DNA from: Verrucomicrobiota bacterium | Lineage (GTDB): Bacteria > Verrucomicrobiota > Verrucomicrobiia > Limisphaerales > UBA1096 | Direction of reading: 5' to 3' | DNA length: 64,000 nt | Assembly: GCA_014382705.1 (NCBI GenBank) | Contig: JACNJE010000080.1 | Location: 4,000 to 67,999 of the forward strand | In this document: one piece after another, positions 1 through 64,000 of the stretch | How positions within the stretch are numbered: the first letter of the stretch is position 1 | Layout: each line of letters begins with the position of its first letter | Notes under the pieces: model-generated | The model's input: only the letters and a program-made list of their open reading frames with translations | Told to the model about the DNA's origin: nothing | Databases searched by the model: none | Program-made: the position numbers and the translations under genes

Positions 1-2325
1 GAGGGAGACAGCGTCTCGGTGGATGATCCCAAGGACATGGCCGACTCGAGCGGCGACATCAAGAACATCTCAGCCCACGTCGAGGGCGATGACCTGCACC
101 TCTCGATGAGCGTTTACGGCATCGCCGCCCCCTCGGTGGAGGAAACCCCCGAGGGGATGAAGAACCGCTACTACTACCATTGGCTCTTTGACACCGACAA
201 CGACACGGCCACCGGCTTCAAGAACGACGCCTACGAGGGCAACCCGACCGGCTTGGCCAAGCCGCTTGGTGTCGACCTGGTCGTCCAGTTGGGCTGGCGC
301 GACGGCAAGCCCAACGGCGTCTACGCCTACGACCCGGGCGTCGGCGACGACTCCCCGCTGGTATCGGACTACGCCTTCTCCAGAAGCGGCGACACGATCA
401 GCGCGGTGATTCCGTTGGCCGACCTCGGCTTGGCCAAGGGCCAATCCATCGGCTACTCCGCCTTCCAGGAAGGGGCGAGCGACGGCTGGGCGGTCGACTG
501 GGTCGAGTCCGACAGCTTGACGCTCGAGGGAGCTGAGGACGAGGATGGCATTGCGTCGGTGGATGATCCGAAGGACATGGCCGACTCGAGTGGCGACATC
601 AAGCAGATTCAGGCGTTGGTGGAGGATGGAAACCTGTATTTGAGGATGTCTGTTTACGGCATCGCCGCCCCGTCGGTGGAGCAGACGCCCGAGGGGATGA
701 AGAACCGCTATTACTACCATTGGCTCTTCGACACCGACAACGACACGGCCACCGGCTTCAAGAACGACGCCTACGAGGGCAACCCCACCGGCTTGGCCAA
801 GCCGCTTGGTGTGGATCTGGTTGTCCAGTTGGGGTGGCGCGACGGCAAACCCAACGGCGTGTACGCCTACGATCCCGGCGTCGGCGATGACACGCCGCTG
901 GTCAAGGACTACACCTTCGCCGCCGGCGGCGACTCGGTCGAAGCCGTGATCCCCTTGGCCGACCTCGGGCTGGCGCTTGGCCAATCGGTTGGTTTCTCAG
1001 CCTTTCAAGAGGGTGCCAGTGATGGCTGGGCCGTCGACTGGGTCGAGTCCACCGTGGTCACCCTGAGCCAGGACACGAAGGTGGACATGACGCTGGAGAC
1101 GATGTTTGCCGGCAATGCGTTCGGCTTTGAGATTCAGGTCAAGGATGACGGCGACACGAAGGTCGATGCCGCGAGCGTCGCTGTGTCGGTGGACGGCACC
1201 GCCGCAGAGGCATCCGTCACCCAGGCGGACGGCATCACCGTGATCACCGGCCGGAACCCCTCCCTGCTGCCGCAGGAAACCGCCCACACCGTCAGCCTCA
1301 CGCTGGACGCCGGCGGCGCGACACAGTCCAAGGACTTCGTCTTCAACGTGGACGCCTACACGGTGCTGCCAGCCGACAGCCGTGTGGCGGCCATCAAGGA
1401 GGGCGAGAGCAAGCGCGGCCTGATGGTCGGCGTGACCCAGATCAGCTCTGCCTCCACCGGGCAGCAAAGCGTGCACGAAAACATCGCCGAACTGGCCGAG
1501 AAACAGCTCGCCGGCAAAATACTGGATCCGGATTATGAGGACGAGGAGGTGCCTTATCTGAACGAGGCCCACGAGGACGCCGAAGAGGAGTTCGTCGTCG
1601 TCTATGAGGTGGCGGATCTGGTCAACTGGTTTGAACAGGCGCCGGGCGAATCCGGACACTTCCGGGCCGGGCTCGGCTACGAGGACAAGGTCTTTCCCCT
1701 GCTGCCCGGCTGGGGCGGCATGCACGACGGCGTGGTGATCGAGATCAACGCCTGGCTGGAACTCGAGGCCGGTTCCTACAAGATCGGGATGCACAGCGAG
1801 GGCGGCTGGAAGGTCAACGCCGGCTTCGAGCCGGACGGCCCCGTGATCGGCGTTTACGACAACTCAAAGATGCTTCCGGGGGACGACAATATTCTCGGCA
1901 CGGACGATGACGTCCCGCTCAAGCAGGTGCCCACCTATTACGCGCGGGATCAATACGTCAACTTCGTCGCCGAGGAGCCGGGGCTGTACCCGGTTCGCTT
2001 CGTGTGGTTCCAGAGCAGCCACCGCAAGGAGCCCGGCATGACGCTCGAGTTGTACTCGGTCAGGGACCGGGCCAAGCACCTGCTCAACGACACCAGCGAT
2101 CCCAAGGCCATCAAGGCCTGGTACGAGATCGTGGAGGCCGAGTTGAAGGTGCCGGCCATCAGCATCCGCCGCGAGGGCGGCAAGGTGGTGGTCGAGTGGG
2201 TCGGCACCCTCCAGGCAGCGGACAATGTCAACGGCCCATGGAGCGACGTGGCCGATGACAGCAGCAGCCCAATGACACTGACCCCGGACCAGGCTCGGCA
2301 GTTCGGCCGCGCCGTGAGGAAATAA
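1..2325 (+). CDS. Large acidic secreted/surface protein, 5'-partial; two ~170-aa repeats, PA14-like region, C-terminal '[13 protein letters not shown]' tail
   Basis: Frame is open from base 1 ([11 protein letters not shown]...). [14 protein letters not shown]...GWAVDWVES occurs twice. The C-terminal tail resembles those of verrucomicrobial exported proteins. Confidence 0.8.
14..1050 (+). repeat. Intragenic direct duplication, ~500 bp unit, 540 bp period
   Basis: ~14-510 vs ~554-1050; near-identical core, e.g. gaggggatgaagaaccgcta...gacaccgacaacgacacggccaccggcttcaagaacgacgcctacgagggcaac in both. Confidence 0.9.
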
Positions 2326-2408
2326 ACATTTGGGTTATGGTGGTTAATGGGGTGGAGGCGGGCAGCAATGTCCGCCTCTTTTCCCATCCACACAGGCCAT
2401 TTTTAATC

Positions 2409-3212
2409 ATGCGCAGGAACACCGGAAACCACCCGCGACACAGCGCCGGCTTCACCCTGATCGAACTGCTGGTGGTGATCGCCATCATCGCCATCCTGGC
2501 CGCACTGCTCCTCCCGGCCCTCTCCAAGGCCAAGGCCAAGGCGCGCGAGATCACCTGCATCAGCAACTTCAAGCAGTTGCAGCTGTGCTGGCAGATGTAC
2601 ACCGACGACAACGACTACGTCGTCCCCCCCAACCACAACGCCGGCAGCGGCAGCGCATGGATCAGCCTGAGGGGCTCGTGGATCCTCGGCAACGCCAAGC
2701 GCGACATCACGGATTTAAACATTCGAAACGGCATCCTGTTCAAGTACAACGACTCCACCACCATCTACCGCTGCCCGGCCGACCGCGGCAAGGCCGTGTA
2801 TCAGGGACGCGACTATCCCCGGACACGCTCCTGCTCCATCGTTGACAAGATGGGCAAACGCGGCCAAAAGTTCTCGGACATCCGCAACCCCGGGCCGTCC
2901 GGCTCGCTTGTGTTCATGGACGAGGACGCCTACAGCATCAACGACGGCAATATCGGCCTGCGTTACTACCCGCAAACCAAGTGGGGCGACGGCCCGGCCA
3001 AGCGCCACGGCTGGCTGCCGCCCGATCCGGACCGGCAGCCGATGGGGGAGTTTGGCAGCGGCGCAGTCATGAGTTTCGCCGACGGCCGCGCCGAGCGCTG
3101 GGGCTGGCAGTCCCCCCACCCCTTCCTGCGCGGCAAACCCCGCGACGAGGCCATCCCGGACCTGCGCCGCATCCAGCGCCACCTGACCAACCAACCCGCC
3201 CCCCTCCCTTGA
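2409..3212 (+). CDS. Prepilin-type N-terminal cleavage/methylation protein (DUF1559 / H-X9-DG type)
   Basis: [38 protein letters not shown] and C-terminal SFADG; ATG at 2409 preferred. Confidence 0.9.
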
Positions 3213-3219
3213 ACCCCGA

Positions 3220-4407
3220 ATGACGTTCCCCCCGCTTGGTTTGTTCGCGTTGCTGGCTTCGTTGAGTGTCGCCCCCTTGGCCAAGGCCGCGCCCCTCTAC
3301 TCCACCGCCGACATCTTTCCGCCCGGCAAAAAGCACACCCACTCCAGCAGCATCGTGCAATGCCCCAACGGCGACCTGCTGGCCTGCTGGTATCACGGCT
3401 CCGGCGAACGCACGGCGGATGACGTGGTCGTGCAGGGTGCCCGCCTGAAAAAAGGGGCCAAGCGTTGGAGCCCGGTCTTCGAGATGGCCGACACGCCCGG
3501 CTTCCCCGACTGCAACCCGATCCTGCACATCGATCCCAAGGGCCGGCTCCGCTTGTTCTGGGTCGCGGTGCTGGCAAATCGCTGGGAATGCAGCCTGCTG
3601 AAGGTCAAGCGTGCGGAGGATTTTCAGGGTCAGGGGCCGCCCATCTGGTCGTGGCAGGATATCGTGCCCCTCAAGCCGGGACCGGAGTTCGCTCAAACGA
3701 TGGAACAGCGCTTCGACGAGATCAAACTCAACACTGCGATGTGGGCCGAATACGCCCGGCCGTACGAGGATCTGCTGCTGAAGGCCGCCCGCGACCCGTT
3801 CAAGCGGCAGACCGGCTGGATGCCCCGCACCCACCCGCTGACGCTGCCAGGCGGGCGGATCCTGCTCCCGCTTTACTCGGACGGCTTCAACGCCTCGCTC
3901 GTGGCGATCTCCGACGACCACGGCGACACGTGGCGGGCCAGCCGGCCGATCATCGGCCTTGGCCCCATCCAGCCCAGCTTGGCCAGGCGGCGCGACGGGA
4001 CGATCGTTGCGTTTTGCCGGGACTCTGGCCCGCCTCCGGGCCGGGTGATGGCGAGCCTCTCCCGCGACAACGGCGAAACCTGGAGCGCGGCGCGGGACAC
4101 CGCCCTCCCCAATCCCGGCTCCAGCCTCGACGTAACCGTCCTGCAAGACGGGCGCTGGCTCATCGTTTACAACGACTCCACCCGATCCCGCGACAACCTC
4201 ACCGCCGCCCTTTCCGCAGACGAGGGCAGAACTTGGCCCATCAAGCGCCGGCTCGAGCCACAGGGCGACGGAGCCACCTCCTTCGGCTACCCCGCCGTCC
4301 TCCAGGCGGCCGACGGCGCGGTGCACCTCACCTACACCTGTAACGGCCCGCGCGGCAACCGGATCCGCCACGGCGTCCTGCAACCGGCACAACTCATCGC
4401 CAAGTAG
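3220..4407 (+). CDS. BNR-repeat sialidase-family (GH33-like) secreted protein
   Basis: Signal peptide; Asp-boxes SDDHGDTW, SRDNGETW, SADEGRTW; HSSSIV..NGDLLACWY start. Confidence 0.85.
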   Translation: MTFPPLGLFALLASLSVAPLAKAAPLYSTADIFPPGKKHTHSSSIVQCPNGDLLACWYHGSGERTADDVVVQGARLKKGAKRWSPVFEMADTPGFPDCNPILHIDPKGRLRLFWVAVLANRWECSLLKVKRAEDFQGQGPPIWSWQDIVPLKPGPEFAQTMEQRFDEIKLNTAMWAEYARPYEDLLLKAARDPFKRQTGWMPRTHPLTLPGGRILLPLYSDGFNASLVAISDDHGDTWRASRPIIGLGPIQPSLARRRDGTIVAFCRDSGPPPGRVMASLSRDNGETWSAARDTALPNPGSSLDVTVLQDGRWLIVYNDSTRSRDNLTAALSADEGRTWPIKRRLEPQGDGATSFGYPAVLQAADGAVHLTYTCNGPRGNRIRHGVLQPAQLIAK

Positions 4408-4464
4408 CGCTTGGCCAAGCGGGCGGGCAACCGGCGGTGGTCCTCAAAAGTCGCGCATCATTCG

Positions 4465-4920
4465 TTACCCCAGCATCCCCATGATCGTGCTGCCCGCAAC
4501 AAACATAATCCCGTAAGTGATGGCGGTGGTCAGCAGCGAGACCAGCGCGCCCTTCAGGATGCCGATCGGATCCCCATCCATTTCGATGAACCTGCCCAGC
4601 AGAAAGGAGCCGACAACAAACTGCCCCGCGTAGGCGATGATGGGCGTCTTGAATGCCACCATCATGATCACGACATAAACGAAGAGCAGGATCGCCATCA
4701 GGACATAAGAGGCCTTGAACGAGACGTCCTCCTTGAAGATTGCGCGAACCGCCAGTTTCAGGCTGGCCGCCTGAATGGGAACCACGATGCCAAGGACGAT
4801 GACGGCAAACATCACCAAGACCTTGGCCAACACCAAGATGGCGGGAATGATCTGCCCCAACATGAACATCGCCGCCCCCAGGATGAGGATGGCCACAATC
4901 AACCCGGCTGTCGCATTCAT
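4465..4920 (-). CDS. Hypothetical integral membrane protein
   Basis: 151 aa, almost entirely hydrophobic helices; fills the gap between flanking genes. Confidence 0.7.
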   Translation of the reverse strand: MNATAGLIVAILILGAAMFMLGQIIPAILVLAKVLVMFAVIVLGIVVPIQAASLKLAVRAIFKEDVSFKASYVLMAILLFVYVVIMMVAFKTPIIAYAGQFVVGSFLLGRFIEMDGDPIGILKGALVSLLTTAITYGIMFVAGSTIMGMLG

Positions 4921-5013
4921 GCGGGAAGAATACGGGACAGTTTATCTTTTAGTCAATTATTTTTTTAGACTCTTTTCCATCGCCCCGGTCCCGCTTGGGA
5001 CGACAGGACAGCG

Positions 5014-6456
5014 TCAGGCGATGATTTCCCGGAGCACCCGGCCGCCGATGTCGGTCAGCTTGCGGATGCGCCCGGCGTGGCGATAGTTGACCGCCTCCTG
5101 GTCGAGCCCCATCAGGTCAAGGATCGTCGCGTGCACGTCGCGAACGTGGAGGGTCTCGCCGATGCCGCGCAGGCTGAACTCGTCGGTTGCCCCGGCGGTG
5201 GTGCCTCCCCGAATGCCGCCGCCGGCCATCCACATGGTCAATGCCCACGAGTTGTGCTCCCGGCCGGGGCGCGACGACATGCCGCCGTTCAGGAACGGTG
5301 TGCGGCCCATCTCGGAAGCCCACACGACGAGGGTCTCGTCGAGCAAACCACGCTGCTTGAGATCGGCCAGCAAACCGGCGACGGGACGATCGACCTCCGA
5401 GCAGTGGCGGATCATGCCCCCTTTCACGTCGCCGTGATCATCCCAACTCGAGGAAGTGATCTGCACGCCGTGTACGAGCAGCGTGTGGCGCACGCCGCTC
5501 TCGACCATGCGCCGCGCCAGCAGGCATTGGCGGCCGAAACCGGAGGTGGTGCCGTTGTCCAGACCGTACAGGTCGCGGATGTGCCGTGGCTCGCTGCTGA
5601 TATCCATCAGTTCCGGTGCCTCGTTCTGCATGCGAAACGCCAGTTCGTAGGCGCTGATGCGCGCCTCGAGTTCGCTGTCGCTACCGCGCTTGGCCAAGTG
5701 GCGGCGGTTGAGCCACTGCAGTGCATCCATCTCACGGCGCTGCCGGATGCGGCCGATGCCGTCGGGAGAATCGAGGTTCAGGATCGGCGTGCCGCTCGGC
5801 CGCAGCAGGGTGCCCTGATGCGCCGCTGGGAGGTAGCCGTTGCTCCAGATGGCCGCGCCATTGACCGGTGCCCCGCGAGGATCCTGGATAACCACGTATC
5901 CCGGCATGTTGTGGTTGGCGCTGCCCAGCCCGTAGCTCACCCAGGAACCGACCGATGGGCTGCCGGGAAACTGGCTGCCGGTGTTCACATGCAGCGTTGA
6001 CGGGCCGTGGTTCTGGTTGTCGGTCTTGATGCCGTGGATGAACGCCAGGTCGTCGGCATGGCCGGAAAGCTGCGGGAACCGGTCGGACATCAAGCGGCCA
6101 CTCTGGCCGTGCCGGGCAAACTCGAACGGGCTGCCGACGGTGACGTGCGGGAACGAGAGGCGCCCCTGCAGTTCGCCGGAAATCTCGGGGATGCGGGAGA
6201 GCGGCTTGCCGTGCAGTTCACGCAGCCGGGGCTTGTACTCGAACGAGTCCATCTGGCTCACGCCGCCCTGCATGAACAGGAAGATGCAGTTTTTCGCCTT
6301 GCGTGCGAAATGGGTCCGCCGCGGTGCAAACGGGTTTTCTTGGCCAACGGCGGCACGCAGGTCGTCCGCCAGCACACCGCCCAGGCCAAGCGCCCCGATG
6401 CCGTTCCAGGCTCGGGAGAGAAACTCCCTGCGGTTTGGCCAAGCGCTTGGTTTCAT
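5014..6456 (-). CDS. DUF1501 domain protein (Tat substrate)
   Basis: NRREFL twin-arginine motif; AKNCIFLFMQGGVSQMDSF, FGRQCLLARRMVESGVR, LKQRGLLDETLVVWASEMGRTP. Confidence 0.92.
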   Translation of the reverse strand: MKPSAWPNRREFLSRAWNGIGALGLGGVLADDLRAAVGQENPFAPRRTHFARKAKNCIFLFMQGGVSQMDSFEYKPRLRELHGKPLSRIPEISGELQGRLSFPHVTVGSPFEFARHGQSGRLMSDRFPQLSGHADDLAFIHGIKTDNQNHGPSTLHVNTGSQFPGSPSVGSWVSYGLGSANHNMPGYVVIQDPRGAPVNGAAIWSNGYLPAAHQGTLLRPSGTPILNLDSPDGIGRIRQRREMDALQWLNRRHLAKRGSDSELEARISAYELAFRMQNEAPELMDISSEPRHIRDLYGLDNGTTSGFGRQCLLARRMVESGVRHTLLVHGVQITSSSWDDHGDVKGGMIRHCSEVDRPVAGLLADLKQRGLLDETLVVWASEMGRTPFLNGGMSSRPGREHNSWALTMWMAGGGIRGGTTAGATDEFSLRGIGETLHVRDVHATILDLMGLDQEAVNYRHAGRIRKLTDIGGRVLREIIA

Positions 6457-6572
6457 CTGAACGCCGAAAAACTACCACCCGTTCATGCAAATGCGAGCGG
6501 GAATTTCGCCACCCGCAGAACCGGATTCCGCGAGGCGACGGGGAGGGGGAGGGACTGGATCGAAGCGTCGGC

Positions 6573-6872
6573 TCAGGCAGCGTTGGGGTTCACACACTTC
6601 GGCCCCTTGAGCGGCTCCTTGACGTTGGGGATGACGGGGTGGTTCTCGGCTTCCTTGTTGAGGTCGATCCACTCCTGCTGATCCTCCGGCACGTCATCCT
6701 CGGCGAAGATGGCCTCCACCGGGCATTCCGGCACACAGGCATCGCAGTCGATGCAGGTGTCGGGATTGATCAGCAGCCGGTCCGGTGCCTCATGGAAGGC
6801 CTCCACCGGGCAAACCTCCACACAACTGGTGTAAACACAGTCAACGCACGCTCCTGTCACTACGAATGCAAT
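6573..6872 (-). CDS. fdxA: 7Fe (3Fe-4S/4Fe-4S) ferredoxin, FdxA type
   Basis: AFVVTGACVDCVYTSCVEVCPVEAFHE...INPDTCIDCDACVPECPVEAIF. The codon at the expected Met position is ATT (6872). Confidence 0.88.
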   Translation of the reverse strand: MAFVVTGACVDCVYTSCVEVCPVEAFHEAPDRLLINPDTCIDCDACVPECPVEAIFAEDDVPEDQQEWIDLNKEAENHPVIPNVKEPLKGPKCVNPNAA

Positions 6873-6962
6873 AATTGCCTTTCTGATCGATGTTGGTTCC
6901 GCGAACGACGCGACGGTGTGCATATGACTCGCCCAAGTCAAGCCAATACCGTGCGGCCCGGA

Positions 6963-9866
6963 TCAGTCGATGTAAACGAACTCGTTGGCGTTGAGCAGGA
7001 CGCGGCAGAATCCGTTCAGGGCAGCGTCCGCGTCGGCCGCCTGTCCCAGCAGACGGCTGAAATACCGGGACTCCCCTGCGCTTGGCGGACGGCCAAGCGC
7101 CAGCCGACAGGCCAGGCGCACTTTTTCCTCCGCGCTCTCCCCGGCCTCGCGCTGGATGCGCCCGGCCAGGGCGGCGGCCTCCTCGTTCACAAAGTCGCCA
7201 TTGAACAGCGACAACGCCTGTAGCGGCGTGACGGAGGTGCGTCGGCGAGGCCGTGACTCGTCGCACACCGTCGAGTCGAACGCCTGCATGAACGGCATGT
7301 TCAGCGTGCGCTGCTGGTAGATGTAAATGCTGCGCTTGCGCCCGGCGTGGTCGAGCTGCGTATCCCACTTGTTCTCGGAGTACTTCACCGTCTCGGCGAT
7401 GTCGCCCGGCAGCGGCGGGAAAATCGGCAGGCCGTACAGTTCCGGGTTCAGCCGGCCACTCACCGCGAGCACGCTGTCGCGGATGGATTCGGCGTCGAGC
7501 CGCCGCCGCTCGCGGCGCCACCACAGGTTGTTCAACGGATCGACCGTCAAGGCCGCCTCATTTTTCACCAGTGACGACTGTCGATAGGTGCTGGAGGTGA
7601 CAATCAGCCGGTGCATCGACTTCAGGCTCCAGCCCCTGTCGACGAAACGTCCGGCCAACCAGTCGAGTAGTCCCGGGTGTGTCACGCCTCCGCTGAGTTT
7701 GCCGAAGTCGCTTGGTGTCCGGACCAAGCCGCGGCCGAAGTGCCGGTACCAAAGGCGGTTCATCATCACGCGGGCGGTGAGCGGGTTGTCCCGGCTGGCG
7801 ATCCAGTTGGCCAAGGCCATACGGCGGCTCCGCGTCGGCCAGCGCTTGAACGGGTCAAGCCGGACAGCCGCCGGTTTCGTGTGGCCGGCGATGATGCCCG
7901 GGAACCCGGCCTTCACCACCGGACCGGGGTTGTCGTACTCGCCGCGCAGCTTGACGGTGGTGACCGGCACGCCCGGCTCGTACGGCGGCCCGAACGAATG
8001 CCGCAGCGACATGGCAACCGGCTTGAGCCGCTTGAGGTGCTGCTTGACGAAGCGTTCCCGGTTCTCCAGTCGATAAAAGAGATCCCGCTCGTTCTTGGTG
8101 AACAGATCGTTGGAGTAGTCGTAGATTTGGTCGCGCAGTTTGGTGCCCTTGGCCGCGGCCGGGTTGATAAACGTCCCGAGCATCGCGCCGGCACCGCCGA
8201 CCTCGAATCCGTATCCCTCGCCGGTGTGGTCGGCGGAAAACACAACCACGACCGTGCCGGCCTGATCGTCGAGGAACTTGGCCAAGCCGCCACGGGCGAG
8301 GTCGCCCCGCAGAAAACTTTTGTCGAAATACAATGCCGGCGCTTGGCCAAGCCGCGCGAGCCGGGGCTGCCGGCTGACTTCCGCTTGGCCCAGCGCGGTC
8401 TTCGTGACCTTGTCCACCCAGACGCCGATGCGGTCGCCGTCGGCCGGGTTGGGAGTCTCGGCGTTGGCGTCCAGGTCGGCGGCGTCGAGCCAAAACCGCA
8501 GCCCGTCTGTGGGCGGCTCAGGCACCGCCCCTTCGCCGTGATACTTGGCCTTCACATAACGGTCGAGCGCGCCAAGTTCCCCGCCGTTCAGCGGACGGCC
8601 GTAAATCAACACCTCCGCGAACGCCCCCTTGTGGCCGGCGTTTTTGGGCTGGCCGGTGCCCTCGGTATAATCGCCGAGGCTGACGTACCCCGGCTTGGGA
8701 AGATCGCCGTACCATTTGCCGTTGTTCGCGCCGCTCTTGCTGCCCAGCGACCCGGCCGGTTTCCCGTCGGTGAAAAACGACCACGCCCTGCCATCGGTCG
8801 ACGCGACGGCGTAATGCGGCTGGCCGTCGGTCACGTTCGCGGGGTCGTAAAGATAGTCGTTGCCCAGGCCGCCGCCGTAAACCTGCAGGCCGAACCCGGC
8901 GTCGCGCCTGGCGATGCGCGGCTCCAGTTGCCTCGTCAACTCGGCCAGTTTCGACTTGGCCTCGCCGGCCTCGCGCTGCAGCCGGGCACGCTTGTCGTTG
9001 ATTAACGCCTCCTCATGGGCGCGGTAAAACCGCGCTGACAACGGGCCGCCGATCTGGAAGCCGTCACCCCGTTCGGGCGGCGGGAGCTGCACCGTCGAGA
9101 AGAACGCCTGCATGCGGTAAAAGTCCGCGATCGGGATGGCGTCATGCTTGTGGTCGTGGCACTGCGCGCAGCCCATCGTGAGCCCGAGAAACACGGAGCT
9201 GACCGTCGAGGTCATCTCGCTGAGCAGCTCGTGCCGGGAGCGGTCGCCGCGCGGCTCGGTGAACGGCGCGAGCCGCAAAAACGTCAGCGCGACGGTGCGC
9301 TCGGCGTCCATCCCCGGCAGTTCGCCCGCGCCCATGATCTCGTTGAACTCGTCGCCGGCGATCTGCTCGCGGATGAACAGGTCGTATGGCTTGTCGCGGT
9401 TGAGCGAGTCGATGACGTAGTCGCGGTAGCGCCACGCGTGCGGCATGTCGGGGTCGCCCTCGTAGCCGGCGGTGTCGGCGTACCGCGCCAGGTCGAGCCA
9501 GTGGCGCGCCCACCGTTCACCGTAGCGCGGATCGTTGAGCAGCCGGTCGACGAGCCGCTCGTAGGCAAGCGGGCTGCGGTCGTCGACAAAAGCGTCGGCG
9601 GCCTCCGGCTCCGGCGGCACGCCGAGCAGGTCGAGATACAGCCGCCGCACCAGCGCGCGGCGCTTGGCCAATGGCGCCGGCTCGATGCCGTTGGCCTCCA
9701 ACCGGGAGAGGATGAACGCGTCGATCGGGTTGCTGACCCAGTTGGTGTTCGTCACCGCCGGGGGGACGACCGGGACAACCGGCGTGAACGGCCAGCGCTT
9801 GGCCTGATCCGCCTGGCCAGGCGCACCCAACAACAGCGTGGCGGCGATAGTGGCAACAAATCGCAT
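6963..9866 (-). CDS. DUF1549/DUF1553 (PSCyt2/PSD1) protein with central LamG-like insert
   Basis: NPIDAFI, RYGERWARHWLDLARYADT, CAQCHDHK, NPLTARVMMNRLW, RRLDAESIRDS, NANEFVYID. Confidence 0.92.
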   Translation of the reverse strand: MRFVATIAATLLLGAPGQADQAKRWPFTPVVPVVPPAVTNTNWVSNPIDAFILSRLEANGIEPAPLAKRRALVRRLYLDLLGVPPEPEAADAFVDDRSPLAYERLVDRLLNDPRYGERWARHWLDLARYADTAGYEGDPDMPHAWRYRDYVIDSLNRDKPYDLFIREQIAGDEFNEIMGAGELPGMDAERTVALTFLRLAPFTEPRGDRSRHELLSEMTSTVSSVFLGLTMGCAQCHDHKHDAIPIADFYRMQAFFSTVQLPPPERGDGFQIGGPLSARFYRAHEEALINDKRARLQREAGEAKSKLAELTRQLEPRIARRDAGFGLQVYGGGLGNDYLYDPANVTDGQPHYAVASTDGRAWSFFTDGKPAGSLGSKSGANNGKWYGDLPKPGYVSLGDYTEGTGQPKNAGHKGAFAEVLIYGRPLNGGELGALDRYVKAKYHGEGAVPEPPTDGLRFWLDAADLDANAETPNPADGDRIGVWVDKVTKTALGQAEVSRQPRLARLGQAPALYFDKSFLRGDLARGGLAKFLDDQAGTVVVVFSADHTGEGYGFEVGGAGAMLGTFINPAAAKGTKLRDQIYDYSNDLFTKNERDLFYRLENRERFVKQHLKRLKPVAMSLRHSFGPPYEPGVPVTTVKLRGEYDNPGPVVKAGFPGIIAGHTKPAAVRLDPFKRWPTRSRRMALANWIASRDNPLTARVMMNRLWYRHFGRGLVRTPSDFGKLSGGVTHPGLLDWLAGRFVDRGWSLKSMHRLIVTSSTYRQSSLVKNEAALTVDPLNNLWWRRERRRLDAESIRDSVLAVSGRLNPELYGLPIFPPLPGDIAETVKYSENKWDTQLDHAGRKRSIYIYQQRTLNMPFMQAFDSTVCDESRPRRRTSVTPLQALSLFNGDFVNEEAAALAGRIQREAGESAEEKVRLACRLALGRPPSAGESRYFSRLLGQAADADAALNGFCRVLLNANEFVYID

Positions 9867-9968
9867 CGTCGTTTTCTGCTTTGGCGGAAGCTAGACGCAC
9901 CGTGACTCGATTGCAATCGTGCAGTTGCGGCATTGAAAACTGCCCCGATTTGGGTACATTCCCGGGAC

Positions 9969-12900
9969 ATGACCAGTTCGCCCGCATTTCGCCAGCGATG
10001 CACCGCGCGTGTTTTTGTGCGCGCGGGGCTGTTGCTGCTGGCTCTGCTGTTTGCCGCCCCGGCCGGCCAGGCGGTGACGCTGATCGACTACGAATCGGAC
10101 TGGAAACTGTGGCGCGGCCGCAAGACCCCCAGCCGCCCGGACTACTGGGCCTGGACCAAGGCGGCGCATGACGACTCGGACTGGGAGAGCGCCCCGACGC
10201 CGGTGTTCTTCGGCGAGAAGGTCACCGGCGGCACCGAGCTGGAGGACATGAAGAGCCGCTACAATACGTTTTTTCTCCGACACAAGTTCCACGCCCCCGA
10301 CCCCGGCACGGTCACCTCGATGACGCTCCGGGCCAAGGTCGACGACGGGTTCGTGGCCTACATCAACGGCATCGAGGTGGCGCGGCACAACGTCGAGATT
10401 GCAAAGCCCAAGTACAGCTCGGCCGCCTCCAAGGCGGCGTCGGAGCCGCTGCGCTTCCGCAACTACACGCTGAAGAGCCCGGGGGAGTTTCTGGTCGGGG
10501 GCGAAAACACGATCGCGGTGATCGTGCTCAACCAGCGGCGCACCAGCCCGGACGCCTTGTTCGACGCGCGCCTCTCCGTGGTGTCGGTCGAGAGCGTCCC
10601 GCCCAAGGTGGCGTCGGTCGATCCGCCGGCCGGCTTGGCCTCGGACCTGGGCCGCATCCGCGTCACCTTCACGGAGCCGGTGACCGGTGTGGACGCCGCC
10701 GACCTGCTGGCCAACGGCGTGCCGGCGCAGTCGGTCGTGGGCGGCGGCCGGTCGTGGGCGTTTCAACTCGGAAGCCTGCCCCAAGGCAAGGTGCGCCTGC
10801 ACTGGGCTGAGGGGCACGGGATTGTTGACCAGGCGCAGACCCCCAATTCGTTCCAGGAAACCGCCACCGGCAACCGCTGGAGCTATAACCACGCCGACGC
10901 CAACCCGCCGTACGTCAAGCGCACCAACCCGCCGGCCGGGCTGGCGGTGAAGTCGCTCGACACGATCGAGGTCGAGTTCAGCATGAACGTCAGCGGCGTC
11001 GACGCCGGCGACCTGCGGATCAACGGCCAGCCGGCCCAGAGCGTGACGAAGGTCAGCGACAGCCGCTACCTCTTTGCGCTTGGCCAAGCGCCGGGGGCCG
11101 AAGTGAACGTCTCGTGGGACCTGTACCCGGAGATCACCGGCACGAACCCGTTCGAGAAACCGTTCGCGCCGCTTGGCTGGTTTTACCGCGTGGACGCCAA
11201 CGCGCCGCCGCCGCCGCGCATCGTGATCTCCGAGATCATGTACCACCCAATCGAGGAGCCGGAGTTCGACAAAATAGGCAAGCCGACGCTCGACCTTTCG
11301 GAGGACGTGCATGAGTTTATTGAGCTGCACAACTTCAGCCGCGAGACGGTTGCGCTGGACAACTGGCGGATCAGCGGCGGGATCGACTACGCCTTCCCGG
11401 CGGGGACGAAGGTCGAGAGCGGCGATTTCCTGGTCGTGGCGAAAAACCCCGGGCGCCTGGCCGCCGTGAAGGAGTACCGCCTGTCCGGCATCAACGTGCT
11501 GGGGCCGTACGAGGGCGTGCTCAGCAACAACGGCGAGCGCGTGAGTGTGGAAAACGACGGCGGCAACGTCGAGGACACCGTCCGTTACTCGGCCCAGTTC
11601 CCGTGGCCCATCGGCGCGGACTCGATCGGTGCCGGGCCGAAGTGGACCGGGATCGACCCAATGCAGTACCAGTATCGGGGAAGGTCGCTGGAGCGGATCA
11701 ACTTCTCGTTGCCGGGCAGCGATCCGGCCAACTGGGTCGCCTCGCCGCTTGAGAAGAACGCCACGCCGGGCCGGCCGAACCACGTCGCGCGCGTGCGCTC
11801 GATGCCGGCGCCCATCGTCACCTCCGTCCGCGCGGTCGACCGCAACGGCGACACGCTGATCAGCAAGCTGGAAACCGTCACGATCGAGGCGCGGTTCTCC
11901 ACCAACGAGACGCTTGCCGGCGTCACGCTGGAGTACTTTTACGACAACCTCGAGGAGGAGGACGAGACCTTGGCCAAGCGCGGCATGAAACTGAAGGAGG
12001 GCATATGGACGCACACGCTGCCGAAGAAACCGGACCGGACGCTGGTGCGCTACCGAATCCTGGCCGACCTTGGCCAAGGGCTGGAGCAACTCTCGCCGCG
12101 CAAGAGCGACCCGTACCAGTGGCACGCCTACTTCGTGATGCCGAAGTTCAGCGAGACGCGGAAATATTTCGAGCTGCTGGTGTCACGCAACGGCACTAGC
12201 CAACTTTCCAAAAACGCCGCGGCCAACCCCCGCAGCGGCTATCGCCCGGCGAAGGACGTGATCCCGCGCGGCCCGTGGAACGACACCGTGCACGGCATCC
12301 TCGTTTACAACGGCGAGGTGCGCGACGTGTACGCCCGCTGGAACGGCAGCTTCTACCGCCGCAACTCCGGCCGCAACTCGTGGAAGGTGCGTCTGCCGCG
12401 CTACAACCAGTTTGATGGCCAGAGCGACTTGCTGTTTATGGACAAGGACAACGTGACCGTGGCCGGGCACACGCTGTACCGCGAGCTTGGCCTGCCGACC
12501 TCGCACACCGAATGGGTCGATGTCGCCATCAACAAGCGCAAGATGCGGCGCCTGATGGTGGAGGATCACAACGACCGTTTGCTCGAAAGATACCATGAGG
12601 ACCAGGCCCGCCGGAACCCCGGCACCGAGGTCGAGCCGAATGGGCATATCTTCAAGTCGAGTGGTATCCTGCAAAACCTCGGCCCGTACGGCCGGGGCGA
12701 CGGCGGCAAACTGGGAACCAACGACGGCTGGGCGTCGCTGCAGCGGTACGAGTGGATTTACTCCTCCAAAAACCAGGACTGGAAGGGACACACCGAGTTG
12801 AAGGAAATGATCGATGGCCTGGCCAAGAACCGGAGCAACCGCACCCGACTCAAGAAATGGTTCGAGGCGAACTGGGACTTGGAGTCGCTGATGAGCTACA

Positions 12901-15347
12901 TCGCCGTGCGCAACTGGATGGGGACGTGGGACGACACGGTGCACAACTTCTACCTTTGGCGCCGGGCCGACGGACGGTGGGCGCTGTTGCCTTGGGATTT
13001 CGACAACGACATGCGCAACGACTACATCAGCCGGTCCATCTTTATCGGCGAGGCAGGCAACCCCAACACCACCCACGGCACGCACACCATCAAGGATGCG
13101 TTTTTCAAGGCGTTCCGCACCGAGTACAAGGAGCACCTGTACTACCTGAACAACACGCTGCTCACGCCGGAGAGCCTCGGCCGCATGGGCCTGACCGGCT
13201 ACACCGCGTTCGCCCGCGGCCGCCTGTCCAATGTCAACAAGCAGTGCGGCAACGTGAACATCCCCAGCCAACCGTCGGCCCAGCAGTTGACCGGCGGCGG
13301 CTCCGTCTACGCCCCGGCGTCGATGGTGGTGTCGGCCTTCAAGAGCAGCGACGGGGCGGCCACCCACGCCGAGACGATCTGGGAAATCCGCGCCGCCGAC
13401 GGCTCGTTCACCTACCCCGTCTTCAAGGCCAGGACCACGGAGCAACTGACTGAGATGCCGGTGCCGTTCGACCGGCTCGAATTCGGCCGCACCTACTATT
13501 GGCGGGCGACCGTGATCGACTCAAGCGGGCGCAAGTCGCTGCCCAACACGGAGGCTGGCTTCCGCTACGGCGGCCATGCCCGGTCAGAGGATCTCGTCTC
13601 CCTCACGGACACGGAATGGAAATACAACGCAGACGGCACGAACCTCGGCACCACCTGGCGCAAGGCCGAGTACGACGACTCCGCTTGGCCAAGCGGCAAA
13701 TCGTACCTGGGCCGCGCCACCTCCCGGCAAAAACACAAGATGGCCACCACCCTCAAGATGGGGCCAACCACGTTTTATTTCCGCAAAACGTTCAACTTCG
13801 ACCCGCCGGCCGGCGGCGGCGAGCTGCAGATTCGCTACCTCGTCGACGACGGCGCGGTGTTTTATCTCAACGGCAAGCATATCCACCGCGTGAACATGAA
13901 GGAACGCGGCAGCATCCGCCACACCACTCGGGCGCTGGATTCCGTGGCCGACGCCGAGCTGAGCGGCCAGATCACGCTCCCCGGCAAATCGCTGAAGCAG
14001 GGCGAGAATCTCCTCGCGGTCGAGGTGCACCAATACTCGACCAATGACCGGGACCTCGCCTTCGGCATGAGCCTGAGCGCCACCGTCGAAAGCCTGCCGG
14101 ACGGCGTCATTCTCAACGAGTTGATGGCCGCCAATCGCGGCTCGGTGGCAAACGGAGACACCAACCCCGACTGGATCGAGCTGCACAACCCGACCGATCG
14201 CGACATCGACCTCGGCGGTGCCGGTCTCGGCGACGGGGTCGCCCTGGAGCCAACCTTCTTTTTCCCGGCGCAAACCATCCTGCCGGCCAGGGGCCGCCTC
14301 GTCGTCTGGTGCGACAACCAGCAGGAGGCGCCCGGGCTGCACACCGGCTTCGCGCTCGACGCCGACGGCCAAAACATCGCGCTGTGGTGGCCAAGCGATG
14401 CGGGGTTGAAGATTCAGGACGCCATCGGTTTCGGCCCGCAGGCCGGAAATCTCTCCATCGGGCGCGAGCCGGACGGCCTTGGCCCGTGGACGCTCACCAC
14501 CCCCACCCCCGGCTTGGCCAACGCCAAGTCGGACCTGGGCAGCATCCGGTCGCTCTCGATCAACGAATGGATGGCCCGGCCGGAGAACGGCAGCGACTGG
14601 CTCGAGTTGTTCAACAATTCCTCCCTCCCGGTCGCGCTCGCCGGGCTGAAGTTGAGCGACGACCCGGCCCAGCCGGACAAGACCGTGCTGCCGCCGCTCT
14701 CGTTCATCGGCCCCGGCGGGTTTCTCCGCCTGGCCGCCGACAACACCCCCGCCGACGGGCCGACGCACCTCGGCTTCCGTCTCAGCGGCAGCGGCGAAGA
14801 GATCGTCCTGACCGACACGAAGGACAAAAAGATCGACTCGGTGCTGTTCGGCGAGCAGACACGCGGCTCCTCGGAGGGCCGCTACCCCGACGGGGCCAGG
14901 TCGATTGTCTTCTTCCCGAACAGCGCCACGCCGGGCCGGGCAAACCTGATTCTCGGCGATTCCGACGAAGACGGCCTGCCCAACCTTTGGGAAGACCAAT
15001 ACGGGCTCAACCCAAATAGCGCCGCCGATGCCGCGCTCGACCCGGACGACGACGGCCACACCAACCTCGAGGAATATCTCGCCGGTACCCGGCCGGATGA
15101 CCCCGCCAGCGTGCTGGCGCTCGACCTGACGCTGCACGGACGCACTGTGATCGTCTCGTTCGAGGCACAGGCCGGGCGCGCGTATCGGCTGTGGAGCGCC
15201 TCCGACCTCGCCAGCGGCGACTGGATTCAAGTGCAGGCGTTCCCGGCCGCAGACGCCAAACGCACGGTCACCTACGGGATTCCCGCCGTCCATCTGCCGC
15301 TGCCCAACGGCTACTACCGACTTACGATCCCGGCGGCGATCGACTGA
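9969..15347 (+). CDS. Giant secreted CotH-kinase / lamin-tail-domain protein
   Basis: Signal peptide; two DDG-type jelly-roll modules; two Ig-like repeats; LTD starts (IVISEIMYHP, VILNELMAAN, LSINEWMA); CotH motifs (HNFYLW, LLPWDFD); C-terminal DSDEDGLPNLWE...EYLAGT. Confidence 0.88.
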   Translation: MTSSPAFRQRCTARVFVRAGLLLLALLFAAPAGQAVTLIDYESDWKLWRGRKTPSRPDYWAWTKAAHDDSDWESAPTPVFFGEKVTGGTELEDMKSRYNTFFLRHKFHAPDPGTVTSMTLRAKVDDGFVAYINGIEVARHNVEIAKPKYSSAASKAASEPLRFRNYTLKSPGEFLVGGENTIAVIVLNQRRTSPDALFDARLSVVSVESVPPKVASVDPPAGLASDLGRIRVTFTEPVTGVDAADLLANGVPAQSVVGGGRSWAFQLGSLPQGKVRLHWAEGHGIVDQAQTPNSFQETATGNRWSYNHADANPPYVKRTNPPAGLAVKSLDTIEVEFSMNVSGVDAGDLRINGQPAQSVTKVSDSRYLFALGQAPGAEVNVSWDLYPEITGTNPFEKPFAPLGWFYRVDANAPPPPRIVISEIMYHPIEEPEFDKIGKPTLDLSEDVHEFIELHNFSRETVALDNWRISGGIDYAFPAGTKVESGDFLVVAKNPGRLAAVKEYRLSGINVLGPYEGVLSNNGERVSVENDGGNVEDTVRYSAQFPWPIGADSIGAGPKWTGIDPMQYQYRGRSLERINFSLPGSDPANWVASPLEKNATPGRPNHVARVRSMPAPIVTSVRAVDRNGDTLISKLETVTIEARFSTNETLAGVTLEYFYDNLEEEDETLAKRGMKLKEGIWTHTLPKKPDRTLVRYRILADLGQGLEQLSPRKSDPYQWHAYFVMPKFSETRKYFELLVSRNGTSQLSKNAAANPRSGYRPAKDVIPRGPWNDTVHGILVYNGEVRDVYARWNGSFYRRNSGRNSWKVRLPRYNQFDGQSDLLFMDKDNVTVAGHTLYRELGLPTSHTEWVDVAINKRKMRRLMVEDHNDRLLERYHEDQARRNPGTEVEPNGHIFKSSGILQNLGPYGRGDGGKLGTNDGWASLQRYEWIYSSKNQDWKGHTELKEMIDGLAKNRSNRTRLKKWFEANWDLESLMSYIAVRNWMGTWDDTVHNFYLWRRADGRWALLPWDFDNDMRNDYISRSIFIGEAGNPNTTHGTHTIKDAFFKAFRTEYKEHLYYLNNTLLTPESLGRMGLTGYTAFARGRLSNVNKQCGNVNIPSQPSAQQLTGGGSVYAPASMVVSAFKSSDGAATHAETIWEIRAADGSFTYPVFKARTTEQLTEMPVPFDRLEFGRTYYWRATVIDSSGRKSLPNTEAGFRYGGHARSEDLVSLTDTEWKYNADGTNLGTTWRKAEYDDSAWPSGKSYLGRATSRQKHKMATTLKMGPTTFYFRKTFNFDPPAGGGELQIRYLVDDGAVFYLNGKHIHRVNMKERGSIRHTTRALDSVADAELSGQITLPGKSLKQGENLLAVEVHQYSTNDRDLAFGMSLSATVESLPDGVILNELMAANRGSVANGDTNPDWIELHNPTDRDIDLGGAGLGDGVALEPTFFFPAQTILPARGRLVVWCDNQQEAPGLHTGFALDADGQNIALWWPSDAGLKIQDAIGFGPQAGNLSIGREPDGLGPWTLTTPTPGLANAKSDLGSIRSLSINEWMARPENGSDWLELFNNSSLPVALAGLKLSDDPAQPDKTVLPPLSFIGPGGFLRLAADNTPADGPTHLGFRLSGSGEEIVLTDTKDKKIDSVLFGEQTRGSSEGRYPDGARSIVFFPNSATPGRANLILGDSDEDGLPNLWEDQYGLNPNSAADAALDPDDDGHTNLEEYLAGTRPDDPASVLALDLTLHGRTVIVSFEAQAGRAYRLWSASDLASGDWIQVQAFPAADAKRTVTYGIPAVHLPLPNGYYRLTIPAAID

Positions 15348-15353
15348 CCGTCA

Positions 15354-17357
15354 ATGAGCGGCGCGTTGACAACCTTCGACTCGCCCGGGCTGGAACTGAT
15401 CATCCCAGCCGGTTTGCTGCTGGTCGCGATACTGCCATTCCTTGGCCAGACAACCCGCCTACAGGCCGCCGGACTGGTGGCGCTGCCCCTCGCGCTGGCC
15501 GCAGGGCTGGGGATCTTCAAGTACACCGTGGACGCGCACAACGCCGCCTCGCGCGACAGGCTGCTCTCCTCCGCACCGGTGCAGGCCCGGCTCAGCCCGG
15601 TCACCGATCCGGACAACGCCTACGCCTCGTCTAAAACCTGCCGCGCCTGCCACCCGTCCGAGTACCACAGTTGGCACCACAGCTACCACCGCACGATGAC
15701 GCAGTTGGCCAAGCCGGGGGCGGTCTTGGCCAACTGGGACGGCACCCGGCTTCCGCTTGGCCAAGCGGAGCTGCAGCTCGAAAAAAAGGGGGACGAATAC
15801 TGGGTCACCACGGTCGGTGCCGACGGCATCAAGCAGGAGGTCCAGCGCGTGACCCTCACCACCGGCTCGCACCATCTGCAGGTTTATTGGGTCGCCGACG
15901 CCAAGGGCAACCTGCAGCATCCCTTCCCGTACGGCTGGCTGGTTGCCGATCAAAAATGGGCGCCGGTGTCGGACACCTTCCTGCGCGACCCGAACCTCGC
16001 CCCGCCCGACGCCAAGTGGCACAACGTTTGCATCAAGTGCCACGCGGTCGCCGGACGCCCCGGCGCCGATGCCCACACCGGCACCGTCAACACCGAGATC
16101 GCGGAACTGGGCATCGCCTGCGAAGCCTGCCACGGCCCGGCCGGGGCGCACATTGCCCACTACCAAAATCCCGCCAACCGTTACCGGTCGCGCCTCGGCG
16201 GCGGGGCGGCCCACGGCATCCTCAATCCCGGCAGCGAGACACTCGACCACCGCTTATCGACACAAGCCTGCGGCCAGTGCCACTCGTACCAAAGCCAGAG
16301 TCAGGCGCAAAAAATCGACTGGAACAAAAACGGCCCGCGTTTCCTGCCCGGCCAAAATTTGAAACCCCGCGTCGCCGTCGTTCACGCTAGCAACTTCATC
16401 GCCGACAAAAACCCGGGCACGCCTGCGGAACTCAAGGCGTTCGTCGCCACGCACAAACATCTGCCCCTCGGCAGGGGGGATTTGCTCGATCGTTTCTGGC
16501 CGGACGGCATGGTGCGCGTCACCGGCCGCGAATACAACGGCCTGCTCGACACGCCCTGCTTTCAGCGCGGCAAATTGTCCTGCCTCTCCTGCCACTCGAT
16601 GCACGGCTACCACGACCGCAACGACCAACTCGCGCCCCGCATGGCCACCAACGAGGCGTGCCTCCAGTGCCACGACGGTTTCCGCGACAACCCAGCCGCG
16701 CACACCCACCACGCCGCCGGCTCCACCGGCAGCCTTTGTTACAACTGCCACATGCCGCACACCACCTACGGCCTGCTCGGCGCCATCCGCAGCCACCAGG
16801 TCGACTCGCCCAGCGTCGGGGCGCAGTTGAAAACCGGCCGCCCCAACGCCTGCAACCTCTGCCATCTCGACCAAACCCTCGACTGGACCGGCCGGCACCT
16901 GGCTGAGTGGTACGGCCACCGGCGGCCGACGCTCGACGACGACGGTGAGTCGGTCTCGGCGACGCTCACGATGCTGCTCAAGGGCGACGCCGGCCAGCGC
17001 GCCATCGCCGCCTGGCACATGGGCTGGGAACCGGCCCGCAGAGCCTCCGGCGGCGACTGGCAGGCACCATGGCTGATCCGGGCGATGGACGACCCGTACG
17101 CCGCCGTTCGCCAAATTGCCCACAAGGCGCTGACGGCCGATCCCGCCTTTGCCGGCGCGCCGTTCGACTACACCGCCCCCTTGGCCAAGCGCGCCGACCA
17201 AATCGCCGCCATCCGGCGCCGCTTGGCCAACGCCGGCCCGCTTGGCCAAGCGCCGCGGGCCGAACTTCTGCTCGACGGCCGTGGCCGCCCGCTGGAAGAT
17301 GACGCCGCCCGATTGACCGCCCAACGCAACAACCGCCCGATGACCCTACAGGAATGA
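15354..17357 (+). CDS. Membrane-anchored octaheme c-type cytochrome with C-terminal HEAT-like region
   Basis: Eight CxxCH motifs: CRACH, CIKCH, CEACH, CGQCH, CLSCH, CLQCH, CYNCH, CNLCH; two N-terminal TM segments. Confidence 0.88.
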   Translation: MSGALTTFDSPGLELIIPAGLLLVAILPFLGQTTRLQAAGLVALPLALAAGLGIFKYTVDAHNAASRDRLLSSAPVQARLSPVTDPDNAYASSKTCRACHPSEYHSWHHSYHRTMTQLAKPGAVLANWDGTRLPLGQAELQLEKKGDEYWVTTVGADGIKQEVQRVTLTTGSHHLQVYWVADAKGNLQHPFPYGWLVADQKWAPVSDTFLRDPNLAPPDAKWHNVCIKCHAVAGRPGADAHTGTVNTEIAELGIACEACHGPAGAHIAHYQNPANRYRSRLGGGAAHGILNPGSETLDHRLSTQACGQCHSYQSQSQAQKIDWNKNGPRFLPGQNLKPRVAVVHASNFIADKNPGTPAELKAFVATHKHLPLGRGDLLDRFWPDGMVRVTGREYNGLLDTPCFQRGKLSCLSCHSMHGYHDRNDQLAPRMATNEACLQCHDGFRDNPAAHTHHAAGSTGSLCYNCHMPHTTYGLLGAIRSHQVDSPSVGAQLKTGRPNACNLCHLDQTLDWTGRHLAEWYGHRRPTLDDDGESVSATLTMLLKGDAGQRAIAAWHMGWEPARRASGGDWQAPWLIRAMDDPYAAVRQIAHKALTADPAFAGAPFDYTAPLAKRADQIAAIRRRLANAGPLGQAPRAELLLDGRGRPLEDDAARLTAQRNNRPMTLQE

Positions 17358-17863
17358 GCAAACACAAACCGACCCGACGCGAACAGGCCGCCCAACAGGC
17401 CCGAAACGCCCCGGCCCACCCGGCTCCCCCCACCGCCGGCGGCCAGGCCACGCCGGAGGAGCAACGGCATTTCCGGTTGGGCTGGTGGTCGCTGTTCCTG
17501 TTCGTTTGCCTTGGCATCCTGCTCGAGGGCATGCTGGCGTTCAAGGCCCCTTGGTATGTGAATGTCGGTGACGATGAAACGCACCGGCTGATGCTCCGGC
17601 TGGGCCACGCGCACGGGACATTGTTGTCGGTGCTCAACATCGTGTTCGCCGCCTCGCTGCCCCGGCTGGGCCTGCCGGCCGGCGCGCGCGTCCTGGCCTC
17701 CCGCTGCCTTGCCGCCGCGACCCTGCTCGTGCCCGGCGGCTTCATACTCGGCGGCCTGGTCACCCACGGGGCCGATCCGGGGCTTGGCATCATTCTCCTG
17801 CCGGCCGGCGCCGTCCTGCTGTTGTTCGGCATCTTCCAGGTGGCCCGCCACGCCGGGAAATAA
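17354..17863 (+). CDS. Hypothetical 4-TM membrane protein
   Basis: ATGA overlap with the cytochrome stop; four hydrophobic helices; RLGHAHGTL motif. Confidence 0.75.
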   Translation: MSKHKPTRREQAAQQARNAPAHPAPPTAGGQATPEEQRHFRLGWWSLFLFVCLGILLEGMLAFKAPWYVNVGDDETHRLMLRLGHAHGTLLSVLNIVFAASLPRLGLPAGARVLASRCLAAATLLVPGGFILGGLVTHGADPGLGIILLPAGAVLLLFGIFQVARHAGK

Positions 17864-17868
17864 CCGGC

Positions 17869-19284
17869 TCAGCCCGGCAGGTGCTTCAACACGAGAAGCA
17901 CATACAGCGTGGCCAGCGCGATGTGAAGCAGCGCGAACGGCAATGCTTTTTTGACGAAGCCGATAAACGAGATGCGCAGGTCGTGCTTGTGCATGAGGGT
18001 CACCGCCACCAGCGTTGACGCGGAGCCGATCGGCGTCAGGTTGCCGCCGAGGTTCGCGCCGAAAATTACCGACCACCACATGCCGGGGTCGACGGCCGGA
18101 TCCATCGACTTGAGGATGTTCGACAGCACCGCGGCGAGCGGGATGTTGTCGGTCACGCTGCTGGCCACGGCGGAGGAGACCAGCAACAGGCCGCCGCCCA
18201 GCTTGGCGCCCATCCCGATGATCGGCTCGATGCCCCTGCCGATCAGATCCAGCACCATCGCCTGCTCCATCGCGTAGATGGCAACAAACAGATAGACGAA
18301 AAAGAACAGCAGATCCCAGTCGACGCCACTGTAAAACTTGCCCACGCTCGATTTGAATTTACAGAGCATGATCACGGCAAACATCATCGCCACGAACCCC
18401 ATGCCCAGCTTGCCGATCGGCCAGCCATCAAACGACGCGGTGGCAATGAAACAGATGAACAGCAGCAGCATCGCCGCGCCAAACCAAAAGAAGCCCATGC
18501 TCTCGATGCCGTCCCGCTCGTCGAAGCTCGAAACCTGGCCAAGCGCCACGGCCCGTTCCTCGTCGGTCTTGAGCGACTCGATCCCAAACACCCTGGCACC
18601 CATCACGATGGTGGCGGCAGTGGCCACGACGACGTACGGCGCGGCCTTGATGAAGAAGGTCACAAACCCGATCCCCGCCGTGGTTCCGACGATAATGTTC
18701 GGCACGGAGGAAATCAGCGTGAGCAGGCCGCCGATGTTCGTCAGCAACCCCTCCACCAGCAAGAAGCCCAGCAGCTTCTCCCGTTGGCCAAGCTTGCCGA
18801 GCGACACGGCGCTCAATGACCCGACGATAATCATCGCGGTGACGTTGTTCAGCACGGCGCTGAACACCACGGTCATCACGCCATAAAACCAAAGCAACCG
18901 CCGTGGATCGCCCCTCGACGCCTTCGTCAGCCGGATCGCGATGTAGGTGAACAGGCCCGACTGGCTCGTCACGTCGACAAACAAACTCGAGCCGAGGATG
19001 ATCGTGATCACCCCCCACTCGATCCCCGGGATGAACACCGGCAGCTTCATCTTGTGTCCGTTCGGCAAGTCTACGGGGCCGAACGGCAGGATTTCGGTGA
19101 ACGCCCCCAGCAACAGCGCGATGACCGCCGTCACGCCGACGATCACCGATTTCTTTGCGTGGATCTTCTCCTCCAGCGCAAGGCACAGCACCATCGCCAC
19201 CAACAGCCCGGCAAACAAATAGGTGATCCACGGCGCCACCGAGGAAGCGGCGTGGGCGGTGGTGGCTAACATGATCAATTCCAT
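17869..19284 (-). CDS. ArsB/NhaD/SLC13-family (IT superfamily) permease
   Basis: SAVLNNVT, TNIGGLLTLISSVPNII, SSVTDNIP, GANLGGNLTPIGSAS; many TM helices. Confidence 0.88.
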   Translation of the reverse strand: MELIMLATTAHAASSVAPWITYLFAGLLVAMVLCLALEEKIHAKKSVIVGVTAVIALLLGAFTEILPFGPVDLPNGHKMKLPVFIPGIEWGVITIILGSSLFVDVTSQSGLFTYIAIRLTKASRGDPRRLLWFYGVMTVVFSAVLNNVTAMIIVGSLSAVSLGKLGQREKLLGFLLVEGLLTNIGGLLTLISSVPNIIVGTTAGIGFVTFFIKAAPYVVVATAATIVMGARVFGIESLKTDEERAVALGQVSSFDERDGIESMGFFWFGAAMLLLFICFIATASFDGWPIGKLGMGFVAMMFAVIMLCKFKSSVGKFYSGVDWDLLFFFVYLFVAIYAMEQAMVLDLIGRGIEPIIGMGAKLGGGLLLVSSAVASSVTDNIPLAAVLSNILKSMDPAVDPGMWWSVIFGANLGGNLTPIGSASTLVAVTLMHKHDLRISFIGFVKKALPFALLHIALATLYVLLVLKHLPG

Positions 19285-19297
19285 TCCCGCATCCTCC

Positions 19298-20158
19298 CTA
19301 CAGCATCAGCAGCGGCGTCGTTCGCAGCTCGACCGCGAGCGGATACGCGATCCCGTGCATCGCCAACTGTTCGTCGTCCTTCGTGTACATGACCAGCAGG
19401 TCAATTTCGTTCTCCTCAACCAACTCCCGGTAATCGGCGAGCCGGTGCCCAAGCGTCACCCGGCTCTCGACCGTGAGCGTTGGGTTCCCCTCGGCCAGAC
19501 CGGCGCGGCACGACTCGATGTACTCCATCGGATCCTCCAGCAGCCGCGCCCGGATCGCCTCGCGGGCAACGTCGGTGTCCAGATCCGGGATTTTCCCGAT
19601 CGCCGCGATGTACCGCTCAAACACCGTGTCGTCCTCGACATGCGCAAGGTACAGCGTCCCACCGTCCCGCGTGAAATGCGCCGCGTGACTGACCAGCCGG
19701 TGATCCCCGGCCAGGTGATCCGTCACCGCCATGACCCGGTCGGTGTTCTGGAGCGCATGCCCCGGCACATCCCCCCGCTCCGAACGCGGCAGAACCAGCA
19801 CCGGTGTCGAGGTCGACTGCGTCAACACGTCCACGTGCCGGCCCAGGCTGTGCGGCCACTCCCCGACCGCGCCGTGCAGATCGCGGTACGTCACGACCAA
19901 ATCCGGTTTGGCCCGCTCCACTGCGTCCAACACCTCCCGGATCCCAAACGGCGTGTCGCCGCCAAAAAACTCCCACTCCGACCCGTCCCCGGTCTCCAGT
20001 GCCGAGAGAAAACCCTTGGCCAAGTATAGAAAATCATCCTGCCTCGACTCCGGAAGGTCGTGCACGACCAGCACCCGGCCGACCTCGACCGGTTGCCGCG
20101 CGAACACCTCCCGGGACGCGGCGTTGAAGACACTCTCAAATCGATCCAGCGTGGACAT
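19298..20158 (-). CDS. Universal-stress-protein-like tandem domain protein
   Basis: TPVLVLP, LYLAHVED and IDLLVM...TPLLML resemble two USP domains; directly upstream of the permease. Confidence 0.6.
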   Translation of the reverse strand: MSTLDRFESVFNAASREVFARQPVEVGRVLVVHDLPESRQDDFLYLAKGFLSALETGDGSEWEFFGGDTPFGIREVLDAVERAKPDLVVTYRDLHGAVGEWPHSLGRHVDVLTQSTSTPVLVLPRSERGDVPGHALQNTDRVMAVTDHLAGDHRLVSHAAHFTRDGGTLYLAHVEDDTVFERYIAAIGKIPDLDTDVAREAIRARLLEDPMEYIESCRAGLAEGNPTLTVESRVTLGHRLADYRELVEENEIDLLVMYTKDDEQLAMHGIAYPLAVELRTTPLLML

Positions 20159-20229
20159 GCCGCCGGCAGGATAAAACAAATGACAAAATCCTCAAGCCGG
20201 AATACCGCCCCCTCCGCTTGGCCAAGCGC

Positions 20230-21111
20230 TCACTCGCCGCGCCACTGGGCCAGGCGCTTGGCCAAGCGGGCCTCGGTCTCGGGCGGGGTGTTGAGATTGG
20301 GCAGATCGGTTTTCAATTGCTCCAGCGTCGGGATTTCGCCCCAAGCGGTGACGCCGAACACCTCCGCCATCGGCTCGCCGCCGAGGCCAAGCTCGCGGTT
20401 GCGCTTGGCGTAGCGGTGCTCGAGCGTCGCTCGCCATTCGTCCTTTGACTTGGGCACGGCCATGTCGTGCCGCCCGACCCAAGGCAGCCACTCGGTCACT
20501 TGCGACTGATGGCACCAGGTCATGTCCACCATCAGCTCGAACGCCGCACTGACGTCCACTCCCAAGTCGAACGAGTTCGCCCCGAACATATACGAATCAT
20601 ATGCGGTGAGGATGACCGGCACCTTGCACGGCCTCGGCTCGCCTTCGTCGGACGGATATTCCGGCGTGAAGGCGTGCGGCACATTGATCATGTAGGCCAC
20701 CTTGCGCACCGCCTCCGCCACGGCGACGTGATCCACGTGCAGCCCGGCGAGGGAGTCGGACGGCACCGGCGGGGCGAACAGGTAATCCGGCTCGAAGTCG
20801 CGGATCGCCTTCCAGAGCGCCGCCAGCAAATCGCTGTCCACCTGCAGGCAAGCTTCGCGCGGCGCCCGGCCGTTGGGCAAAATCAGCGGCTCCACCTCGC
20901 ACTGGGCCAGCTTGGCCGATTCCATCTGCTCGGCCAGCCGGACGCGCGCCGTTTCCTCCCGCGACATCCGGTGATGCCCCGCCGCCCCGTCGGTGCAGAT
21001 GACCAGCCGCGCCCGAAAGTCGCTGCCCAGTCGCCGCCGCCACATCTCGAACGTGCCGGCAGCGGCAAACTCGTAATCGTCAAAATGAGCGTGGACAAAC
21101 AACGCCTTCAT
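20230..21111 (-). CDS. PIG-L/LmbE family deacetylase
   Basis: HAHFDD, TDGAAG, R..EQ, HVDH motifs. Confidence 0.88.
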   Translation of the reverse strand: MKALFVHAHFDDYEFAAAGTFEMWRRRLGSDFRARLVICTDGAAGHHRMSREETARVRLAEQMESAKLAQCEVEPLILPNGRAPREACLQVDSDLLAALWKAIRDFEPDYLFAPPVPSDSLAGLHVDHVAVAEAVRKVAYMINVPHAFTPEYPSDEGEPRPCKVPVILTAYDSYMFGANSFDLGVDVSAAFELMVDMTWCHQSQVTEWLPWVGRHDMAVPKSKDEWRATLEHRYAKRNRELGLGGEPMAEVFGVTAWGEIPTLEQLKTDLPNLNTPPETEARLAKRLAQWRGE

Positions 21112-21168
21112 GGCAGAAAAAAGGAGAGCCAAAAAAAGGCTCCCCTTAAAAATCAATACATGCCCTGA

Positions 21169-21444
21169 TTATTTGTTGGGCAGTTTCGGCGCAGCGATCC
21201 TTTTTTCCTTCGCCTCCTTCGCGTTACCAACGGCTCCGCCCACACCGGCGCCCACCAGGCCACCGACCAGAGCACCCTTGTCGCGCTCGCCGGATTGATG
21301 GCCAATAATGGCCCCTGCCGCCGCACCAAGGACAGCACCTACACCGGCACCCACGGCCGTTTTTTTTCCGGGCTCCGTGGCACAACCACTGACAAGGAGC
21401 ATACCCGTAACCGCCACCAATACCGTTTGTTTTGCGTTAGTCAT
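21169..21444 (-). CDS. Glycine-zipper lipoprotein
   Basis: Lipobox LVSGC; GAGVGAVLGAAAGAIIG...GALVGGLVGAGVGGAVG. Confidence 0.8.
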   Translation of the reverse strand: MTNAKQTVLVAVTGMLLVSGCATEPGKKTAVGAGVGAVLGAAAGAIIGHQSGERDKGALVGGLVGAGVGGAVGNAKEAKEKRIAAPKLPNK

Positions 21445-21688
21445 TTTGTTTCGAGAACCGCGACGAGTCTCCATGGAAATCCTGCTTTCCGCAAGTCGAA
21501 AACCAAGCCTAGCCGAACTTTCCCTGTTCAAGGCCCATCGCTGCAACTTGGCTCAGATGAAACGATTCGGGCTCCGATCATTTTACACAACTCAAGCAGG
21601 ACGGTGGGTTGGCAAAGATTTCACACCACGTCACCAGGCGAGGCAAATCGGCTTGCAAGGCAAGGCTAAAACCGGATGATCGCCCCCC

Positions 21689-22540
21689 ATGTTTTCCAAA
21701 TCACGAATCATCGGCGCCCTGCTCACGGGCACACTATTCCTCAGCTTGGCCGGTGGCGGTCTTCATGCCCACGACGCCGACGATCACGGCGATGCAAAAC
21801 CCAACCAAGACGAATTGACCCGCGTCCTCATTTTTTCAAAAACCGCCTGGTACCGCCATCCAGCCATCCCTGAACTCAACAGTTTTTTGGTGAAACTTGG
21901 CGGTAAATTTGGAGCTCAGTTTGACGTTTCCGAGACGCCCGCCGACTTCTCTCGTCTCGACAAATACCAAGCTGTCATTTTCAACAGCACCACCGACATC
22001 GGTAATTCTCTCGACGAAACGCAGCGCAAACAGCTCAAGGACTGGTACCAAGCCGGCGGCGGAATCATGGCTCTCCACGCGGCGGCCGTACACCACAACA
22101 CCTGGCCTTGGTGGACCAATCTCGTCGGCTGTGACTTCAACAGTGACTCGGATTTCATAAAAGCCAAGCTCATCGTAGATCCGAAACACAAGGATCACCC
22201 CGCCGTGAAAGGCTACGGACCGGAGTTTCACTACACCGCAGACTGGACCAACCACGACAAATCCGTCACCGGCCTGCCCGGCGTGAAGGTGCTGCTTCGA
22301 ATCGACGAAACCAGCTACGATCCGGTGCGTGAATACTTCAAGACCCGCGGCGGAAAACCGATGGGCAAGGATCATCCGGTTAGCTGGATTCGAGCCTTCG
22401 AAGGCGGCCGTTTCTTCTACACCGAGCTTGGCCACGAAGTGAAATCGCTCAACACCAAGTTCGGCCAACAACACCTCATGGAAGGGTTGCGCTGGATCAC
22501 CCGCACCAAGCGATTCAACCGAAACCCAAACAAAAAGTGA
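21689..22540 (+). CDS. ThuA-like (class I glutamine amidotransferase fold) secreted protein
   Basis: Signal peptide; VLIFSKTAWYRH, GGGIMALHAA, DHPVSW, GGRFFYTELGH. Confidence 0.88.
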   Translation: MFSKSRIIGALLTGTLFLSLAGGGLHAHDADDHGDAKPNQDELTRVLIFSKTAWYRHPAIPELNSFLVKLGGKFGAQFDVSETPADFSRLDKYQAVIFNSTTDIGNSLDETQRKQLKDWYQAGGGIMALHAAAVHHNTWPWWTNLVGCDFNSDSDFIKAKLIVDPKHKDHPAVKGYGPEFHYTADWTNHDKSVTGLPGVKVLLRIDETSYDPVREYFKTRGGKPMGKDHPVSWIRAFEGGRFFYTELGHEVKSLNTKFGQQHLMEGLRWITRTKRFNRNPNKK

Positions 22541-25500
22541 TGCTGCAATTTCGCTGCACAACCGTCGCCCTGCTAGCGCTTGGCCAAGCGCTGATGGCTC
22601 AACCCGTCGACAGCCGAGACAAGCCAAGCGGAAAAAGGCCGCCTGCCGAAAACCCTGGCCTTGCCCAGTATGCACTGTTTGAAAAAACGGCACCGCGACC
22701 GAAGACGACCTCGCCGGTCGATACCCAGTTGCCGCTAAAGGTCGAACCGGAAATGAGCATAGCTTTCATCGGGAACACATTGCTGGATCGTTCTCAGGAC
22801 TTTGGCTATCTCGAAACTCTGATTCATCAAGCGTTCCCAAACCATCACCTGACCGTACGCAACCTGGCCTGGTCTGCGGACTCACTCCATCATCAGCCGC
22901 GCCCGGCCAATTTTGCCGATACCGACCAGCACTTGGTTTTCGTAAAGGCCGACATCATTTTTGCCGCGTACGGTTTTAACGAATCGTTTGTCGGCTCGGA
23001 TGGCTTGAAGGATTTCAAAACCAAGCTCACCAAGTTTGTACAGGCGGCCAAGGCTCAGGCATTCAACGGCAAGAAAGGACCGCAATTTGTACTGCTCTCA
23101 CCGATCGCCAACGAAAACATCACCGGTGTCGATGCCGCAAAGAACAACAAAAATATCCGACTCTACACCCGCGCCATACGAAACGTGGCCAAAGCGCAAA
23201 AGGTCGGCTTCATCAATGTTTTCGCTGCCACAAAAAAGGCGATGGAGTCTCCCAAGAGCGACCTCACATTCAACGGCTGCCACTTGAACGATGCCGGGTA
23301 TCAACTGTTTGCCAAATCGGTGTTCGACTCCGCATTCGATCAGAAAACGCCAATCGTCAACGAGGAGATTCGCGCGGTTGTGCTCGAGAAAAACAAACAG
23401 TTTTTCCGCCGCTTTCGACCGGTGAACACGTTTTATTACACTGGCGGACGCAACCGCAGCTACGGCTACCTCGACTTTCTGCCAGCGATGCGTAACTTCG
23501 ACATCATGACCGCCAACCGTGACCAGCGCATCTGGGACATCGCCGAGGGCAAACAGGTCCCTGCAAAGATCAACGACTCAAACGTGCCGCCACTTCCATC
23601 GACCAAACAAAGCCGCGGCGCAAACCGCCTCCTTACCCCCGAAAATGAACTTGGTGAGTTTGAGGTCGATCCGCGCTTCGAGGTGAACCTGTTTGCCAGC
23701 GAGACGGATTTCCCTGACCTGGCCTGCCCAATCCAAATGCGCTGGGACGGCCGCGGCCGGCTGTGGGTCAGTTGCTCGACGACTTATCCGCACGTTTATC
23801 CCGGAAACGAGCCGAACGACAAGTTGATCATCCTCGAGGACACCGACGGTGACGGACGGGCCGACACGTCGAGCGTCTTCGCCGACAATTTGCAAATCCC
23901 GTTGTCGTTCGAGTTCGGCAACGGCGGCGTCTACGTCTCGGAAGAACCGCACTTCACATTCCTGAAAGACACCGACGGCGACGGACGGGCGGACACCCGC
24001 GAGAAACTGCTTACCGGTTTCGGCTGTGAAGACTCGCACCACGCGCTGCACGACTTTGCGTGGACACCGGACGGCGACCTGATTTTCCGCGAAGGGATTT
24101 TTCACCACAGCCAAATTGAGACGCCGTACGGCCCGGTGCGGCAGCAGAACAGCGGCTGGTTCCGCTTCGAGCCGAGGCAGCACCGGCTCACCGCGTTTGG
24201 CACCCACCCGAGCACTAATCCGTGGGGCGTGACCTTCGACGACTGGGGCCAGCACATGGCCAGCTTCCCGATTTACGCGCAGGCGTTCCACGCGCTCGAC
24301 CCGGTTTACCCGGCGCAGCACCCGCGCCCAAACGGTTTGCGCGCCTACTCCGGCACGTGCGGCCAGGAGTTCGTCGATTTCCCCAACTGGCCCGAGGAAA
24401 TGCAGGGGGGCTTCGTGAAGGTGCGCTACAAACCAAGCAATCGCGTCGAGTTCCATCGCTGGCATGAGTCCGATTTCGGCTATGACGAAGAATACGTCAG
24501 CAACATTATTTTCTCGCGCAATCTCAGCTTCATTCCGGTCGATCTGCGGTACGGGCCGGACGGCGCGATGTACGTTTGCGACTGGTACAACCCGGTCAAG
24601 GGCCACGCGCAATACTCCCTGCGCGACGAGCGACGCGACCGGGTGAGCGGCCGCATCTTCCGCATCATGCCCAAGGGGGCCAAGCCGCAGCAGATGCCGC
24701 AGATCGCCGGCGCTCCGCTTGGCCAACTGCTCGACCTCCTCAAGCGCCCGGAATACCGCTACCGCTACTGGGCCAAGCGCGAACTGCGCGACCGCGACCC
24801 GGCCGAGGTCAAGGCCGCGCTCGATGCGTGGGTGGCCAAGCTCGACCCGGCCGACCCTCGGCATCGCCATCACCAAATCGAAGCCGTCTGGCTTTACCGC
24901 GGCATCGACGCCACCAATACGCAATTGCTCGGCGAGTTGCTCGACTGCAACGACCCCCACGCCCGCGCCGCGGCGACGCACCAACTGCGCTACTGGCACG
25001 ACCAATTCAACAACGGCCCGGCGCTCCTCCGCAAACGCGCCAACGACCCAAGCGGCCTCGTGCGCATGGAGGCCGCCATCGCCGCGAGCTACGTCGGCAC
25101 ACCCGCCGCGCTCGACGCGCTGCTCGACACGCTCAAGCACCCGAGCATCGGCCACCTCAGCTACGCCATCCGCACCGCGCTTGGCTCGCGGACGATCGAA
25201 CCGCTGTGGAAAGGCAACGTGGACTTCGCCGCCGCGCACCCGGAATTGCCGAAGTTCATGGCCGCCTTCGACCTCCGCCAGAAAATGTCGCCCAAGCGAA
25301 ACACCTCGGCCAAGGACGCTGAGTTTGATTCGCGCAAAAACCTGAAGATCGTGAAAATCTCAGCGGTGAAGGAGCGGATGCTTTTCGACGTCACCCGGTT
25401 TGAGGTGCGGGCCGGACAGCCGGTTCGCATCGACTTCACCAACCCGGACGCCACCGCGCACAACATCGTGATCGTCGCCCCCGGAGCCGAGGAGGAAATT

Positions 25501-25719
25501 GGCCAAGCGGCCAATGAGATGGCCAAGAATCCAAGGGAAGCCCAGCGCGGCCAATACGTCCCCAAGTCAAAAAAAGTGCTGCACGCCACCCGCATGGTCG
25601 CGCCGCTCTCCGCAGAATCCCTCCGCTTCACAGCACCGAAAAAACCGGGCGACTACCCGTATCTCTGCACTTTCCCCGGCCATTGGATCATCATGAAAGG
25701 CGTCATGGCGGTGAGGTGA
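22537..25719 (+). CDS. PVC-type dehydrogenase-like multidomain protein: SGNH/GDSL - beta-propeller - HEAT - azurin/auracyanin
   Basis: IAFIGNT...RNLAWSAD; VNLFASE, LEDTDGDGRAD x2, GPDGAMYVCDWYN; HEAT repeats; HNIVI...YLCTFPGHWIIM type-1 Cu site. Confidence 0.88.
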   Translation: MMLQFRCTTVALLALGQALMAQPVDSRDKPSGKRPPAENPGLAQYALFEKTAPRPKTTSPVDTQLPLKVEPEMSIAFIGNTLLDRSQDFGYLETLIHQAFPNHHLTVRNLAWSADSLHHQPRPANFADTDQHLVFVKADIIFAAYGFNESFVGSDGLKDFKTKLTKFVQAAKAQAFNGKKGPQFVLLSPIANENITGVDAAKNNKNIRLYTRAIRNVAKAQKVGFINVFAATKKAMESPKSDLTFNGCHLNDAGYQLFAKSVFDSAFDQKTPIVNEEIRAVVLEKNKQFFRRFRPVNTFYYTGGRNRSYGYLDFLPAMRNFDIMTANRDQRIWDIAEGKQVPAKINDSNVPPLPSTKQSRGANRLLTPENELGEFEVDPRFEVNLFASETDFPDLACPIQMRWDGRGRLWVSCSTTYPHVYPGNEPNDKLIILEDTDGDGRADTSSVFADNLQIPLSFEFGNGGVYVSEEPHFTFLKDTDGDGRADTREKLLTGFGCEDSHHALHDFAWTPDGDLIFREGIFHHSQIETPYGPVRQQNSGWFRFEPRQHRLTAFGTHPSTNPWGVTFDDWGQHMASFPIYAQAFHALDPVYPAQHPRPNGLRAYSGTCGQEFVDFPNWPEEMQGGFVKVRYKPSNRVEFHRWHESDFGYDEEYVSNIIFSRNLSFIPVDLRYGPDGAMYVCDWYNPVKGHAQYSLRDERRDRVSGRIFRIMPKGAKPQQMPQIAGAPLGQLLDLLKRPEYRYRYWAKRELRDRDPAEVKAALDAWVAKLDPADPRHRHHQIEAVWLYRGIDATNTQLLGELLDCNDPHARAAATHQLRYWHDQFNNGPALLRKRANDPSGLVRMEAAIAASYVGTPAALDALLDTLKHPSIGHLSYAIRTALGSRTIEPLWKGNVDFAAAHPELPKFMAAFDLRQKMSPKRNTSAKDAEFDSRKNLKIVKISAVKERMLFDVTRFEVRAGQPVRIDFTNPDATAHNIVIVAPGAEEEIGQAANEMAKNPREAQRGQYVPKSKKVLHATRMVAPLSAESLRFTAPKKPGDYPYLCTFPGHWIIMKGVMAVR

Positions 25720-25729
25720 GTAAAGGAGG

Positions 25730-25793
25730 AAGGACGAAAGCGAAGGCTGAAAACCAAGCGCTTGGCCAAGTTTATCCTTCCGCCTTCATTCTT
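25730..25793. terminator. Imperfect inverted repeat between convergent genes, enclosing the iterated palindrome
   Basis: aaggacgaaagcgaaggctgaaa ... tttatccttccgccttcattctt flanking ccaagcgcttggccaag. Confidence 0.4.
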
Positions 25794-26220
25794 TGTTCCC
25801 CCGCCCTTCCCGTTCGTCGATGATGTCGAACGCGGTTTGGAGTTCGGGGCGGTTCTCCAAGCCCTCTTCCTTTTTAAGTTCGTTTACGAAGGAAGTTGCG
25901 AGGTCGCGCCATCCGAGTTTCTCCGAAAACGCATTCCAGATGCGGCGCTGGGCCGGGTTCGGGCGGAGACCGGTGGTGAAGCACCATTCCGCCACCTCAT
26001 CGTCACTCAACCCCTCGGAGATTTTTTGGCGGACATCTTCAAACTTGACCCCGAGAAAACCGCAGAGGAATCCGTCCAGCCCCGCCGACAGCCCAAGGTT
26101 GGGGCGATACTCCTCCGGCAGGCTACCGGCCAAGTCGCATCGCAGCTTGTCCAGCATCCGCCCGAGATGATGCAGGCCACCCAGCTTGGCGCGCGGGGAT
26201 CGGAACGGCGGATCGATCAC
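25786..26220 (-). CDS. DUF5069 domain protein
   Basis: RSPRAKLGGLHHLGRMLDKLR...LPEEY...LDGFLCGFLGV; C-terminal FDIIDEREGR. Confidence 0.8.
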   Translation of the reverse strand: MIDPPFRSPRAKLGGLHHLGRMLDKLRCDLAGSLPEEYRPNLGLSAGLDGFLCGFLGVKFEDVRQKISEGLSDDEVAEWCFTTGLRPNPAQRRIWNAFSEKLGWRDLATSFVNELKKEEGLENRPELQTAFDIIDEREGRGNKE

Positions 26221-26242
26221 GGGACAAGTTTCAGCATTGAAA

Positions 26243-26989
26243 TCACTTCGGATCTGGGGCGGCGAGGAGTGCCTCCACTTTGCCCTCGAGGTCGGCGCGT
26301 GCGTTTAGGTCAGCGAGATTACCCTGCTTGTCCACCAGCCACATGGCCGGGATGCTGCGGATGCCGTGCGCGGTCGAGATGCTGTTCTTCCACCCTTTGC
26401 CGTCGAAGAATTGCGGCCACGGCATTTTCTCCTTCTTGACGAACTTGCGCAGCGCACTTTCCTTGCTGTCGAGCGAGATGCCGATGATCTCAAATCCTTT
26501 CGGGTGCAACTTGTCGTAGGCGCGCTTGACGTTGGGCAGCTCGGCCACGCACGGGCCGCACCACGTCGCCCAGAAATCGATCAACACCACTTTGCCCTTC
26601 ATTTTTGACACGTTGACCTTTTTGCCGTCGATGGAGGTGAACTTGATGTCCACCGGCTTGCCGATCCGGGCGTCCGCCTTCGGCTTGGCCGCGGCCAGCC
26701 GGACACTCTTGCCGGTGATGTCCTTGATGATCGCCTTGATCAGCGGGATGCTCTTGCCGCAGGTCTGGTCGTCGTTACGGCACTCGGCAACGGTCATCTT
26801 GCAGCCGCAGTCGCACCCTTCCGCATTGGCGCGCTTCATGATTTCGGCCTGCTGTTTCTCGCTGAACTGCGTCAGGTCGATGGACGGTATTTTCTCGTAT
26901 GCCGTTGGCTTGCGATCAGATTGCGCCTGCGGCGCGACAGTGCCGACCAGCAAGACGGCGGCGATGGACAGGATGGATAGTGATTTCAT
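26243..26989 (-). CDS. TlpA/ResA-family thiol-disulfide oxidoreductase with N-terminal Cys-rich domain
   Basis: Signal peptide; GKVVLIDFWATWCGPC; IPAMWLVDKQG. Confidence 0.9.
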   Translation of the reverse strand: MKSLSILSIAAVLLVGTVAPQAQSDRKPTAYEKIPSIDLTQFSEKQQAEIMKRANAEGCDCGCKMTVAECRNDDQTCGKSIPLIKAIIKDITGKSVRLAAAKPKADARIGKPVDIKFTSIDGKKVNVSKMKGKVVLIDFWATWCGPCVAELPNVKRAYDKLHPKGFEIIGISLDSKESALRKFVKKEKMPWPQFFDGKGWKNSISTAHGIRSIPAMWLVDKQGNLADLNARADLEGKVEALLAAPDPK

Positions 26990-27060
26990 AACCTGGAAAG
27001 TTTCATCGACCACGCCACCGGTGGCAAGCTTTATTGTGCTCGAAATATCTGGCCCCGCGA

Positions 27061-29019
27061 TCAACGGCGGCGGCCTCGGGGGGCGGGCATCGACTTGATG
27101 AATCCCTCAATGACCTTGGTAATCTCTGCCGAACTCAGCGTTCCGTCGCTGTTTTTGTCACCATCGGCGGCCCATTTTTTGGCGGCGGACTGAACCTCCC
27201 CGGCGGTGATTTCCCGGTCGCCGTCGGAGTCGGCCGCATAGCTGAACGCCCGGGCGACCACGGCACCAGCCCCGGTGGGCGGCCGGCCGCCTCGCCGCTG
27301 GCCGCCGCGTTCCGGCGCACCACCGGGACGGCCGCCGCGCGCGCCAGGTTGTTCGCCGAGCAGTTTGGCAAAGCCCTGAGTCAGGTCGCCCCGGCTGGCG
27401 GCCGGTTCATCCCGGCTCCACCCCGCGTGCAACTCCGCCCAAGCCGACTCGAATCTGCCCTTGGCCAAGCCGGACCCGGCCTTGGCATGGGCGAGGAATT
27501 TCTCCGCAACGCGCTTGGCCAAGACGGGCGCATCGACTGCCGGTTGGCCACCACCCCCGGACGGACGGCGCCCCCCGCCACCGGGGCGGCCGCCGCGACT
27601 CCGCATCAACCGGGCCACCCCCTCGTCGGTTTCGCCATACTCGATTCGCGCCTTGGCCAGGGCCGCCTTGAGTTCGTCAATCCGCTTGGCGTGCTCGGGT
27701 CGCTTGGCCAAGTCGTTCAATTCGTGGGGGTCGTTTTTCAGGTCGTACAACGCCACGCGGTTTTCTCGCATGCGATGAAACAGTTTCCAGCGATCGTCGC
27801 GGATCGTGCGTTGGTTCTCCATGTACGCGGTGAACAGATAGTCGCGCACTTTTTCGGTTTTGCCGTGGATAATCCCGGACAAGTTCTTGCCCTCGACCCC
27901 GTCCGGTGTGGGCAGCCCGGCGAGGCCGCACAGCGACGGGTAAATGTCGTAAAGATAAACCAACGCGTCCGATGAGCCCTTGGGAACGGTGGCCCCGCTG
28001 AACACCATCTGCACCCGCGAGGTGTGCTCGTAGGCGTTATTCTTGCCGCTCGCACCGTGGCTGCTTTTTGACATGCCGTGATCAGTGGCCAGAAGCACAA
28101 TGGTGTTGTCGGCCTGGCCGGTGTGTTCCAGCGACTGCAGCACCCGGCCGATGTGATGGTCGAGGTGCGAGATCAGCCCGTAATATTTCGCGTAATCCTC
28201 TTTGGCGCGCTCCACCGGCGAGGCGTCATCATCGCCACCACGCCCACGGCCACCACGCCCACGGCCACCACGGCCCCCGCCTCGTCGGCTACCGCCCCGC
28301 TCCGACTCTGCCAAGTCCGGCCGCAACGCCGAGTGGTTGGGGGGCAGTGTGATTTTTTTCGGGTCGTACATCGTGGCCCATTTGCCCGGGGGCGTCACCG
28401 GCGAGTGCGGTGCGGTGAACGGGATGTAACAAAAAAACGGCTGGTCGGATTTCTCCCGGCTCTCAATGTACTCAATTGCCGCGTTGGCAAACAATTCCGT
28501 TGAGAAGGATTCACCGGAATCATACGGCACCATCAACCCGGCGATCATGCGATGCACCGGCACACCGATATGCGAACCGGCCGCCCCACCAAAAAACACC
28601 GCCTCTGCATCATCAAAACTGTTCTCAAAAGACAACTCGCCGTTGTGCCACTTGCCAGTGGCGAAGGTGTGATAGCCGCCTTTCCGCAACGCCTGAGGGA
28701 GGATCGTACCGGAGTCTAGACGCATTGGCGCGCGAAACAGCGGCTTGCCGCTCATCAGCATCGCGCGACTGGGCAGGCAGGTCGCAAAGGTCATCGAGCC
28801 CTGGATATACGCCTGCCTGAAAACAAAGCCGTTGTGAAACAGACGATCCATGTTGGGCGTCTTCACGTCGGGGTTGCCCACCGCACCAAATGCGTCCGGG
28901 CGCTGGTCGTCAGTAAAGATGAATACCACGTTGGGCCGCTTGATTGCAGCGCTTGGCCAAGCGATCACGGTGGCCAACGCAAAAAGAAGAGTCACGGTTC
29001 GAACTTTCATCTCAGGCAA
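27061..29019 (-). CDS. Formylglycine-dependent sulfatase with Arg/Gly-rich inserts and EF-hand-like C-terminus
   Basis: RPNVVFIFTDDQ, CLPSR (CxPxR), GKWH, TDHG, LYDLKNDPHE; DSDGDREIT and DKNSDGTLS. Confidence 0.9.
   Translation of the reverse strand: MPEMKVRTVTLLFALATVIAWPSAAIKRPNVVFIFTDDQRPDAFGAVGNPDVKTPNMDRLFHNGFVFRQAYIQGSMTFATCLPSRAMLMSGKPLFRAPMRLDSGTILPQALRKGGYHTFATGKWHNGELSFENSFDDAEAVFFGGAAGSHIGVPVHRMIAGLMVPYDSGESFSTELFANAAIEYIESREKSDQPFFCYIPFTAPHSPVTPPGKWATMYDPKKITLPPNHSALRPDLAESERGGSRRGGGRGGRGRGGRGRGGDDDASPVERAKEDYAKYYGLISHLDHHIGRVLQSLEHTGQADNTIVLLATDHGMSKSSHGASGKNNAYEHTSRVQMVFSGATVPKGSSDALVYLYDIYPSLCGLAGLPTPDGVEGKNLSGIIHGKTEKVRDYLFTAYMENQRTIRDDRWKLFHRMRENRVALYDLKNDPHELNDLAKRPEHAKRIDELKAALAKARIEYGETDEGVARLMRSRGGRPGGGGRRPSGGGGQPAVDAPVLAKRVAEKFLAHAKAGSGLAKGRFESAWAELHAGWSRDEPAASRGDLTQGFAKLLGEQPGARGGRPGGAPERGGQRRGGRPPTGAGAVVARAFSYAADSDGDREITAGEVQSAAKKWAADGDKNSDGTLSSAEITKVIEGFIKSMPAPRGRRR
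28234..28278. repeat. 15-bp tandem repeat (~2.6 copies) encoding RGRGG
   Basis: gccaccacgcccacg gccaccacgcccacg gccaccacg. Confidence 0.75.
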
Positions 29020-29060
29020 TTAAAAACGGCCAGCGCCGGGAAAAGTTACAAATAACGCCG

Positions 29061-30665
29061 CTACCGGCGTTTGGGCGTTTCGGCCACGTACGGCGGCTTG
29101 TCGAAGGTGGAACCGTCGCCAAGCACGCGCGGGTCACGCGCCTTTTTCAGTCGGCTCATGAGTTGGCGATTGAGCGTTCGCTTGGCAGCGGCGTATTTTT
29201 TGTCATTGGCCACGTTCTTGATTTGGTCGGGATCGTCGGCCAACACATACAACTCCTCGCGTGGGCGTTTGGCGAAGGCGTAGTGGTAATGCCACTTCCA
29301 TTTTTCGTCGTTACGCCGCTCGATGATCCACGCCTTGGTCGGACTGGCATCGAGGTCACCGTAGGTGGCGAACGTGTTGTTTTCCAGCGTCTTGAAATCC
29401 GGCGCGCTGTCGGCGGTGATGTTGTACGGGTTGCCCATCGGCCAGCGATCCGGCGCGAAATTGATGATGTACAGGTACTCCGCCGTGCGCAGTGCTCGTT
29501 GCGGATACGGCAGATGCCCCTCGCGCGCCTTGGCCACGTGCCGCTCGCGCCCGGTGATCACCCAATTGCGTTTATTGTCGACCAAGCCCTCTTTTCCCGT
29601 TTTCAACACTGGCACGATGCTGCGGCCGGTCATGACCTTGGGCCGCTTGACGCCACCGATCTCGAGGAACGTCGGCGCCAAGTCCATCAAGTTCACGAAG
29701 TCGTCCACCACACGGCCTCCGGGTTGGCCAGGCCACCAGATGGCCAAAGGCACCTGCACACCGAAGTCGTACAGGTTACATTTACCGCCGGGAAAACCGG
29801 GGGCACCGTGGTCGCCGCTGATGATCACCACGGTGTTGTCCAATTCGCCCACCGCCTCGAGCCGCTTGAGAATCAGGCCCAGCGCGGTGTCGAACGCCTG
29901 CACCTCTCCGAGGTAATCGGCAAAATCCTGACGCACTTCGTGCACGTCCGGCAGAAACTTGGGCAGCTTGCCCTTTAGATCATCCGGCTCGATGCCCCAA
30001 AGATCCTTACCCGATCCTTTGATCCACTTGCGGTGAACCAGCGTCGGGCCGAACCAGTAACAAAACGGTTCGTTCCCATCGCGCGCCTCAAGGAACGAGT
30101 TAAAATTCCCCATTACCTCGTCGTAGAGCGTCTGTTTGGACGCCTCCACAGTCGAGCCACCTTCGATGCGCCGGGTCACTGTTTGGGAAAAACCGTTGAA
30201 CCGGCTGCCGCTTTTCTCGTAGCCATGTTTGCCCGCGCCGAACGGGGCATCCCTCGGCGTGCCGGGCGTCCAGACCTTGTATGTCTCGCCGATGTGATAA
30301 CCGGCGTCGCGCAGCATCAACGGAAAAACGGGGATTGACGGATCCCACTTGGCCCCCTGCAGGATCGCCCCCATGCCGGTACGAAAAAAGTATTGGCCGG
30401 AGAGCAGCGAACTGCGGCATGGCGTACACGACGGCGCGGTGACAAAGGCATGCTTGAACAACACTCCGTTGTCGGCGATGCGATCGAACACCGGCGTCTT
30501 GACAACCGAGTTCGCGCTTGGCCGCGTCTCCACCTTGGCATACGCGCTGGCGTACTTGCCCCAGTCGTCGGCAAAGGCAAACAGGATATTCGGGCGCTTC
30601 TCCTTGGCCAAGCCGGCCAACGGCAGCAGCACACTCAAGGTAAAAAACAGAATGCTTTTTTTCAT
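29061..30665 (-). CDS. Sulfatase (sulfamidase-like)
   Basis: Signal peptide; [37 protein letters not shown]. Confidence 0.92.
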
Positions 30666-30717
30666 GATGATCGGCCGCCGATTGTGCCCCAGCGCTTGGC
30701 CAAGGCAAGCCACTTAA

Positions 30718-30745
30718 GTGAGCAGCTCACTGCTCACCGCTCACC
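30718..30745. repeat. Heptamer micro-array (GCTCACN)x3 with hairpin, overlapping xylB stop
   Basis: gctcact gctcacc gctcacc; gtgagcag/ctgctcac stem; reverse-complement match at 49167-49181. Confidence 0.6.
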
Positions 30746-32259
30746 AATGCCCTGTGCCGGGCGAACGGTTTGCGGAGAGTCTTGGAAAGTTCATCCTGCA
30801 GGGCCTGCACTTCGCGGTATACGGTGACGTTGTCGGCGATCGGTTCGGCGGTTTGGCGTGCGTTCAATTTCACGAATCGGTCGGTGATTTCCTCAATGCT
30901 CACGTTGTCGCCCTGATGGTTGCGAAGACACCACAACGCCTGCAGCGCCGCGCCGTACGCCGCGCCCTCGCCAACCTTGAGCGTGACCACCGGCGCGTTG
31001 AACACGTCGGCCATGATCTGCCGCCAAAGTTTGGAGTTGGCCCCGCCGCCGGTGGCGCGGATTTGTGTTGGTTTGACGCCGAGTTTCTCGAGTCTGCGCA
31101 GGCCGTAGTTCATGCCCAGCGTGACGCCTTCCATCGTCGCACGCGCAAAATGTTTTTCGGTGAAGGTCCCGGCTCGAACGCCGAAGTAAACGCCGGTGCC
31201 ATCCGGCACGTTGGGCGTGCGTTCGCCCTCGAGGTACGGCAGCAGCAGCAAGCCGTCGGAACCGGCGGGAGCCTTGCGTGCGGCGGCTTCGTACTGGGCG
31301 TGCGTCCATTTGAAATCGTTGCGAATCAGCTCTGTGGCCACGGTCACGTTCATTGTGCAGAGCAGCGGCAGCCAACGGTTGGTCGAGTCGCAGAATGCCG
31401 CAATCTCGCCTTTCGGATCGACCACCGGGTTGCCGGCGCAGGCGTAGATCGTGCCGCTCGTGCCGAAGCTCGCCGTGACGACTCCCGGGCGGGTGTTGCC
31501 GGTGCCGATCGCACCCATCATGTTGTCCCCGCCCCCGGCACTGACCACCACGTCGGTGTTCAGGCCCAAGCGCTTGGCCGTCGAAGCCTGCAGCGTGCCG
31601 ACCGGTTGATCGCTGGAAATGAGCTTCGGCAGCTTGGCCTCCAGCCCAGCGTCGATTGCCTTCAGCGTTTTCTTCGACCACTTGCGCGTGCGGACGTTGA
31701 GCAGTGCCGTGCCGCTGGCATCGCCATACTCCATCACGGCGTTGCCGGTGAGCCAAAAGTTTAGGTAATCATGCGGCAAAAGTACGGTGGCCAAGCGTTT
31801 GAAGTTTCTGGGCTCATGCTTTTTCAGCCAAAGAATTTTACCGGCGGTGAATCCGGGCAACACCGCGTTGCCGAGCTCCTTGATCGAGCCATTGAGTCCA
31901 CCGAGCTTGGCCATGATCTCGTCGCACTCGGCGGCGGTCGAGGTGTCGCACCACAGCTTGGCCGGGCGGATGACCTGCCCCTTTTTATCGAGCGGCACGA
32001 AGCCGTGTTGCTGGCCGCTGACTCCGATCGCACGCACCTCGCCCGCCGTGGCTTTGGCCTGCTTGAGCGCGGCGCGGATGCTCCCTTGGGTGGCATCGAT
32101 CCAATCGGCCGGATGCTGCTCCTTGGCTCCGGCAGGCAGACCGTCGATGAGGCCGTATGCCTTGGCACCTTCGCCGAGCACCTTGCCGTTTTTCGCATCC
32201 ACCACCAACGCCTTGGTGGACTGCGTGCCGCTATCGATGCCGATAATTAATTCCCTCAT
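30727..32259 (-). CDS. xylB: Xylulokinase (FGGY family)
   Basis: IGIDSGTQSTK, IGVSGQQHG, LWCDT, GGGDNMMGAIG, PYLEGERTP, TGGGANS. Confidence 0.92.
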   Translation of the reverse strand: MRELIIGIDSGTQSTKALVVDAKNGKVLGEGAKAYGLIDGLPAGAKEQHPADWIDATQGSIRAALKQAKATAGEVRAIGVSGQQHGFVPLDKKGQVIRPAKLWCDTSTAAECDEIMAKLGGLNGSIKELGNAVLPGFTAGKILWLKKHEPRNFKRLATVLLPHDYLNFWLTGNAVMEYGDASGTALLNVRTRKWSKKTLKAIDAGLEAKLPKLISSDQPVGTLQASTAKRLGLNTDVVVSAGGGDNMMGAIGTGNTRPGVVTASFGTSGTIYACAGNPVVDPKGEIAAFCDSTNRWLPLLCTMNVTVATELIRNDFKWTHAQYEAAARKAPAGSDGLLLLPYLEGERTPNVPDGTGVYFGVRAGTFTEKHFARATMEGVTLGMNYGLRRLEKLGVKPTQIRATGGGANSKLWRQIMADVFNAPVVTLKVGEGAAYGAALQALWCLRNHQGDNVSIEEITDRFVKLNARQTAEPIADNVTVYREVQALQDELSKTLRKPFARHRALVSGEQ

Positions 32260-32344
32260 GCTGTCGCGAGTAATTGCGGCAAACGAAATACCACACAGAG
32301 TGGGTAGAGCCAATACCGGAGGTGGTCTGGCACTTGGCCAAGCG

Positions 32345-33328
32345 TTACTTTGGCCGGGCGGTTTCGATTTCGTCGTTGAGGGCGGCGAGGTCGAGGAACA
32401 GTTTTTCGAGGTCGCGGTAGTAAAGCTCGGCGTCGACGGTTTTCTTGAGCGAGCGCAGCGTCTCGATCTTGGCCTCGGCAGCGAGCCGTTTTTTGCGGAG
32501 CGGAGCGGGGATGTCTTTTTCCGCCGGGGGGATCACGGGGAAAACCAAGCGCGACAACCTGCCGTCGGCGCTGCTTTTGCCCTTGGCTTTTTTGTCGGCG
32601 CGCACGCCCCGGAACCAGTCGGCCGGCGTGCCCATGCCGTCGCCGTTGTCGTCGAGCAGCGCGTTCTCGGAAACCAACCGATCGTTCTCCCGGTAATACT
32701 CACCGGCCTGCCGCGAGGCGATGAGGAACGCCTCGAGCACCGACACCGCGCCGTCCTTGTCGAGGTCGGCTCCCGCCTGGCCAAGCGCGGCCGCCATGTA
32801 GCCGCCGAACCGGCAGAAGTTCTGCTCGTAGCCGCTCTTGGTCGCGGTGGCGACAACGCGGTTCGGGCCGGAAAGTGTCCGGATGAACGGCGCACTGCAG
32901 GAGCTGGTGTTGATGAACACAAGCGGCCCGCGATGCGGCTTGAGCCAGTGCTGAAATTCCGTGTCCGAGACGTCGTTGCCGACGAGGTTGAACTTGGCCG
33001 CCTTGCCGTCAAACGTGCCGTGGCCAACAAGCAGAATCCAAATTTCGCCGTCCGGATTCTCGACCCATTTTTTCAGCGTGGTCTCGACCGTTTTTCGTGC
33101 GCCGATGTTTTCCGGCTTGTTGGTGATTTGCACCAACTCAGCGGCGTTGCCGTCAAACGCCTTGGCCAAGTCCACCGCCCACTCGGCGAACAACTCGGTG
33201 TACTCCGCCTCGCCGCCGGCCCCGGCAATGATCATTACGCGGCGCTCGGCGGCGGCGTTGAACAACGCCCCCTCCGCAACCGGCTTGGCCAAGGGCAACA
33301 GCAGCAGGCTCAGCAAAAAAAATCTCAT
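32345..33328 (-). CDS. Secreted hypothetical protein (caspase/C13-like fold possible), last gene of MoxR operon
   Basis: Signal peptide; LVGHG, NTSSCS, ADLDKDGAVSVLEAF; overlaps upstream gene by 4 nt. Confidence 0.75.
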   Translation of the reverse strand: MRFFLLSLLLLPLAKPVAEGALFNAAAERRVMIIAGAGGEAEYTELFAEWAVDLAKAFDGNAAELVQITNKPENIGARKTVETTLKKWVENPDGEIWILLVGHGTFDGKAAKFNLVGNDVSDTEFQHWLKPHRGPLVFINTSSCSAPFIRTLSGPNRVVATATKSGYEQNFCRFGGYMAAALGQAGADLDKDGAVSVLEAFLIASRQAGEYYRENDRLVSENALLDDNGDGMGTPADWFRGVRADKKAKGKSSADGRLSRLVFPVIPPAEKDIPAPLRKKRLAAEAKIETLRSLKKTVDAELYYRDLEKLFLDLAALNDEIETARPK

Positions 33329-35664
33329 GGCAGCCAATGCCTCCTTCGCAGCCACCACTCGGTGACGAGCAGCAGCAGCGCGGCGGCGAACATCCACGGC
33401 AGATGCCACAGGGTGGTTGGGACCGACTGCATCACGTCCGCCTTTTTCATCGGCAACTCTTTCGCCCAGTCAGCCAAGTCGCCGACGGCGAGCAGTTGGC
33501 CGCCGGTGCGCTTGGCCAACTTCTCCATCAGCGTTACGTTGGGCTGGAGCGAGCGAAACTCATCCGCTGCCGGGTTGCTGGCCCAGCCGGTCTCGACTTC
33601 GCCGATCATCTTGCCTTCCTCATCCCGCACCTTGGCCCGGGCAACGTAGCCGCCCTCTTCGCCCGGCTTGTACGACGACTCGAACACGCCGATCTCGGTG
33701 CCGACCGGCTTCGCCAAGTCGATCGCCTTTGACTCGTCGCCGGCCGGCAACACGCTTAACTCGACGTTGGCGTACCCAAGCGGCTTGAACTCCCCGTCCT
33801 TCGCCTTGACGGTCAGTTTCCGACGCGCACCGGATTCGGGCTCGGAGGTGAGTTGCACGCGGTTGGGCACCTCGGCCACGAGCCAGCGGATGATCTGGCG
33901 CCAGGCGCGCGGGAGATCGTCGCGCTTGCCGTCGCCGGCCATCTGCCAGCGCCACATGTCGCCGACGAGCAGTGCCGCCGACTTGCCGTGGCCGTATCGC
34001 TGGACGACGAGCGCCGGGAGCTTGTTGCCGTTCCCGTCGAGCATCGACGCCATCACGGTGGCGCCGGGCTTGATACGGTCGACCTGGTTGAGCACGCGAA
34101 ACCGGGGCATGTCCTCGAGGCGGTCCTCCTCGTCCGCCTCCGTCTTGCGAAGGCGCATCCATTTGCTGAGCCGGCCCTCGCGCTCCAGTTTGTATTCCAG
34201 GTTGTCCACCGGCGTGACCGCGCCGCGGCGCTGCAGATAGACCGGCAGCAGCTCGGCGATGGGCGTGTTTTCGTAGCCGCCCTGCGTGAACGATTCCTGG
34301 CCGCCGAGCATCATGAACCCGCCGCCGCGCTCGGACACATGGCGGCGGATCAACTCGCGCTGGTGCGGCATGAAGAACGCCGACTCGAGGTCGTCCAGAA
34401 TGATTGCGTGATAGCCGAACAGCTCGGCGGCGCTCTTCGGGAATTCGTCCTTCAACTCCTCCTCGTCCTTGACGTTGAGCCGCTTGAGGATCGGCTTGTC
34501 GTAGCGTTCCTCCTCGTCGTCGCCCCCGAAGCCCTTGAACAGCGGGTTGCTGCTTTCGCCCCCGCGGCCGAGAAACACGAACTTGGGCTCGCGCTTGGCA
34601 ATGCGGATCAGGCCGACGAGGTCGACCTGCGGATCGTCATCGAGCGCCCGCTTGAGGAACTTGTATTCCCAGTTCGGCCGACCGGCGACGTAAAGGATGC
34701 GGTACGGCTCCCTGCGCCGCTCGACCGCGACAATGCGGCGGTTGTTGGCCATCGTCGCCTCCTCTTCCACGGGCTGGCCGTCCGGCGATTTCGCCTGGCT
34801 CGCTTCGACCGTGTAAAACGACACGCCCACTGCCTCCGGTTTCACTTCAAACTTGATGTTGTTCGCCTGGGCGGCCACGGGGGACTGGGTTTCGATCAGC
34901 ACGCCGTCCGGGTCGAGCAGCCGAATCTCGATTGGGTCGGTGGGACGAAAGCCGGTGACCTCGAGATCGCAATGGATCGATACCGGCGCATCCTCGAACG
35001 GCGACGTCACCTGCACCAAATTGGTGATCGAGATGTCCTTGATGGCGGAGGGCTTGCCCATGACAACCGGGTAGATCGGCGGCAGCGTGCCAAGGCCGTC
35101 TTCGAGGCTCTCGAGTTGACGCTCGTCGGTGGCGTTGCCGTCGCTAAACAACAGGATGCCGGCGAGCGGTTGGCCGCTGAAACGCTGGCCCAGTTCGCGA
35201 GCCGATCCGATGAGTGAACTGGCGCGGCCCTTGAAATCGAGCGAGGTGAAGTCATCGGTCCAGCGCCGCCGTGTATCAAACATGTAACGCTTGATCACGA
35301 AATTCTCGTCAAGCGCCTCCTGCCAGCCACCCGGTTCCGGCTTGAGCGCCTTGGCCATCTCCTCCGCGCGGGAAGTCGTGCTTCCGGCATCCCGGATGGT
35401 CATCCCCTGGCTGTTGTCAGCCATCACGGCGATGATGTTCGCTTTCGGCGTGGCCTCCTCCCGCACCCACTGCGGCTCCAGCAGGCAAAAGCAGAGCAGT
35501 GCGATGCCCAGCGTCTTAAGTGTGATGCCTGCAAGCTTCAGCCGCATCGGCAGGCGCGTTCGACGGTAGCCCCAAAGCGAAACAAGGATCACCAACGCCG
35601 CCACCCCCAGTGCAACCGGCAACAAGTCGCGACTCAGGAAATCGATGGAACCGTATTCAGACAT
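33325..35664 (-). CDS. Membrane protein with vWA-like and glutamine-amidotransferase-like domains
   Basis: N-terminal TMs; DNSQGM, LFSDG, GGGFMMLGG..SF, QRYGHGK; C-terminal EWWLRRR. Confidence 0.82.
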   Translation of the reverse strand: MSEYGSIDFLSRDLLPVALGVAALVILVSLWGYRRTRLPMRLKLAGITLKTLGIALLCFCLLEPQWVREEATPKANIIAVMADNSQGMTIRDAGSTTSRAEEMAKALKPEPGGWQEALDENFVIKRYMFDTRRRWTDDFTSLDFKGRASSLIGSARELGQRFSGQPLAGILLFSDGNATDERQLESLEDGLGTLPPIYPVVMGKPSAIKDISITNLVQVTSPFEDAPVSIHCDLEVTGFRPTDPIEIRLLDPDGVLIETQSPVAAQANNIKFEVKPEAVGVSFYTVEASQAKSPDGQPVEEEATMANNRRIVAVERRREPYRILYVAGRPNWEYKFLKRALDDDPQVDLVGLIRIAKREPKFVFLGRGGESSNPLFKGFGGDDEEERYDKPILKRLNVKDEEELKDEFPKSAAELFGYHAIILDDLESAFFMPHQRELIRRHVSERGGGFMMLGGQESFTQGGYENTPIAELLPVYLQRRGAVTPVDNLEYKLEREGRLSKWMRLRKTEADEEDRLEDMPRFRVLNQVDRIKPGATVMASMLDGNGNKLPALVVQRYGHGKSAALLVGDMWRWQMAGDGKRDDLPRAWRQIIRWLVAEVPNRVQLTSEPESGARRKLTVKAKDGEFKPLGYANVELSVLPAGDESKAIDLAKPVGTEIGVFESSYKPGEEGGYVARAKVRDEEGKMIGEVETGWASNPAADEFRSLQPNVTLMEKLAKRTGGQLLAVGDLADWAKELPMKKADVMQSVPTTLWHLPWMFAAALLLLVTEWWLRRRHWLP

Positions 35665-35687
35665 TATCGTTGCAGCTGCGGCCACCC

Positions 35688-35715
35688 ATACGTCCTATAG
35701 GACTTATACGACCTA
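35688..35715. repeat. 9-bp-period micro-array containing palindrome GTCCTATAGGAC
   Basis: atacgtcct ataggactt atacgacct; overlaps the stop codon at 35713-35715. Confidence 0.5.
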
Positions 35716-38700
35716 TTCATCGCTTTTCTCGCTGCGGCCGCCGAGGCGCTCGTAGTAGCGGCGGACCAACTCGGAGTATTGGGCCGGCACCGGCTCGTGA
35801 TCGACGGGCACCAGTTCGCGCTTGGGCTGTCGCAGGGACAACTCCTGCTCGAGCCGCTTGTTGATCTCGGTCATCGGGCGGAGTACCTGCATGTCCACCA
35901 AGTCCCACTTGGGCGGTTTGCCGTTTTCCTTGTTTTCGCGGCGGATGTCGCGGGCACTTTGGCGCACCTCGGAGACTTGGTTGCGCAGCTCGGGAATCTC
36001 GATCACTTCCTCGACCTCGCGGAGCCGGTTCTCCCAGTCTCGGTAGTCGAGGCCGGTCAGCGGCCCGTCCAAATCCAGATTGTCCAAGTCCCGAAACCGG
36101 TCGGAACCGCCGCCGCCCCCGGCGTTGTTGCGGTTGCCATCCGGACGGCGGTTGGACAGGTCGTTCGGGTTGCGCGGTTGGCCTCCCTGGCCCTGGGCGG
36201 TTTGCGGCTCCTCCGGGTTGTTCGGACGGCCCTGGCCCTGGCCGGGTTGCTCCTGCGGTTCCTCCCGCGCTTGGCCACTGCCGCTTGGCGGCTGGTTTTC
36301 GCTGTCCTGTGGGCGTTGCCCTTGGCCAAGCGGGTTCGGCTCGCCGTCTTCCTGCCGCCCCGGGCGGTTGTTCATGGCCTGTTCCATTTCGCGCTCAACC
36401 TCCTCGCGCAAGGCGTCGAGCTGGTCGGCGGCAAAGCGCATGGCGTCCTCGTCGCTGCCGATGATTTTCTCGGCGGCATCCTCCACGGTACCGCGCAACT
36501 CGGAGATGTTCTCGGTCAGTTCGCGCTGTAAGTCGCTGGTTCTGTTTGAAAGGTTGTTGCGCATCCGGTTTGAAAGTTCGTCAAACGCCTCACCCATGGA
36601 TAAGTTCTCATTTGAGAGTTCGTCATCCACTGTTATTTTTTCCTGCCGGGCACGTCGAACACCCTCCTCCAGTTCCTGCGAAAGCAATTTCTCCGACTCC
36701 TCGGCCTCGCGGGAAACCTGCTCCATCTGCTGCAGCAAATCCTCGAACTGCTCCTTCTGGGACTCGGCCATGTCGAGCGCCTGCTTGAGTTCGCCCTCAT
36801 CGCTCAGGGAGCGGAAAGTTTCCTGCCGGTCCGCATCGATGGCCCGGTTCAACTCGTCCTGTGACCGGTCGAGTTCGCGCGCGTCCTGGCGCATCTCGCG
36901 CATGGCTTCGGCAAACTCGCTGGCGGTTTGTTCCCGGTAATCCTCCCGGACATCGTCGAGGTTCCGACTGGCGCGTGAGCCGGAGTTGGCGGCCTGCGAA
37001 AGCTCCTCCCGCTGGAGGTTGCGGGCGGTCTCCTCCATCTGCTCGCGGGCCTCCTCGAGTTGGCGGCGCGACTCGGCCAGCTCGTCGTTCTGGCTGCGAT
37101 CCATCCGTTGCTGGACATCGTCGAGATCGTCGATCAGCTCGCGCTGTTCCTCCTGCAGGCGCTTGAGTTCGCGCTCGATCCGTTCGCGCTCGGCGTCGTC
37201 CTTGGCGTCGAGCAGGGCGATCTGCAGTTCCTGCACCCGATCATTCAAATCCGACTGCCGCCGGGCCAGCTCCTTGAGTCGGTTGAGCGTCTGCAACTGC
37301 TCGGCGCGTTCACCCTGCTGCTGGGCCTGTTGCTGCTGCCGCTCGGCCTTGCTCTCCAGTTCGTAGTTGTTGCGCGAGTCCTGCATCTCGAGCTGGTCAA
37401 GCTGGCGCTGGGCGCGGTTGCTGTTGCCGCGGCCCTGCTGCTGCTGGCGTTGTTGCTGGGCCTGCTGGCGGGAAATGCGAAACTCATTCTCGCGCAGTTT
37501 CTGCAAATGCTGCAGCGCCGTCTGCTCCTCCATGATCGCGTCGGAGAGCGCTTGGCCAAGCGCATCGCCACTGGCGTCCTGGGCCTTGGCCAAGCGGTCG
37601 GCGGCGGCCTGCATCGCCTCGTTGGCCTGGTACGCCTGGCCGCCGGACTCGGAGTCCTGCAGCAACGCCGACGCCTGCTCGAGCAGGCCGATCAACTCTT
37701 CCTGCGAATCGAATACGACCCCGATGTCGTCGCCAAGTTTTTCATCGGTCACGTCGCGGCGCTTGAGATTCCACGTGGCGCTGATGATGTCCTTCTGCGT
37801 GTCGAGCAGGTTGGCGATGGACTGCTGCTGTTCGCCGCCCTGCTCGCCGCCCTCGCCCTGCTGCTGTTGCTGCTGGCGCATGCCCTCGGTGGCAGAACGG
37901 TTTTGTCGGAAGATTTCCTCGAACGGCCGCACGGTGGCGAAGAACAAATCGCTGAATCCCCGGCGCAGCCCACCCTCCCGGTCACGGTCGTCGGCCCACA
38001 GGAAATAACTCACCACCTGCCCCACCTCGACACCCAAATCCTCCATCCGCAGCACGTGGGCGACGGCAAGCTTGTTGGTGGCCAGACCGCCGGCGCCCAG
38101 CGAAATGTAGTGTGGCTCCTCGCCGGCCAACTGGTAGCCGACACCGGCATCGGCCAGCCCGAAGTCGTCCCGAGCCACGCCCTGCAGCCGCATCTCCTCG
38201 ATCGACGACACCTCCGTGTCGCCGGCCGGCGCCTCGAACTTGAGCGCCGGGGCGGCGTTCTCGAGCACCGTGAACACGTACCGGGCCGGGAATTCGTTGA
38301 TCCGTCCCTCCGCATCCTCAAGGTGCAGCTCGTAGCGGAACTCACCCGGCTGTTCGAATTCGCGCAGAATCTGAAACTGCGGACTGCCGTCGGCGAGTTG
38401 CTTCAACTGGATGTCATCGCCCTCGCCGTCGCGGACCTTGAGCACGGCCGACTTGAGCGGCTTGTTGAACTGGAAATTGAATGTCAGCCCGGTGCCCTCG
38501 ACGGCGGTCAGGCGGCGGGTGTTGGGGATGACCTTGTCATCTCGCCCGGTGAACTCGGGATAGTCGAGCCGGGCCTCGGACGACTTGAGCTCCGGATACT
38601 CAAACACCGACAGCCGGTACCGCTCACCCTGTTGCCCGTCGTAAACCCAATCCCCCCTGTTGTTCTCCTTAAACTGTCCGTCGTAAACCACCCTGTACAC

Positions 38701-39432
38701 GGCGCTCGACTGCACGTTGGCCAAGCGGTAACTGTACGTGGGGTCGTCGAGGCTTTGCTCCATCGTCATCGTGCGCTTGGCCTGCCCCGGTTCCTGCACG
38801 GTCAGCTGCACGTCGGATCGAAAGTTGTCGAACTTGGCCGAGATTATCAGGCTCGTGCCACGCTCAATCTCGATATCGCCCGGCTCCACCTCAACGCCGA
38901 CCTTGGCCAGGCGCGCCGCCGATACGTCCCCGGTTCCCGGCAACTGCAACGCCGCCAGCACAAACACCACCAGCGCCACGGCATGGAACAGGTGCGCCTG
39001 AGCCAGGCGACCGTTGGCCTCGAATTCCCATCCCTGCTTGTGGGCCGCGCCGAGCGCCTCGGTCAAGACACGCTGCTGCAGGTAGTCGAGTTGGCCGGGA
39101 TCATTTTTCGCGATCTGCTCCGAGGCGGTCTCGAGCAGCTTGTTGAGATCAGGATGATGCCGCTCAATCCTCCGGACGATCTCGGCCAGCGTCAGCCAAT
39201 CGACGAGCAGCACCTTCAGGAAAACCAGCGCCGCCAGTACAGCCCCCGCCGTCCCGATGACCGGCCAGGCGAGGCGCAGGTCCATTTCTGCCGCTTGGCC
39301 AAGCGCAATTACGCCAAGGCTGGCCAGCGCGCAAAGCCCCCAGCACACGGCCAGGCCGGTGTACAGTTTCTGCCGCCGATGCTGCCGCCGGTGGAGGATC
39401 AGGAATTCCTGGAGTGTTTTTGGCTCGTTCAT
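35713..39432 (-). CDS. DUF4175-like membrane-anchored long coiled-coil protein
   Basis: N-terminal TMs, Ig-like region with DDFGL, Q/E-rich coiled coil, C-terminal VPAQYSELVRRYYERL. Confidence 0.82.
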   Translation of the reverse strand: MNEPKTLQEFLILHRRQHRRQKLYTGLAVCWGLCALASLGVIALGQAAEMDLRLAWPVIGTAGAVLAALVFLKVLLVDWLTLAEIVRRIERHHPDLNKLLETASEQIAKNDPGQLDYLQQRVLTEALGAAHKQGWEFEANGRLAQAHLFHAVALVVFVLAALQLPGTGDVSAARLAKVGVEVEPGDIEIERGTSLIISAKFDNFRSDVQLTVQEPGQAKRTMTMEQSLDDPTYSYRLANVQSSAVYRVVYDGQFKENNRGDWVYDGQQGERYRLSVFEYPELKSSEARLDYPEFTGRDDKVIPNTRRLTAVEGTGLTFNFQFNKPLKSAVLKVRDGEGDDIQLKQLADGSPQFQILREFEQPGEFRYELHLEDAEGRINEFPARYVFTVLENAAPALKFEAPAGDTEVSSIEEMRLQGVARDDFGLADAGVGYQLAGEEPHYISLGAGGLATNKLAVAHVLRMEDLGVEVGQVVSYFLWADDRDREGGLRRGFSDLFFATVRPFEEIFRQNRSATEGMRQQQQQQGEGGEQGGEQQQSIANLLDTQKDIISATWNLKRRDVTDEKLGDDIGVVFDSQEELIGLLEQASALLQDSESGGQAYQANEAMQAAADRLAKAQDASGDALGQALSDAIMEEQTALQHLQKLRENEFRISRQQAQQQRQQQQGRGNSNRAQRQLDQLEMQDSRNNYELESKAERQQQQAQQQGERAEQLQTLNRLKELARRQSDLNDRVQELQIALLDAKDDAERERIERELKRLQEEQRELIDDLDDVQQRMDRSQNDELAESRRQLEEAREQMEETARNLQREELSQAANSGSRASRNLDDVREDYREQTASEFAEAMREMRQDARELDRSQDELNRAIDADRQETFRSLSDEGELKQALDMAESQKEQFEDLLQQMEQVSREAEESEKLLSQELEEGVRRARQEKITVDDELSNENLSMGEAFDELSNRMRNNLSNRTSDLQRELTENISELRGTVEDAAEKIIGSDEDAMRFAADQLDALREEVEREMEQAMNNRPGRQEDGEPNPLGQGQRPQDSENQPPSGSGQAREEPQEQPGQGQGRPNNPEEPQTAQGQGGQPRNPNDLSNRRPDGNRNNAGGGGGSDRFRDLDNLDLDGPLTGLDYRDWENRLREVEEVIEIPELRNQVSEVRQSARDIRRENKENGKPPKWDLVDMQVLRPMTEINKRLEQELSLRQPKRELVPVDHEPVPAQYSELVRRYYERLGGRSEKSDE

Positions 39433-41492
39433 GTCGTGACAGGTTCGGCCGACCGGCTGCCCTTCGCAGCCAGCACGGTTTCAAGAGTGACAAACAAAAG
39501 CACCGCCGCCAAGGCCCACTGCCAATATTCGAGACGATGCGTCTCCGTTTTTTTGGCCGCCTCGATGACGGCCGGGGCGGCTGCCGGGGCGCTCATCGGC
39601 AGGCCGAGTTTTTTAAATTGATCCATGCGAACCGGCTCGGTGCGGCTCTCCGCCGGCGGGAGGTTCACCGCGAACGTCTCCGACCAGCCACTGCCGTTCG
39701 CGGTGTACAGGCCGGGGGCGGCCGGTGTGAAAATGGTGTCCACCGGGATCACCGTCGACCCGTCACCCGGCGGCAGAACGGTAACGCCGCCACCGGCCTG
39801 GCCGTTGTTGAACTGCGACACGTCCACCTTGCTGCCGACGACGAACTGCCGCGACTGGGTCTTTTCATCCAGCACGGGCCGGAGGATCGAGTAAAGCAAC
39901 GGGATGAACTTGGTCGAGAGCGCCAGTTGGCTGTCGGCCGGTGTCCAGCCGGAGGCCATCAAAAGCAACCGGCCGCGCCGCGCCGCGAGCCAAGCCGGTG
40001 CGCCAGAGTCAAACCGGGCAAGCACGTCGATGCCGTCGTCGGGCAGGTTTTGAAGCTCGCGGTAATTCCAGAAATGCAGATTGGTGAAGTCGCTGTACCG
40101 TGCGTCGCGAAAGACCGCCAACAGCGGGTCGTCGGGCAGCTTGACGTCGAGCAGCGCGAAGTCGCTCGACGTCACGTCGCGGATGACCACACCGTCCGCA
40201 CCCAGCCATTGGCCGAGGTTCGCGGCCTGGCTCGGCGACCGCACGACCATCAGCGCGGTGACACCCCCCTCGATCGCTTGGCCAAGCGCTTGGGCCAGCG
40301 AATCGTCGACGGCATCGCCGATGACGAACAGGTCGGCCTCCGGCAGCGGGCCGCTCGATCGACCGCTGACGGCCTCGACCTGAAAATCAAGACTGCTCGA
40401 CGGCTGAAACGCGTTCGCCAAATAAAACAGCGACCCCTCGGCGTCGTTCGGTTTGTCGTCGCCGACGTACACGATGCGCACGGTCTGCCTCCGGACGGGC
40501 GCGAAATGAAACTGGTTGTCGAACGCCGCCGCGTCGCCCCGGATGGCCAGCCGCTCGACCGGCTTCCCGACCCAGTCGCCCGGCAGCTCAACCACCCGGC
40601 TGCGCCCCGGCGGGACGTGCACCTTTTGGCTGAACGTCTCGCCGGCGGTCGTGTGCGCCAAAAACTCCAGCTCATCGCCGATGCCGCTGGGTGAGTTGCT
40701 GATGCGGAACGACGGCGCGGCCCCGGCGGTGATCCACGGCGCTCCGGAGGCGACCTGCTCGATGCCGGCGTTGCCCTGGTCGTCCTCGGCGATCTGCTCG
40801 AGCGTCACCGTGACGCCCGCAGGCCACTCGTAACCCTGCACCTCATCGAGATGACTGCCGCCCTTCTGCAAGTCACTGACGACGATGATCTCGCGCTTGG
40901 CAAACGGCTGTTCGTCCGCTTCCGACTGGGTCTCCTGGATCGCCTCACCGACGGAAACAAGCGCTTGGCCAAGGTTGCTGCCGCCGAAGCCCGGCTTGGC
41001 CAAGCGCTCGAGCCGGTCGTTCACCTCCGCCTCCGACGCGCTGCCAACCCACGACTTGACCTCGGCCAACGACGCCGTCGCGTCGTCGAAGGCGATCAGC
41101 GAGAACTGGTCACCGGGGCCGAGCCGGCCAAGCGCGCTTTGCACCTTGGCCTTGGCCCGCGCCCACAGGTCGCCGCGCTGCATGCTGGCACTGCGGTCAA
41201 GCAGCACGGTGACCCACTGCCGGTCGCGCCGCGCCGCGTCGGCGGGATTGTCCACCGCGACGAACGGCCGCGCAAAAACGAACGCCAGCAGCAGCAGCGC
41301 GAGGCAGCGCAACAGCAACAGCAGCAGGTGCGTCGGCCGCCGCTTGCGGTCAACCGGAGGGCTGGTCTTATCGAGGAACATCAGGCTGCCGAACGGCTGC
41401 TTGTTCTTCGGCCGGTCGTGCAGCAGGTGCAGGATGATTGGGATGGCGAGGCCAAGCGCCCCCAGCAGGTAAAGCGGCGTCAGGAAGCTCAT
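39429..41492 (-). CDS. BatA N-terminal / vWA domain protein
   Basis: MSFLTPLYLLG...PIILHLL...FGSLMFL...LLLLLRC...FARP; MIDAS DRSASM. Confidence 0.88.
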   Translation of the reverse strand: MSFLTPLYLLGALGLAIPIILHLLHDRPKNKQPFGSLMFLDKTSPPVDRKRRPTHLLLLLLRCLALLLLAFVFARPFVAVDNPADAARRDRQWVTVLLDRSASMQRGDLWARAKAKVQSALGRLGPGDQFSLIAFDDATASLAEVKSWVGSASEAEVNDRLERLAKPGFGGSNLGQALVSVGEAIQETQSEADEQPFAKREIIVVSDLQKGGSHLDEVQGYEWPAGVTVTLEQIAEDDQGNAGIEQVASGAPWITAGAAPSFRISNSPSGIGDELEFLAHTTAGETFSQKVHVPPGRSRVVELPGDWVGKPVERLAIRGDAAAFDNQFHFAPVRRQTVRIVYVGDDKPNDAEGSLFYLANAFQPSSSLDFQVEAVSGRSSGPLPEADLFVIGDAVDDSLAQALGQAIEGGVTALMVVRSPSQAANLGQWLGADGVVIRDVTSSDFALLDVKLPDDPLLAVFRDARYSDFTNLHFWNYRELQNLPDDGIDVLARFDSGAPAWLAARRGRLLLMASGWTPADSQLALSTKFIPLLYSILRPVLDEKTQSRQFVVGSKVDVSQFNNGQAGGGVTVLPPGDGSTVIPVDTIFTPAAPGLYTANGSGWSETFAVNLPPAESRTEPVRMDQFKKLGLPMSAPAAAPAVIEAAKKTETHRLEYWQWALAAVLLFVTLETVLAAKGSRSAEPVTT

Positions 41493-42432
41493 GCGGCAGC
41501 CCTCCCGTTCGAGCGGCGCTGCCGGACGACGGCGCGCGCCGGGCGTTCCTCAAGGAAGCGCCGCAATACCCGCTCGAGCGGCTCGGCGGTCGTCACGCGG
41601 AACCCGGGGATGCCCTGCGCGCTGAACATCGCGTCGAGCGCGTCGTTGTGCGCTGTCATTTTCTGCCGGTACGCCTCGCGGGCCATGCCGGGATCGAGGA
41701 TGAGGTTTTGGCCGCTCTCCATGTCCTCAAAAATCGCGGCTGCCTCGTAGTTGAAATCGACCTCGCGCGGGTGCAGCACCTGCACGGCGCGGACGTCGTG
41801 CCCGGCGGCGGTGAACAGGCTCAGGCAACGCTCCAGCTCGTCGAGCGGCGAGAGGAAATCGGACACGAGCACGATCATGCCGCGCTTGCCAACGAGCGCG
41901 GCGAATTTCTCCAGCGACTGGCACAGGTCGGTGGCGTTGCCGGCCGGCTGGGTCTCGAGCCGGCCAAGGATCGTCTTCAACTGGTCCTGCCGGTAGCGCG
42001 GCGGGATGAACTCGCGCACGTCGCGGTCGAACGTCGCCAAGCCGATCGCATCGCGCTGCTGCGTCAGGAACCACGCCAGCGACGCGGCGAATGTGCGGGC
42101 GTAGTCGCTTTTTTTCACGCCGGCCTCGTCGCCGCCGAACTCCATCGACCGAGAGAAATCAACCAGGAACGTGCAGCGCAAATTGGTTTCGTCCTCGAAT
42201 TTCTTGATGAACTCGCGGTCGGTCCGCGCCATCACTTTCCAGTCGAGGAACCGGACGTCGTCGCCGGGCGAGTATTGGCGGTACTCGGTGAACTCGGTGG
42301 AAAAACCGGTGCGCGGACTGCGGTGCAACCCGCTCATGAACCCCTCGACCACGGCCCGCGCCCGGAGCGAAAGGCTCCTGATTTCCATCAGGACCTTTGG
42401 GTCCAGAAAACGGTGCGTTGTGGCGGGACGGC

Positions 42433-42436
<4 letters not shown>
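41489..42436 (-). CDS. DUF58 domain protein
   Basis: GLHRSPRTGFSTEFTEYRQYSPGDD, DWKV, KKFEDETN, DFSRSM, VSDF; GTG start overlaps moxR stop. Confidence 0.92.
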
Positions 42437-43437
<1,001 letters not shown>

Positions 43438-43438
43438 T

Positions 43439-44275
43439 TTAGTGAGTCATTGCGTAAAAAATAATGTTGATGCCCATCGGGTACGCCTTGGGCTCGGAGA
43501 ATTCCTTGAAATACCATTCGCCGGCGCGGCTCTCCTCCTCCCATCCGTCCCCGAGGTCGGTGTTGTGGCAGATGATCGTCATCAGCCGGCCATCGTCGTC
43601 GTACACCCCGCGATAATGCGGGGTCTCCGCGTCGTGCCGCTCCCAGGTGATGCCGTACGGCGCACCGCGGATCGCGTCGCCGGGGTTGGGCACCTGCGGC
43701 TTTTCCTTGAGCGGAAACACGCACTGGAACACCTCGTGCCCCAGCGGCAGCTCGACGATCTCCCGCGACGGGAACACCCGCTTGAACTCCCGCTCGAAAT
43801 TCCGCCATTCGGCCTCGCCCCAAAAGTCGTCCACCATCAGGAAGCCGCCGGTGAGCAGATATTTCCGCAGCGCCTTGACCTCATCGTCACTCAGGCTCAT
43901 CTCGCCCGGCTCGATGAGGTAGATGAACGGGTATTGAAACAGCTTGGCCTCGGTGAGGTTGAGCACCGTGCCATCGGGATCGACCTTGAGCGCGGTGAGC
44001 TGCTGCAGGCGAAACGACATGTTGAGGTCGCTCTCGGGATAGTCGATCGACCACTTGCCGCGCCCCCGCCAGCCGCCGCCCCACGAGTCGTACTGGATGC
44101 GGGCGAAGGTGAACGTGTCGTGCGGCATTTCCCCGTCGCGCTCCCAGTCCTCGACACCGGCGCGATCAGCGCGAGACCAACTGTGCTGGCTCCACGCCAC
44201 GAACGTGGCCAACGTCAGCGTGGCCAAAACCAGACCAAGGCCAAGCCGGCGGGACGGATGACGCAGACGGTTCAT
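43439..44275 (-). CDS. DUF4159 domain protein
   Basis: FTFARIQY, WSIDYP, YPFIY, LRKYLLTGGFLMVDDFWG, NTDLGDGWE, MGINIIFYAMTH. Confidence 0.9.
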   Translation of the reverse strand: MNRLRHPSRRLGLGLVLATLTLATFVAWSQHSWSRADRAGVEDWERDGEMPHDTFTFARIQYDSWGGGWRGRGKWSIDYPESDLNMSFRLQQLTALKVDPDGTVLNLTEAKLFQYPFIYLIEPGEMSLSDDEVKALRKYLLTGGFLMVDDFWGEAEWRNFEREFKRVFPSREIVELPLGHEVFQCVFPLKEKPQVPNPGDAIRGAPYGITWERHDAETPHYRGVYDDDGRLMTIICHNTDLGDGWEEESRAGEWYFKEFSEPKAYPMGINIIFYAMTH

Positions 44276-46857
44276 TGCGCCTTGGCCTCCTCGGCGGGGG
44301 GCTTGGGCTTGGCCAAGCGGGTGAGCAGTTTTTGCGCGGCGCGAAATCGTGGCGCGTCCTCGAGCGCCTGCAACACATGGCGCTTGGCCTCGGCCGGCGA
44401 CCGGTCGGCCAGCGCGGTGGCCAGGCGGAAATGCAGATCCACCGGGTCGGCCGGATCGAGCAGCAACAGCCGCTTGAGCGGCCGGAGGGTCGCCTCCGTG
44501 TTGCCGGTTTGCTGCGCGGTCAACGCCATGTAACGGTGGCCGATGGGCGAAAGCGGGTTGGCCGAAAAGAAGCGCTTAGCCAAGCGATCGACCGCCGGCC
44601 AGTTTTCGCGCTCGGCGTGGATTTCCATCAGCCGCCCGTACAGCTTGGTCGCCGCGTCCTCGATGGCGGCCCATTGCTCGAGCACGGCCAGTTCCTCCTC
44701 CGGTTGGCCAAGCTCGCGGTGTGCGCGGGCGAGCATGCCGTACGGCGAGCCGCCGCCGCGCTGCCTCGGGTGCAGCCGGATCGAGCGCTCGAGCAGCGGG
44801 ATCGCCTCGAGGTAGTTCTCCTCCTCGACGAGGTTGGCGCAGGTGGTGTTGAGCGCCCAGATGTTGTCCGGGTTGGCCTCGAGCCAATCGACGATGGCGT
44901 TCTTGTCGAGCGGGTTGACCTCGAGCGGCGTCGGCTTGGCCAAGTCCGCCTCCGGGGCGAACGCCTTGGCCAAGCCGGTGGCAAACGCGGTGAACCCCTC
45001 CTCGAGCTTGGCCAACGGGGCAGCGTGCTGCTCGATGGCGATGTTGATGAACACGCCCTGGCCAAGGTCGTGCAGAATGTTGCTGATGCACGCCTCGCCA
45101 AAATGCTCCACAAGATACTCGACCACGAGCGACGACTGGTAGTAGGCGAACTGCATGTGCTCGGGGCTCTTCGGCACGAGGAACGCCATGCTGAGCCGCT
45201 CGAGCGGGGTCATCTCGCCATTGAGGATGAAATCGCGGTATTCGGGCGTCATTTGCTCGCCCCACGAGCTGTGCCGCAGCCGCTCCTCGTAGACCGAGAT
45301 GCCCTCGCTGAACCAGCGCGGCATCTTGTTGCGCGTCTTTTGCAGCGTGATCACGTGGCAATACTCGTGCCACAGCAGCGACTGCCAGTTTTGCTGGAAG
45401 CCAACGAGCGACTTCGGGCTGTTGGCCGTGATCAGTTTGCCGAAGCAGATGCCCATGTAGCCGTCGCCGCCCGGGATGCCGAACGTCCGCACGGCGAAAT
45501 CTTTTTTCTCCGGGAAAATCTCGACGATCACCGGGCCTTCGATTTGCGTGTCGTATTTTGCCGAGAACAGCTCACGCGCCTCGGTCAGCAGGTCGATCGC
45601 CTCGTCGCCGTACAGCGCGGACTCGTCGCGGGTCATCCGCAGCAGAAAGCCGTTGCGGTCGATGGTCACGTATTTTTTCAGCGAGTCGTGCAGCGTGAGC
45701 AGGTTGAACGTCGTCACGTCGTAGCCGTCGGCCTCGTGCGCCTCCCCGGCCAGCCTCCATCCCTCCTCATCCTCGCCCAGCCGCAGCAGATCCTGCGCGA
45801 GCTGCGTCTTGGCCGGAATGTAATCGTTGCTGAACTTGAGCGCCTGCCGCTGATGCGCCGCGCCCTCGGCGAACAGGTATTTCGACGACAGTTTTTTGCC
45901 GATCTCATGATCGACCAGCGGGTTGGTCTTCCAATATTTCAAGCCGTTGGCCCGCGCCGCCTCGGCCTTGGACGGTTCGTTGCGGACCGTGTGGAGCGCG
46001 GCCTGCAGCGCCCAACTCGCAGCATGGTGCGGGTTGACCTTGAAGATCGCCTTGAGGATGCCGTTGGCTGCGTCGTACTGCTCGGCGTCAGCCTGGTTGT
46101 GCGCCTGCAACAGCAGCGACGGGACGTGATCCGGGTTGGCGAACATCGCCGTGTGCAGCGGTTCCCCCATCTGCGACGGGTCGCTCTCGGCGTACGCCTT
46201 GGCCAGCCCATGCAGCAGGTCGGCGTCCTCGGGGTAATGCCCGATCGCCCGCGTGAACGTCCGCCCGGCCAGCTTGAAGTCGCGCTTGGCCAAGGCCAGT
46301 TCACCCACCGCCAGCAACGCCTCGCGGTTGTCCGGGTCGGACTTGAGCACACGGTCGTACAGGTTTTCCTTCACCTGCTTCGGGTCGTACGCTTTGGTCT
46401 TGAGCGCTGCCCGGCCAAGGAAGACGATCGTGTTCTCGTCACTCAAGGTGCGCCGGCCGTTGATGAACTGCAGGATGACCTGCAGCATCTGGGTGGCCTG
46501 CGCGGCGTCGCCGTTGGCCTCGTAGGCGAGATGAAACAGCCAGAGCGCCTCAGCGTTGTAGCGATACCGGTAATCGTCGAGCAGTTCCGTGGCAAACCGC
46601 GCCGCCTCGGGATATTGCCCGGTGGCCAGCCGCGCCCGAAGCAGCAGCAGCCGCCAGCCGCTGTCATATTCCTTGGCGGCGATGGCCTCCCCGCTGGCCT
46701 TGATCGCCTGGTCGTACTCGCCGATGGCGAAAAACTCGCGCGCCTCCTTGAGCGTCGCCGCCCGTGCTTGGCCAAGCGCCAGGCAGGCCAAGGCCAGCAG
46801 CATGCAATACGGAAAAAAACGAGGCATCAAACCCACCGCCCTCATCATACCGTCCAA
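44272..46857 (-). CDS. TPR-repeat protein with peptidase MA-like (HExxH) domain
   Basis: Signal peptide, TPR helices, LWHEYCHV...PRWFSEG, AYYQS. Exact start uncertain. Confidence 0.85.
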   Translation of the reverse strand: MDGMMRAVGLMPRFFPYCMLLALACLALGQARAATLKEAREFFAIGEYDQAIKASGEAIAAKEYDSGWRLLLLRARLATGQYPEAARFATELLDDYRYRYNAEALWLFHLAYEANGDAAQATQMLQVILQFINGRRTLSDENTIVFLGRAALKTKAYDPKQVKENLYDRVLKSDPDNREALLAVGELALAKRDFKLAGRTFTRAIGHYPEDADLLHGLAKAYAESDPSQMGEPLHTAMFANPDHVPSLLLQAHNQADAEQYDAANGILKAIFKVNPHHAASWALQAALHTVRNEPSKAEAARANGLKYWKTNPLVDHEIGKKLSSKYLFAEGAAHQRQALKFSNDYIPAKTQLAQDLLRLGEDEEGWRLAGEAHEADGYDVTTFNLLTLHDSLKKYVTIDRNGFLLRMTRDESALYGDEAIDLLTEARELFSAKYDTQIEGPVIVEIFPEKKDFAVRTFGIPGGDGYMGICFGKLITANSPKSLVGFQQNWQSLLWHEYCHVITLQKTRNKMPRWFSEGISVYEERLRHSSWGEQMTPEYRDFILNGEMTPLERLSMAFLVPKSPEHMQFAYYQSSLVVEYLVEHFGEACISNILHDLGQGVFINIAIEQHAAPLAKLEEGFTAFATGLAKAFAPEADLAKPTPLEVNPLDKNAIVDWLEANPDNIWALNTTCANLVEEENYLEAIPLLERSIRLHPRQRGGGSPYGMLARAHRELGQPEEELAVLEQWAAIEDAATKLYGRLMEIHAERENWPAVDRLAKRFFSANPLSPIGHRYMALTAQQTGNTEATLRPLKRLLLLDPADPVDLHFRLATALADRSPAEAKRHVLQALEDAPRFRAAQKLLTRLAKPKPPAEEAKAQ

Positions 46858-46995
46858 TCGCGGATTAAGTTACTGTCGCTCTGTAGAAAATGTGTCATCG
46901 GCTCGCTGGCCAGCGTCCGTTTGCGGCCCTGTTTCTACAAGACAAATCGCCGCTTGAACGTTGCTTTGCGGCCAAGCGGTGGTAGATTTTTCGAC

Positions 46996-48147
46996 ATGAA
47001 CCGTCGCCGATCGTCGCTCCTGCTTGGGTTCGTCCTCCTCGGAGCCGCCTGGCCCGTCGCGGCGGCAGAGTCCACCGTGCGCCTCACCCGCGTGCCCCGC
47101 CACGGGGTTCAGCCCAAGGCCGTGCTGGATCACAAAGGCACGCTGCACCTGGTCTATCTCGCCGGCGATCCCGGCGGCTCGGACGTGTTTTACACCCGTC
47201 GACGGGCGAATGAGACGGGGTTCGCCAAGCCGCTTCGCGTCAACCAGACCCCCGGTAGCGCGGTGGCAGTCGGCACCATTCGGGGTGCCCGGCTCGCGCT
47301 TGGCCAAATGGGCCGCGTGCACGTCGCCTGGAACGGCTCGCACAAGGCGGGGGAAAAGGGCCACGGCGCGCCGATGTTTTACACGCGATTGATTGAGGAC
47401 GGCGGCGGCTTCGAGCCGGAACGCAATCTCATGACCCGCACCCGCACGCTCGACGGTGGCGGCGCAGTCGTCGCCGATGCCAACGGCAACGTGCAGGTGG
47501 TCTGGCACGCCGCCCCGCTCGGCGCCGCGCATGGCGAAAATGCGCGGGGCGTGTACGTGGCCAAGTCGTCCGACCACGGCAAGACGTTTGCCCGCGAAGT
47601 AGGCATCAATCCCCTGCCCGGCACGTGCGGTTGCTGCGGGCTCGACGCCTTCCTCGACCGGGACGGCCGGCTGCTGACCCTTTACCGTGGCGTGCGCGAT
47701 GCCCAGCGCGACATGATGCTGCTCGTCGGCAACCGGCCCGCCGCCGCCAAGTCGCTCGTCGTCGGCCCGTGGACGGTGCGCACCTGCCCGATGAGCGCGG
47801 CGGCGTTTGCCCAAGCCCCCGGCGGCATCGCCGGCGCATGGGAGGCCAAGGGCGACATCCACCTGGGCTGGTTCGGCACCGGCGGCGCGTCGGTCAAAAA
47901 CAGCACGCTCATCCACCGCCAAGCCCATCAGCGGCATCCGTCCATCGCCGCCAACACGAACGGCACGATGCTGGTCGCGTGGTCGGAAAACACCGGCTGG
48001 AAAAAAGGCGGCGACCTTGCCTGGCGCATTTACGACGCCAAGGCCAAGCCAACCGGCCAACCGGGCCAGCGCCTCCGCGGCGTGCCGAAGTGGAGCTTCG
48101 CCGCCGCCGTCGCCCACCCGGACGGCTCGTTCGAGATTCTGCACTGA
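46996..48147 (+). CDS. Secreted beta-propeller (BNR/sialidase-like) protein
   Basis: ATG at 46996 gives a signal peptide; SSDHGKTF Asp-box; CGCC and CP motifs. Confidence 0.78.
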   Translation: MNRRRSSLLLGFVLLGAAWPVAAAESTVRLTRVPRHGVQPKAVLDHKGTLHLVYLAGDPGGSDVFYTRRRANETGFAKPLRVNQTPGSAVAVGTIRGARLALGQMGRVHVAWNGSHKAGEKGHGAPMFYTRLIEDGGGFEPERNLMTRTRTLDGGGAVVADANGNVQVVWHAAPLGAAHGENARGVYVAKSSDHGKTFAREVGINPLPGTCGCCGLDAFLDRDGRLLTLYRGVRDAQRDMMLLVGNRPAAAKSLVVGPWTVRTCPMSAAAFAQAPGGIAGAWEAKGDIHLGWFGTGGASVKNSTLIHRQAHQRHPSIAANTNGTMLVAWSENTGWKKGGDLAWRIYDAKAKPTGQPGQRLRGVPKWSFAAAVAHPDGSFEILH

Positions 48148-48228
48148 GCGCCGCTTGGCCAAGCGGCATCGGGGAGTCCCCTCCAAAAAAACTTGCTTCA
48201 ACGACGGCCAAGCGCGGACAGTCGGCGC

Positions 48229-48609
48229 ATGGATCAGCCGGATCAACTGAGGGAACTCTTTCGAATGCAAAAATCGCTCAATGAGCGGATCGGCGTGCAG
48301 ACCGACGGGATGAGCGACGAACAGAAAACCGAATGGGTGCTCAACTACTGCCGCGCCATGGGGCAGGAAATCGCCGAGTTGACCGACAGCGTGCCGTGGA
48401 AATGGTGGGCCAAGTACCAGAAACTCGACGAGCAAAACGCCCGCGTTGAGGTCGTCGATCTGTTCCACTTCCTCATCAGCCTCGCGCAGGTGCTCGGCAT
48501 GAGCGCCGACGACGTCTTCGCCGCGTACGTGAAAAAGAACGAGGTCAACTTCCAGCGGCAGGACAGCGGCTACACCGAGAAGGACGAGGCCGACTCGCGC
48601 CACATTTGA
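48229..48609 (+). CDS. All-alpha dimeric dUTPase (dUTPase_2 / MazG-like fold)
   Basis: EIAEL..SVPWKWW, EVVDLFHFLIS, YVKKNEVNFQRQDSGY. Confidence 0.88.
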   Translation: MDQPDQLRELFRMQKSLNERIGVQTDGMSDEQKTEWVLNYCRAMGQEIAELTDSVPWKWWAKYQKLDEQNARVEVVDLFHFLISLAQVLGMSADDVFAAYVKKNEVNFQRQDSGYTEKDEADSRHI

Positions 48610-48625
48610 GGCCGCCTCGCGAACG

Positions 48626-49177
48626 ATGAGCGATCCCGCCGCAGACATCGCACGGGTGCTGGTTTCCGAGGAGGAAATCCGGCGGCGCGTCAGTGAACTG
48701 GCGGAACAGGTGCAGACCGACTTCGCCGGGCGCGACCTCGTCGTGGTCGGGCTGCTCACCGGCACGCTGATGTTCCTCGCCGACCTCGTGCGTGAAATCG
48801 ACCTGCCGCTGCGGCTCGACTTCATCGGCGTGTCCAGCTACCGCGACGGCACCGAGTCGGCCGAACTTGTCTTCACCAAGGAACTCAAGCTCGACGTCAA
48901 TGGCCGCGACGTGCTGCTCGTGGACGACATCCTCGACACCGGCAAAACCCTCCGCGCCGTCATCGACAAACTCAACGGCATGGCCCCGCGCCAAATCCGC
49001 ACCTGCGTCCTGCTCTCAAAGAAGGCCCGGCGCGAATACGACATCCCCGCTGATTACATTGGCTTCGAGATACCCGACGAGTTCGTCGTCGGCTACGGCC
49101 TCGATTACGCCGAGAAATACCGCAACCTGCCAAGCATCGGCGTGCTGAAGGAGTTGGCAGTGAGCCGTGAGCGGTGA
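48626..49177 (+). CDS. hpt: Hypoxanthine phosphoribosyltransferase
   Basis: VLLVDDILDTGKT, FVVGYGLDYAEKYRNLP. Confidence 0.96.
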   Translation: MSDPAADIARVLVSEEEIRRRVSELAEQVQTDFAGRDLVVVGLLTGTLMFLADLVREIDLPLRLDFIGVSSYRDGTESAELVFTKELKLDVNGRDVLLVDDILDTGKTLRAVIDKLNGMAPRQIRTCVLLSKKARREYDIPADYIGFEIPDEFVVGYGLDYAEKYRNLPSIGVLKELAVSRER

Positions 49178-49181
49178 GCAG
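49160..49181. repeat. Heptamer micro-array (GTGAGCN)x3 overlapping hpt stop
   Basis: gtgagcc gtgagcg gtgagca; shares 15 nt with 30730-30744 on the opposite strand. Confidence 0.6.
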
Positions 49182-49427
49182 ATGCTTATCAACGTAACAT
49201 TCTGGTCGTACTTCCGGGATCACGCCGGTTGCTCGGAAACGGTAGTCGAACTCGAAACCGGAGCCACCTTGGCCAAGTTACACGAGATCGTTTGCGAGCA
49301 ATTCCCCAAGTTGGCGGACGCCCGAAACAGCACGCTCAAGGCCGTCGGGCTGGAATACGAGAGTGACGATTTCGTCCTGAGCGACGGCGATGAAGTGTCG
49401 TTCTTCCCGCCGGTGCAGGGTGGTTGA
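49182..49427 (+). CDS. moaD: Molybdopterin synthase sulfur carrier subunit (MoaD/ThiS)
   Basis: C-terminal DGDEVSFFPPVQGG; adjacent to moaE. Confidence 0.9.
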   Translation: MLINVTFWSYFRDHAGCSETVVELETGATLAKLHEIVCEQFPKLADARNSTLKAVGLEYESDDFVLSDGDEVSFFPPVQGG

Positions 49428-49430
49428 CTG

Positions 49431-49823
49431 ATGAAAACCGAACTGACTATTTCAACCGACGCGATCGACGAGACGGCCTTGGCCAAGCGCCGTGTGATGG
49501 ATGACGGCATGGGGGCGGTCGTCTGTTTTCTGGGCGTGGTGCGCGGGAGCGAGGGCGATGCATCGATCACCGCGCTCGATTATGAAGCCCACGAGGAGAT
49601 GGCTCGCCATCAATTCGGGCTGATTTTCGATGCTGTCGAAAAGCGGTGGCCGGTGGAGTCGGTGCGCTTGGTTCATCGGCTCGGTGTCGTGCCGGTGAAC
49701 GAGCCGTCGCTTTGGGTGGAAGTGACCGCACCGCACCGCGCGGAGGCGTTCGACGCCTGCCAATTCCTCATCGACGAGATGAAGCAGAAGGTGCCCATCT
49801 GGAAAAAGCCGCTGCCGGCCTAA
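49431..49823 (+). CDS. moaE: Molybdopterin synthase catalytic subunit
   Basis: GAVVCFLGVVR, LDYEAH, HRLG, HRAEAF, KQKVPIWKK. Confidence 0.93.
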   Translation: MKTELTISTDAIDETALAKRRVMDDGMGAVVCFLGVVRGSEGDASITALDYEAHEEMARHQFGLIFDAVEKRWPVESVRLVHRLGVVPVNEPSLWVEVTAPHRAEAFDACQFLIDEMKQKVPIWKKPLPA

Positions 49824-51154
49824 CCCAATACGTCGCAGGCGTAGGCGAGGGCTTGGTCGCGGGTGGTGAGTTCGCCGGCGAGTTGGCGGTGCCGGATGTC
49901 GCTGAGCAACTCCCCCAGCCCCGGCCCCGGCGCTTGGCCAAGCGCGATCAAGTCAGCGCCGTCGAGGAGCGGTTTTTGCAGTTCCGGCTGGTCTTGGAAC
50001 TCGGCGAACTTGGCCTGCAAAAACTGGAAGTTCTCCAGCCTGCCGGTGGAGGCGAGGCTGTCGAGCCAGTGTAACGCCAGTTCGACCGGGAAGGTCGGGC
50101 GGAGGAATAGTTTCCGCAACGTGGCGGGGCGCATTTTTTGCGCGTCTTTCAACTGCATATGGTGGCGCACGCAGGTTTTCACCGCGGCGCTCTCGGCCTT
50201 GGGGAAGCGCAGGCGGTTCATGATCTCAATCGTCATCTCCGCGCCGGTGGTCTCATGGCCCAAAAAACGAATGCGCCCCTCGTCGCGAGTCTGCGTCACC
50301 GGCTTGGCGATGTCGTGCATCAGCACGGCCCAGATGAGCGTCGAGCCGGCGTCGGCCGGCAGATGGCCGAGCATGAGGCGAATGTGGGTGAACACGTCGC
50401 CCTCGGGGTGGTACCCCGGTGGCTGTTCGCAGCCGATGGTGGCGGCCAGTTCCGGCAGCACCTCAGGCAGCAGCCGGCTCGCGCGCAGCAGGTCGAGACC
50501 TCGCGCGGCGTGCGGCGCGCGAAACAGTTTCAGCAACTCGTCGCGGATGCGCTCGGCGCTCACGTCGCGGATGGCGGCGGCGTGATGCTGCACGGCGGCG
50601 AAGGTCTCCGGCTCGATCGCAAAGTCAAGTTGCGCAGCGAACCGCACGGCACGCAGCAGGCGCAGCCGGTCCTCGCCGAAGCGCTTCGCCGGATCGCCGA
50701 TGGTGCGGATGCGCTTGGCCTCGAGGTCGGCTTGGCCGCCGACCCAGTCGTGCAACGCGTCAGCGAGCGGGTCGTAAAACAGTCCGTTAATGGTGAAGTC
50801 GCGCCGCAGGGCATCCTCTCGCGCGTCGGTGAAGCGCACGCTGCCGGGTCGCCGCCCGTCGGTGTACCCGGCCTCGGCGCGGAAGGTGGCCACCTGGTAT
50901 TCGTGCCCGGCCTCGAGCACCATGATCACGCCGAACTGTTTGCCGACCGGGATGGTCTTGCGGAACAGCCCCTCGATCTCGTCCGGCCGGGCGTCGGTGG
51001 CGATGTCGTAGTCGTGCGGCGCTTGGCCAAGCCGGGCGTCACGCACGCAGCCGCCAACCCAATAGGCCTGAAACCCGGCCCGGGCCAGGCGCTTGGCCAA
51101 GCCGAGGGCGCCCTCTTTGAGGCTGTCGACTGGGATGTCTGCGGAGTCGGGCAT
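49820..51154 (-). CDS. cca: CCA tRNA nucleotidyltransferase with HD domain
   Basis: VGGCVRD, DYDIAT, RRDFTING, EDRLRLLRAVRF, ERIRDEL, HDIAKP. Confidence 0.9.
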   Translation of the reverse strand: MPDSADIPVDSLKEGALGLAKRLARAGFQAYWVGGCVRDARLGQAPHDYDIATDARPDEIEGLFRKTIPVGKQFGVIMVLEAGHEYQVATFRAEAGYTDGRRPGSVRFTDAREDALRRDFTINGLFYDPLADALHDWVGGQADLEAKRIRTIGDPAKRFGEDRLRLLRAVRFAAQLDFAIEPETFAAVQHHAAAIRDVSAERIRDELLKLFRAPHAARGLDLLRASRLLPEVLPELAATIGCEQPPGYHPEGDVFTHIRLMLGHLPADAGSTLIWAVLMHDIAKPVTQTRDEGRIRFLGHETTGAEMTIEIMNRLRFPKAESAAVKTCVRHHMQLKDAQKMRPATLRKLFLRPTFPVELALHWLDSLASTGRLENFQFLQAKFAEFQDQPELQKPLLDGADLIALGQAPGPGLGELLSDIRHRQLAGELTTRDQALAYACDVLG

Positions 51155-51297
51155 GGCGGGTCGGCTCGGGCCGTTGCCGCAGTTTTCCCCCGAAAACCAG
51201 CCGCAATCAAGCCACGGGACCCGCCAAGCGCGGGGTCGGCAGTGGGTAAACGCTAATTGCCTTTCCCGGATTCGGAGCCTCGATTAACCTCCCGCGC

Positions 51298-53076
51298 GTG
51301 CTGGAACGGCGCAAAACCGGCGAGAAGATGCTGCGTGGCATTCCCGTGTCGCAAGGGGTGAGCCGCGGCCGTGTCGTGGTGCTGAACCGCACGCGCATTG
51401 ACCCGGCCAAGTCGGTCATCTTCAAGTCCGACCTGAGCGCGGAAGAGGACCGGCTCGAGGCCGCGCTGGCGGAAACGCGCCAGCAAATCGTCGCGATGCA
51501 GTCGCGGCTGCGCGATGCGATGGGCGCCAAGGAGGCGCTGATTTTCGACTCCCACCTGCTCGTGCTGGAGGACCCGATGCTGCTCGAGGAGGTGTCGCGC
51601 TTCATCCGGGAGGACCTAGTCTCGGCCGAGTTTGCATTTCATTCGGCCTCGGAAAAGTACGCCGACGCCCTGGCCAAGGTGGAGGACGCCTACCTGAGCG
51701 AGCGTGCCGCCGACATCCGCGACGTGACACAGCGAGTGCTGGCCAACCTCATGGGCCGGCCGACCTGCGCCGGCCTCGTTAACCTGACCGAGCCGTGCAT
51801 CGTCGTGGCTCACGACCTAACGCCCTCCGACACGGCAACGATGGATCCGGCGAAGGTGCTCGGGTTCATTACCGAGGTCGGCAGCCGCACGTCGCACACC
51901 GCCATCCTCGCGCGGTCACTGCGCATCCCGGCGGTGCTCGGACTGGGCGGGGCGATCGGCGAGTTGCAAAGCGGCCTGTCCGTGCTGATCGACGGCTTCA
52001 ACGGCTTTGTCGTCATCGACCCGGCGGAGCAGACGCTCTTCGAGTACGGCCAACTCGTCGAGCGGCAGGCCTCAATCGAGGAGAGCCTCGAGATCATCCA
52101 CGACGACGCGGCGGAAACGAAGGACGGCCACCGGATCATCCTCTCCGCCAACATTGAGCGGGCGGCCGATGTCGAGAGTGTCCTGCAAAGCGGCGCGACC
52201 GGCGTCGGGCTGTTTCGCACCGAGTTCCTGTTCATCAACCGCAGCGACCTGCCGGACGAGGAGGAACAGTTCGCCGCCTACCGGCGAGTGACCGAGTCGC
52301 TCGCGCCGGCCCCGGTGATCATCCGCACGCTCGATCTCGGCGGCGACAAGCTGCTCTCGCACGTCAACGTGGCCGAGGAGATGAACCCGTTCCTCGGCTG
52401 GCGCGCCATCCGGCTCTGCCTCGAGGAGAAGGATTTGTTCCGCACGCAGCTCCGCGCCATCCTGCGGGCCAGCGCCTTTGGCGACCTGAAAATCATGTAC
52501 CCGATGGTCTCCGGCGTGGAGGAACTCGAGGCCGCCAACGTGCTGCTCGACGAATGCCGCGACCAACTCCGCGCCGCCGGCACGGCCTTCGCCGACACGA
52601 TCGAGATCGGGGTGATGATCGAGACGCCGTCTGCGGCGATGATCGCCGACAGCCTTGCGCGGCGCGTGCAGTTTTTCAGCATCGGCACCAACGACCTCAT
52701 TCAGTACGCGTTGGCCGTGGATCGGTTGAACGAGAAGATCGCTCATCTTTACGAGCCGACGCACCCCGGCATCCTGCGCCTGATTCAGGCCACGGTGGAC
52801 GCCGGCCAGGCACACGGCATCTGGACCGGGGTCTGCGGCGAGATGGCTGGCGATCTGGCCGCCGTGCCGCTGCTGCTGGGGCTGGGCGTGGCCGAGTTGA
52901 GCGTGACGCCGTCGATGGTGCCGCGCGTGAAGATGCTCATCCGCAGCATCGAGATGGCGCAGGCACGGGAGCTGGCGGCCTTCGCGCTGGACAGCGATTC
53001 GCCGAAGGAAATCCTCGCCCGCGCCGAGGCCTTGGCCAAGGCGGCCGTGCCGGATTTTTTCGAAGGGACGGCGTAA
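51298..53076 (+). CDS. ptsI: PEP-protein phosphotransferase (PTS enzyme I)
   Basis: TSHTAILAR phospho-His, GVGLFRTEF, RTLDLGGDK, NPFLGWRAIR, SIGTNDLIQY, CGEMAG. Confidence 0.95.
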   Translation: MLERRKTGEKMLRGIPVSQGVSRGRVVVLNRTRIDPAKSVIFKSDLSAEEDRLEAALAETRQQIVAMQSRLRDAMGAKEALIFDSHLLVLEDPMLLEEVSRFIREDLVSAEFAFHSASEKYADALAKVEDAYLSERAADIRDVTQRVLANLMGRPTCAGLVNLTEPCIVVAHDLTPSDTATMDPAKVLGFITEVGSRTSHTAILARSLRIPAVLGLGGAIGELQSGLSVLIDGFNGFVVIDPAEQTLFEYGQLVERQASIEESLEIIHDDAAETKDGHRIILSANIERAADVESVLQSGATGVGLFRTEFLFINRSDLPDEEEQFAAYRRVTESLAPAPVIIRTLDLGGDKLLSHVNVAEEMNPFLGWRAIRLCLEEKDLFRTQLRAILRASAFGDLKIMYPMVSGVEELEAANVLLDECRDQLRAAGTAFADTIEIGVMIETPSAAMIADSLARRVQFFSIGTNDLIQYALAVDRLNEKIAHLYEPTHPGILRLIQATVDAGQAHGIWTGVCGEMAGDLAAVPLLLGLGVAELSVTPSMVPRVKMLIRSIEMAQARELAAFALDSDSPKEILARAEALAKAAVPDFFEGTA

Positions 53077-53112
53077 CAACGGCCCATTCATTCTCGCGGA
53101 CCGTCTTGAATT

Positions 53113-53153
53113 CCTTCTCCCTCAGGGAGAAGGTGGCCGCAGGCCGGATGAGG
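53113..53153. repeat. REP-like intergenic hairpin element
   Basis: ccttctccc-tca-gggagaagg perfect stem followed by tggccgcaggccggatgagg. Confidence 0.65.
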
Positions 53154-53273
53154 TTGAAAGCTCCGGGATGTTTTTTCTGCTGCGCTCGTTGATTGATATC
53201 CAGATTAATTTGTTTTAAATCGTTCATCGACTTGAAACTTGAATCTAAAAACTTAAAACTCCCCACACGGGAA

Positions 53274-54677
53274 GTGAACCAAACCTCATCGATCAACAAC
53301 GCACGCTCCATCCATTTCGTCGGCATCTGTGGCACCGCCATGGCCTCCGTCGCGGCGGCGTTGAAGGAACGCGGTGCGGCGGTCACCGGCTCGGATGAAG
53401 GTATCTACCCGCCGATGTCCACCTTTCTCGCGGAGCGCGGCATCGAGGTCCGGCCGCTCGACGAGGCCAACCTCGCGCACCGGCCGGATCTGGTCGTCAT
53501 CGGCAACGCCATCTCACGCGGCAACCCGGAGGCGGAGTGCGTGCTTGAGCAGAAGCTCAATTACTGCTCGCTGCCGGAGCTGCTCAAGCACCGGTTCCTG
53601 CACGGCAAACGATCGCTCGTCGTCACCGGCACACACGGCAAGACAACCACCGCGTCGCTGCTGGCGTGGCTGCTGGAGCACAACGACCTCAATCCAAGTT
53701 TCCTCATCGGCGGCATCCCGAACAACCTTGGCCAAGGCGCGCGCTTCACCGAGAGCGACTGGTTCGTGATCGAGGGCGACGAATACGACACGGCCTTTTT
53801 TGACAAGCGCAGCAAGTTTGTCCATTACCTCCCCGAGGCGGTTGTCATCAACAACCTCGAGTTTGACCACGCTGACATCTTCGGCAGCCTCGCCGACATC
53901 CAGACTGCGTTCCGGCGGCTCATCAACATCGTCCCGCGCAACGGCCTGCTCTTGGCCAACGGCGACGACGCCCACCTCGAGCCACTGCTCGGCATCGACC
54001 ACTGCCCCGTGCGCCGCTTCGGCCTGGGCGGCGATTGCGACAACTTGGCCGGCGACCTGACCCACAGCGAAAGCGGCTCCGGGTTCCGGCTCGGCGGCAC
54101 GGCCTTCCGCCTCCCAATGATCGGCGAACTCAATGTCCGCAACGCCCTGGCCGCACTGTTGCTCGCGCGCTACGCCGGGCTCAGCGACGGGCAGATTCAG
54201 TCCGGCTTCGACACCTTCGAGGGCATCCGGCGCCGGATGGAAATTCGCGGCAAACAGAACGGCGTCACGGTTATCGACGACTTTGCCCACCACCCGACCG
54301 CCATCCGCGAGACGCTCAAGGCGCTTGGCCAGCGGTATCCCGGCCGGCGCGTCTGGGCGATTTTTGAGCCGCGCAGCAACACCACGCGGCGCAACCATTT
54401 CCAGGCCGAGCTCGCCGACGCCCTGCGCTTGGCCAAGCGCGTCGTCGTGGCCGAGGTCGCGAAAGCCGGACAAATCCCCGCCGAAGAGCGCCTCGACCCG
54501 GCGCGGCTGATGGAGGATATCCGCGCCACCGGGGCCGATGCCGTCACCCTCCCCACCGCCGACGCGATCGTGGATCATGTCGCCAACGAGGCGGCGGAAG
54601 GCGACATCCTCTGCGTCCTCAGCAACGGCGGCTTCGGCAACATCCACCAAAAACTGCTCGACGCCCTCGGCCGGTGA
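53274..54677 (+). CDS. mpl: UDP-MurNAc:L-Ala-gamma-D-Glu-mDAP ligase (murein peptide ligase)
   Basis: IHFVGICGTAM, GTHGKTTT, EGDEYDTAFFDKRSKF, NLEFDHADIF, DDFAHHPTAI, FEPRSNT. Confidence 0.92.
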   Translation: MNQTSSINNARSIHFVGICGTAMASVAAALKERGAAVTGSDEGIYPPMSTFLAERGIEVRPLDEANLAHRPDLVVIGNAISRGNPEAECVLEQKLNYCSLPELLKHRFLHGKRSLVVTGTHGKTTTASLLAWLLEHNDLNPSFLIGGIPNNLGQGARFTESDWFVIEGDEYDTAFFDKRSKFVHYLPEAVVINNLEFDHADIFGSLADIQTAFRRLINIVPRNGLLLANGDDAHLEPLLGIDHCPVRRFGLGGDCDNLAGDLTHSESGSGFRLGGTAFRLPMIGELNVRNALAALLLARYAGLSDGQIQSGFDTFEGIRRRMEIRGKQNGVTVIDDFAHHPTAIRETLKALGQRYPGRRVWAIFEPRSNTTRRNHFQAELADALRLAKRVVVAEVAKAGQIPAEERLDPARLMEDIRATGADAVTLPTADAIVDHVANEAAEGDILCVLSNGGFGNIHQKLLDALGR

Positions 54678-54689
54678 CTGCGGCCTGTT

Positions 54690-55538
54690 TTATCGGCGGC
54701 GGATGCGAAACTTCGTGTATTGTGAACTGGGCCGGTAGTAGGTGGGAACCCGATAACCCGGAACCGACACCTGCCGGGTGAAGATCGTCTGCGGCCGGGT
54801 GCGAATGCTGCGGTTGATGGCCTTCACCGTCGATTTCTCCAGCAGCGAATACCGGTTCGTGTGCTGTTTCTGTTTCTGCGCCGCCTTGTAGTACGGTTCG
54901 CGGCTACCCATGAACACCTTGCCCTTCGGCGGAGCGGTGATGACCGTCGGCTTGCCTGCGACCGGCTGTGGTGGCGACTGCGGCTTGGCCGTCGCGGTCC
55001 GGAACGTGTCGCCGGTCAGGCTTAACGACAGCGGCACGCCGCCCGCCTCGATCCGCACCCGCCCTGCGGCGGCATCGACCGAGACCAACCGCAGCGACCC
55101 GCCGTCGTCCCCCTCAACCAGCGTGAAGTGGGCGGTGCGTGCCGGCTCGGCAGTGTGATCCACCTTGGCCACACAAACCCGGTACGTGCCGCGCAGCCGG
55201 TAAATGCCGGTCAGCTTGTAGTCGATGCCCTCCGGCAGCGACGGCGGCCCGGCCACCTCGTAGGTCTCCACGCGGAACGCCACGCCGTCGGACTTGCCGG
55301 GGTACGACACCGTCGCCTCGCGGCCATTGCCCTCGATCACTTGGCCAAGTGGCTGCCAGTCGCCTTCGCCGGTCTTGCTGAAAACCTGATAGGCCAGGCC
55401 GCTTTCGGTCTCGAACTCGAGCTGCACCGACTCGCGCTTGGCCAGCGGCACGGCATCGGCCTGGGGCTCCGAAACCGACTCCGCTGAACCCGTCAACATC
55501 CCGAAACTCACGATGAACCCGGCGGCCATGGCTTTCAT
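54690..55538 (-). CDS. Hypothetical secreted protein
   Basis: Signal-like N-terminus from ATG 55538; LEFETESGLAYQV...WQPLGQVIEGNG module; basic C-terminus. Confidence 0.6.
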   Translation of the reverse strand: MKAMAAGFIVSFGMLTGSAESVSEPQADAVPLAKRESVQLEFETESGLAYQVFSKTGEGDWQPLGQVIEGNGREATVSYPGKSDGVAFRVETYEVAGPPSLPEGIDYKLTGIYRLRGTYRVCVAKVDHTAEPARTAHFTLVEGDDGGSLRLVSVDAAAGRVRIEAGGVPLSLSLTGDTFRTATAKPQSPPQPVAGKPTVITAPPKGKVFMGSREPYYKAAQKQKQHTNRYSLLEKSTVKAINRSIRTRPQTIFTRQVSVPGYRVPTYYRPSSQYTKFRIRRR

Positions 55539-55628
55539 GAGTCCGAGGCTAGTCCCGGCCGCCCGGCGGCGCAAGCCTTGTCCATTGCCAACGGCAGGGG
55601 CCGCGCCTAGACTCGGCGCGGCCTTGGC

Positions 55629-56615
55629 ATGAATGTATCCGGCTCCACCATCCTGATCACCGGCGGCACCGGCTCCTTCGGGAACCGCGTCGCCGCACAC
55701 CTGCTCAAGCAATCCCCCGCCGGGATTCGCATCTTCAGCCGCGACGAAAAGAAGCAGTGGGAGATGCAGCAGGCGTATCCCCAGTTTCAATACCTCGTCG
55801 GTGACGTGCGCGACGAAGCACGCCTCGGCGAGGCCATGGACGGTGTCGATCTCGTCTTCCACGCCGCCGCGCTCAAGCACGTGCCGTCGTGCGAAAAATT
55901 TCCGTACGAAGCCTACAAGACCAACGTCACCGGCTCGCACAATGCCTGCCGTGCCGCCAAGGCCGCCGGCGTGAAAACGTTCGTCGCCCTCAGCACCGAC
56001 AAGGCCGTCAAGCCGCTCAACGCCATGGGCACCAGCAAGGCGATGATGGAGAAACTCGTCTGCAGCCAAAACCAGGACGGCGGCGACACCCAGTTCTGCT
56101 GCGTGCGTTACGGCAACGTGATGGGCAGCCGCGGCTCGGTCATCCCGCTGTTCAAGCGGCAGATTGAAAACGACAAGCCGATCACCATCACGGTGCCGGA
56201 GATGACGCGTTTCCTCATGACACTCGACCAGTCGGTCGGCCTCGTGCTGCACGCGATGCAGCATGCGACCGGCGGCGAGATCTTCGTCCGCAAGGCCCCA
56301 GCCTGCACCATCGGGAAACTCGCCGAGGCCGTCTGCCAGAAGTTCAGTCCAAAAGGGGCCGGTCATCCGATCGACGTCACCGGCATCCGCCCCGGCGAAA
56401 AACTGCACGAGACGCTCGTCAATGAATACGAGATGCAGCGCGTCACCGAGGAGGAACTGTTCTACGCCATCCACCCAGAATACCACGTGCCGGAACACCG
56501 CAGCGAACAACCGCTCGGCACCGAGTACACCTCCGCCAACACGCAGCAACTTGAGTCCGCCGCCGACATCGAGCCGCTGCTCGACAAAATGGGCGAGGTC
56601 GAGCTGTACATTTGA
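55629..56615 (+). CDS. UDP-GlcNAc 4,6-dehydratase (FnlA/CapE/PseB-like, Polysacc_synt_2)
   Basis: ITGGTGSFG, FSRDEKKQ, HAAALKHVP, LSTDKAV, RYGNVMGSRGSVIP, RPGEKLHE. Confidence 0.92.
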   Translation: MNVSGSTILITGGTGSFGNRVAAHLLKQSPAGIRIFSRDEKKQWEMQQAYPQFQYLVGDVRDEARLGEAMDGVDLVFHAAALKHVPSCEKFPYEAYKTNVTGSHNACRAAKAAGVKTFVALSTDKAVKPLNAMGTSKAMMEKLVCSQNQDGGDTQFCCVRYGNVMGSRGSVIPLFKRQIENDKPITITVPEMTRFLMTLDQSVGLVLHAMQHATGGEIFVRKAPACTIGKLAEAVCQKFSPKGAGHPIDVTGIRPGEKLHETLVNEYEMQRVTEEELFYAIHPEYHVPEHRSEQPLGTEYTSANTQQLESAADIEPLLDKMGEVELYI

Positions 56616-56631
56616 CCCGCTTGGCCCACGC

Positions 56632-57297
56632 ATGCCGAACCCGCTCCGACAACTGCTGCGCCCTCGTTCCGCCGCAGATTACACCGCGCAACTCATTGCC
56701 ACTGGAGAGGTTAAGACTGCGCTCGACATCGGCTGTGGCACCCGCTCCCCCCTTAGCCCATTCCGTCCCGGCGTGCAGACCACCGGCCTCGACGCCCACG
56801 CCGACGCCGTTAACCTGGCCCGAGCGCGCGGCGTCCACGACCGCTACATTCACGCTGACATCCTGACTGACGACCTCGACGAACAGTTCGACCTCGTCAC
56901 CCTGTTCGGCCTCATCGAGCACCTGCCGAAGGCCAAGGGAGTCGAGTTGCTCGACCGCGTCGAACAGTTTTCAGCCAAATATATTTTGATCGAGACTCCG
57001 AACGGCTTCGTGCCGCAGGGGCCGGAGTTCGGCAACGCGTTTCAGCGGCACCGCTCCGGCTGGTTCATCCACGAGTTCGAGGGGCGCGGCTACACCGTCC
57101 ACGGCACCACCGGTACGCGCCATCTGCGCGGCTACATGGCCGGGCCAAGGTGTAACTTCCCCGGCTGCCTGCTGCTCGACGAGTTACTCACGCTGCTGCT
57201 CCGCATCAACCGTAATCCAAGACACGCATTCAACCTCGTCGCCGTGAAGGATGTTCGCGGCGTCCCGGCACGACACAAAAAGGAGGCCCAGCCTTGA
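56632..57297 (+). CDS. Class I SAM-dependent methyltransferase
   Basis: LDIGCG, FDLV...IEHL, ETPNGF, HRSGW. Confidence 0.85.
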   Translation: MPNPLRQLLRPRSAADYTAQLIATGEVKTALDIGCGTRSPLSPFRPGVQTTGLDAHADAVNLARARGVHDRYIHADILTDDLDEQFDLVTLFGLIEHLPKAKGVELLDRVEQFSAKYILIETPNGFVPQGPEFGNAFQRHRSGWFIHEFEGRGYTVHGTTGTRHLRGYMAGPRCNFPGCLLLDELLTLLLRINRNPRHAFNLVAVKDVRGVPARHKKEAQP

Positions 57298-58148
57298 GGC
57301 TGCTCATCCTCGGCGGCAGCGGCATGTTGGGCCACCAACTTTGGCGCGGACTCCAAGCACGACACGAAACCTGGGTGACACTGCGCCGGCCGGTCACCGA
57401 CTTCGCCGCGCACAATCTGTTCGACGCAGCCCAGTCGATCCAAGTCGATGACATCACCGACGACACCGCGCTTGGCCGAGCGCTTGGCCAAGCGAAGCCG
57501 GAGGCGGTCATCAACTGCGTCGGCCTGATCAAGCAACGCGACCAAGCCAGAAACGAGGCACTTACCCGCCGCGTCAACGCTGAATTTCCGCACCGCTTGG
57601 CCAAGCGTTGCGGCGAGGTCGGCGCGCGCCTGATCCACTTCAGCACCGACTGCGTCTTCGCCGGCACCAAGGGCAATTACACCGAAGCCGACACGCCCGA
57701 CGCCACCGACCGTTACGGGCAATCGAAGCTTCAGGGCGAAGTCGACGACGCCAAACACGTCACCCTACGCACCTCGGTCATCGGCCACGAACTCGGCACC
57801 CACCTCGCTTTGTTGGATTGGTTTTTGAGCCAACGAGAAAAAACAGTAAGTGGCTTTACCCAAGCTATTTACAGCGGTTTCACCACCGTCGAAATGGCCC
57901 GGGTCGTCGAGCGAATTCTGACCCAGCACAGTGATCTTTCCGGTGTGTGGCACGTCGCCAGCAAGCCAATTTCCAAGTTCGATCTGCTGCAACTTTGTCA
58001 GGAAAAATTGGGATGGGAAGGGGTCATCGAGCCGGACTACACATTCGTCTGCGACCGCAGCCTAAACGCCGATCGCTTCAACCAAGCCACCGGTTACACG
58101 CCACCCAGTTGGGAGGCGATGATCAGCGAACTCGCGACACAATCATGA
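57294..58148 (+). CDS. RmlD-like NDP-4-keto-6-deoxy sugar reductase (SDR)
   Basis: LILGGSGMLG, INCVG, HFSTDCVF, YGQSK, LRTSVIG. Confidence 0.9.
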   Translation: MRLLILGGSGMLGHQLWRGLQARHETWVTLRRPVTDFAAHNLFDAAQSIQVDDITDDTALGRALGQAKPEAVINCVGLIKQRDQARNEALTRRVNAEFPHRLAKRCGEVGARLIHFSTDCVFAGTKGNYTEADTPDATDRYGQSKLQGEVDDAKHVTLRTSVIGHELGTHLALLDWFLSQREKTVSGFTQAIYSGFTTVEMARVVERILTQHSDLSGVWHVASKPISKFDLLQLCQEKLGWEGVIEPDYTFVCDRSLNADRFNQATGYTPPSWEAMISELATQS

Positions 58149-59110
58149 GCGATCGAGCGCGCATCATCTCGGTCATCCCGGTGTACAACGGGGAGCGCTT
58201 CATCCGCGCCACGCTCGACTCGGTCGCCGCGCAGACACTTCGCCCCGACCGCGTAATCGTCCTCGACGACGCCTCGACCGATGACACCGCACAACTCGTC
58301 GAGACGTACGAGGCGCTCACTTGCGAGTTGATCCGAGGTGAAAAAAACGAGGGACTGTTTTGCAATTTCAACAAGGCACTCGGCTACGCGGAGGAGTGCG
58401 ATTTCCTGCACTACCTCTGCGCCGATGACGTGCTGCTGCCAGGCTTCATGGAGCGCATGATCGACGCGCTCGCCGACGCGCCTGCGCCGTCGTTCAGCTA
58501 CTGTCTTCCGGAGTTCATCGACAAGGACGGCAAACGCCTCGAGAGTCCGAAGCCGAAACGATCGCAACCCCGCGCCGTCTCCGCCAACGCACTGCTCGCG
58601 CAGCACAGTGAATGCGACTCGCTCATGCTCGGCGGGATCGTGCTCAAGTCGCTTGGCCAAGCGTGCCCCGTGGCGTTTCGCACCGACATGCCGCACGCGG
58701 CTGATTGCGTTTTTTATTCCGACTTGACCAAGGCGTGCGAACAGCGCGTCGCCGTGCCGGAGGTGCTGCTGCAGGTTCGCCGGCACCCGTTCAGCATGAC
58801 CAAGCGCAACGAGGAAAACATCCAAAGCTGGGTGCTCGACGAGTGGGAGGCGATCCAGCATGCGTTCGACTTGATGGAGCAGCCGTGTTTGACACGATGG
58901 CTGCGGCGGCAAAAATTGCGCTGCCTGTTCGCCGCGCGCTCCCGTGTCAAGATGCAGCAGATGGCCGGGGAAAAGCCGGATCACGTCCGGCGCATTTACG
59001 AGTCGGCCCGGCCCAAGGTGCCGTGGTTGCATTGGCAACTCGGGGGCGTCACCGTTTCTTTACGCGACCTCTTTTTCGGCTCGTCGCTCAACAGGGAGCA
59101 GTGGCAGTAG
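58145..59110 (+). CDS. Glycosyltransferase family 2
   Basis: SVIPVYNGERFI, LDDASTD, LCADD. Confidence 0.9.
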   Translation: MSDRARIISVIPVYNGERFIRATLDSVAAQTLRPDRVIVLDDASTDDTAQLVETYEALTCELIRGEKNEGLFCNFNKALGYAEECDFLHYLCADDVLLPGFMERMIDALADAPAPSFSYCLPEFIDKDGKRLESPKPKRSQPRAVSANALLAQHSECDSLMLGGIVLKSLGQACPVAFRTDMPHAADCVFYSDLTKACEQRVAVPEVLLQVRRHPFSMTKRNEENIQSWVLDEWEAIQHAFDLMEQPCLTRWLRRQKLRCLFAARSRVKMQQMAGEKPDHVRRIYESARPKVPWLHWQLGGVTVSLRDLFFGSSLNREQWQ

Positions 59111-59117
59111 CACCGAA

Positions 59118-61877
59118 ATGAATTACCCGTTTCTCTCAACCGACCGTTCGACCGGCTGGCTTAAACCATTCGGCGGCACAGCATTAGCGCTGCTCATCGT
59201 CACGTTGTTTTTATTTTGGGACAGCCTCGATCCGGCGCTGATTCTGTTCTCGAACGACGGCCCGCTTGGCTCGATCAGCACCGACGCGATCGAGATGCCC
59301 GGCACGTTTTCCGGCTACTGGCACGACCTGAATTGGCTCGGCTACGAGCAGCCCAGCGCCTCGCCCGGCATTTACATGGCGCTTGGCCTGTTGCTGCAAA
59401 AATCAGTGCTGTACCTCAAATGGTGCACGCCGATCTGCCTGGTTATCCTTGGGCTGTCCGCCTGGTTTTTCTTTCGCACTCTCGGCTTCCGAAATCTCGC
59501 CTGCACGGTTGGCGCCGTTGCGGCCGCGTTCAACATGGAGGTCGTCTCGTATGCCTGCTGGGGGCTGCCGTCTCGGGCGCTCACGTTTGCCACCACGTTT
59601 CTCGCCGCGGCGTTCGTCCTGCGCGCGCTCAAGTCGCGGCCGTGGGCGAACCTCGCGCTGGCCGGCATCTGCATCGGGCTTGGCCTGATGGAAGGTTACG
59701 ACATCGGCGCGCTGTTCAGCCTTTACATTGCGGCGTTCGTGCTGTTCGGGTTCGTTATCAAGTCGATACCGCTTGGGCGAGCGGCGGGGCGAGGGTTCGC
59801 CGGGATCGCGGTGGTGGCAATTGTTGCCGGCTTGGCCGCCTCGCAAACGCTGTCCACCCTCGTCGGCACCCAACTCCAAGGCGCAAGCAGTGGCGAACCT
59901 GACGTCCTGCAACCCCCCGCGCAACGTGCCGCGGCGAAGGAGCGGCAATGGACATTCCTCACGCAGTGGAGCCTGCCGAAAATGGAGACGCTGCGCATCG
60001 TGATTCCCGGCCTTTACGGCTACCGACTCGACACACCGCGACCGCACGACCGAAACAAATTTCGCTCGCTTGACGGCGGTAATTATTGGGGCTCGATGGG
60101 ACAGGATCCGGTGCTCGACCGTATCGCCGAGATCGATGAGGTTATCGCCACGCTTGGGCAGAAAAACCCCGTCCCCGGTGAATTGGCCATGGCGATGAAC
60201 ATCCCCGTCCCGGAGGCGGCCCGGCTGCTTAGCCTGAGACAAAACAGACACCAGCTTCAGCAACGCCACTCCGGCTCGGGCGAATACGCCGGGATTGTCG
60301 TCGTGTTGCTCGCTGCTTGGGCACTGTTTTTTACGCTGCAAAAACGGGCAACCCTTTACTCGCCGACCGAGCAGCGGATGATTCTGTTTTGGGCCACACT
60401 GGCGTTGGTGTCGCTGCTTTTGGCCTACGGCCGGCATGCGCTGTTTTACCAACTCATCCATCAACTGCCGTTTTTCAACACGATGCGCAACCCGATTAAG
60501 TTCCTGCACCCCATGCACTTCGGGCTGGTCGTTCTTTGCGGCTACGGCGTTGAGGGGATGCTGCGCTTGGCCAAGCGCGAGGCGGGAGGGACGCGTTCCA
60601 TCTCGTCCCATGTTACGCAGCTGTGGATGCGCGGCTCGGGCATCGTTGCCGGGTTGATGCTGCTCGGCGCGCTGATTTTTGGGGCGTCAAAAAAATCGCT
60701 CGGCCAACACATCGAGTCGCTTGGCTTCGAACGCGCCACCGCGCAGGTGATGGCCGGCTTCAGCGCGATGGAAGTCATCCTGTCCGCGCTGCTGCTCGGA
60801 GCGGGCGTGTTTCTCATCGCAAAAGTGATGCGCGGCGGCGCGGCGGCCAAATGGGCGGTGGCGCTTGGCCTGCTGGTCGTCATCGACCTCACCCGCGCCA
60901 ACTCGCCGTGGGTGCAGTACGACAATTACAAGTACAAGTACGAAGGTAACAACCCGATCATCAGCGCCCTGGCCAAGTCGCCGCACGAGGGGCGCGTTAC
61001 GATCTCTCCCCTGCCCTCTGGACTGCTCAACCAACTTTATCGCATCGAGTGGCTACAGCATCAGTTTCTGTACAACAACATCCAGTCGCTCGACCTTGTG
61101 CAGATGCCGCGCATGGCCGCCGACCATGAATCGTTCGAACGGCGTTTCACGATTACTGGCGACACGAATACGCATTATCTCGCCGGGCGACGTTGGCAAC
61201 TCACCAATACACGCTGGCTGCTCGGCGGCACAAACGACGTCGTGTTTTTCAATCAGCAGTTCGATCCCGGCCATGCTCGCTTCTCGGTGGTCACGAACTT
61301 TGCCGTCGGACTCCGGCCCGGCACAAAAAACCCGAACGCGCCAGGCACGGAGGATTTCACGACGCAATTTCACCCGGCCGCCCCGTATAGCCTGATACGG
61401 TTCGACGGCGCGCTGCCTCGAGCCAAGCTGTACAGTAATTGGCAGGTGCAGCCGAGTGACACGGCCGCGCTCGAGACCTTGGCCAAGCGGGAGTTTGACC
61501 CGCACGCTTCGGTCATCGTCAACTCGCCAATCGAGCCGTCCGCCGCCTCGCTTGGCCAAGCGGCGGGCAGCGTGAGCATCACCGACTATTCGCCAAAGGA
61601 AATCCGGCTCGCCGCCCAAGCCACCGCCGAGTCGGTGCTGCTGCTAAACGACCATTGGTCGGCGCATTGGCGCGCCACGGTCGATGGCCAACCGGCGGAG
61701 TTGCTTCGCTGCAATTACGTGATGCGCGGTGTGCGGCTTTCGCCCGGCAGCCACGAGGTGGTGTTTCGTTTTCAGCCGCCATTGACTTGGCTTTACGTGA
61801 GCTTGGCCTCGCTGCTCGGCGGCTTCGGGCTGCTTGGTTTTGTCATCGTGGACGAGCGAAAAAAACCATCGACATAA
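59118..61877 (+). CDS. YfhO-family polytopic membrane protein (GT-C-like)
   Basis: Many TM helices; C-terminal LLLNDHWS..W.ATVDG...NYVMRGV..G.HEVVFRF. Confidence 0.82.
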   Translation: MNYPFLSTDRSTGWLKPFGGTALALLIVTLFLFWDSLDPALILFSNDGPLGSISTDAIEMPGTFSGYWHDLNWLGYEQPSASPGIYMALGLLLQKSVLYLKWCTPICLVILGLSAWFFFRTLGFRNLACTVGAVAAAFNMEVVSYACWGLPSRALTFATTFLAAAFVLRALKSRPWANLALAGICIGLGLMEGYDIGALFSLYIAAFVLFGFVIKSIPLGRAAGRGFAGIAVVAIVAGLAASQTLSTLVGTQLQGASSGEPDVLQPPAQRAAAKERQWTFLTQWSLPKMETLRIVIPGLYGYRLDTPRPHDRNKFRSLDGGNYWGSMGQDPVLDRIAEIDEVIATLGQKNPVPGELAMAMNIPVPEAARLLSLRQNRHQLQQRHSGSGEYAGIVVVLLAAWALFFTLQKRATLYSPTEQRMILFWATLALVSLLLAYGRHALFYQLIHQLPFFNTMRNPIKFLHPMHFGLVVLCGYGVEGMLRLAKREAGGTRSISSHVTQLWMRGSGIVAGLMLLGALIFGASKKSLGQHIESLGFERATAQVMAGFSAMEVILSALLLGAGVFLIAKVMRGGAAAKWAVALGLLVVIDLTRANSPWVQYDNYKYKYEGNNPIISALAKSPHEGRVTISPLPSGLLNQLYRIEWLQHQFLYNNIQSLDLVQMPRMAADHESFERRFTITGDTNTHYLAGRRWQLTNTRWLLGGTNDVVFFNQQFDPGHARFSVVTNFAVGLRPGTKNPNAPGTEDFTTQFHPAAPYSLIRFDGALPRAKLYSNWQVQPSDTAALETLAKREFDPHASVIVNSPIEPSAASLGQAAGSVSITDYSPKEIRLAAQATAESVLLLNDHWSAHWRATVDGQPAELLRCNYVMRGVRLSPGSHEVVFRFQPPLTWLYVSLASLLGGFGLLGFVIVDERKKPST

Positions 61878-62644
61878 TGCCTGATCAGCAAGACTACTAC
61901 CGCGAGAATGAGGAGTACGCTGAGTTTCTTGAGGGGTGGGATGCCGGGTTTTACGCCAAGTACGCCGACACGCTCTGCCCGGATGAGCCGGGCGGCAAGG
62001 CGCTCGATGTTGGCTGCGGCGTGGGCCAGGTCGTGCAGCGCTTGATGGACGCCGGACATGAGGCGCACGGCGTCGAGGTGTCCGGGCCGAACATCGAAAA
62101 AGCCAGGCGCGTGAGCGACCGATGCCAGCTTTACGACGGGCGCTCGCTGCCGTATGGCGACGCCACCTTCGACAGCGCCGGCGCACTGAACGTGCTCGAG
62201 CACGTCGAGGAACCGGAAGCATTCCTTGCGGAACTGGTGCGCGTCGTAAAGCCGGGTGGCAAAGTCGTCGTCTCGAGCCCGAATTTTTTTCGCGCGCTTG
62301 GTCTGCGCGACTACCATCCCAGAATGCGCGGCCTTGGCAACAAGTGGCGCAACTGGCATCGGCTCCGGGCCAAGCGCCGGCAAATGGCCAACGATCCCGG
62401 CTCAGCGCGCTTCGACCGGATGGAGCCGATCCAACGCAAGCCATTCCAGCCGGACGACGACGCGATCGTCGCCACCAACGGCATTGAGATACAATTCTTC
62501 CTCGAGCAAAACGGCTGCGACGTATTGCGCGTGGACTGCACCGATCGCCACGTGGCTAAGCTGGTCGATTTCGCGCTCAACCTTGGCCCATGGCGACACT
62601 TCATGTTCAACGCCTTTGTCGTCGCAAGACGGAAAGCTAGCTAA
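61877..62644 (+). CDS. Class I SAM-dependent methyltransferase (Methyltransf_11)
   Basis: LDVGCGVG, LPYGDATFD, VLEHV, RVVKPGG; TAATG coupling with upstream stop. Confidence 0.9.
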   Translation: MPDQQDYYRENEEYAEFLEGWDAGFYAKYADTLCPDEPGGKALDVGCGVGQVVQRLMDAGHEAHGVEVSGPNIEKARRVSDRCQLYDGRSLPYGDATFDSAGALNVLEHVEEPEAFLAELVRVVKPGGKVVVSSPNFFRALGLRDYHPRMRGLGNKWRNWHRLRAKRRQMANDPGSARFDRMEPIQRKPFQPDDDAIVATNGIEIQFFLEQNGCDVLRVDCTDRHVAKLVDFALNLGPWRHFMFNAFVVARRKAS

Positions 62645-62730
62645 ACCGCGTGCACCAAGGTGAAGCCGCAAACCGGGGCTGCGATTGCCATTGACAAAAC
62701 CGAAAGGCCAAGATCACCCTCCATCCAGAA

Positions 62731-63246
62731 ATGACAATCCAACAGGCAGTCGCCCTTGCCGCCCTTTTGATGGTGGGCTGCAGCAAACCGCAACCCGCCC
62801 CGGAGGAGAACGCGGCCAAGCCTGTTCCCGAAAACAGCACCCGCCCGGAACCCAAGCCGAAACCCGCTAACTCCCCCGCCGCAGCGACACCGCCCGGTCC
62901 GCCACTAAAAAACACGGCATCCAAGCCGAACCCGCCTAAGATTTCGATCTGGGACGCTGCCAGAAAGGGCGACGGAGAGGCCATCCAGCAGCACTTAGCC
63001 AGCGGCACGGATCTCAACGCGAAAGATGAAGGCGGATGGGTGCCGTTGCACGCCGCATCCGGCTCCGGCCATAAGGAGATCGTGAAACTGCTCCTGACCA
63101 GCGGCGCGGACGCAAACCACCCGGCACTCAGTGGAAAAACGGCCCTCGACTACGCCTCAAGGGCTGGACACAAGGAAACTGCCGACCTCCTTCGAAAACA
63201 CGGTGGAAAGACGCGCGCGGAATTGAACGCTGAAGGGAAGAATTGA
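62731..63246 (+). CDS. Ankyrin-repeat lipoprotein
   Basis: Lipobox MVGC, Pro-rich linker, [29 protein letters not shown]. Confidence 0.88.
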
Positions 63247-63491
63247 AATTGAGGCCAAACGCGGGATTTACGCTGATCGAACTGCTGGTGGTGATTGCCA
63301 TCATCGCCATCCTGGCGGCGCTGCTGCTGCCGGCTCTCGCAAAGGCGCAATACACCGGCAAACGAGCGGTCTGCATCAACAACATCAAGCAGCAGCACCT
63401 GTCGCAAATCATGTACAGCGGCGACAACGGCGGGCGATTCCCGAAACGCGCCAGGGGTGCCCATGGGGGAAGCACAACTGACTACTATTGA
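63243..63491 (+). pseudogene. Truncated prepilin-type (DUF1559-like) gene
   Basis: [39 protein letters not shown], then stop at 82 aa; no room for the usual C-terminal domain. Confidence 0.65.
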
Positions 63492-63566
63492 GTTGCATTT
63501 TGTCAACATTTGGCGACAAAACACGCGCAAGGAATTCTTGGCCAAAAAACAAAGTTAACTTTCTTT

Positions 63567-64000
63567 ATGGCTTCACTTGAAAAATTGAACATGGCTTTGC
63601 TTGGCCTTGGACGGGCTGGGAAGTTTCACATCCAGAGCATCCAGTCGATACCGGGGATCAACCTGCGATGTGTTGTGGACGTGGACGAATCCCTGGCCAA
63701 GCGCTTGGCCAAGGATCTGGAGTGCGACTACTCGACCTCTGCCGAAGGGCCGCTTGGCCAAGCGGACGTTGATGCGGTGATTGTTGCGTCACCGACGCAT
63801 GCGCATTATGGGCAAATCCAAGCCGCGCTCGAGGCCGGCAAGCCGGTCTTCACCGAGAAACCGCTTGGCAGCAGCCTCAAGGAAATCGATACCTGCTTCG
63901 GCTTGGCCAAGCGCAGCGGGTTGCCGCTGTTCGTCGGCTTCAACCGCCGGTTCGACCCGTCCTTCTCCAGCCTCGCCCGAGGCGTGAAGGAGGGACAGGT
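63567..64000 (+). CDS. Gfo/Idh/MocA oxidoreductase (myo-inositol 2-dehydrogenase-like), 3'-partial
   Basis: Not in the ORF track; my translation: MASLEKLNMALLGLGRAG...DAVIVASPTHAH...GKPVFTEKP...LFVGFNRRFDP. Confidence 0.9.
   Translation, partial: MASLEKLNMALLGLGRAGKFHIQSIQSIPGINLRCVVDVDESLAKRLAKDLECDYSTSAEGPLGQADVDAVIVASPTHAHYGQIQAALEAGKPVFTEKPLGSSLKEIDTCFGLAKRSGLPLFVGFNRRFDPSFSSLARGVKEGQ

Follow-up and report, generated by a model that had tools for sequence, protein, structure and literature searches.

A genus-wide iterated palindrome as a putative DNA uptake sequence in uncultured marine Verrucomicrobiota

A highly iterated palindrome found in one genus of uncultured marine bacteria is, judging from comparison of genomes, probably the DNA uptake sequence of that genus: a palindromic tag, independent of methylation and read cooperatively on relaxed extracellular DNA. 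New here are the confinement of the motif to the genus, its loss together with competence genes, the lack of a cognate methyltransferase among the three families searched and the phasing of neighbouring copies at 10.4 bp. The initial annotation of this DNA had named uptake sequences as a distant analogue only; comparative evidence makes uptake the best explanation.

The window (the whole stretch of 64,000 nucleotides analysed) contains 60 exact copies of the 10-mer CTTGGCCAAG versus 0.10 expected from 100 dinucleotide shuffles; 30 copies of the 12-mer GCTTGGCCAAGC and 21 of the 14-mer CGCTTGGCCAAGCG were counted, as well as 43 10-mers with a single mismatch. The initial annotation had given about 60, 30 and 21 exact copies, an expectation of about 0.1, many single-mismatch copies and three perfect 18-bp versions; the recount agreed exactly, and all three perfect versions are present. 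Its housekeeping host genes ptsI, a Mur ligase, cca and moaE were borne out by Pfam, and its view that no flanking element is shared fits the end of flank conservation at ∼8 bp from the centre. The features of the window, none with an assigned strand, are as follows.

252..63911: 60 exact copies of the 10-mer CTTGGCCAAG (30 reach the 12-mer, 21 reach the 14-mer CGCTTGGCCAAGCG), starting at 252, 429, 792, 3276, 4410, 5689, 8277, 8342, 11079, 11969, 12069, 13684, 15756, 17180, 17241, 20015, 20217, 20257, 22579, 25761, 27460, 27514, 27703, 28952, 30603, 30695, 32333, 33161, 33284, 36321, 37551, 37585, 39294, 40277, 40964, 40995, 44308, 44935, 44965, 46285, 46767, 48154, 49268, 49478, 49933, 51022, 51092, 53031, 53727, 54428, 55340, 57483, 57596, 58652, 60566, 61478, 61551, 63704, 63753 and 63902
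252..438: in-phase pair, spacing 177 bp (17.0 turns)
15752..15769: perfect 18-bp palindrome enclosing one copy, within a multiheme cytochrome gene
22575..22592: perfect 18-bp palindrome enclosing one copy
32333..32342: copy right behind the stop of a minus-strand ORF ending at 32345
40964..41004: in-phase pair, spacing 31 bp (3.0 turns at 10.42 bp)
48150..48167: perfect 18-bp palindrome starting 3 bases past the stop codon at 48147, an example of the pile-up behind stops
61478..61560: in-phase pair, spacing 73 bp (7.0 turns)

The genome that includes the window (G000; 4.02 Mb, 61% GC, 181 contigs, the longest of 139 kb; no 16S rRNA was found in the assembly) carries 3286 10-mers (818 per Mb), 1844 12-mers and 1172 14-mers. 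Enrichment confined to a single contig, a possibility raised in the initial annotation, is not what we found, as 180 of the 181 contigs carry the motif. The excess also holds when measured against the codon-aware null that had been proposed there: called genes contain 2392 10-mers versus 114 ± 10 in 10 synonymous-codon shuffles (21-fold) and 676 14-mers versus 12. This excess, together with phasing across frames, across gene boundaries and outside genes (see below), rules out a codon or peptide artefact. An assembly artefact is ruled out as well, since the motif abounds in 20 further species-level genomes and is crossed intact by independent contigs: those from two other studies (runs X7 and X9) span copies without letter differences (among the variant rows listed, 40 of 2170).

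Beyond the genus the motif is practically missing: 400 genomes from elsewhere in the class have 0–9 12-mers apiece. Within the genus set of 26 genomes (21 of them in motif-rich clades) the 10-mer density is 373–923 per Mb in 19 genomes and 12–291 per Mb in seven. Each of 80 viral loci has at most three 10-mers. No replacement motif was detected in 424 kb of an AT-rich clade of the genus; the original 10-mer still ranks first among words there (10 versus 0.85). Our literature search for the motif or a comparable system in Verrucomicrobia found nothing relevant.

Motif density follows the competence genes. At least one of comEC, dprA, comM and comF is held by all 19 genomes with 373 or more 10-mers per Mb and by none of the seven at lower density; the seven lowest densities belong to exactly the seven genomes without competence genes. 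Among the 19 motif-rich genomes comEC was found in 14, dprA in 14, comM in 13 and comF in 14 (55 of 76 gene slots filled versus 58.6 expected from completeness). Deletions between intact neighbours were seen for comEC (G001, G004, G008, G024, G010 and G041), dprA (G006, G008, G010 and G041), comF (all five AT-rich genomes and G041) and comM (G004, G008 and G041). Because the comF and comM loci of G021 and G010 are missing from the assemblies, little can be read from the absence of these genes there. The losses fall in three separate lineages (G010, G041 and the AT-rich clade) on both trees; the protein tree was built by FastTree, with G024 excluded for lack of data. Against the uptake reading, there are only these three independent losses, and G041 and the AT-rich clade also have low-GC drift and long branches.

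Synonymous change in ancestral sites, relative to matched codons, was 67/163.5 = 0.41 in 11 genomes that retain competence genes and 111/123.4 = 0.90 in G041 and the AT-rich clade; the ratio of amino-acid to synonymous change was not raised in the losers (0.29–0.36 versus 0.35–0.50). Evolution of the motif in G041 and the AT-rich clade is now neutral, and it persists there as peptide fossils. In the AT-rich clade LGQA is 7.5-fold and LAKR 5.3-fold in excess (Neisseria baseline 0.25 and 1.0), and 7 of the 19 coding 10-mers lie exactly at G000 sites. Less favourable to this reading, the density in G010 (291 per Mb) is only ∼25% below that of its competence-positive sisters G002 (383) and G017 (390), and its motif is still conserved (ratio 0.52). 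G016 is an exception: all four genes are intact, yet the motif decays (0.86), with more core mismatches per exact copy than in G010 (0.47 versus 0.40); G021 and G017 are intermediate (0.64 and 0.59). Decay where competence genes were lost points to a ‘self’ tag for taking up the DNA of relatives.

The palindrome is conserved at synonymous positions, gained by substitution in permissive protein regions and depleted in foreign genes. Copies are found at 0.17 per kb in low-GC3 genes versus 0.77, and at 0.80 per kb in the 238 genes shared with the AT-rich clade. Amino acids flanking the sites are less conserved (identity 0.65 versus 0.76), and the encoded peptides are inflated in G000, 4.5-fold for the tripeptide and 25-fold for the tetrapeptide (LGQA 25-fold). 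The core of the palindrome is invariant, the flanking positions are graded with deviations concentrated at the word ends, and the two arms have no covariation beyond the consensus, which rules out a hairpin or template-switch origin of the palindrome's perfection. Weak copies next to strong ones stay in phase with the helix, and isolated sites are stronger. Invariant core, non-covarying arms and weak copies phased with strong ones support a genome-wide code for a two-fold symmetric protein, in line with the target of a dimeric DNA-binding or DNA-modifying protein suggested by the initial annotation.

Copies up to 250 bp apart are phased at 10.41–10.44 bp (95% interval 10.34–10.52; 10.41 in pooled relatives) with Z of 51–121 and amplitude of 0.51–0.55, and close copies attract each other at short range; at 0.25–1.4 kb they are under-dispersed. 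Phasing persists when the two copies lie in different frames (Z 17 and 60), when a gene boundary separates them (14 and 29) and when they are outside genes (12 and 20); none was seen for 14 control hexamers (Z ≤ 2 at 10.45). The masked AA/TT background of the genome has a period of 11.18–11.33 (11.05–11.41), while outside genes the A/T period is unstable at 10.1–10.3 (CI 9.75–13). Reported periods are 11.1–11.6 for looping in vivo and about 10.5 for free DNA (PMC1762422). A period of about 10.4 bp could also be imposed by a protein straightening or wrapping the DNA of the chromosome.

The proposed uptake mechanism would run as follows. A receptor with two-fold symmetry, located outside the cytoplasm, would bind the 14-bp site on free double-stranded DNA. 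Binding would be cooperative between two or more such receptors sharing a surface or scaffold, provided that their sites lie within ∼250 bp and on the same side of the helix. Fragments tagged with the motif would preferentially be handed to ComEC, ComF, DprA and ComM and then recombined. Because tagged fragments would be recombined preferentially, the word would be driven into every permissive position until most fragments of 1.5–2 kb hold a cluster; no methylation step is required. In G000, 81.5% of 2-kb fragments carry the motif and copy clusters are spaced at 1550 bp.

A less likely account is that the copies are bound by an oligomeric protein that organises the chromosome or acts as a transcription roadblock; lost transformation would remove recombination and weaken selection on such weakly selected sites, which would decay as a side effect. 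Xu et al. interpret HIP1 as sites of this type (PMC5861425). DNA-bridging proteins typically show palindromic sites, cooperativity and phasing on one face, and the account agrees with the even distribution of copies (variance/mean 0.57–0.71 in windows of 2–10 kb), with their 8-fold pile-up behind stop codons, with the occupation of 83 of 156 short convergent gene gaps and with decay forming a continuum that includes G016, G021 and G017. However, the period is 10.4 and not the 11.2–11.3 of the genome's A/T signal; evolution in G041 and the AT-rich clade is neutral, not partly relaxed, under unchanged protein constraint; the lowest densities coincide with missing competence genes; and a motif on nearly every contig has no domain bias.

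Transformation could also use the motif after uptake, as a Chi-like or homology-search site that assists pairing between the incoming strand and the chromosome. Two roles have been proposed for HIP1, and one of them is of this kind (bioRxiv 2024.09.10.611283). Such a role accounts equally well for co-loss with comEC, dprA, comM and comF, and a palindrome is present whichever strand enters. It is nevertheless improbable, as incoming single-stranded DNA has no helical phase, a period nearer 11 bp would be expected on the resident chromosome, the hairpin of the 14-mer is weak (−3.5 kcal/mol as RNA) and the arms do not covary.

The initial annotation had also offered a methylation- or repair-driven drive around a GGCC/TGGCCA core, as in Elhai's model of HIP; this, or a phosphorothioate-type mark, we regard as very improbable. 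The clustering of deviations at word ends resembles HIP1 (PMC4390886), but helical phasing, stronger isolated sites and competence co-loss are not predicted by a mutational process. Methyltransferases of the C5, N4/N6 and D12 classes occur in just two, one and one of the 26 genomes, all in motif-poor G008 except for one C5 enzyme on the motif-free end of a short G000 contig. A search of the 21 genomes of motif-rich clades for a cognate enzyme with three Pfam families gave PF00145 in one genome and PF01555 and PF02086 in none, and a crude motif scan of G000 turned up no candidate DNA amino-methyltransferase. The sole C5 methyltransferase of G000 (contig C53) was rejected as cognate enzyme, being absent from every other motif-rich genome. 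A methyltransferase-like match on contig C166, within a microcompartment operon, resembles acetate kinase on inspection.

Least credible is an origin as a terminator, or as the trace of a mobile element or REP/MITE-like repeat: the pile-up behind stops and the 39 exact copies located 12 bp apart, which can fold (−13 kcal/mol), would suit it, but flanks are not shared, 76% of copies are in coding DNA in all three frames, about 2 T per 10 bases and no T-run follow post-stop copies, and ungapped orthologous positions (8 gaps in 1082) with no sign of insertion largely refute a repeat.

The closest known systems to the putative uptake sequence are the DUS of Neisseriaceae (GCCGTCTGAA, receptor ComP) and the USS of Pasteurellaceae (PMC2397512, PMC2817400, PMC3868556, PMC7811141, PMC1626085). 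Like them, the palindrome occurs about once per kb, is lineage-specific, has a conserved core with tolerant edges, occupies permissive positions of core genes, is rare in acquired genes, inflates encoded peptides and crowds behind stops; like USS in H. ducreyi, it weakens with loss of competence genes. The spacing of clusters is similar to that of DUS (about 1500 bp). The differences are that DUS and USS are asymmetric words, often in inverted pairs forming terminators, that their peptide excess is about 2-fold, and that the present motif, a perfect palindrome with a putative role in uptake, belongs to another phylum. Phasing and short-range attraction are absent from 1164 Neisseria DUS (Z ≤ 2.2, amplitude 0.15–0.17); for uptake sequences, a close second copy brings no gain (PMC7811141).

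Another comparison is offered by HIP1 (GCGATCGC) and the alternate HIPs of cyanobacteria (PMC4390886, PMC5861425, PMC13756078 and bioRxiv 2024.09.10.611283). HIP1 is likewise a genome-wide palindrome, selected inside genes, with edge-biased deviations; its abundance follows competence and pilus genes, and an uptake tag was proposed for it. In contrast, our motif has 10–14 bp and is limited to one genus, it tracks comEC, dprA, comM and comF with pilus ATPases retained, and its phasing is at one helical turn versus a periodicity of 18–94 kb (in an assembly whose contigs reach at most 139 kb). HIPs come with a cognate orphan methyltransferase, not found here in the three families searched, and their benefit for transformation depends on methylation.

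The matS/MatP, parS/ParB, Noc and SlmA sites are palindromes of 12–16 bp read by dimers, with tens of copies tied to or excluded from a chromosome domain. The present motif is far more frequent, under-dispersed and dispensable in three lineages.

Evenly balanced is the broader claim that sequence-selective DNA uptake arose here independently for a third time, and for the first time in the PVC superphylum, on a different principle: a palindromic unmethylated tag would be read by several receptors cooperating along the same side of relaxed extracellular DNA, and the geometry of the uptake complex (10.4-bp phase, ∼250-bp reach, ∼1.5-kb fragment) would be written into the genome. The established cases of sequence-selective uptake are two proteobacterial families, both host-associated; if true, the claim would add a free-living ocean lineage whose members select the DNA of kin so strongly that their own proteins are rewritten. 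The data bear on the spread and decay of uptake sequences and on the purpose of highly iterated palindromes, with replicated competence loss and no methyltransferase. Two cheap genomic tests for iterated motifs emerge, co-loss with the four competence genes and a helical period of 10.4 versus 11.2; if the claim holds, further iterated palindromes of uncultured bacteria that still lack an explanation could be recast as uptake tags by the same test.

In the search for a receptor, no ComEA-like gene was found; HHH_3 matches are GspK-like and present also in motif-poor genomes. Two pilin operons are retained in non-competent lineages, one on contig C67 (retained in G010) and one with six pilins on contig C15 (retained in AT-rich loci L599 and L600). 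PilB/PilT/GspE ATPases are retained in non-competent lineages as well. A deletion screen took in G041 over ∼0.4 Mb, G010 over ∼0.3 Mb and the AT-rich clade over ∼0.4 Mb. The C15 operon has a member of 1446 aa whose look-alikes are all hypothetical; one cluster of them (score 0.87) has HHH_3 in 29% of members, which we note as a lead only.

The motif is genuine, genome-wide, specific to the genus and selected for. The initial annotation had counted by hand about 60 copies of the 10-mer core CTTGGCCAAG, about 30 of the 12-mer and about 21 of the 14-mer; an exact search of the window returned 60 (0.10 expected), 30 and 21, together with all three reported 18-bp perfect palindromes and 43 single-mismatch copies of the 10-mer. 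Its proposal of genome-wide occurrence was borne out: the source genome (G000, 4.02 Mb, 90.7% complete) contains 3,286 10-mers, 1,844 12-mers and 1,172 14-mers, and the motif is present on 180 of 181 contigs. In 400 further genomes of the class the 12-mer count is 0–9 per genome, and across 16 more families of the same order it is 0–3. Members of the G000 Ffh and DprA clusters are labeled Verrucomicrobiales or Verrucomicrobiota bacterium, and for each of the 19 holder runs with a labeled organism the source is a marine or seawater metagenome.

Genes of G000 were called with a custom hexamer model (2,768 genes plus 244 added atypical ORFs), so their limits are approximate. Density is 0.69/kb in coding versus 2.03/kb in non-coding DNA for the 10-mer, and 0.20/kb versus 1.18/kb for the 14-mer. 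Against a synonymous shuffle, the kind of codon-aware null asked for in the initial annotation, the coding motif is 21-fold in excess. Coding copies use all reading frames (LAK 1,417, LGQ 881, WP 94) and favor weakly conserved protein stretches; the motif has altered protein sequences, with LGQA inflated 25-fold, LAKR 21-fold and AWPS 15-fold. Copies originate by substitution (8 of 1,082 aligned sites are gapped). Low-GC3 genes are depleted of the motif 4- to 5-fold, and several of the longest motif-free stretches are occupied by giant surface-protein or integrase genes. Copies pile up 5–20 bases behind stop codons (17/kb versus ∼2/kb); no T-run follows these post-stop copies. Among 14-mers with one mismatch, the deviation falls on the two outer positions in 577 and 317 copies but on the two central ones in 12–13, and the putative reader would be strict at the center and lax at the edges. 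The two arms show no covariation beyond consensus, which argues against an origin by hairpin or template switching.

Spacing in G000 shows three scales. Copies 15–250 bp apart attract (1.3–1.6-fold), copies 250–1,400 bp apart repel (0.57–0.85-fold, inside long genes too), and clusters lie on average 1,550 bp apart with under-dispersed copy counts. Neighboring copies lie on one helix face, with amplitude 0.89 at 15–60 bp, 0.60 at 60–120 bp, 0.42 at 120–200 bp, 0.23 at 200–300 bp and none beyond. Phasing persists when two copies use different reading frames, when they span a gene boundary and when they lie outside genes; none was seen in 14 control hexamers, and, as a further control, 1,164 DUS in 82 Neisseria loci had neither phasing nor attraction, except between terminator pairs. 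One-mismatch copies beside exact ones are 3.5-fold enriched in phase and 0.46-fold out of phase, and isolated copies outside genes are stronger (73% full 14-mers versus 49%), a pattern that would be expected of cooperative binding. The period is 10.41–10.44 (bootstrap 10.34–10.52) in G000 and 10.41 in eight pooled relatives. Looping in cells has a period of 11.08–11.6 and free DNA ∼10.5, according to PMC1762422 and PMC10642903. The motif period suggests a reader acting on relaxed DNA, and is suggestive rather than proof because the AA/TT background period (11.18–11.33, motif masked) is an unstable estimate outside genes. The sequence CCAAGCGCTTGG, formed where two motifs stand 12 bp apart, occurs 370 times in G000; 10-bp spacing is possible yet seen once, and together these suggest a footprint of ∼12 bp.

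Across 26 genus genomes the 10-mer density ranges from 923 down to 12 per Mb. All 19 genomes with at least 373/Mb carry at least one of comEC, dprA, comM and comF (14, 14, 13 and 14 genomes, respectively; 55 matches versus 58.6 expected from completeness), and none of the four was found in the seven genomes at or below 291/Mb. The absence is deletion, beyond mere incompleteness, since flanking neighbors are joined where the gene is expected (comEC in six genomes, dprA in four, comF in six, comM in three). The losers form three lineages: five AT-rich genomes (40–43% GC, 12–23/Mb), G041 (133/Mb) and G010 (291/Mb). The latter two stand apart among competence-positive genomes on both ffh and eight-protein trees, which differ in the sister of G041; related genomes not being independent, the evidence amounts to three events. 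The AT-rich clade formerly carried the motif: its peptides are still enriched (LGQA 7.5-fold, LAKR 5.3-fold) and 7 of its 19 coding copies coincide with G000 copies. At ancestral sites, 11 competence-positive genomes show 0.41 of the expected synonymous change, versus 0.90 for G041 and the AT-rich clade taken together; in the latter group amino-acid change per synonymous change is not raised. GC content spans 40–63% within the genus and is lower in two of the three losing lineages, perhaps because GC-biased gene conversion was lost there.

We consider it probable that the motif is an uptake signal that is palindromic, works without methylation and is recognized cooperatively on free DNA. Several observations count against uptake: G016 has four intact competence genes, yet its motif decays (synonymous change 0.86 of expectation); decay is intermediate in G021 and G017; and G010, whose density is just a quarter lower than that of its sisters, still conserves the motif (0.52). 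These cases would agree with uptake if G010 had lost competence recently and if G016 either transformed rarely or had lost its receptor. The GC shift in G041 and the AT-rich clade confounds the competence comparison, and no receptor was found: a ComEA-like gene did not turn up, and two pilin operons and the pilus ATPases are retained in non-competent lineages. In Haemophilus and Neisseria a close second copy does not raise uptake (PMC7811141), and cooperative uptake had no precedent in the literature consulted. The next-ranked reading, sites of a chromosomal protein that decay after recombination is lost, is rather unlikely.

The known sites matS, parS, Noc and SlmA were brought in for comparison. 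DUS/USS are closest in working, judging from PMC2397512, PMC2817400, PMC1626085 and PMC3868556; however, the motif lacks their asymmetry and indifference to neighboring copies, and with these two features failing and its uptake role putative it is not classed with them. HIP1 is similar in look, but the three methyltransferase families searched across the genus gave the motif no cognate enzyme; HIP1 was lately linked to competence (PMC13756078, bioRxiv 2024.09.10.611283 and PMC5861425). A co-occurring DNA methyltransferase, sought on the suggestion of the initial annotation, did not emerge: PF00145 matched 2, PF01555 1 and PF02086 1 of the 26 genomes, all but one match belonging to motif-poor G008. 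Since HIPs bring a cognate methyltransferase (PMC4390886), scarce here in the three families, the motif is no HIP in that sense. The exception, a C5 enzyme on a short contig (G000:C53:358-1899, L086), is the only one in motif-rich genomes and has an apparent N-terminal helix-turn-helix. With 24 of 26 genomes matching none of these three main families, the lineage is unusually methylase-poor. Searches of openly accessible articles found no description of the motif or of a Verrucomicrobia uptake sequence; k-mer surveys in subscription papers or supplements may list it. PMC12378983 gave general background only.

One operon of the window was matched across the genus:
33325-46857, MoxR-vWA-BatA-type operon with DUF58, DUF4159 and TPR peptidase

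Elsewhere in G000, an operon at C15:16183-29345 (L598) has six pilin-like genes (250, 262, 278, 289, 337 and 1,446 aa) followed by a large subtilase gene and weakly resembles the Verru_Chthon cassette; its order is kept in the AT-rich clade and, at ∼33% identity, in distant relatives. Its 1,446-aa PilX-like protein had no Pfam or NCBIfam match. A second, divergent DprA-family gene lies directly behind a DEAD/RecQ-like helicase gene (C11:9793-12860, L085); neither contains the motif, and the pair is probably an acquired island. Also nearly motif-free are two giant ORFs, likely surface proteins (C3:1-25470, 8,489 aa; C77:14372-24112, 3,246 aa), and a bacterial microcompartment operon (C166:497-6841, partly L626) with shell proteins, aldehyde dehydrogenase, aldolase and, by inspection, acetate kinase. 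In genome G024, a repeat at loci L047-L050 would encode tandem AKKAV units, resembling a histone H1-type protein.

Follow-up and report, generated by a model that had tools for sequence, protein, structure and literature searches.

A phased palindrome that rewrites codons in a marine verrucomicrobial genus is a likely self-DNA signal for natural transformation

A CotH/lamin-tail gene in the window (the whole 64-kb stretch of DNA that was analysed) repeats one short palindrome in different reading frames (Table 1), which raises the question of what imposes a single DNA word on unrelated stretches of protein. The initial annotation had read the palindrome there as ALGQA, TLAKR, DLGQG and SAWPSG, and in an iolG-like gene as LAKRLAK, PLGQA and GLAKR. 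The four readings recur in the open reading frame 9933–15347 of the forward strand (cores 11080, 11970, 12070 and 13685, respectively), so that the use of three frames inside the CotH gene is borne out, and the iolG-like triplet was also recovered (at 63693, 63750 and 63900). The first LAK of LAKRLAK is coded CTG GCC AAG, with one mismatch to the motif, and the gene itself matches NCBIfam TIGR04380 with E 9e-28, under the cut-off on a truncated piece. The 14- and 16-mers are free of stops in every frame, as had been claimed; across the genome all three frames are indeed used, but very unequally, the 10-mer being read 1424 times as LAK, 874 times as LGQ and 96 times as WP. The CotH/lamin-tail gene is a bystander and no functional part of the motif system.

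Table 1. Coordinates of the motif-bearing features in the window.
Feature	Position	Strand	Remarks
CotH/lamin-tail-domain (LTD) protein gene, 1804 codons	9933..15347	+	Pfam CotH and LTD; five motif cores
16-bp perfect palindrome GCGCTTGGCCAAGCGC, read as ALGQA	11076..11091		core 11080
10-mer read as LAK	11969..11978		core 11970
10-mer read as LGQ	12069..12078		core 12070
16-bp palindrome CCGCTTGGCCAAGCGG, read as AWPS	13681..13696		core 13685
TTGGCCAA core read as LAN	14514..14521		fifth in the CotH gene
Phased cluster, cores 15705, 15726, 15757	15705..15764		2.0, 3.0, 5.0 turns of 10.43 bp
Phased cluster, cores 17181, 17223, 17242	17181..17249		4.0, 1.8, 5.8 turns
Phased cluster, cores 44936, 44966, 45008	44936..45015		2.9, 4.0, 6.9 turns
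iolG-like gene segment, cores 63705, 63754, 63903	63693..63914	+	LAKRLAK, PLGQA, GLAKR

The palindrome, (CG)CTTGGCCAAG(CG), spans 10–14 bases and is spread in thousands of copies over the whole source genome (G000, a draft of 181 contigs and 4.02 Mb). Against an order-2 Markov expectation of 12.7, the 10-mer CTTGGCCAAG occurs 3286 times, 60 of them in the window, and the 14-mer CGCTTGGCCAAGCG occurs 1172 times versus 0.2 expected; the core TTGGCCAA has 4335 copies, with a consensus graded outward. Gene calling with a custom hexamer model gave 2873 genes (85% coding), of which 1321 contain at least one 10-mer; 73% of the 10-mers fall inside coding DNA and the longest stretches without the motif are low-GC regions. 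Contigs from three additional marine runs (two studies) span the sites, with zero differing letters at them. We found no report of this palindrome in the open literature searched.

Among the genomes searched, the motif is confined to one marine verrucomicrobial genus. Twenty of its 26 genomes contain 0.29–0.92 10-mers per kb, while G440 has 0.13 and five low-GC genomes have 0.012–0.023, so that the motif is scarcer 6-fold in the G440 lineage and 40-fold in the low-GC lineage. Those five motif-poor genomes still retain 41–65 10-mers, versus 1–4 for the reversed word, and no substitute motif appeared within 385 kb of motif-poor DNA. Genomes from sixteen other families of the order hold 0–2 14-mers, and none of 400 other genomes of the phylum exceeds 77 10-mers; in a GTDB-wide scan, 68 of 80 among the matches listed were titled Verrucomicrobia, pointing to marine Verrucomicrobiota. 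No RNA carrier of the motif was among the matches listed. The strict pattern retrieved no phage and a looser one retrieved 75 matches, of which the densest phages have most of their copies in a single gene and do not resemble the G000 proteome. Within this single GTDB genus GC ranges from about 41% to 64%, both lineages that lost comEC (see below) being lower.

Where the palindrome falls in a gene, it dictates the codons. For Leu-Ala-Lys, the comparison proposed in the initial annotation, 1684 of 2340 tripeptides (72%) are coded by TTGGCCAAG versus 6% expected; likewise, CTTGGCCAA codes 1018 of 1429 LGQ (71% versus 2%) and TGGCCAAGC codes 121 of 160 WPS (76% versus 2.7%). Away from the motif, Leu is coded by CTG (0.43), CTC (0.32), TTG (0.15) and CTT (0.07), and Gln by CAG (0.71); both sets of counts agree with the claim that TTG, CTT and CAA are forced against the genome's preference. 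The four most enriched tripeptides are LAK, GQA, LGQ and AKR. Pilin-like paralogues with LPALAKAK were considered as a source of LAK and account for just 35 of the 2340.

The residues themselves mostly differ where the motif is missing. In motif-poor congeners the tripeptide is wholly kept at 31 of 157 sites (154 genes), when 35–54% would be expected from residue types, and in two other families at seven of 75 (116 genes). Over the same aligned regions, G000 and these two families have, respectively, 83 versus 27 LAK, 39 versus 5 LGQ and 6 versus 0 WPS, and 29 versus 27 of the reversed control KAL. Conservation was below that of permuted tripeptides for LAK (p 0.03), with no significant drop for LGQ in the two other families (p 0.53). 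Only two of the 157 sites and two of the 75 are aligned with gaps, and thus the motif was gained by substitution, not insertion. Among motif-rich congeners the sites lie in variable regions (flanks 0.68–0.78) and are themselves kept (0.84–0.90), and synonymous codons are retained better inside the motif than outside (CTT 0.89 versus 0.42, AAG 0.97 versus 0.78, GCC 0.89 versus 0.72, TTG 0.68 versus 0.49), AAC being retained equally. Since 137 of 255 sites are not common to motif-rich congeners, turnover is ongoing. The codon bias in three frames and the reversed-tripeptide controls rule out selection on the peptide and uphold the earlier view of a pressure on DNA.

The alignment of 19 CotH orthologues illustrates both the rule and its exceptions. 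At cores 11080 and 11970 the residues are missing from motif-poor relatives: the Gly of ALGQA is derived (LNQ in three of four motif-poor orthologues, FNK in the other), and LAK is replaced by VVK, LVK, WTK or LVR there and by KVQ in three motif-rich orthologues. The site at 12070 is a recent gain, with LGQ only in G000, G021 and G022 and LGM, LGK, LGN, FGK, FGN or FKK in the remaining orthologues. The annotation's inference that the residues are derived therefore holds for most sites but not for all: WPS at 13685 is present in two of four motif-poor orthologues, the peptide there being largely older than the motif and its codons forced. One N-terminal LGQ of the protein is also retained without the motif in three of four motif-poor genomes.

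Single mismatches to the motif seldom fall within the inner six bases and are more frequent outside, so the inner TGGCCA is strict and the flanks looser. The same concentration of mismatches at outer positions is seen for HIP1 of cyanobacteria, for which Elhai's methyl-directed model attributes the word to a modification or repair enzyme that forms and re-forms it around a marked core, the sites being of no benefit; a density near one per kb would also fit (PMC4390886, in its available part). We consider such an origin improbable here, because no shared methyltransferase was found in the three families searched: the C5 family PF00145 is in none of 19 motif-rich congeners and has a single member in G000, on a motif-free stretch of 51% GC, and PF01555 and PF02086 are in none of six and none of five motif-rich genomes, respectively. 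It would also leave unexplained the arrangement of the copies along the helix.

Distances between pairs of cores oscillate with a period of 10.43 bp (bootstrap 10.39–10.48; permutation p 0.005). This helical phasing, which the initial annotation missed although its DNA-level pressure and footprint hold, has an amplitude of 0.71 at 16–100 bp, 0.41 at 100–200 bp and 0.23 at 200–300 bp, with none beyond; the window's own 28 pairs reach 0.99, and in the iolG-like segment the outer cores are 19.0 turns apart and the middle one is out of phase. Pairs 39–43 bp apart outnumber pairs 45–49 bp apart in all 19 motif-rich relatives (656 versus 196, in whole-genome counts), although these are non-independent replicates since kin share sites. 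Half-sites are also in phase, at 0.29–0.53 for the closest variants. An origin in protein alpha-helices is rejected because, with seven duplicate pairs removed, control tripeptides gave −0.34 to 0.29 without a steady in-phase signal, and because spacer-to-gene pairs are phased (0.71, 0.56 and 0.51; z 4–5). Pairs within spacers are phased under 100 bp (0.62), the signal being absent further out (70 pairs), and same-gene pairs at 200–300 bp only weakly (0.12). A general periodicity of the genome is likewise rejected: of 16 control words, those with more than 250 pairs gave 0.03–0.14 at 10.5 bp, sparse ones being noisy (ACCGGT 0.40, noise 0.19), and the genome's own AA/TT period away from the sites is weak, about 11.15, and differs from that of the motif. 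Periods of about 11 bp in mesophilic bacteria and of 10.5 bp in relaxed B-DNA are given in the available part of PMC7537859, which doubts a simple link of sequence period to supercoiling. The motif has the period of relaxed DNA. The agent behind its maintenance recognises duplex DNA, has two-fold symmetry and favours several copies on the same side of the helix.

The copies are also clustered. Pairs are in excess below 270 bp (1.6–1.8 times below 170 bp) and short at 500–1000 bp, also inside long genes, and it is only the clusters that are slightly more even than random (CV 0.69 versus 0.73). Spacers are richer than genes, with 3–5 copies per kb and a top of 5.1 in convergent spacers; the first 20 nt after stop codons have 7–11 cores per kb, versus 2–3 further on in long spacers, and no set distance to −35/−10 boxes was seen. 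The peak after stop codons could come from a small RNA hairpin for 3′-end protection or pausing, the 16-mer folding at −6.8 kcal/mol, or from a REP-like mobile repeat, G000 having two Y1 transposases. Both are very unlikely, given that most copies are in coding DNA and were gained by substitution, the 10-mer alone does not fold, a T-rich tail follows just 23 of 311 post-stop sites, Rfam has zero matches within the window, a Y1 transposase is in neither of two other motif-rich genomes, and an RNA would not produce double-helix phasing.

Gyrase cleaves at T^GGCC, and the sites might be its preferred places of binding and cleavage, under selection close to the ends of genes because supercoils accumulate there. 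The richness of convergent spacers would suit this, as would the single GyrA-family gene, without topo IV, in five of five genomes, and the preference of the gyrase arms for phased AT/GC (PMC6379681, available part). We nonetheless give it very little credence: flanking GC modulation is below 1% here, the motif of the E. coli enzyme is long and degenerate, with a strong consensus making it slower (PMC6379681), and GyrB is 88–90% identical in motif-poor genomes. The gyrase and hairpin readings explain only parts of the pattern. The lone GyrA-family gene lies at C18:28931–33039 in G000 and was seen in four relatives.

A separate line of evidence comes from competence genes. ComEC is present in G000, in 13 of the 19 motif-rich congeners (completeness would predict 14.6) and in 16 of 16 other families, and in none of five motif-poor genomes. 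In motif-rich genomes comEC sits between ffh and a vanZ-like gene, and it is missing from this place, on unbroken contigs, in the four motif-poor genomes examined (G001, G004, G008 and G024, with G006 left out) and in G440. Six motif-rich drafts had no ComEC match (G005, G007, G010, G011, G014 and G017). DprA and ComM (YifB) were in two of two motif-rich and none of three motif-poor genomes. In G440, comF is replaced by a gene-length stretch of 750 bp in which similarity is gone and no frame exceeds 92 aa; about 640 kb of the 3.2 Mb of this genome (about a fifth) was covered. A synteny screen for co-lost genes, which took in 637 kb from G440 plus 476 kb from motif-poor genomes, recovered comEC and comF and no receptor. 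Pilus and secretion ATPases are retained in motif-poor genomes, and no strong ComEA-like match was found in the genus (best E 3e-10, in motif-poor genomes too). Genomes that keep comEC, comF, dprA and comM without such a match may have a periplasmic DNA receptor of a different kind.

G440 is placed among genomes with 0.49–0.82 copies per kb, away from the low-GC clade, and a 12-genome AlaS tree requires two separate losses (AU p 6e-6 for the alternative of a single clade). A GyrB tree is compatible both with loss of the motif by the low-GC clade and with earlier branching of that clade (82/99, AU p 0.35). Both lineages also lost GC (41% in the low-GC lineage and 51% in G440, versus about 57–64% in motif-rich genomes), and base composition by itself accounts for about a twofold drop of the motif.

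Together, the protein change, the same-face phasing and the scarcity in two lineages that lost uptake genes indicate that the palindrome probably serves natural transformation as a new signal of self DNA. DNA with the motif would enter the cell, or be processed, at a higher rate, and copies would accumulate wherever proteins tolerate them and decay once competence is lost. The palindrome, with its strict centre and looser flanks, suggests a dimeric reader. This reader may belong to a rigid assembly with many sites, for instance a pilus filament or some other oligomer, that favours relaxed linear DNA with several copies on the same face; a fragment of roughly 1–1.5 kb might need no more than one phased patch, which would give the deficit of pairs at 500–1000 bp. 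We favour a transformation-linked signal because biased uptake gives genome-wide gain by substitution, foreign DNA poor in the motif and erosion of the copies once competence is gone (PMC2817400 and PMC7811141, as far as their available parts go), because HIP1 also tracks competence genes and because the period is that of relaxed DNA. Stated in full, that the signal accumulated by biased uptake or processing and is read by a multi-site receptor, the proposal has in our judgement an even chance. We lean slightly against, while regarding as possible, the boldest form, an independently evolved, methylation-free palindromic uptake signature, the first in Verrucomicrobiota, whose polymeric receptor would grip same-face copies over about 100 nm, with this geometry written into chromosome and proteome.

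Several observations weigh against uptake. There are just two independent contrasts, both with GC loss, and relaxed selection could therefore have removed competence genes and motif together; the 16 other families with ComEC lack the motif; copies cluster below 270 bp, unlike known uptake sequences; and uptake alone would not lead one to expect the peak directly after stop codons. The targeted candidates (Phd/YefM, HU, H1-like, histone fold and ComEA-like proteins, and the synteny screen) yielded no reader protein, and the Phd/YefM antitoxin was rejected as such, being in just 8 of 24 congeners.

The phasing would be as natural if the motif were the binding code of a nucleoid protein with sequence specificity, one that occupies a single helix face cooperatively and bends or wraps DNA in patches of about 300 bp, 1–1.5 kb apart. 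Such a protein would account for the clustering and the deficit at 500–1000 bp, inside long genes too, for the enrichment in spacers and beside gene ends and, as a dimer, for the palindrome; once motif-like words are masked, AA/TT lies half a turn off the dyad (4%), which resembles DNA lying on a protein, and a chromosomal role has been proposed for HIP1 (PMC5861425, available part). The loss would reflect weak selection on thousands of sites, failing in streamlined lineages also without recombination. This main rival is rather unlikely, in our view, as it does not itself predict the double loss with comEC and comF, the motif period is unlike the chromosome's own 11-bp signal, and the targeted search gave no clade-specific candidate: HU is in motif-rich and motif-poor genomes alike, a coiled-coil/winged-helix protein resembling H1 occurs across the order, with an almost identical copy in motif-poor G008 and divergent ones in three motif-keeping genomes, G000 has no histone fold, and, as for Phd/YefM, the presence of these candidates does not follow the motif.

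To our knowledge, no more than two families have been shown to take up DNA in a sequence-specific way. The transformation-linked reading shares with their signals, the DUS of Neisseriaceae and the USS of Pasteurellaceae, thousands of genome-wide copies arising from mutation and recombination and scarce in foreign DNA, placement at variable residues, enrichment of the signal's own tripeptides, a critical inner core and a tie to competence. The hyper-abundance, the substitution at variable codons and the scarcity where competence genes were lost are those of an uptake sequence; the palindromic form and the clustering are not, uptake sequences being non-palindromic and more even than random. The motif differs further in sequence and phylum, does not form terminator dyads, lies in helical phase where DUS and USS copies are even, and enriches its tripeptides 4.1–4.4-fold versus about 2-fold. 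Uptake sequences double their own tripeptides and are non-palindromic and evenly spaced according to the available text of PMC2817400, and two USS within 100 bp did not raise uptake according to that of PMC7811141. The proteome-wide footprint resembling uptake sequences that the initial annotation had proposed is thus supported at the level of sequence by the roughly fourfold enrichment, and the likeness appears to gain from the competence-gene pattern.

HIP1 (GCGATCGC) and the alternate HIPs of cyanobacteria are likewise hyper-abundant palindromes near one per kb, read in all frames, conserved beyond codon effects and tied phylogenetically to competence genes. HIP1 tracks these genes (PMC13756078) and aids transformation (PMC13756078; bioRxiv 10.1101/2024.09.10.611283), going by the available parts of both sources. 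Yet the motif is unrelated in sequence, GCGATCGC being under-represented in G000 (226 versus 388 expected), has a longer, graded consensus, belongs to one genus and not to a phylum, in a host that is not a cyanobacterium, and has no cognate methyltransferase in the three families searched; its periodicity is 10.43 bp, whereas periods of 18–94 kb are reported for HIP1 in the available part of PMC5861425. In its proteome footprint the motif works like DUS/USS and HIP1 and is a member of neither.

Two further kinds of palindrome differ more plainly. The sites of matS, parS and SlmA/Noc are palindromes of 12–16 bp, bound by dimeric proteins able to oligomerise on DNA, and number tens in defined regions, whereas the motif has thousands everywhere and a cognate protein was not found in the targeted search. 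REP/BIME repeats, with their RAYT transposase, are short palindromes frequent just after stop codons; the motif is mostly intragenic, shorter, no extragenic insert, and has no shared or linked Y1 transposase. A link of BIME to gyrase is described in the available part of PMC6379681.

New here are the helical phasing and the competence-gene link of the motif. The genus adds another, independent case, complete with a natural experiment in which density runs from 0.01 to 0.9 per kb over 26 genomes with two competence-gene losses; the role of HIP1 has been open for three decades. The phasing yields a physical prediction, that in-phase pairs outperform out-of-phase pairs, which separates mechanisms and is applicable to HIP1, DUS and USS. 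Were a nucleoid protein responsible, the motif would amount to a positioning code, akin to chromatin, with enough force to change about 0.9% of residues. Under either reading, the motif biases work on the codons, tripeptides and phylogeny of these marine genomes and is a strong binning signature.

Several minor observations were made along the way. The coiled-coil/winged-helix protein considered above (L227:2347–2904; G000 C167:14846–15403) has 185 aa, with a coiled coil, a long Lys/Ala-rich linker and a winged-helix-like end; it is in 8 of 16 other families, with the linker longer in this genus, matched only unnamed clusters above 0.9 in an Atlas search (HARE-HTH at 0.82), and is likely an undescribed verrucomicrobial nucleoid protein. 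A second DprA-like gene follows, by eye, a RecQ-like helicase gene in G000 (C11:9790–12860), possibly in a mobile or defence module. The motif-poor draft G008 (C206; L294:1393–2756) contains a histone H4-like gene and a DnaJ-ended gene of giant-virus-like look, probably from binning contamination. Outside the genus, the top count is in G330 (77 10-mers versus 2 of the reversed word), a few other genomes having 20–49, and a 2600-bp record titled Proteobacteria bacterium (L054), with four 10-mers and six cores, is either a mislabelled genus member or a second carrier. Three near-identical phage contigs (L328, L368 and L371; 9307–12156) have 11 TTGGCCAA cores in one long gene. In two Sphingomonadaceae records (L059:1501–1829 and L082:1501–1829), two TTGGCCAA copies 14 bp apart lie just before the start of a Phd/YefM-like antitoxin gene, followed by eye by a PIN-like gene; from this position, the core elsewhere is probably a toxin-antitoxin operator.
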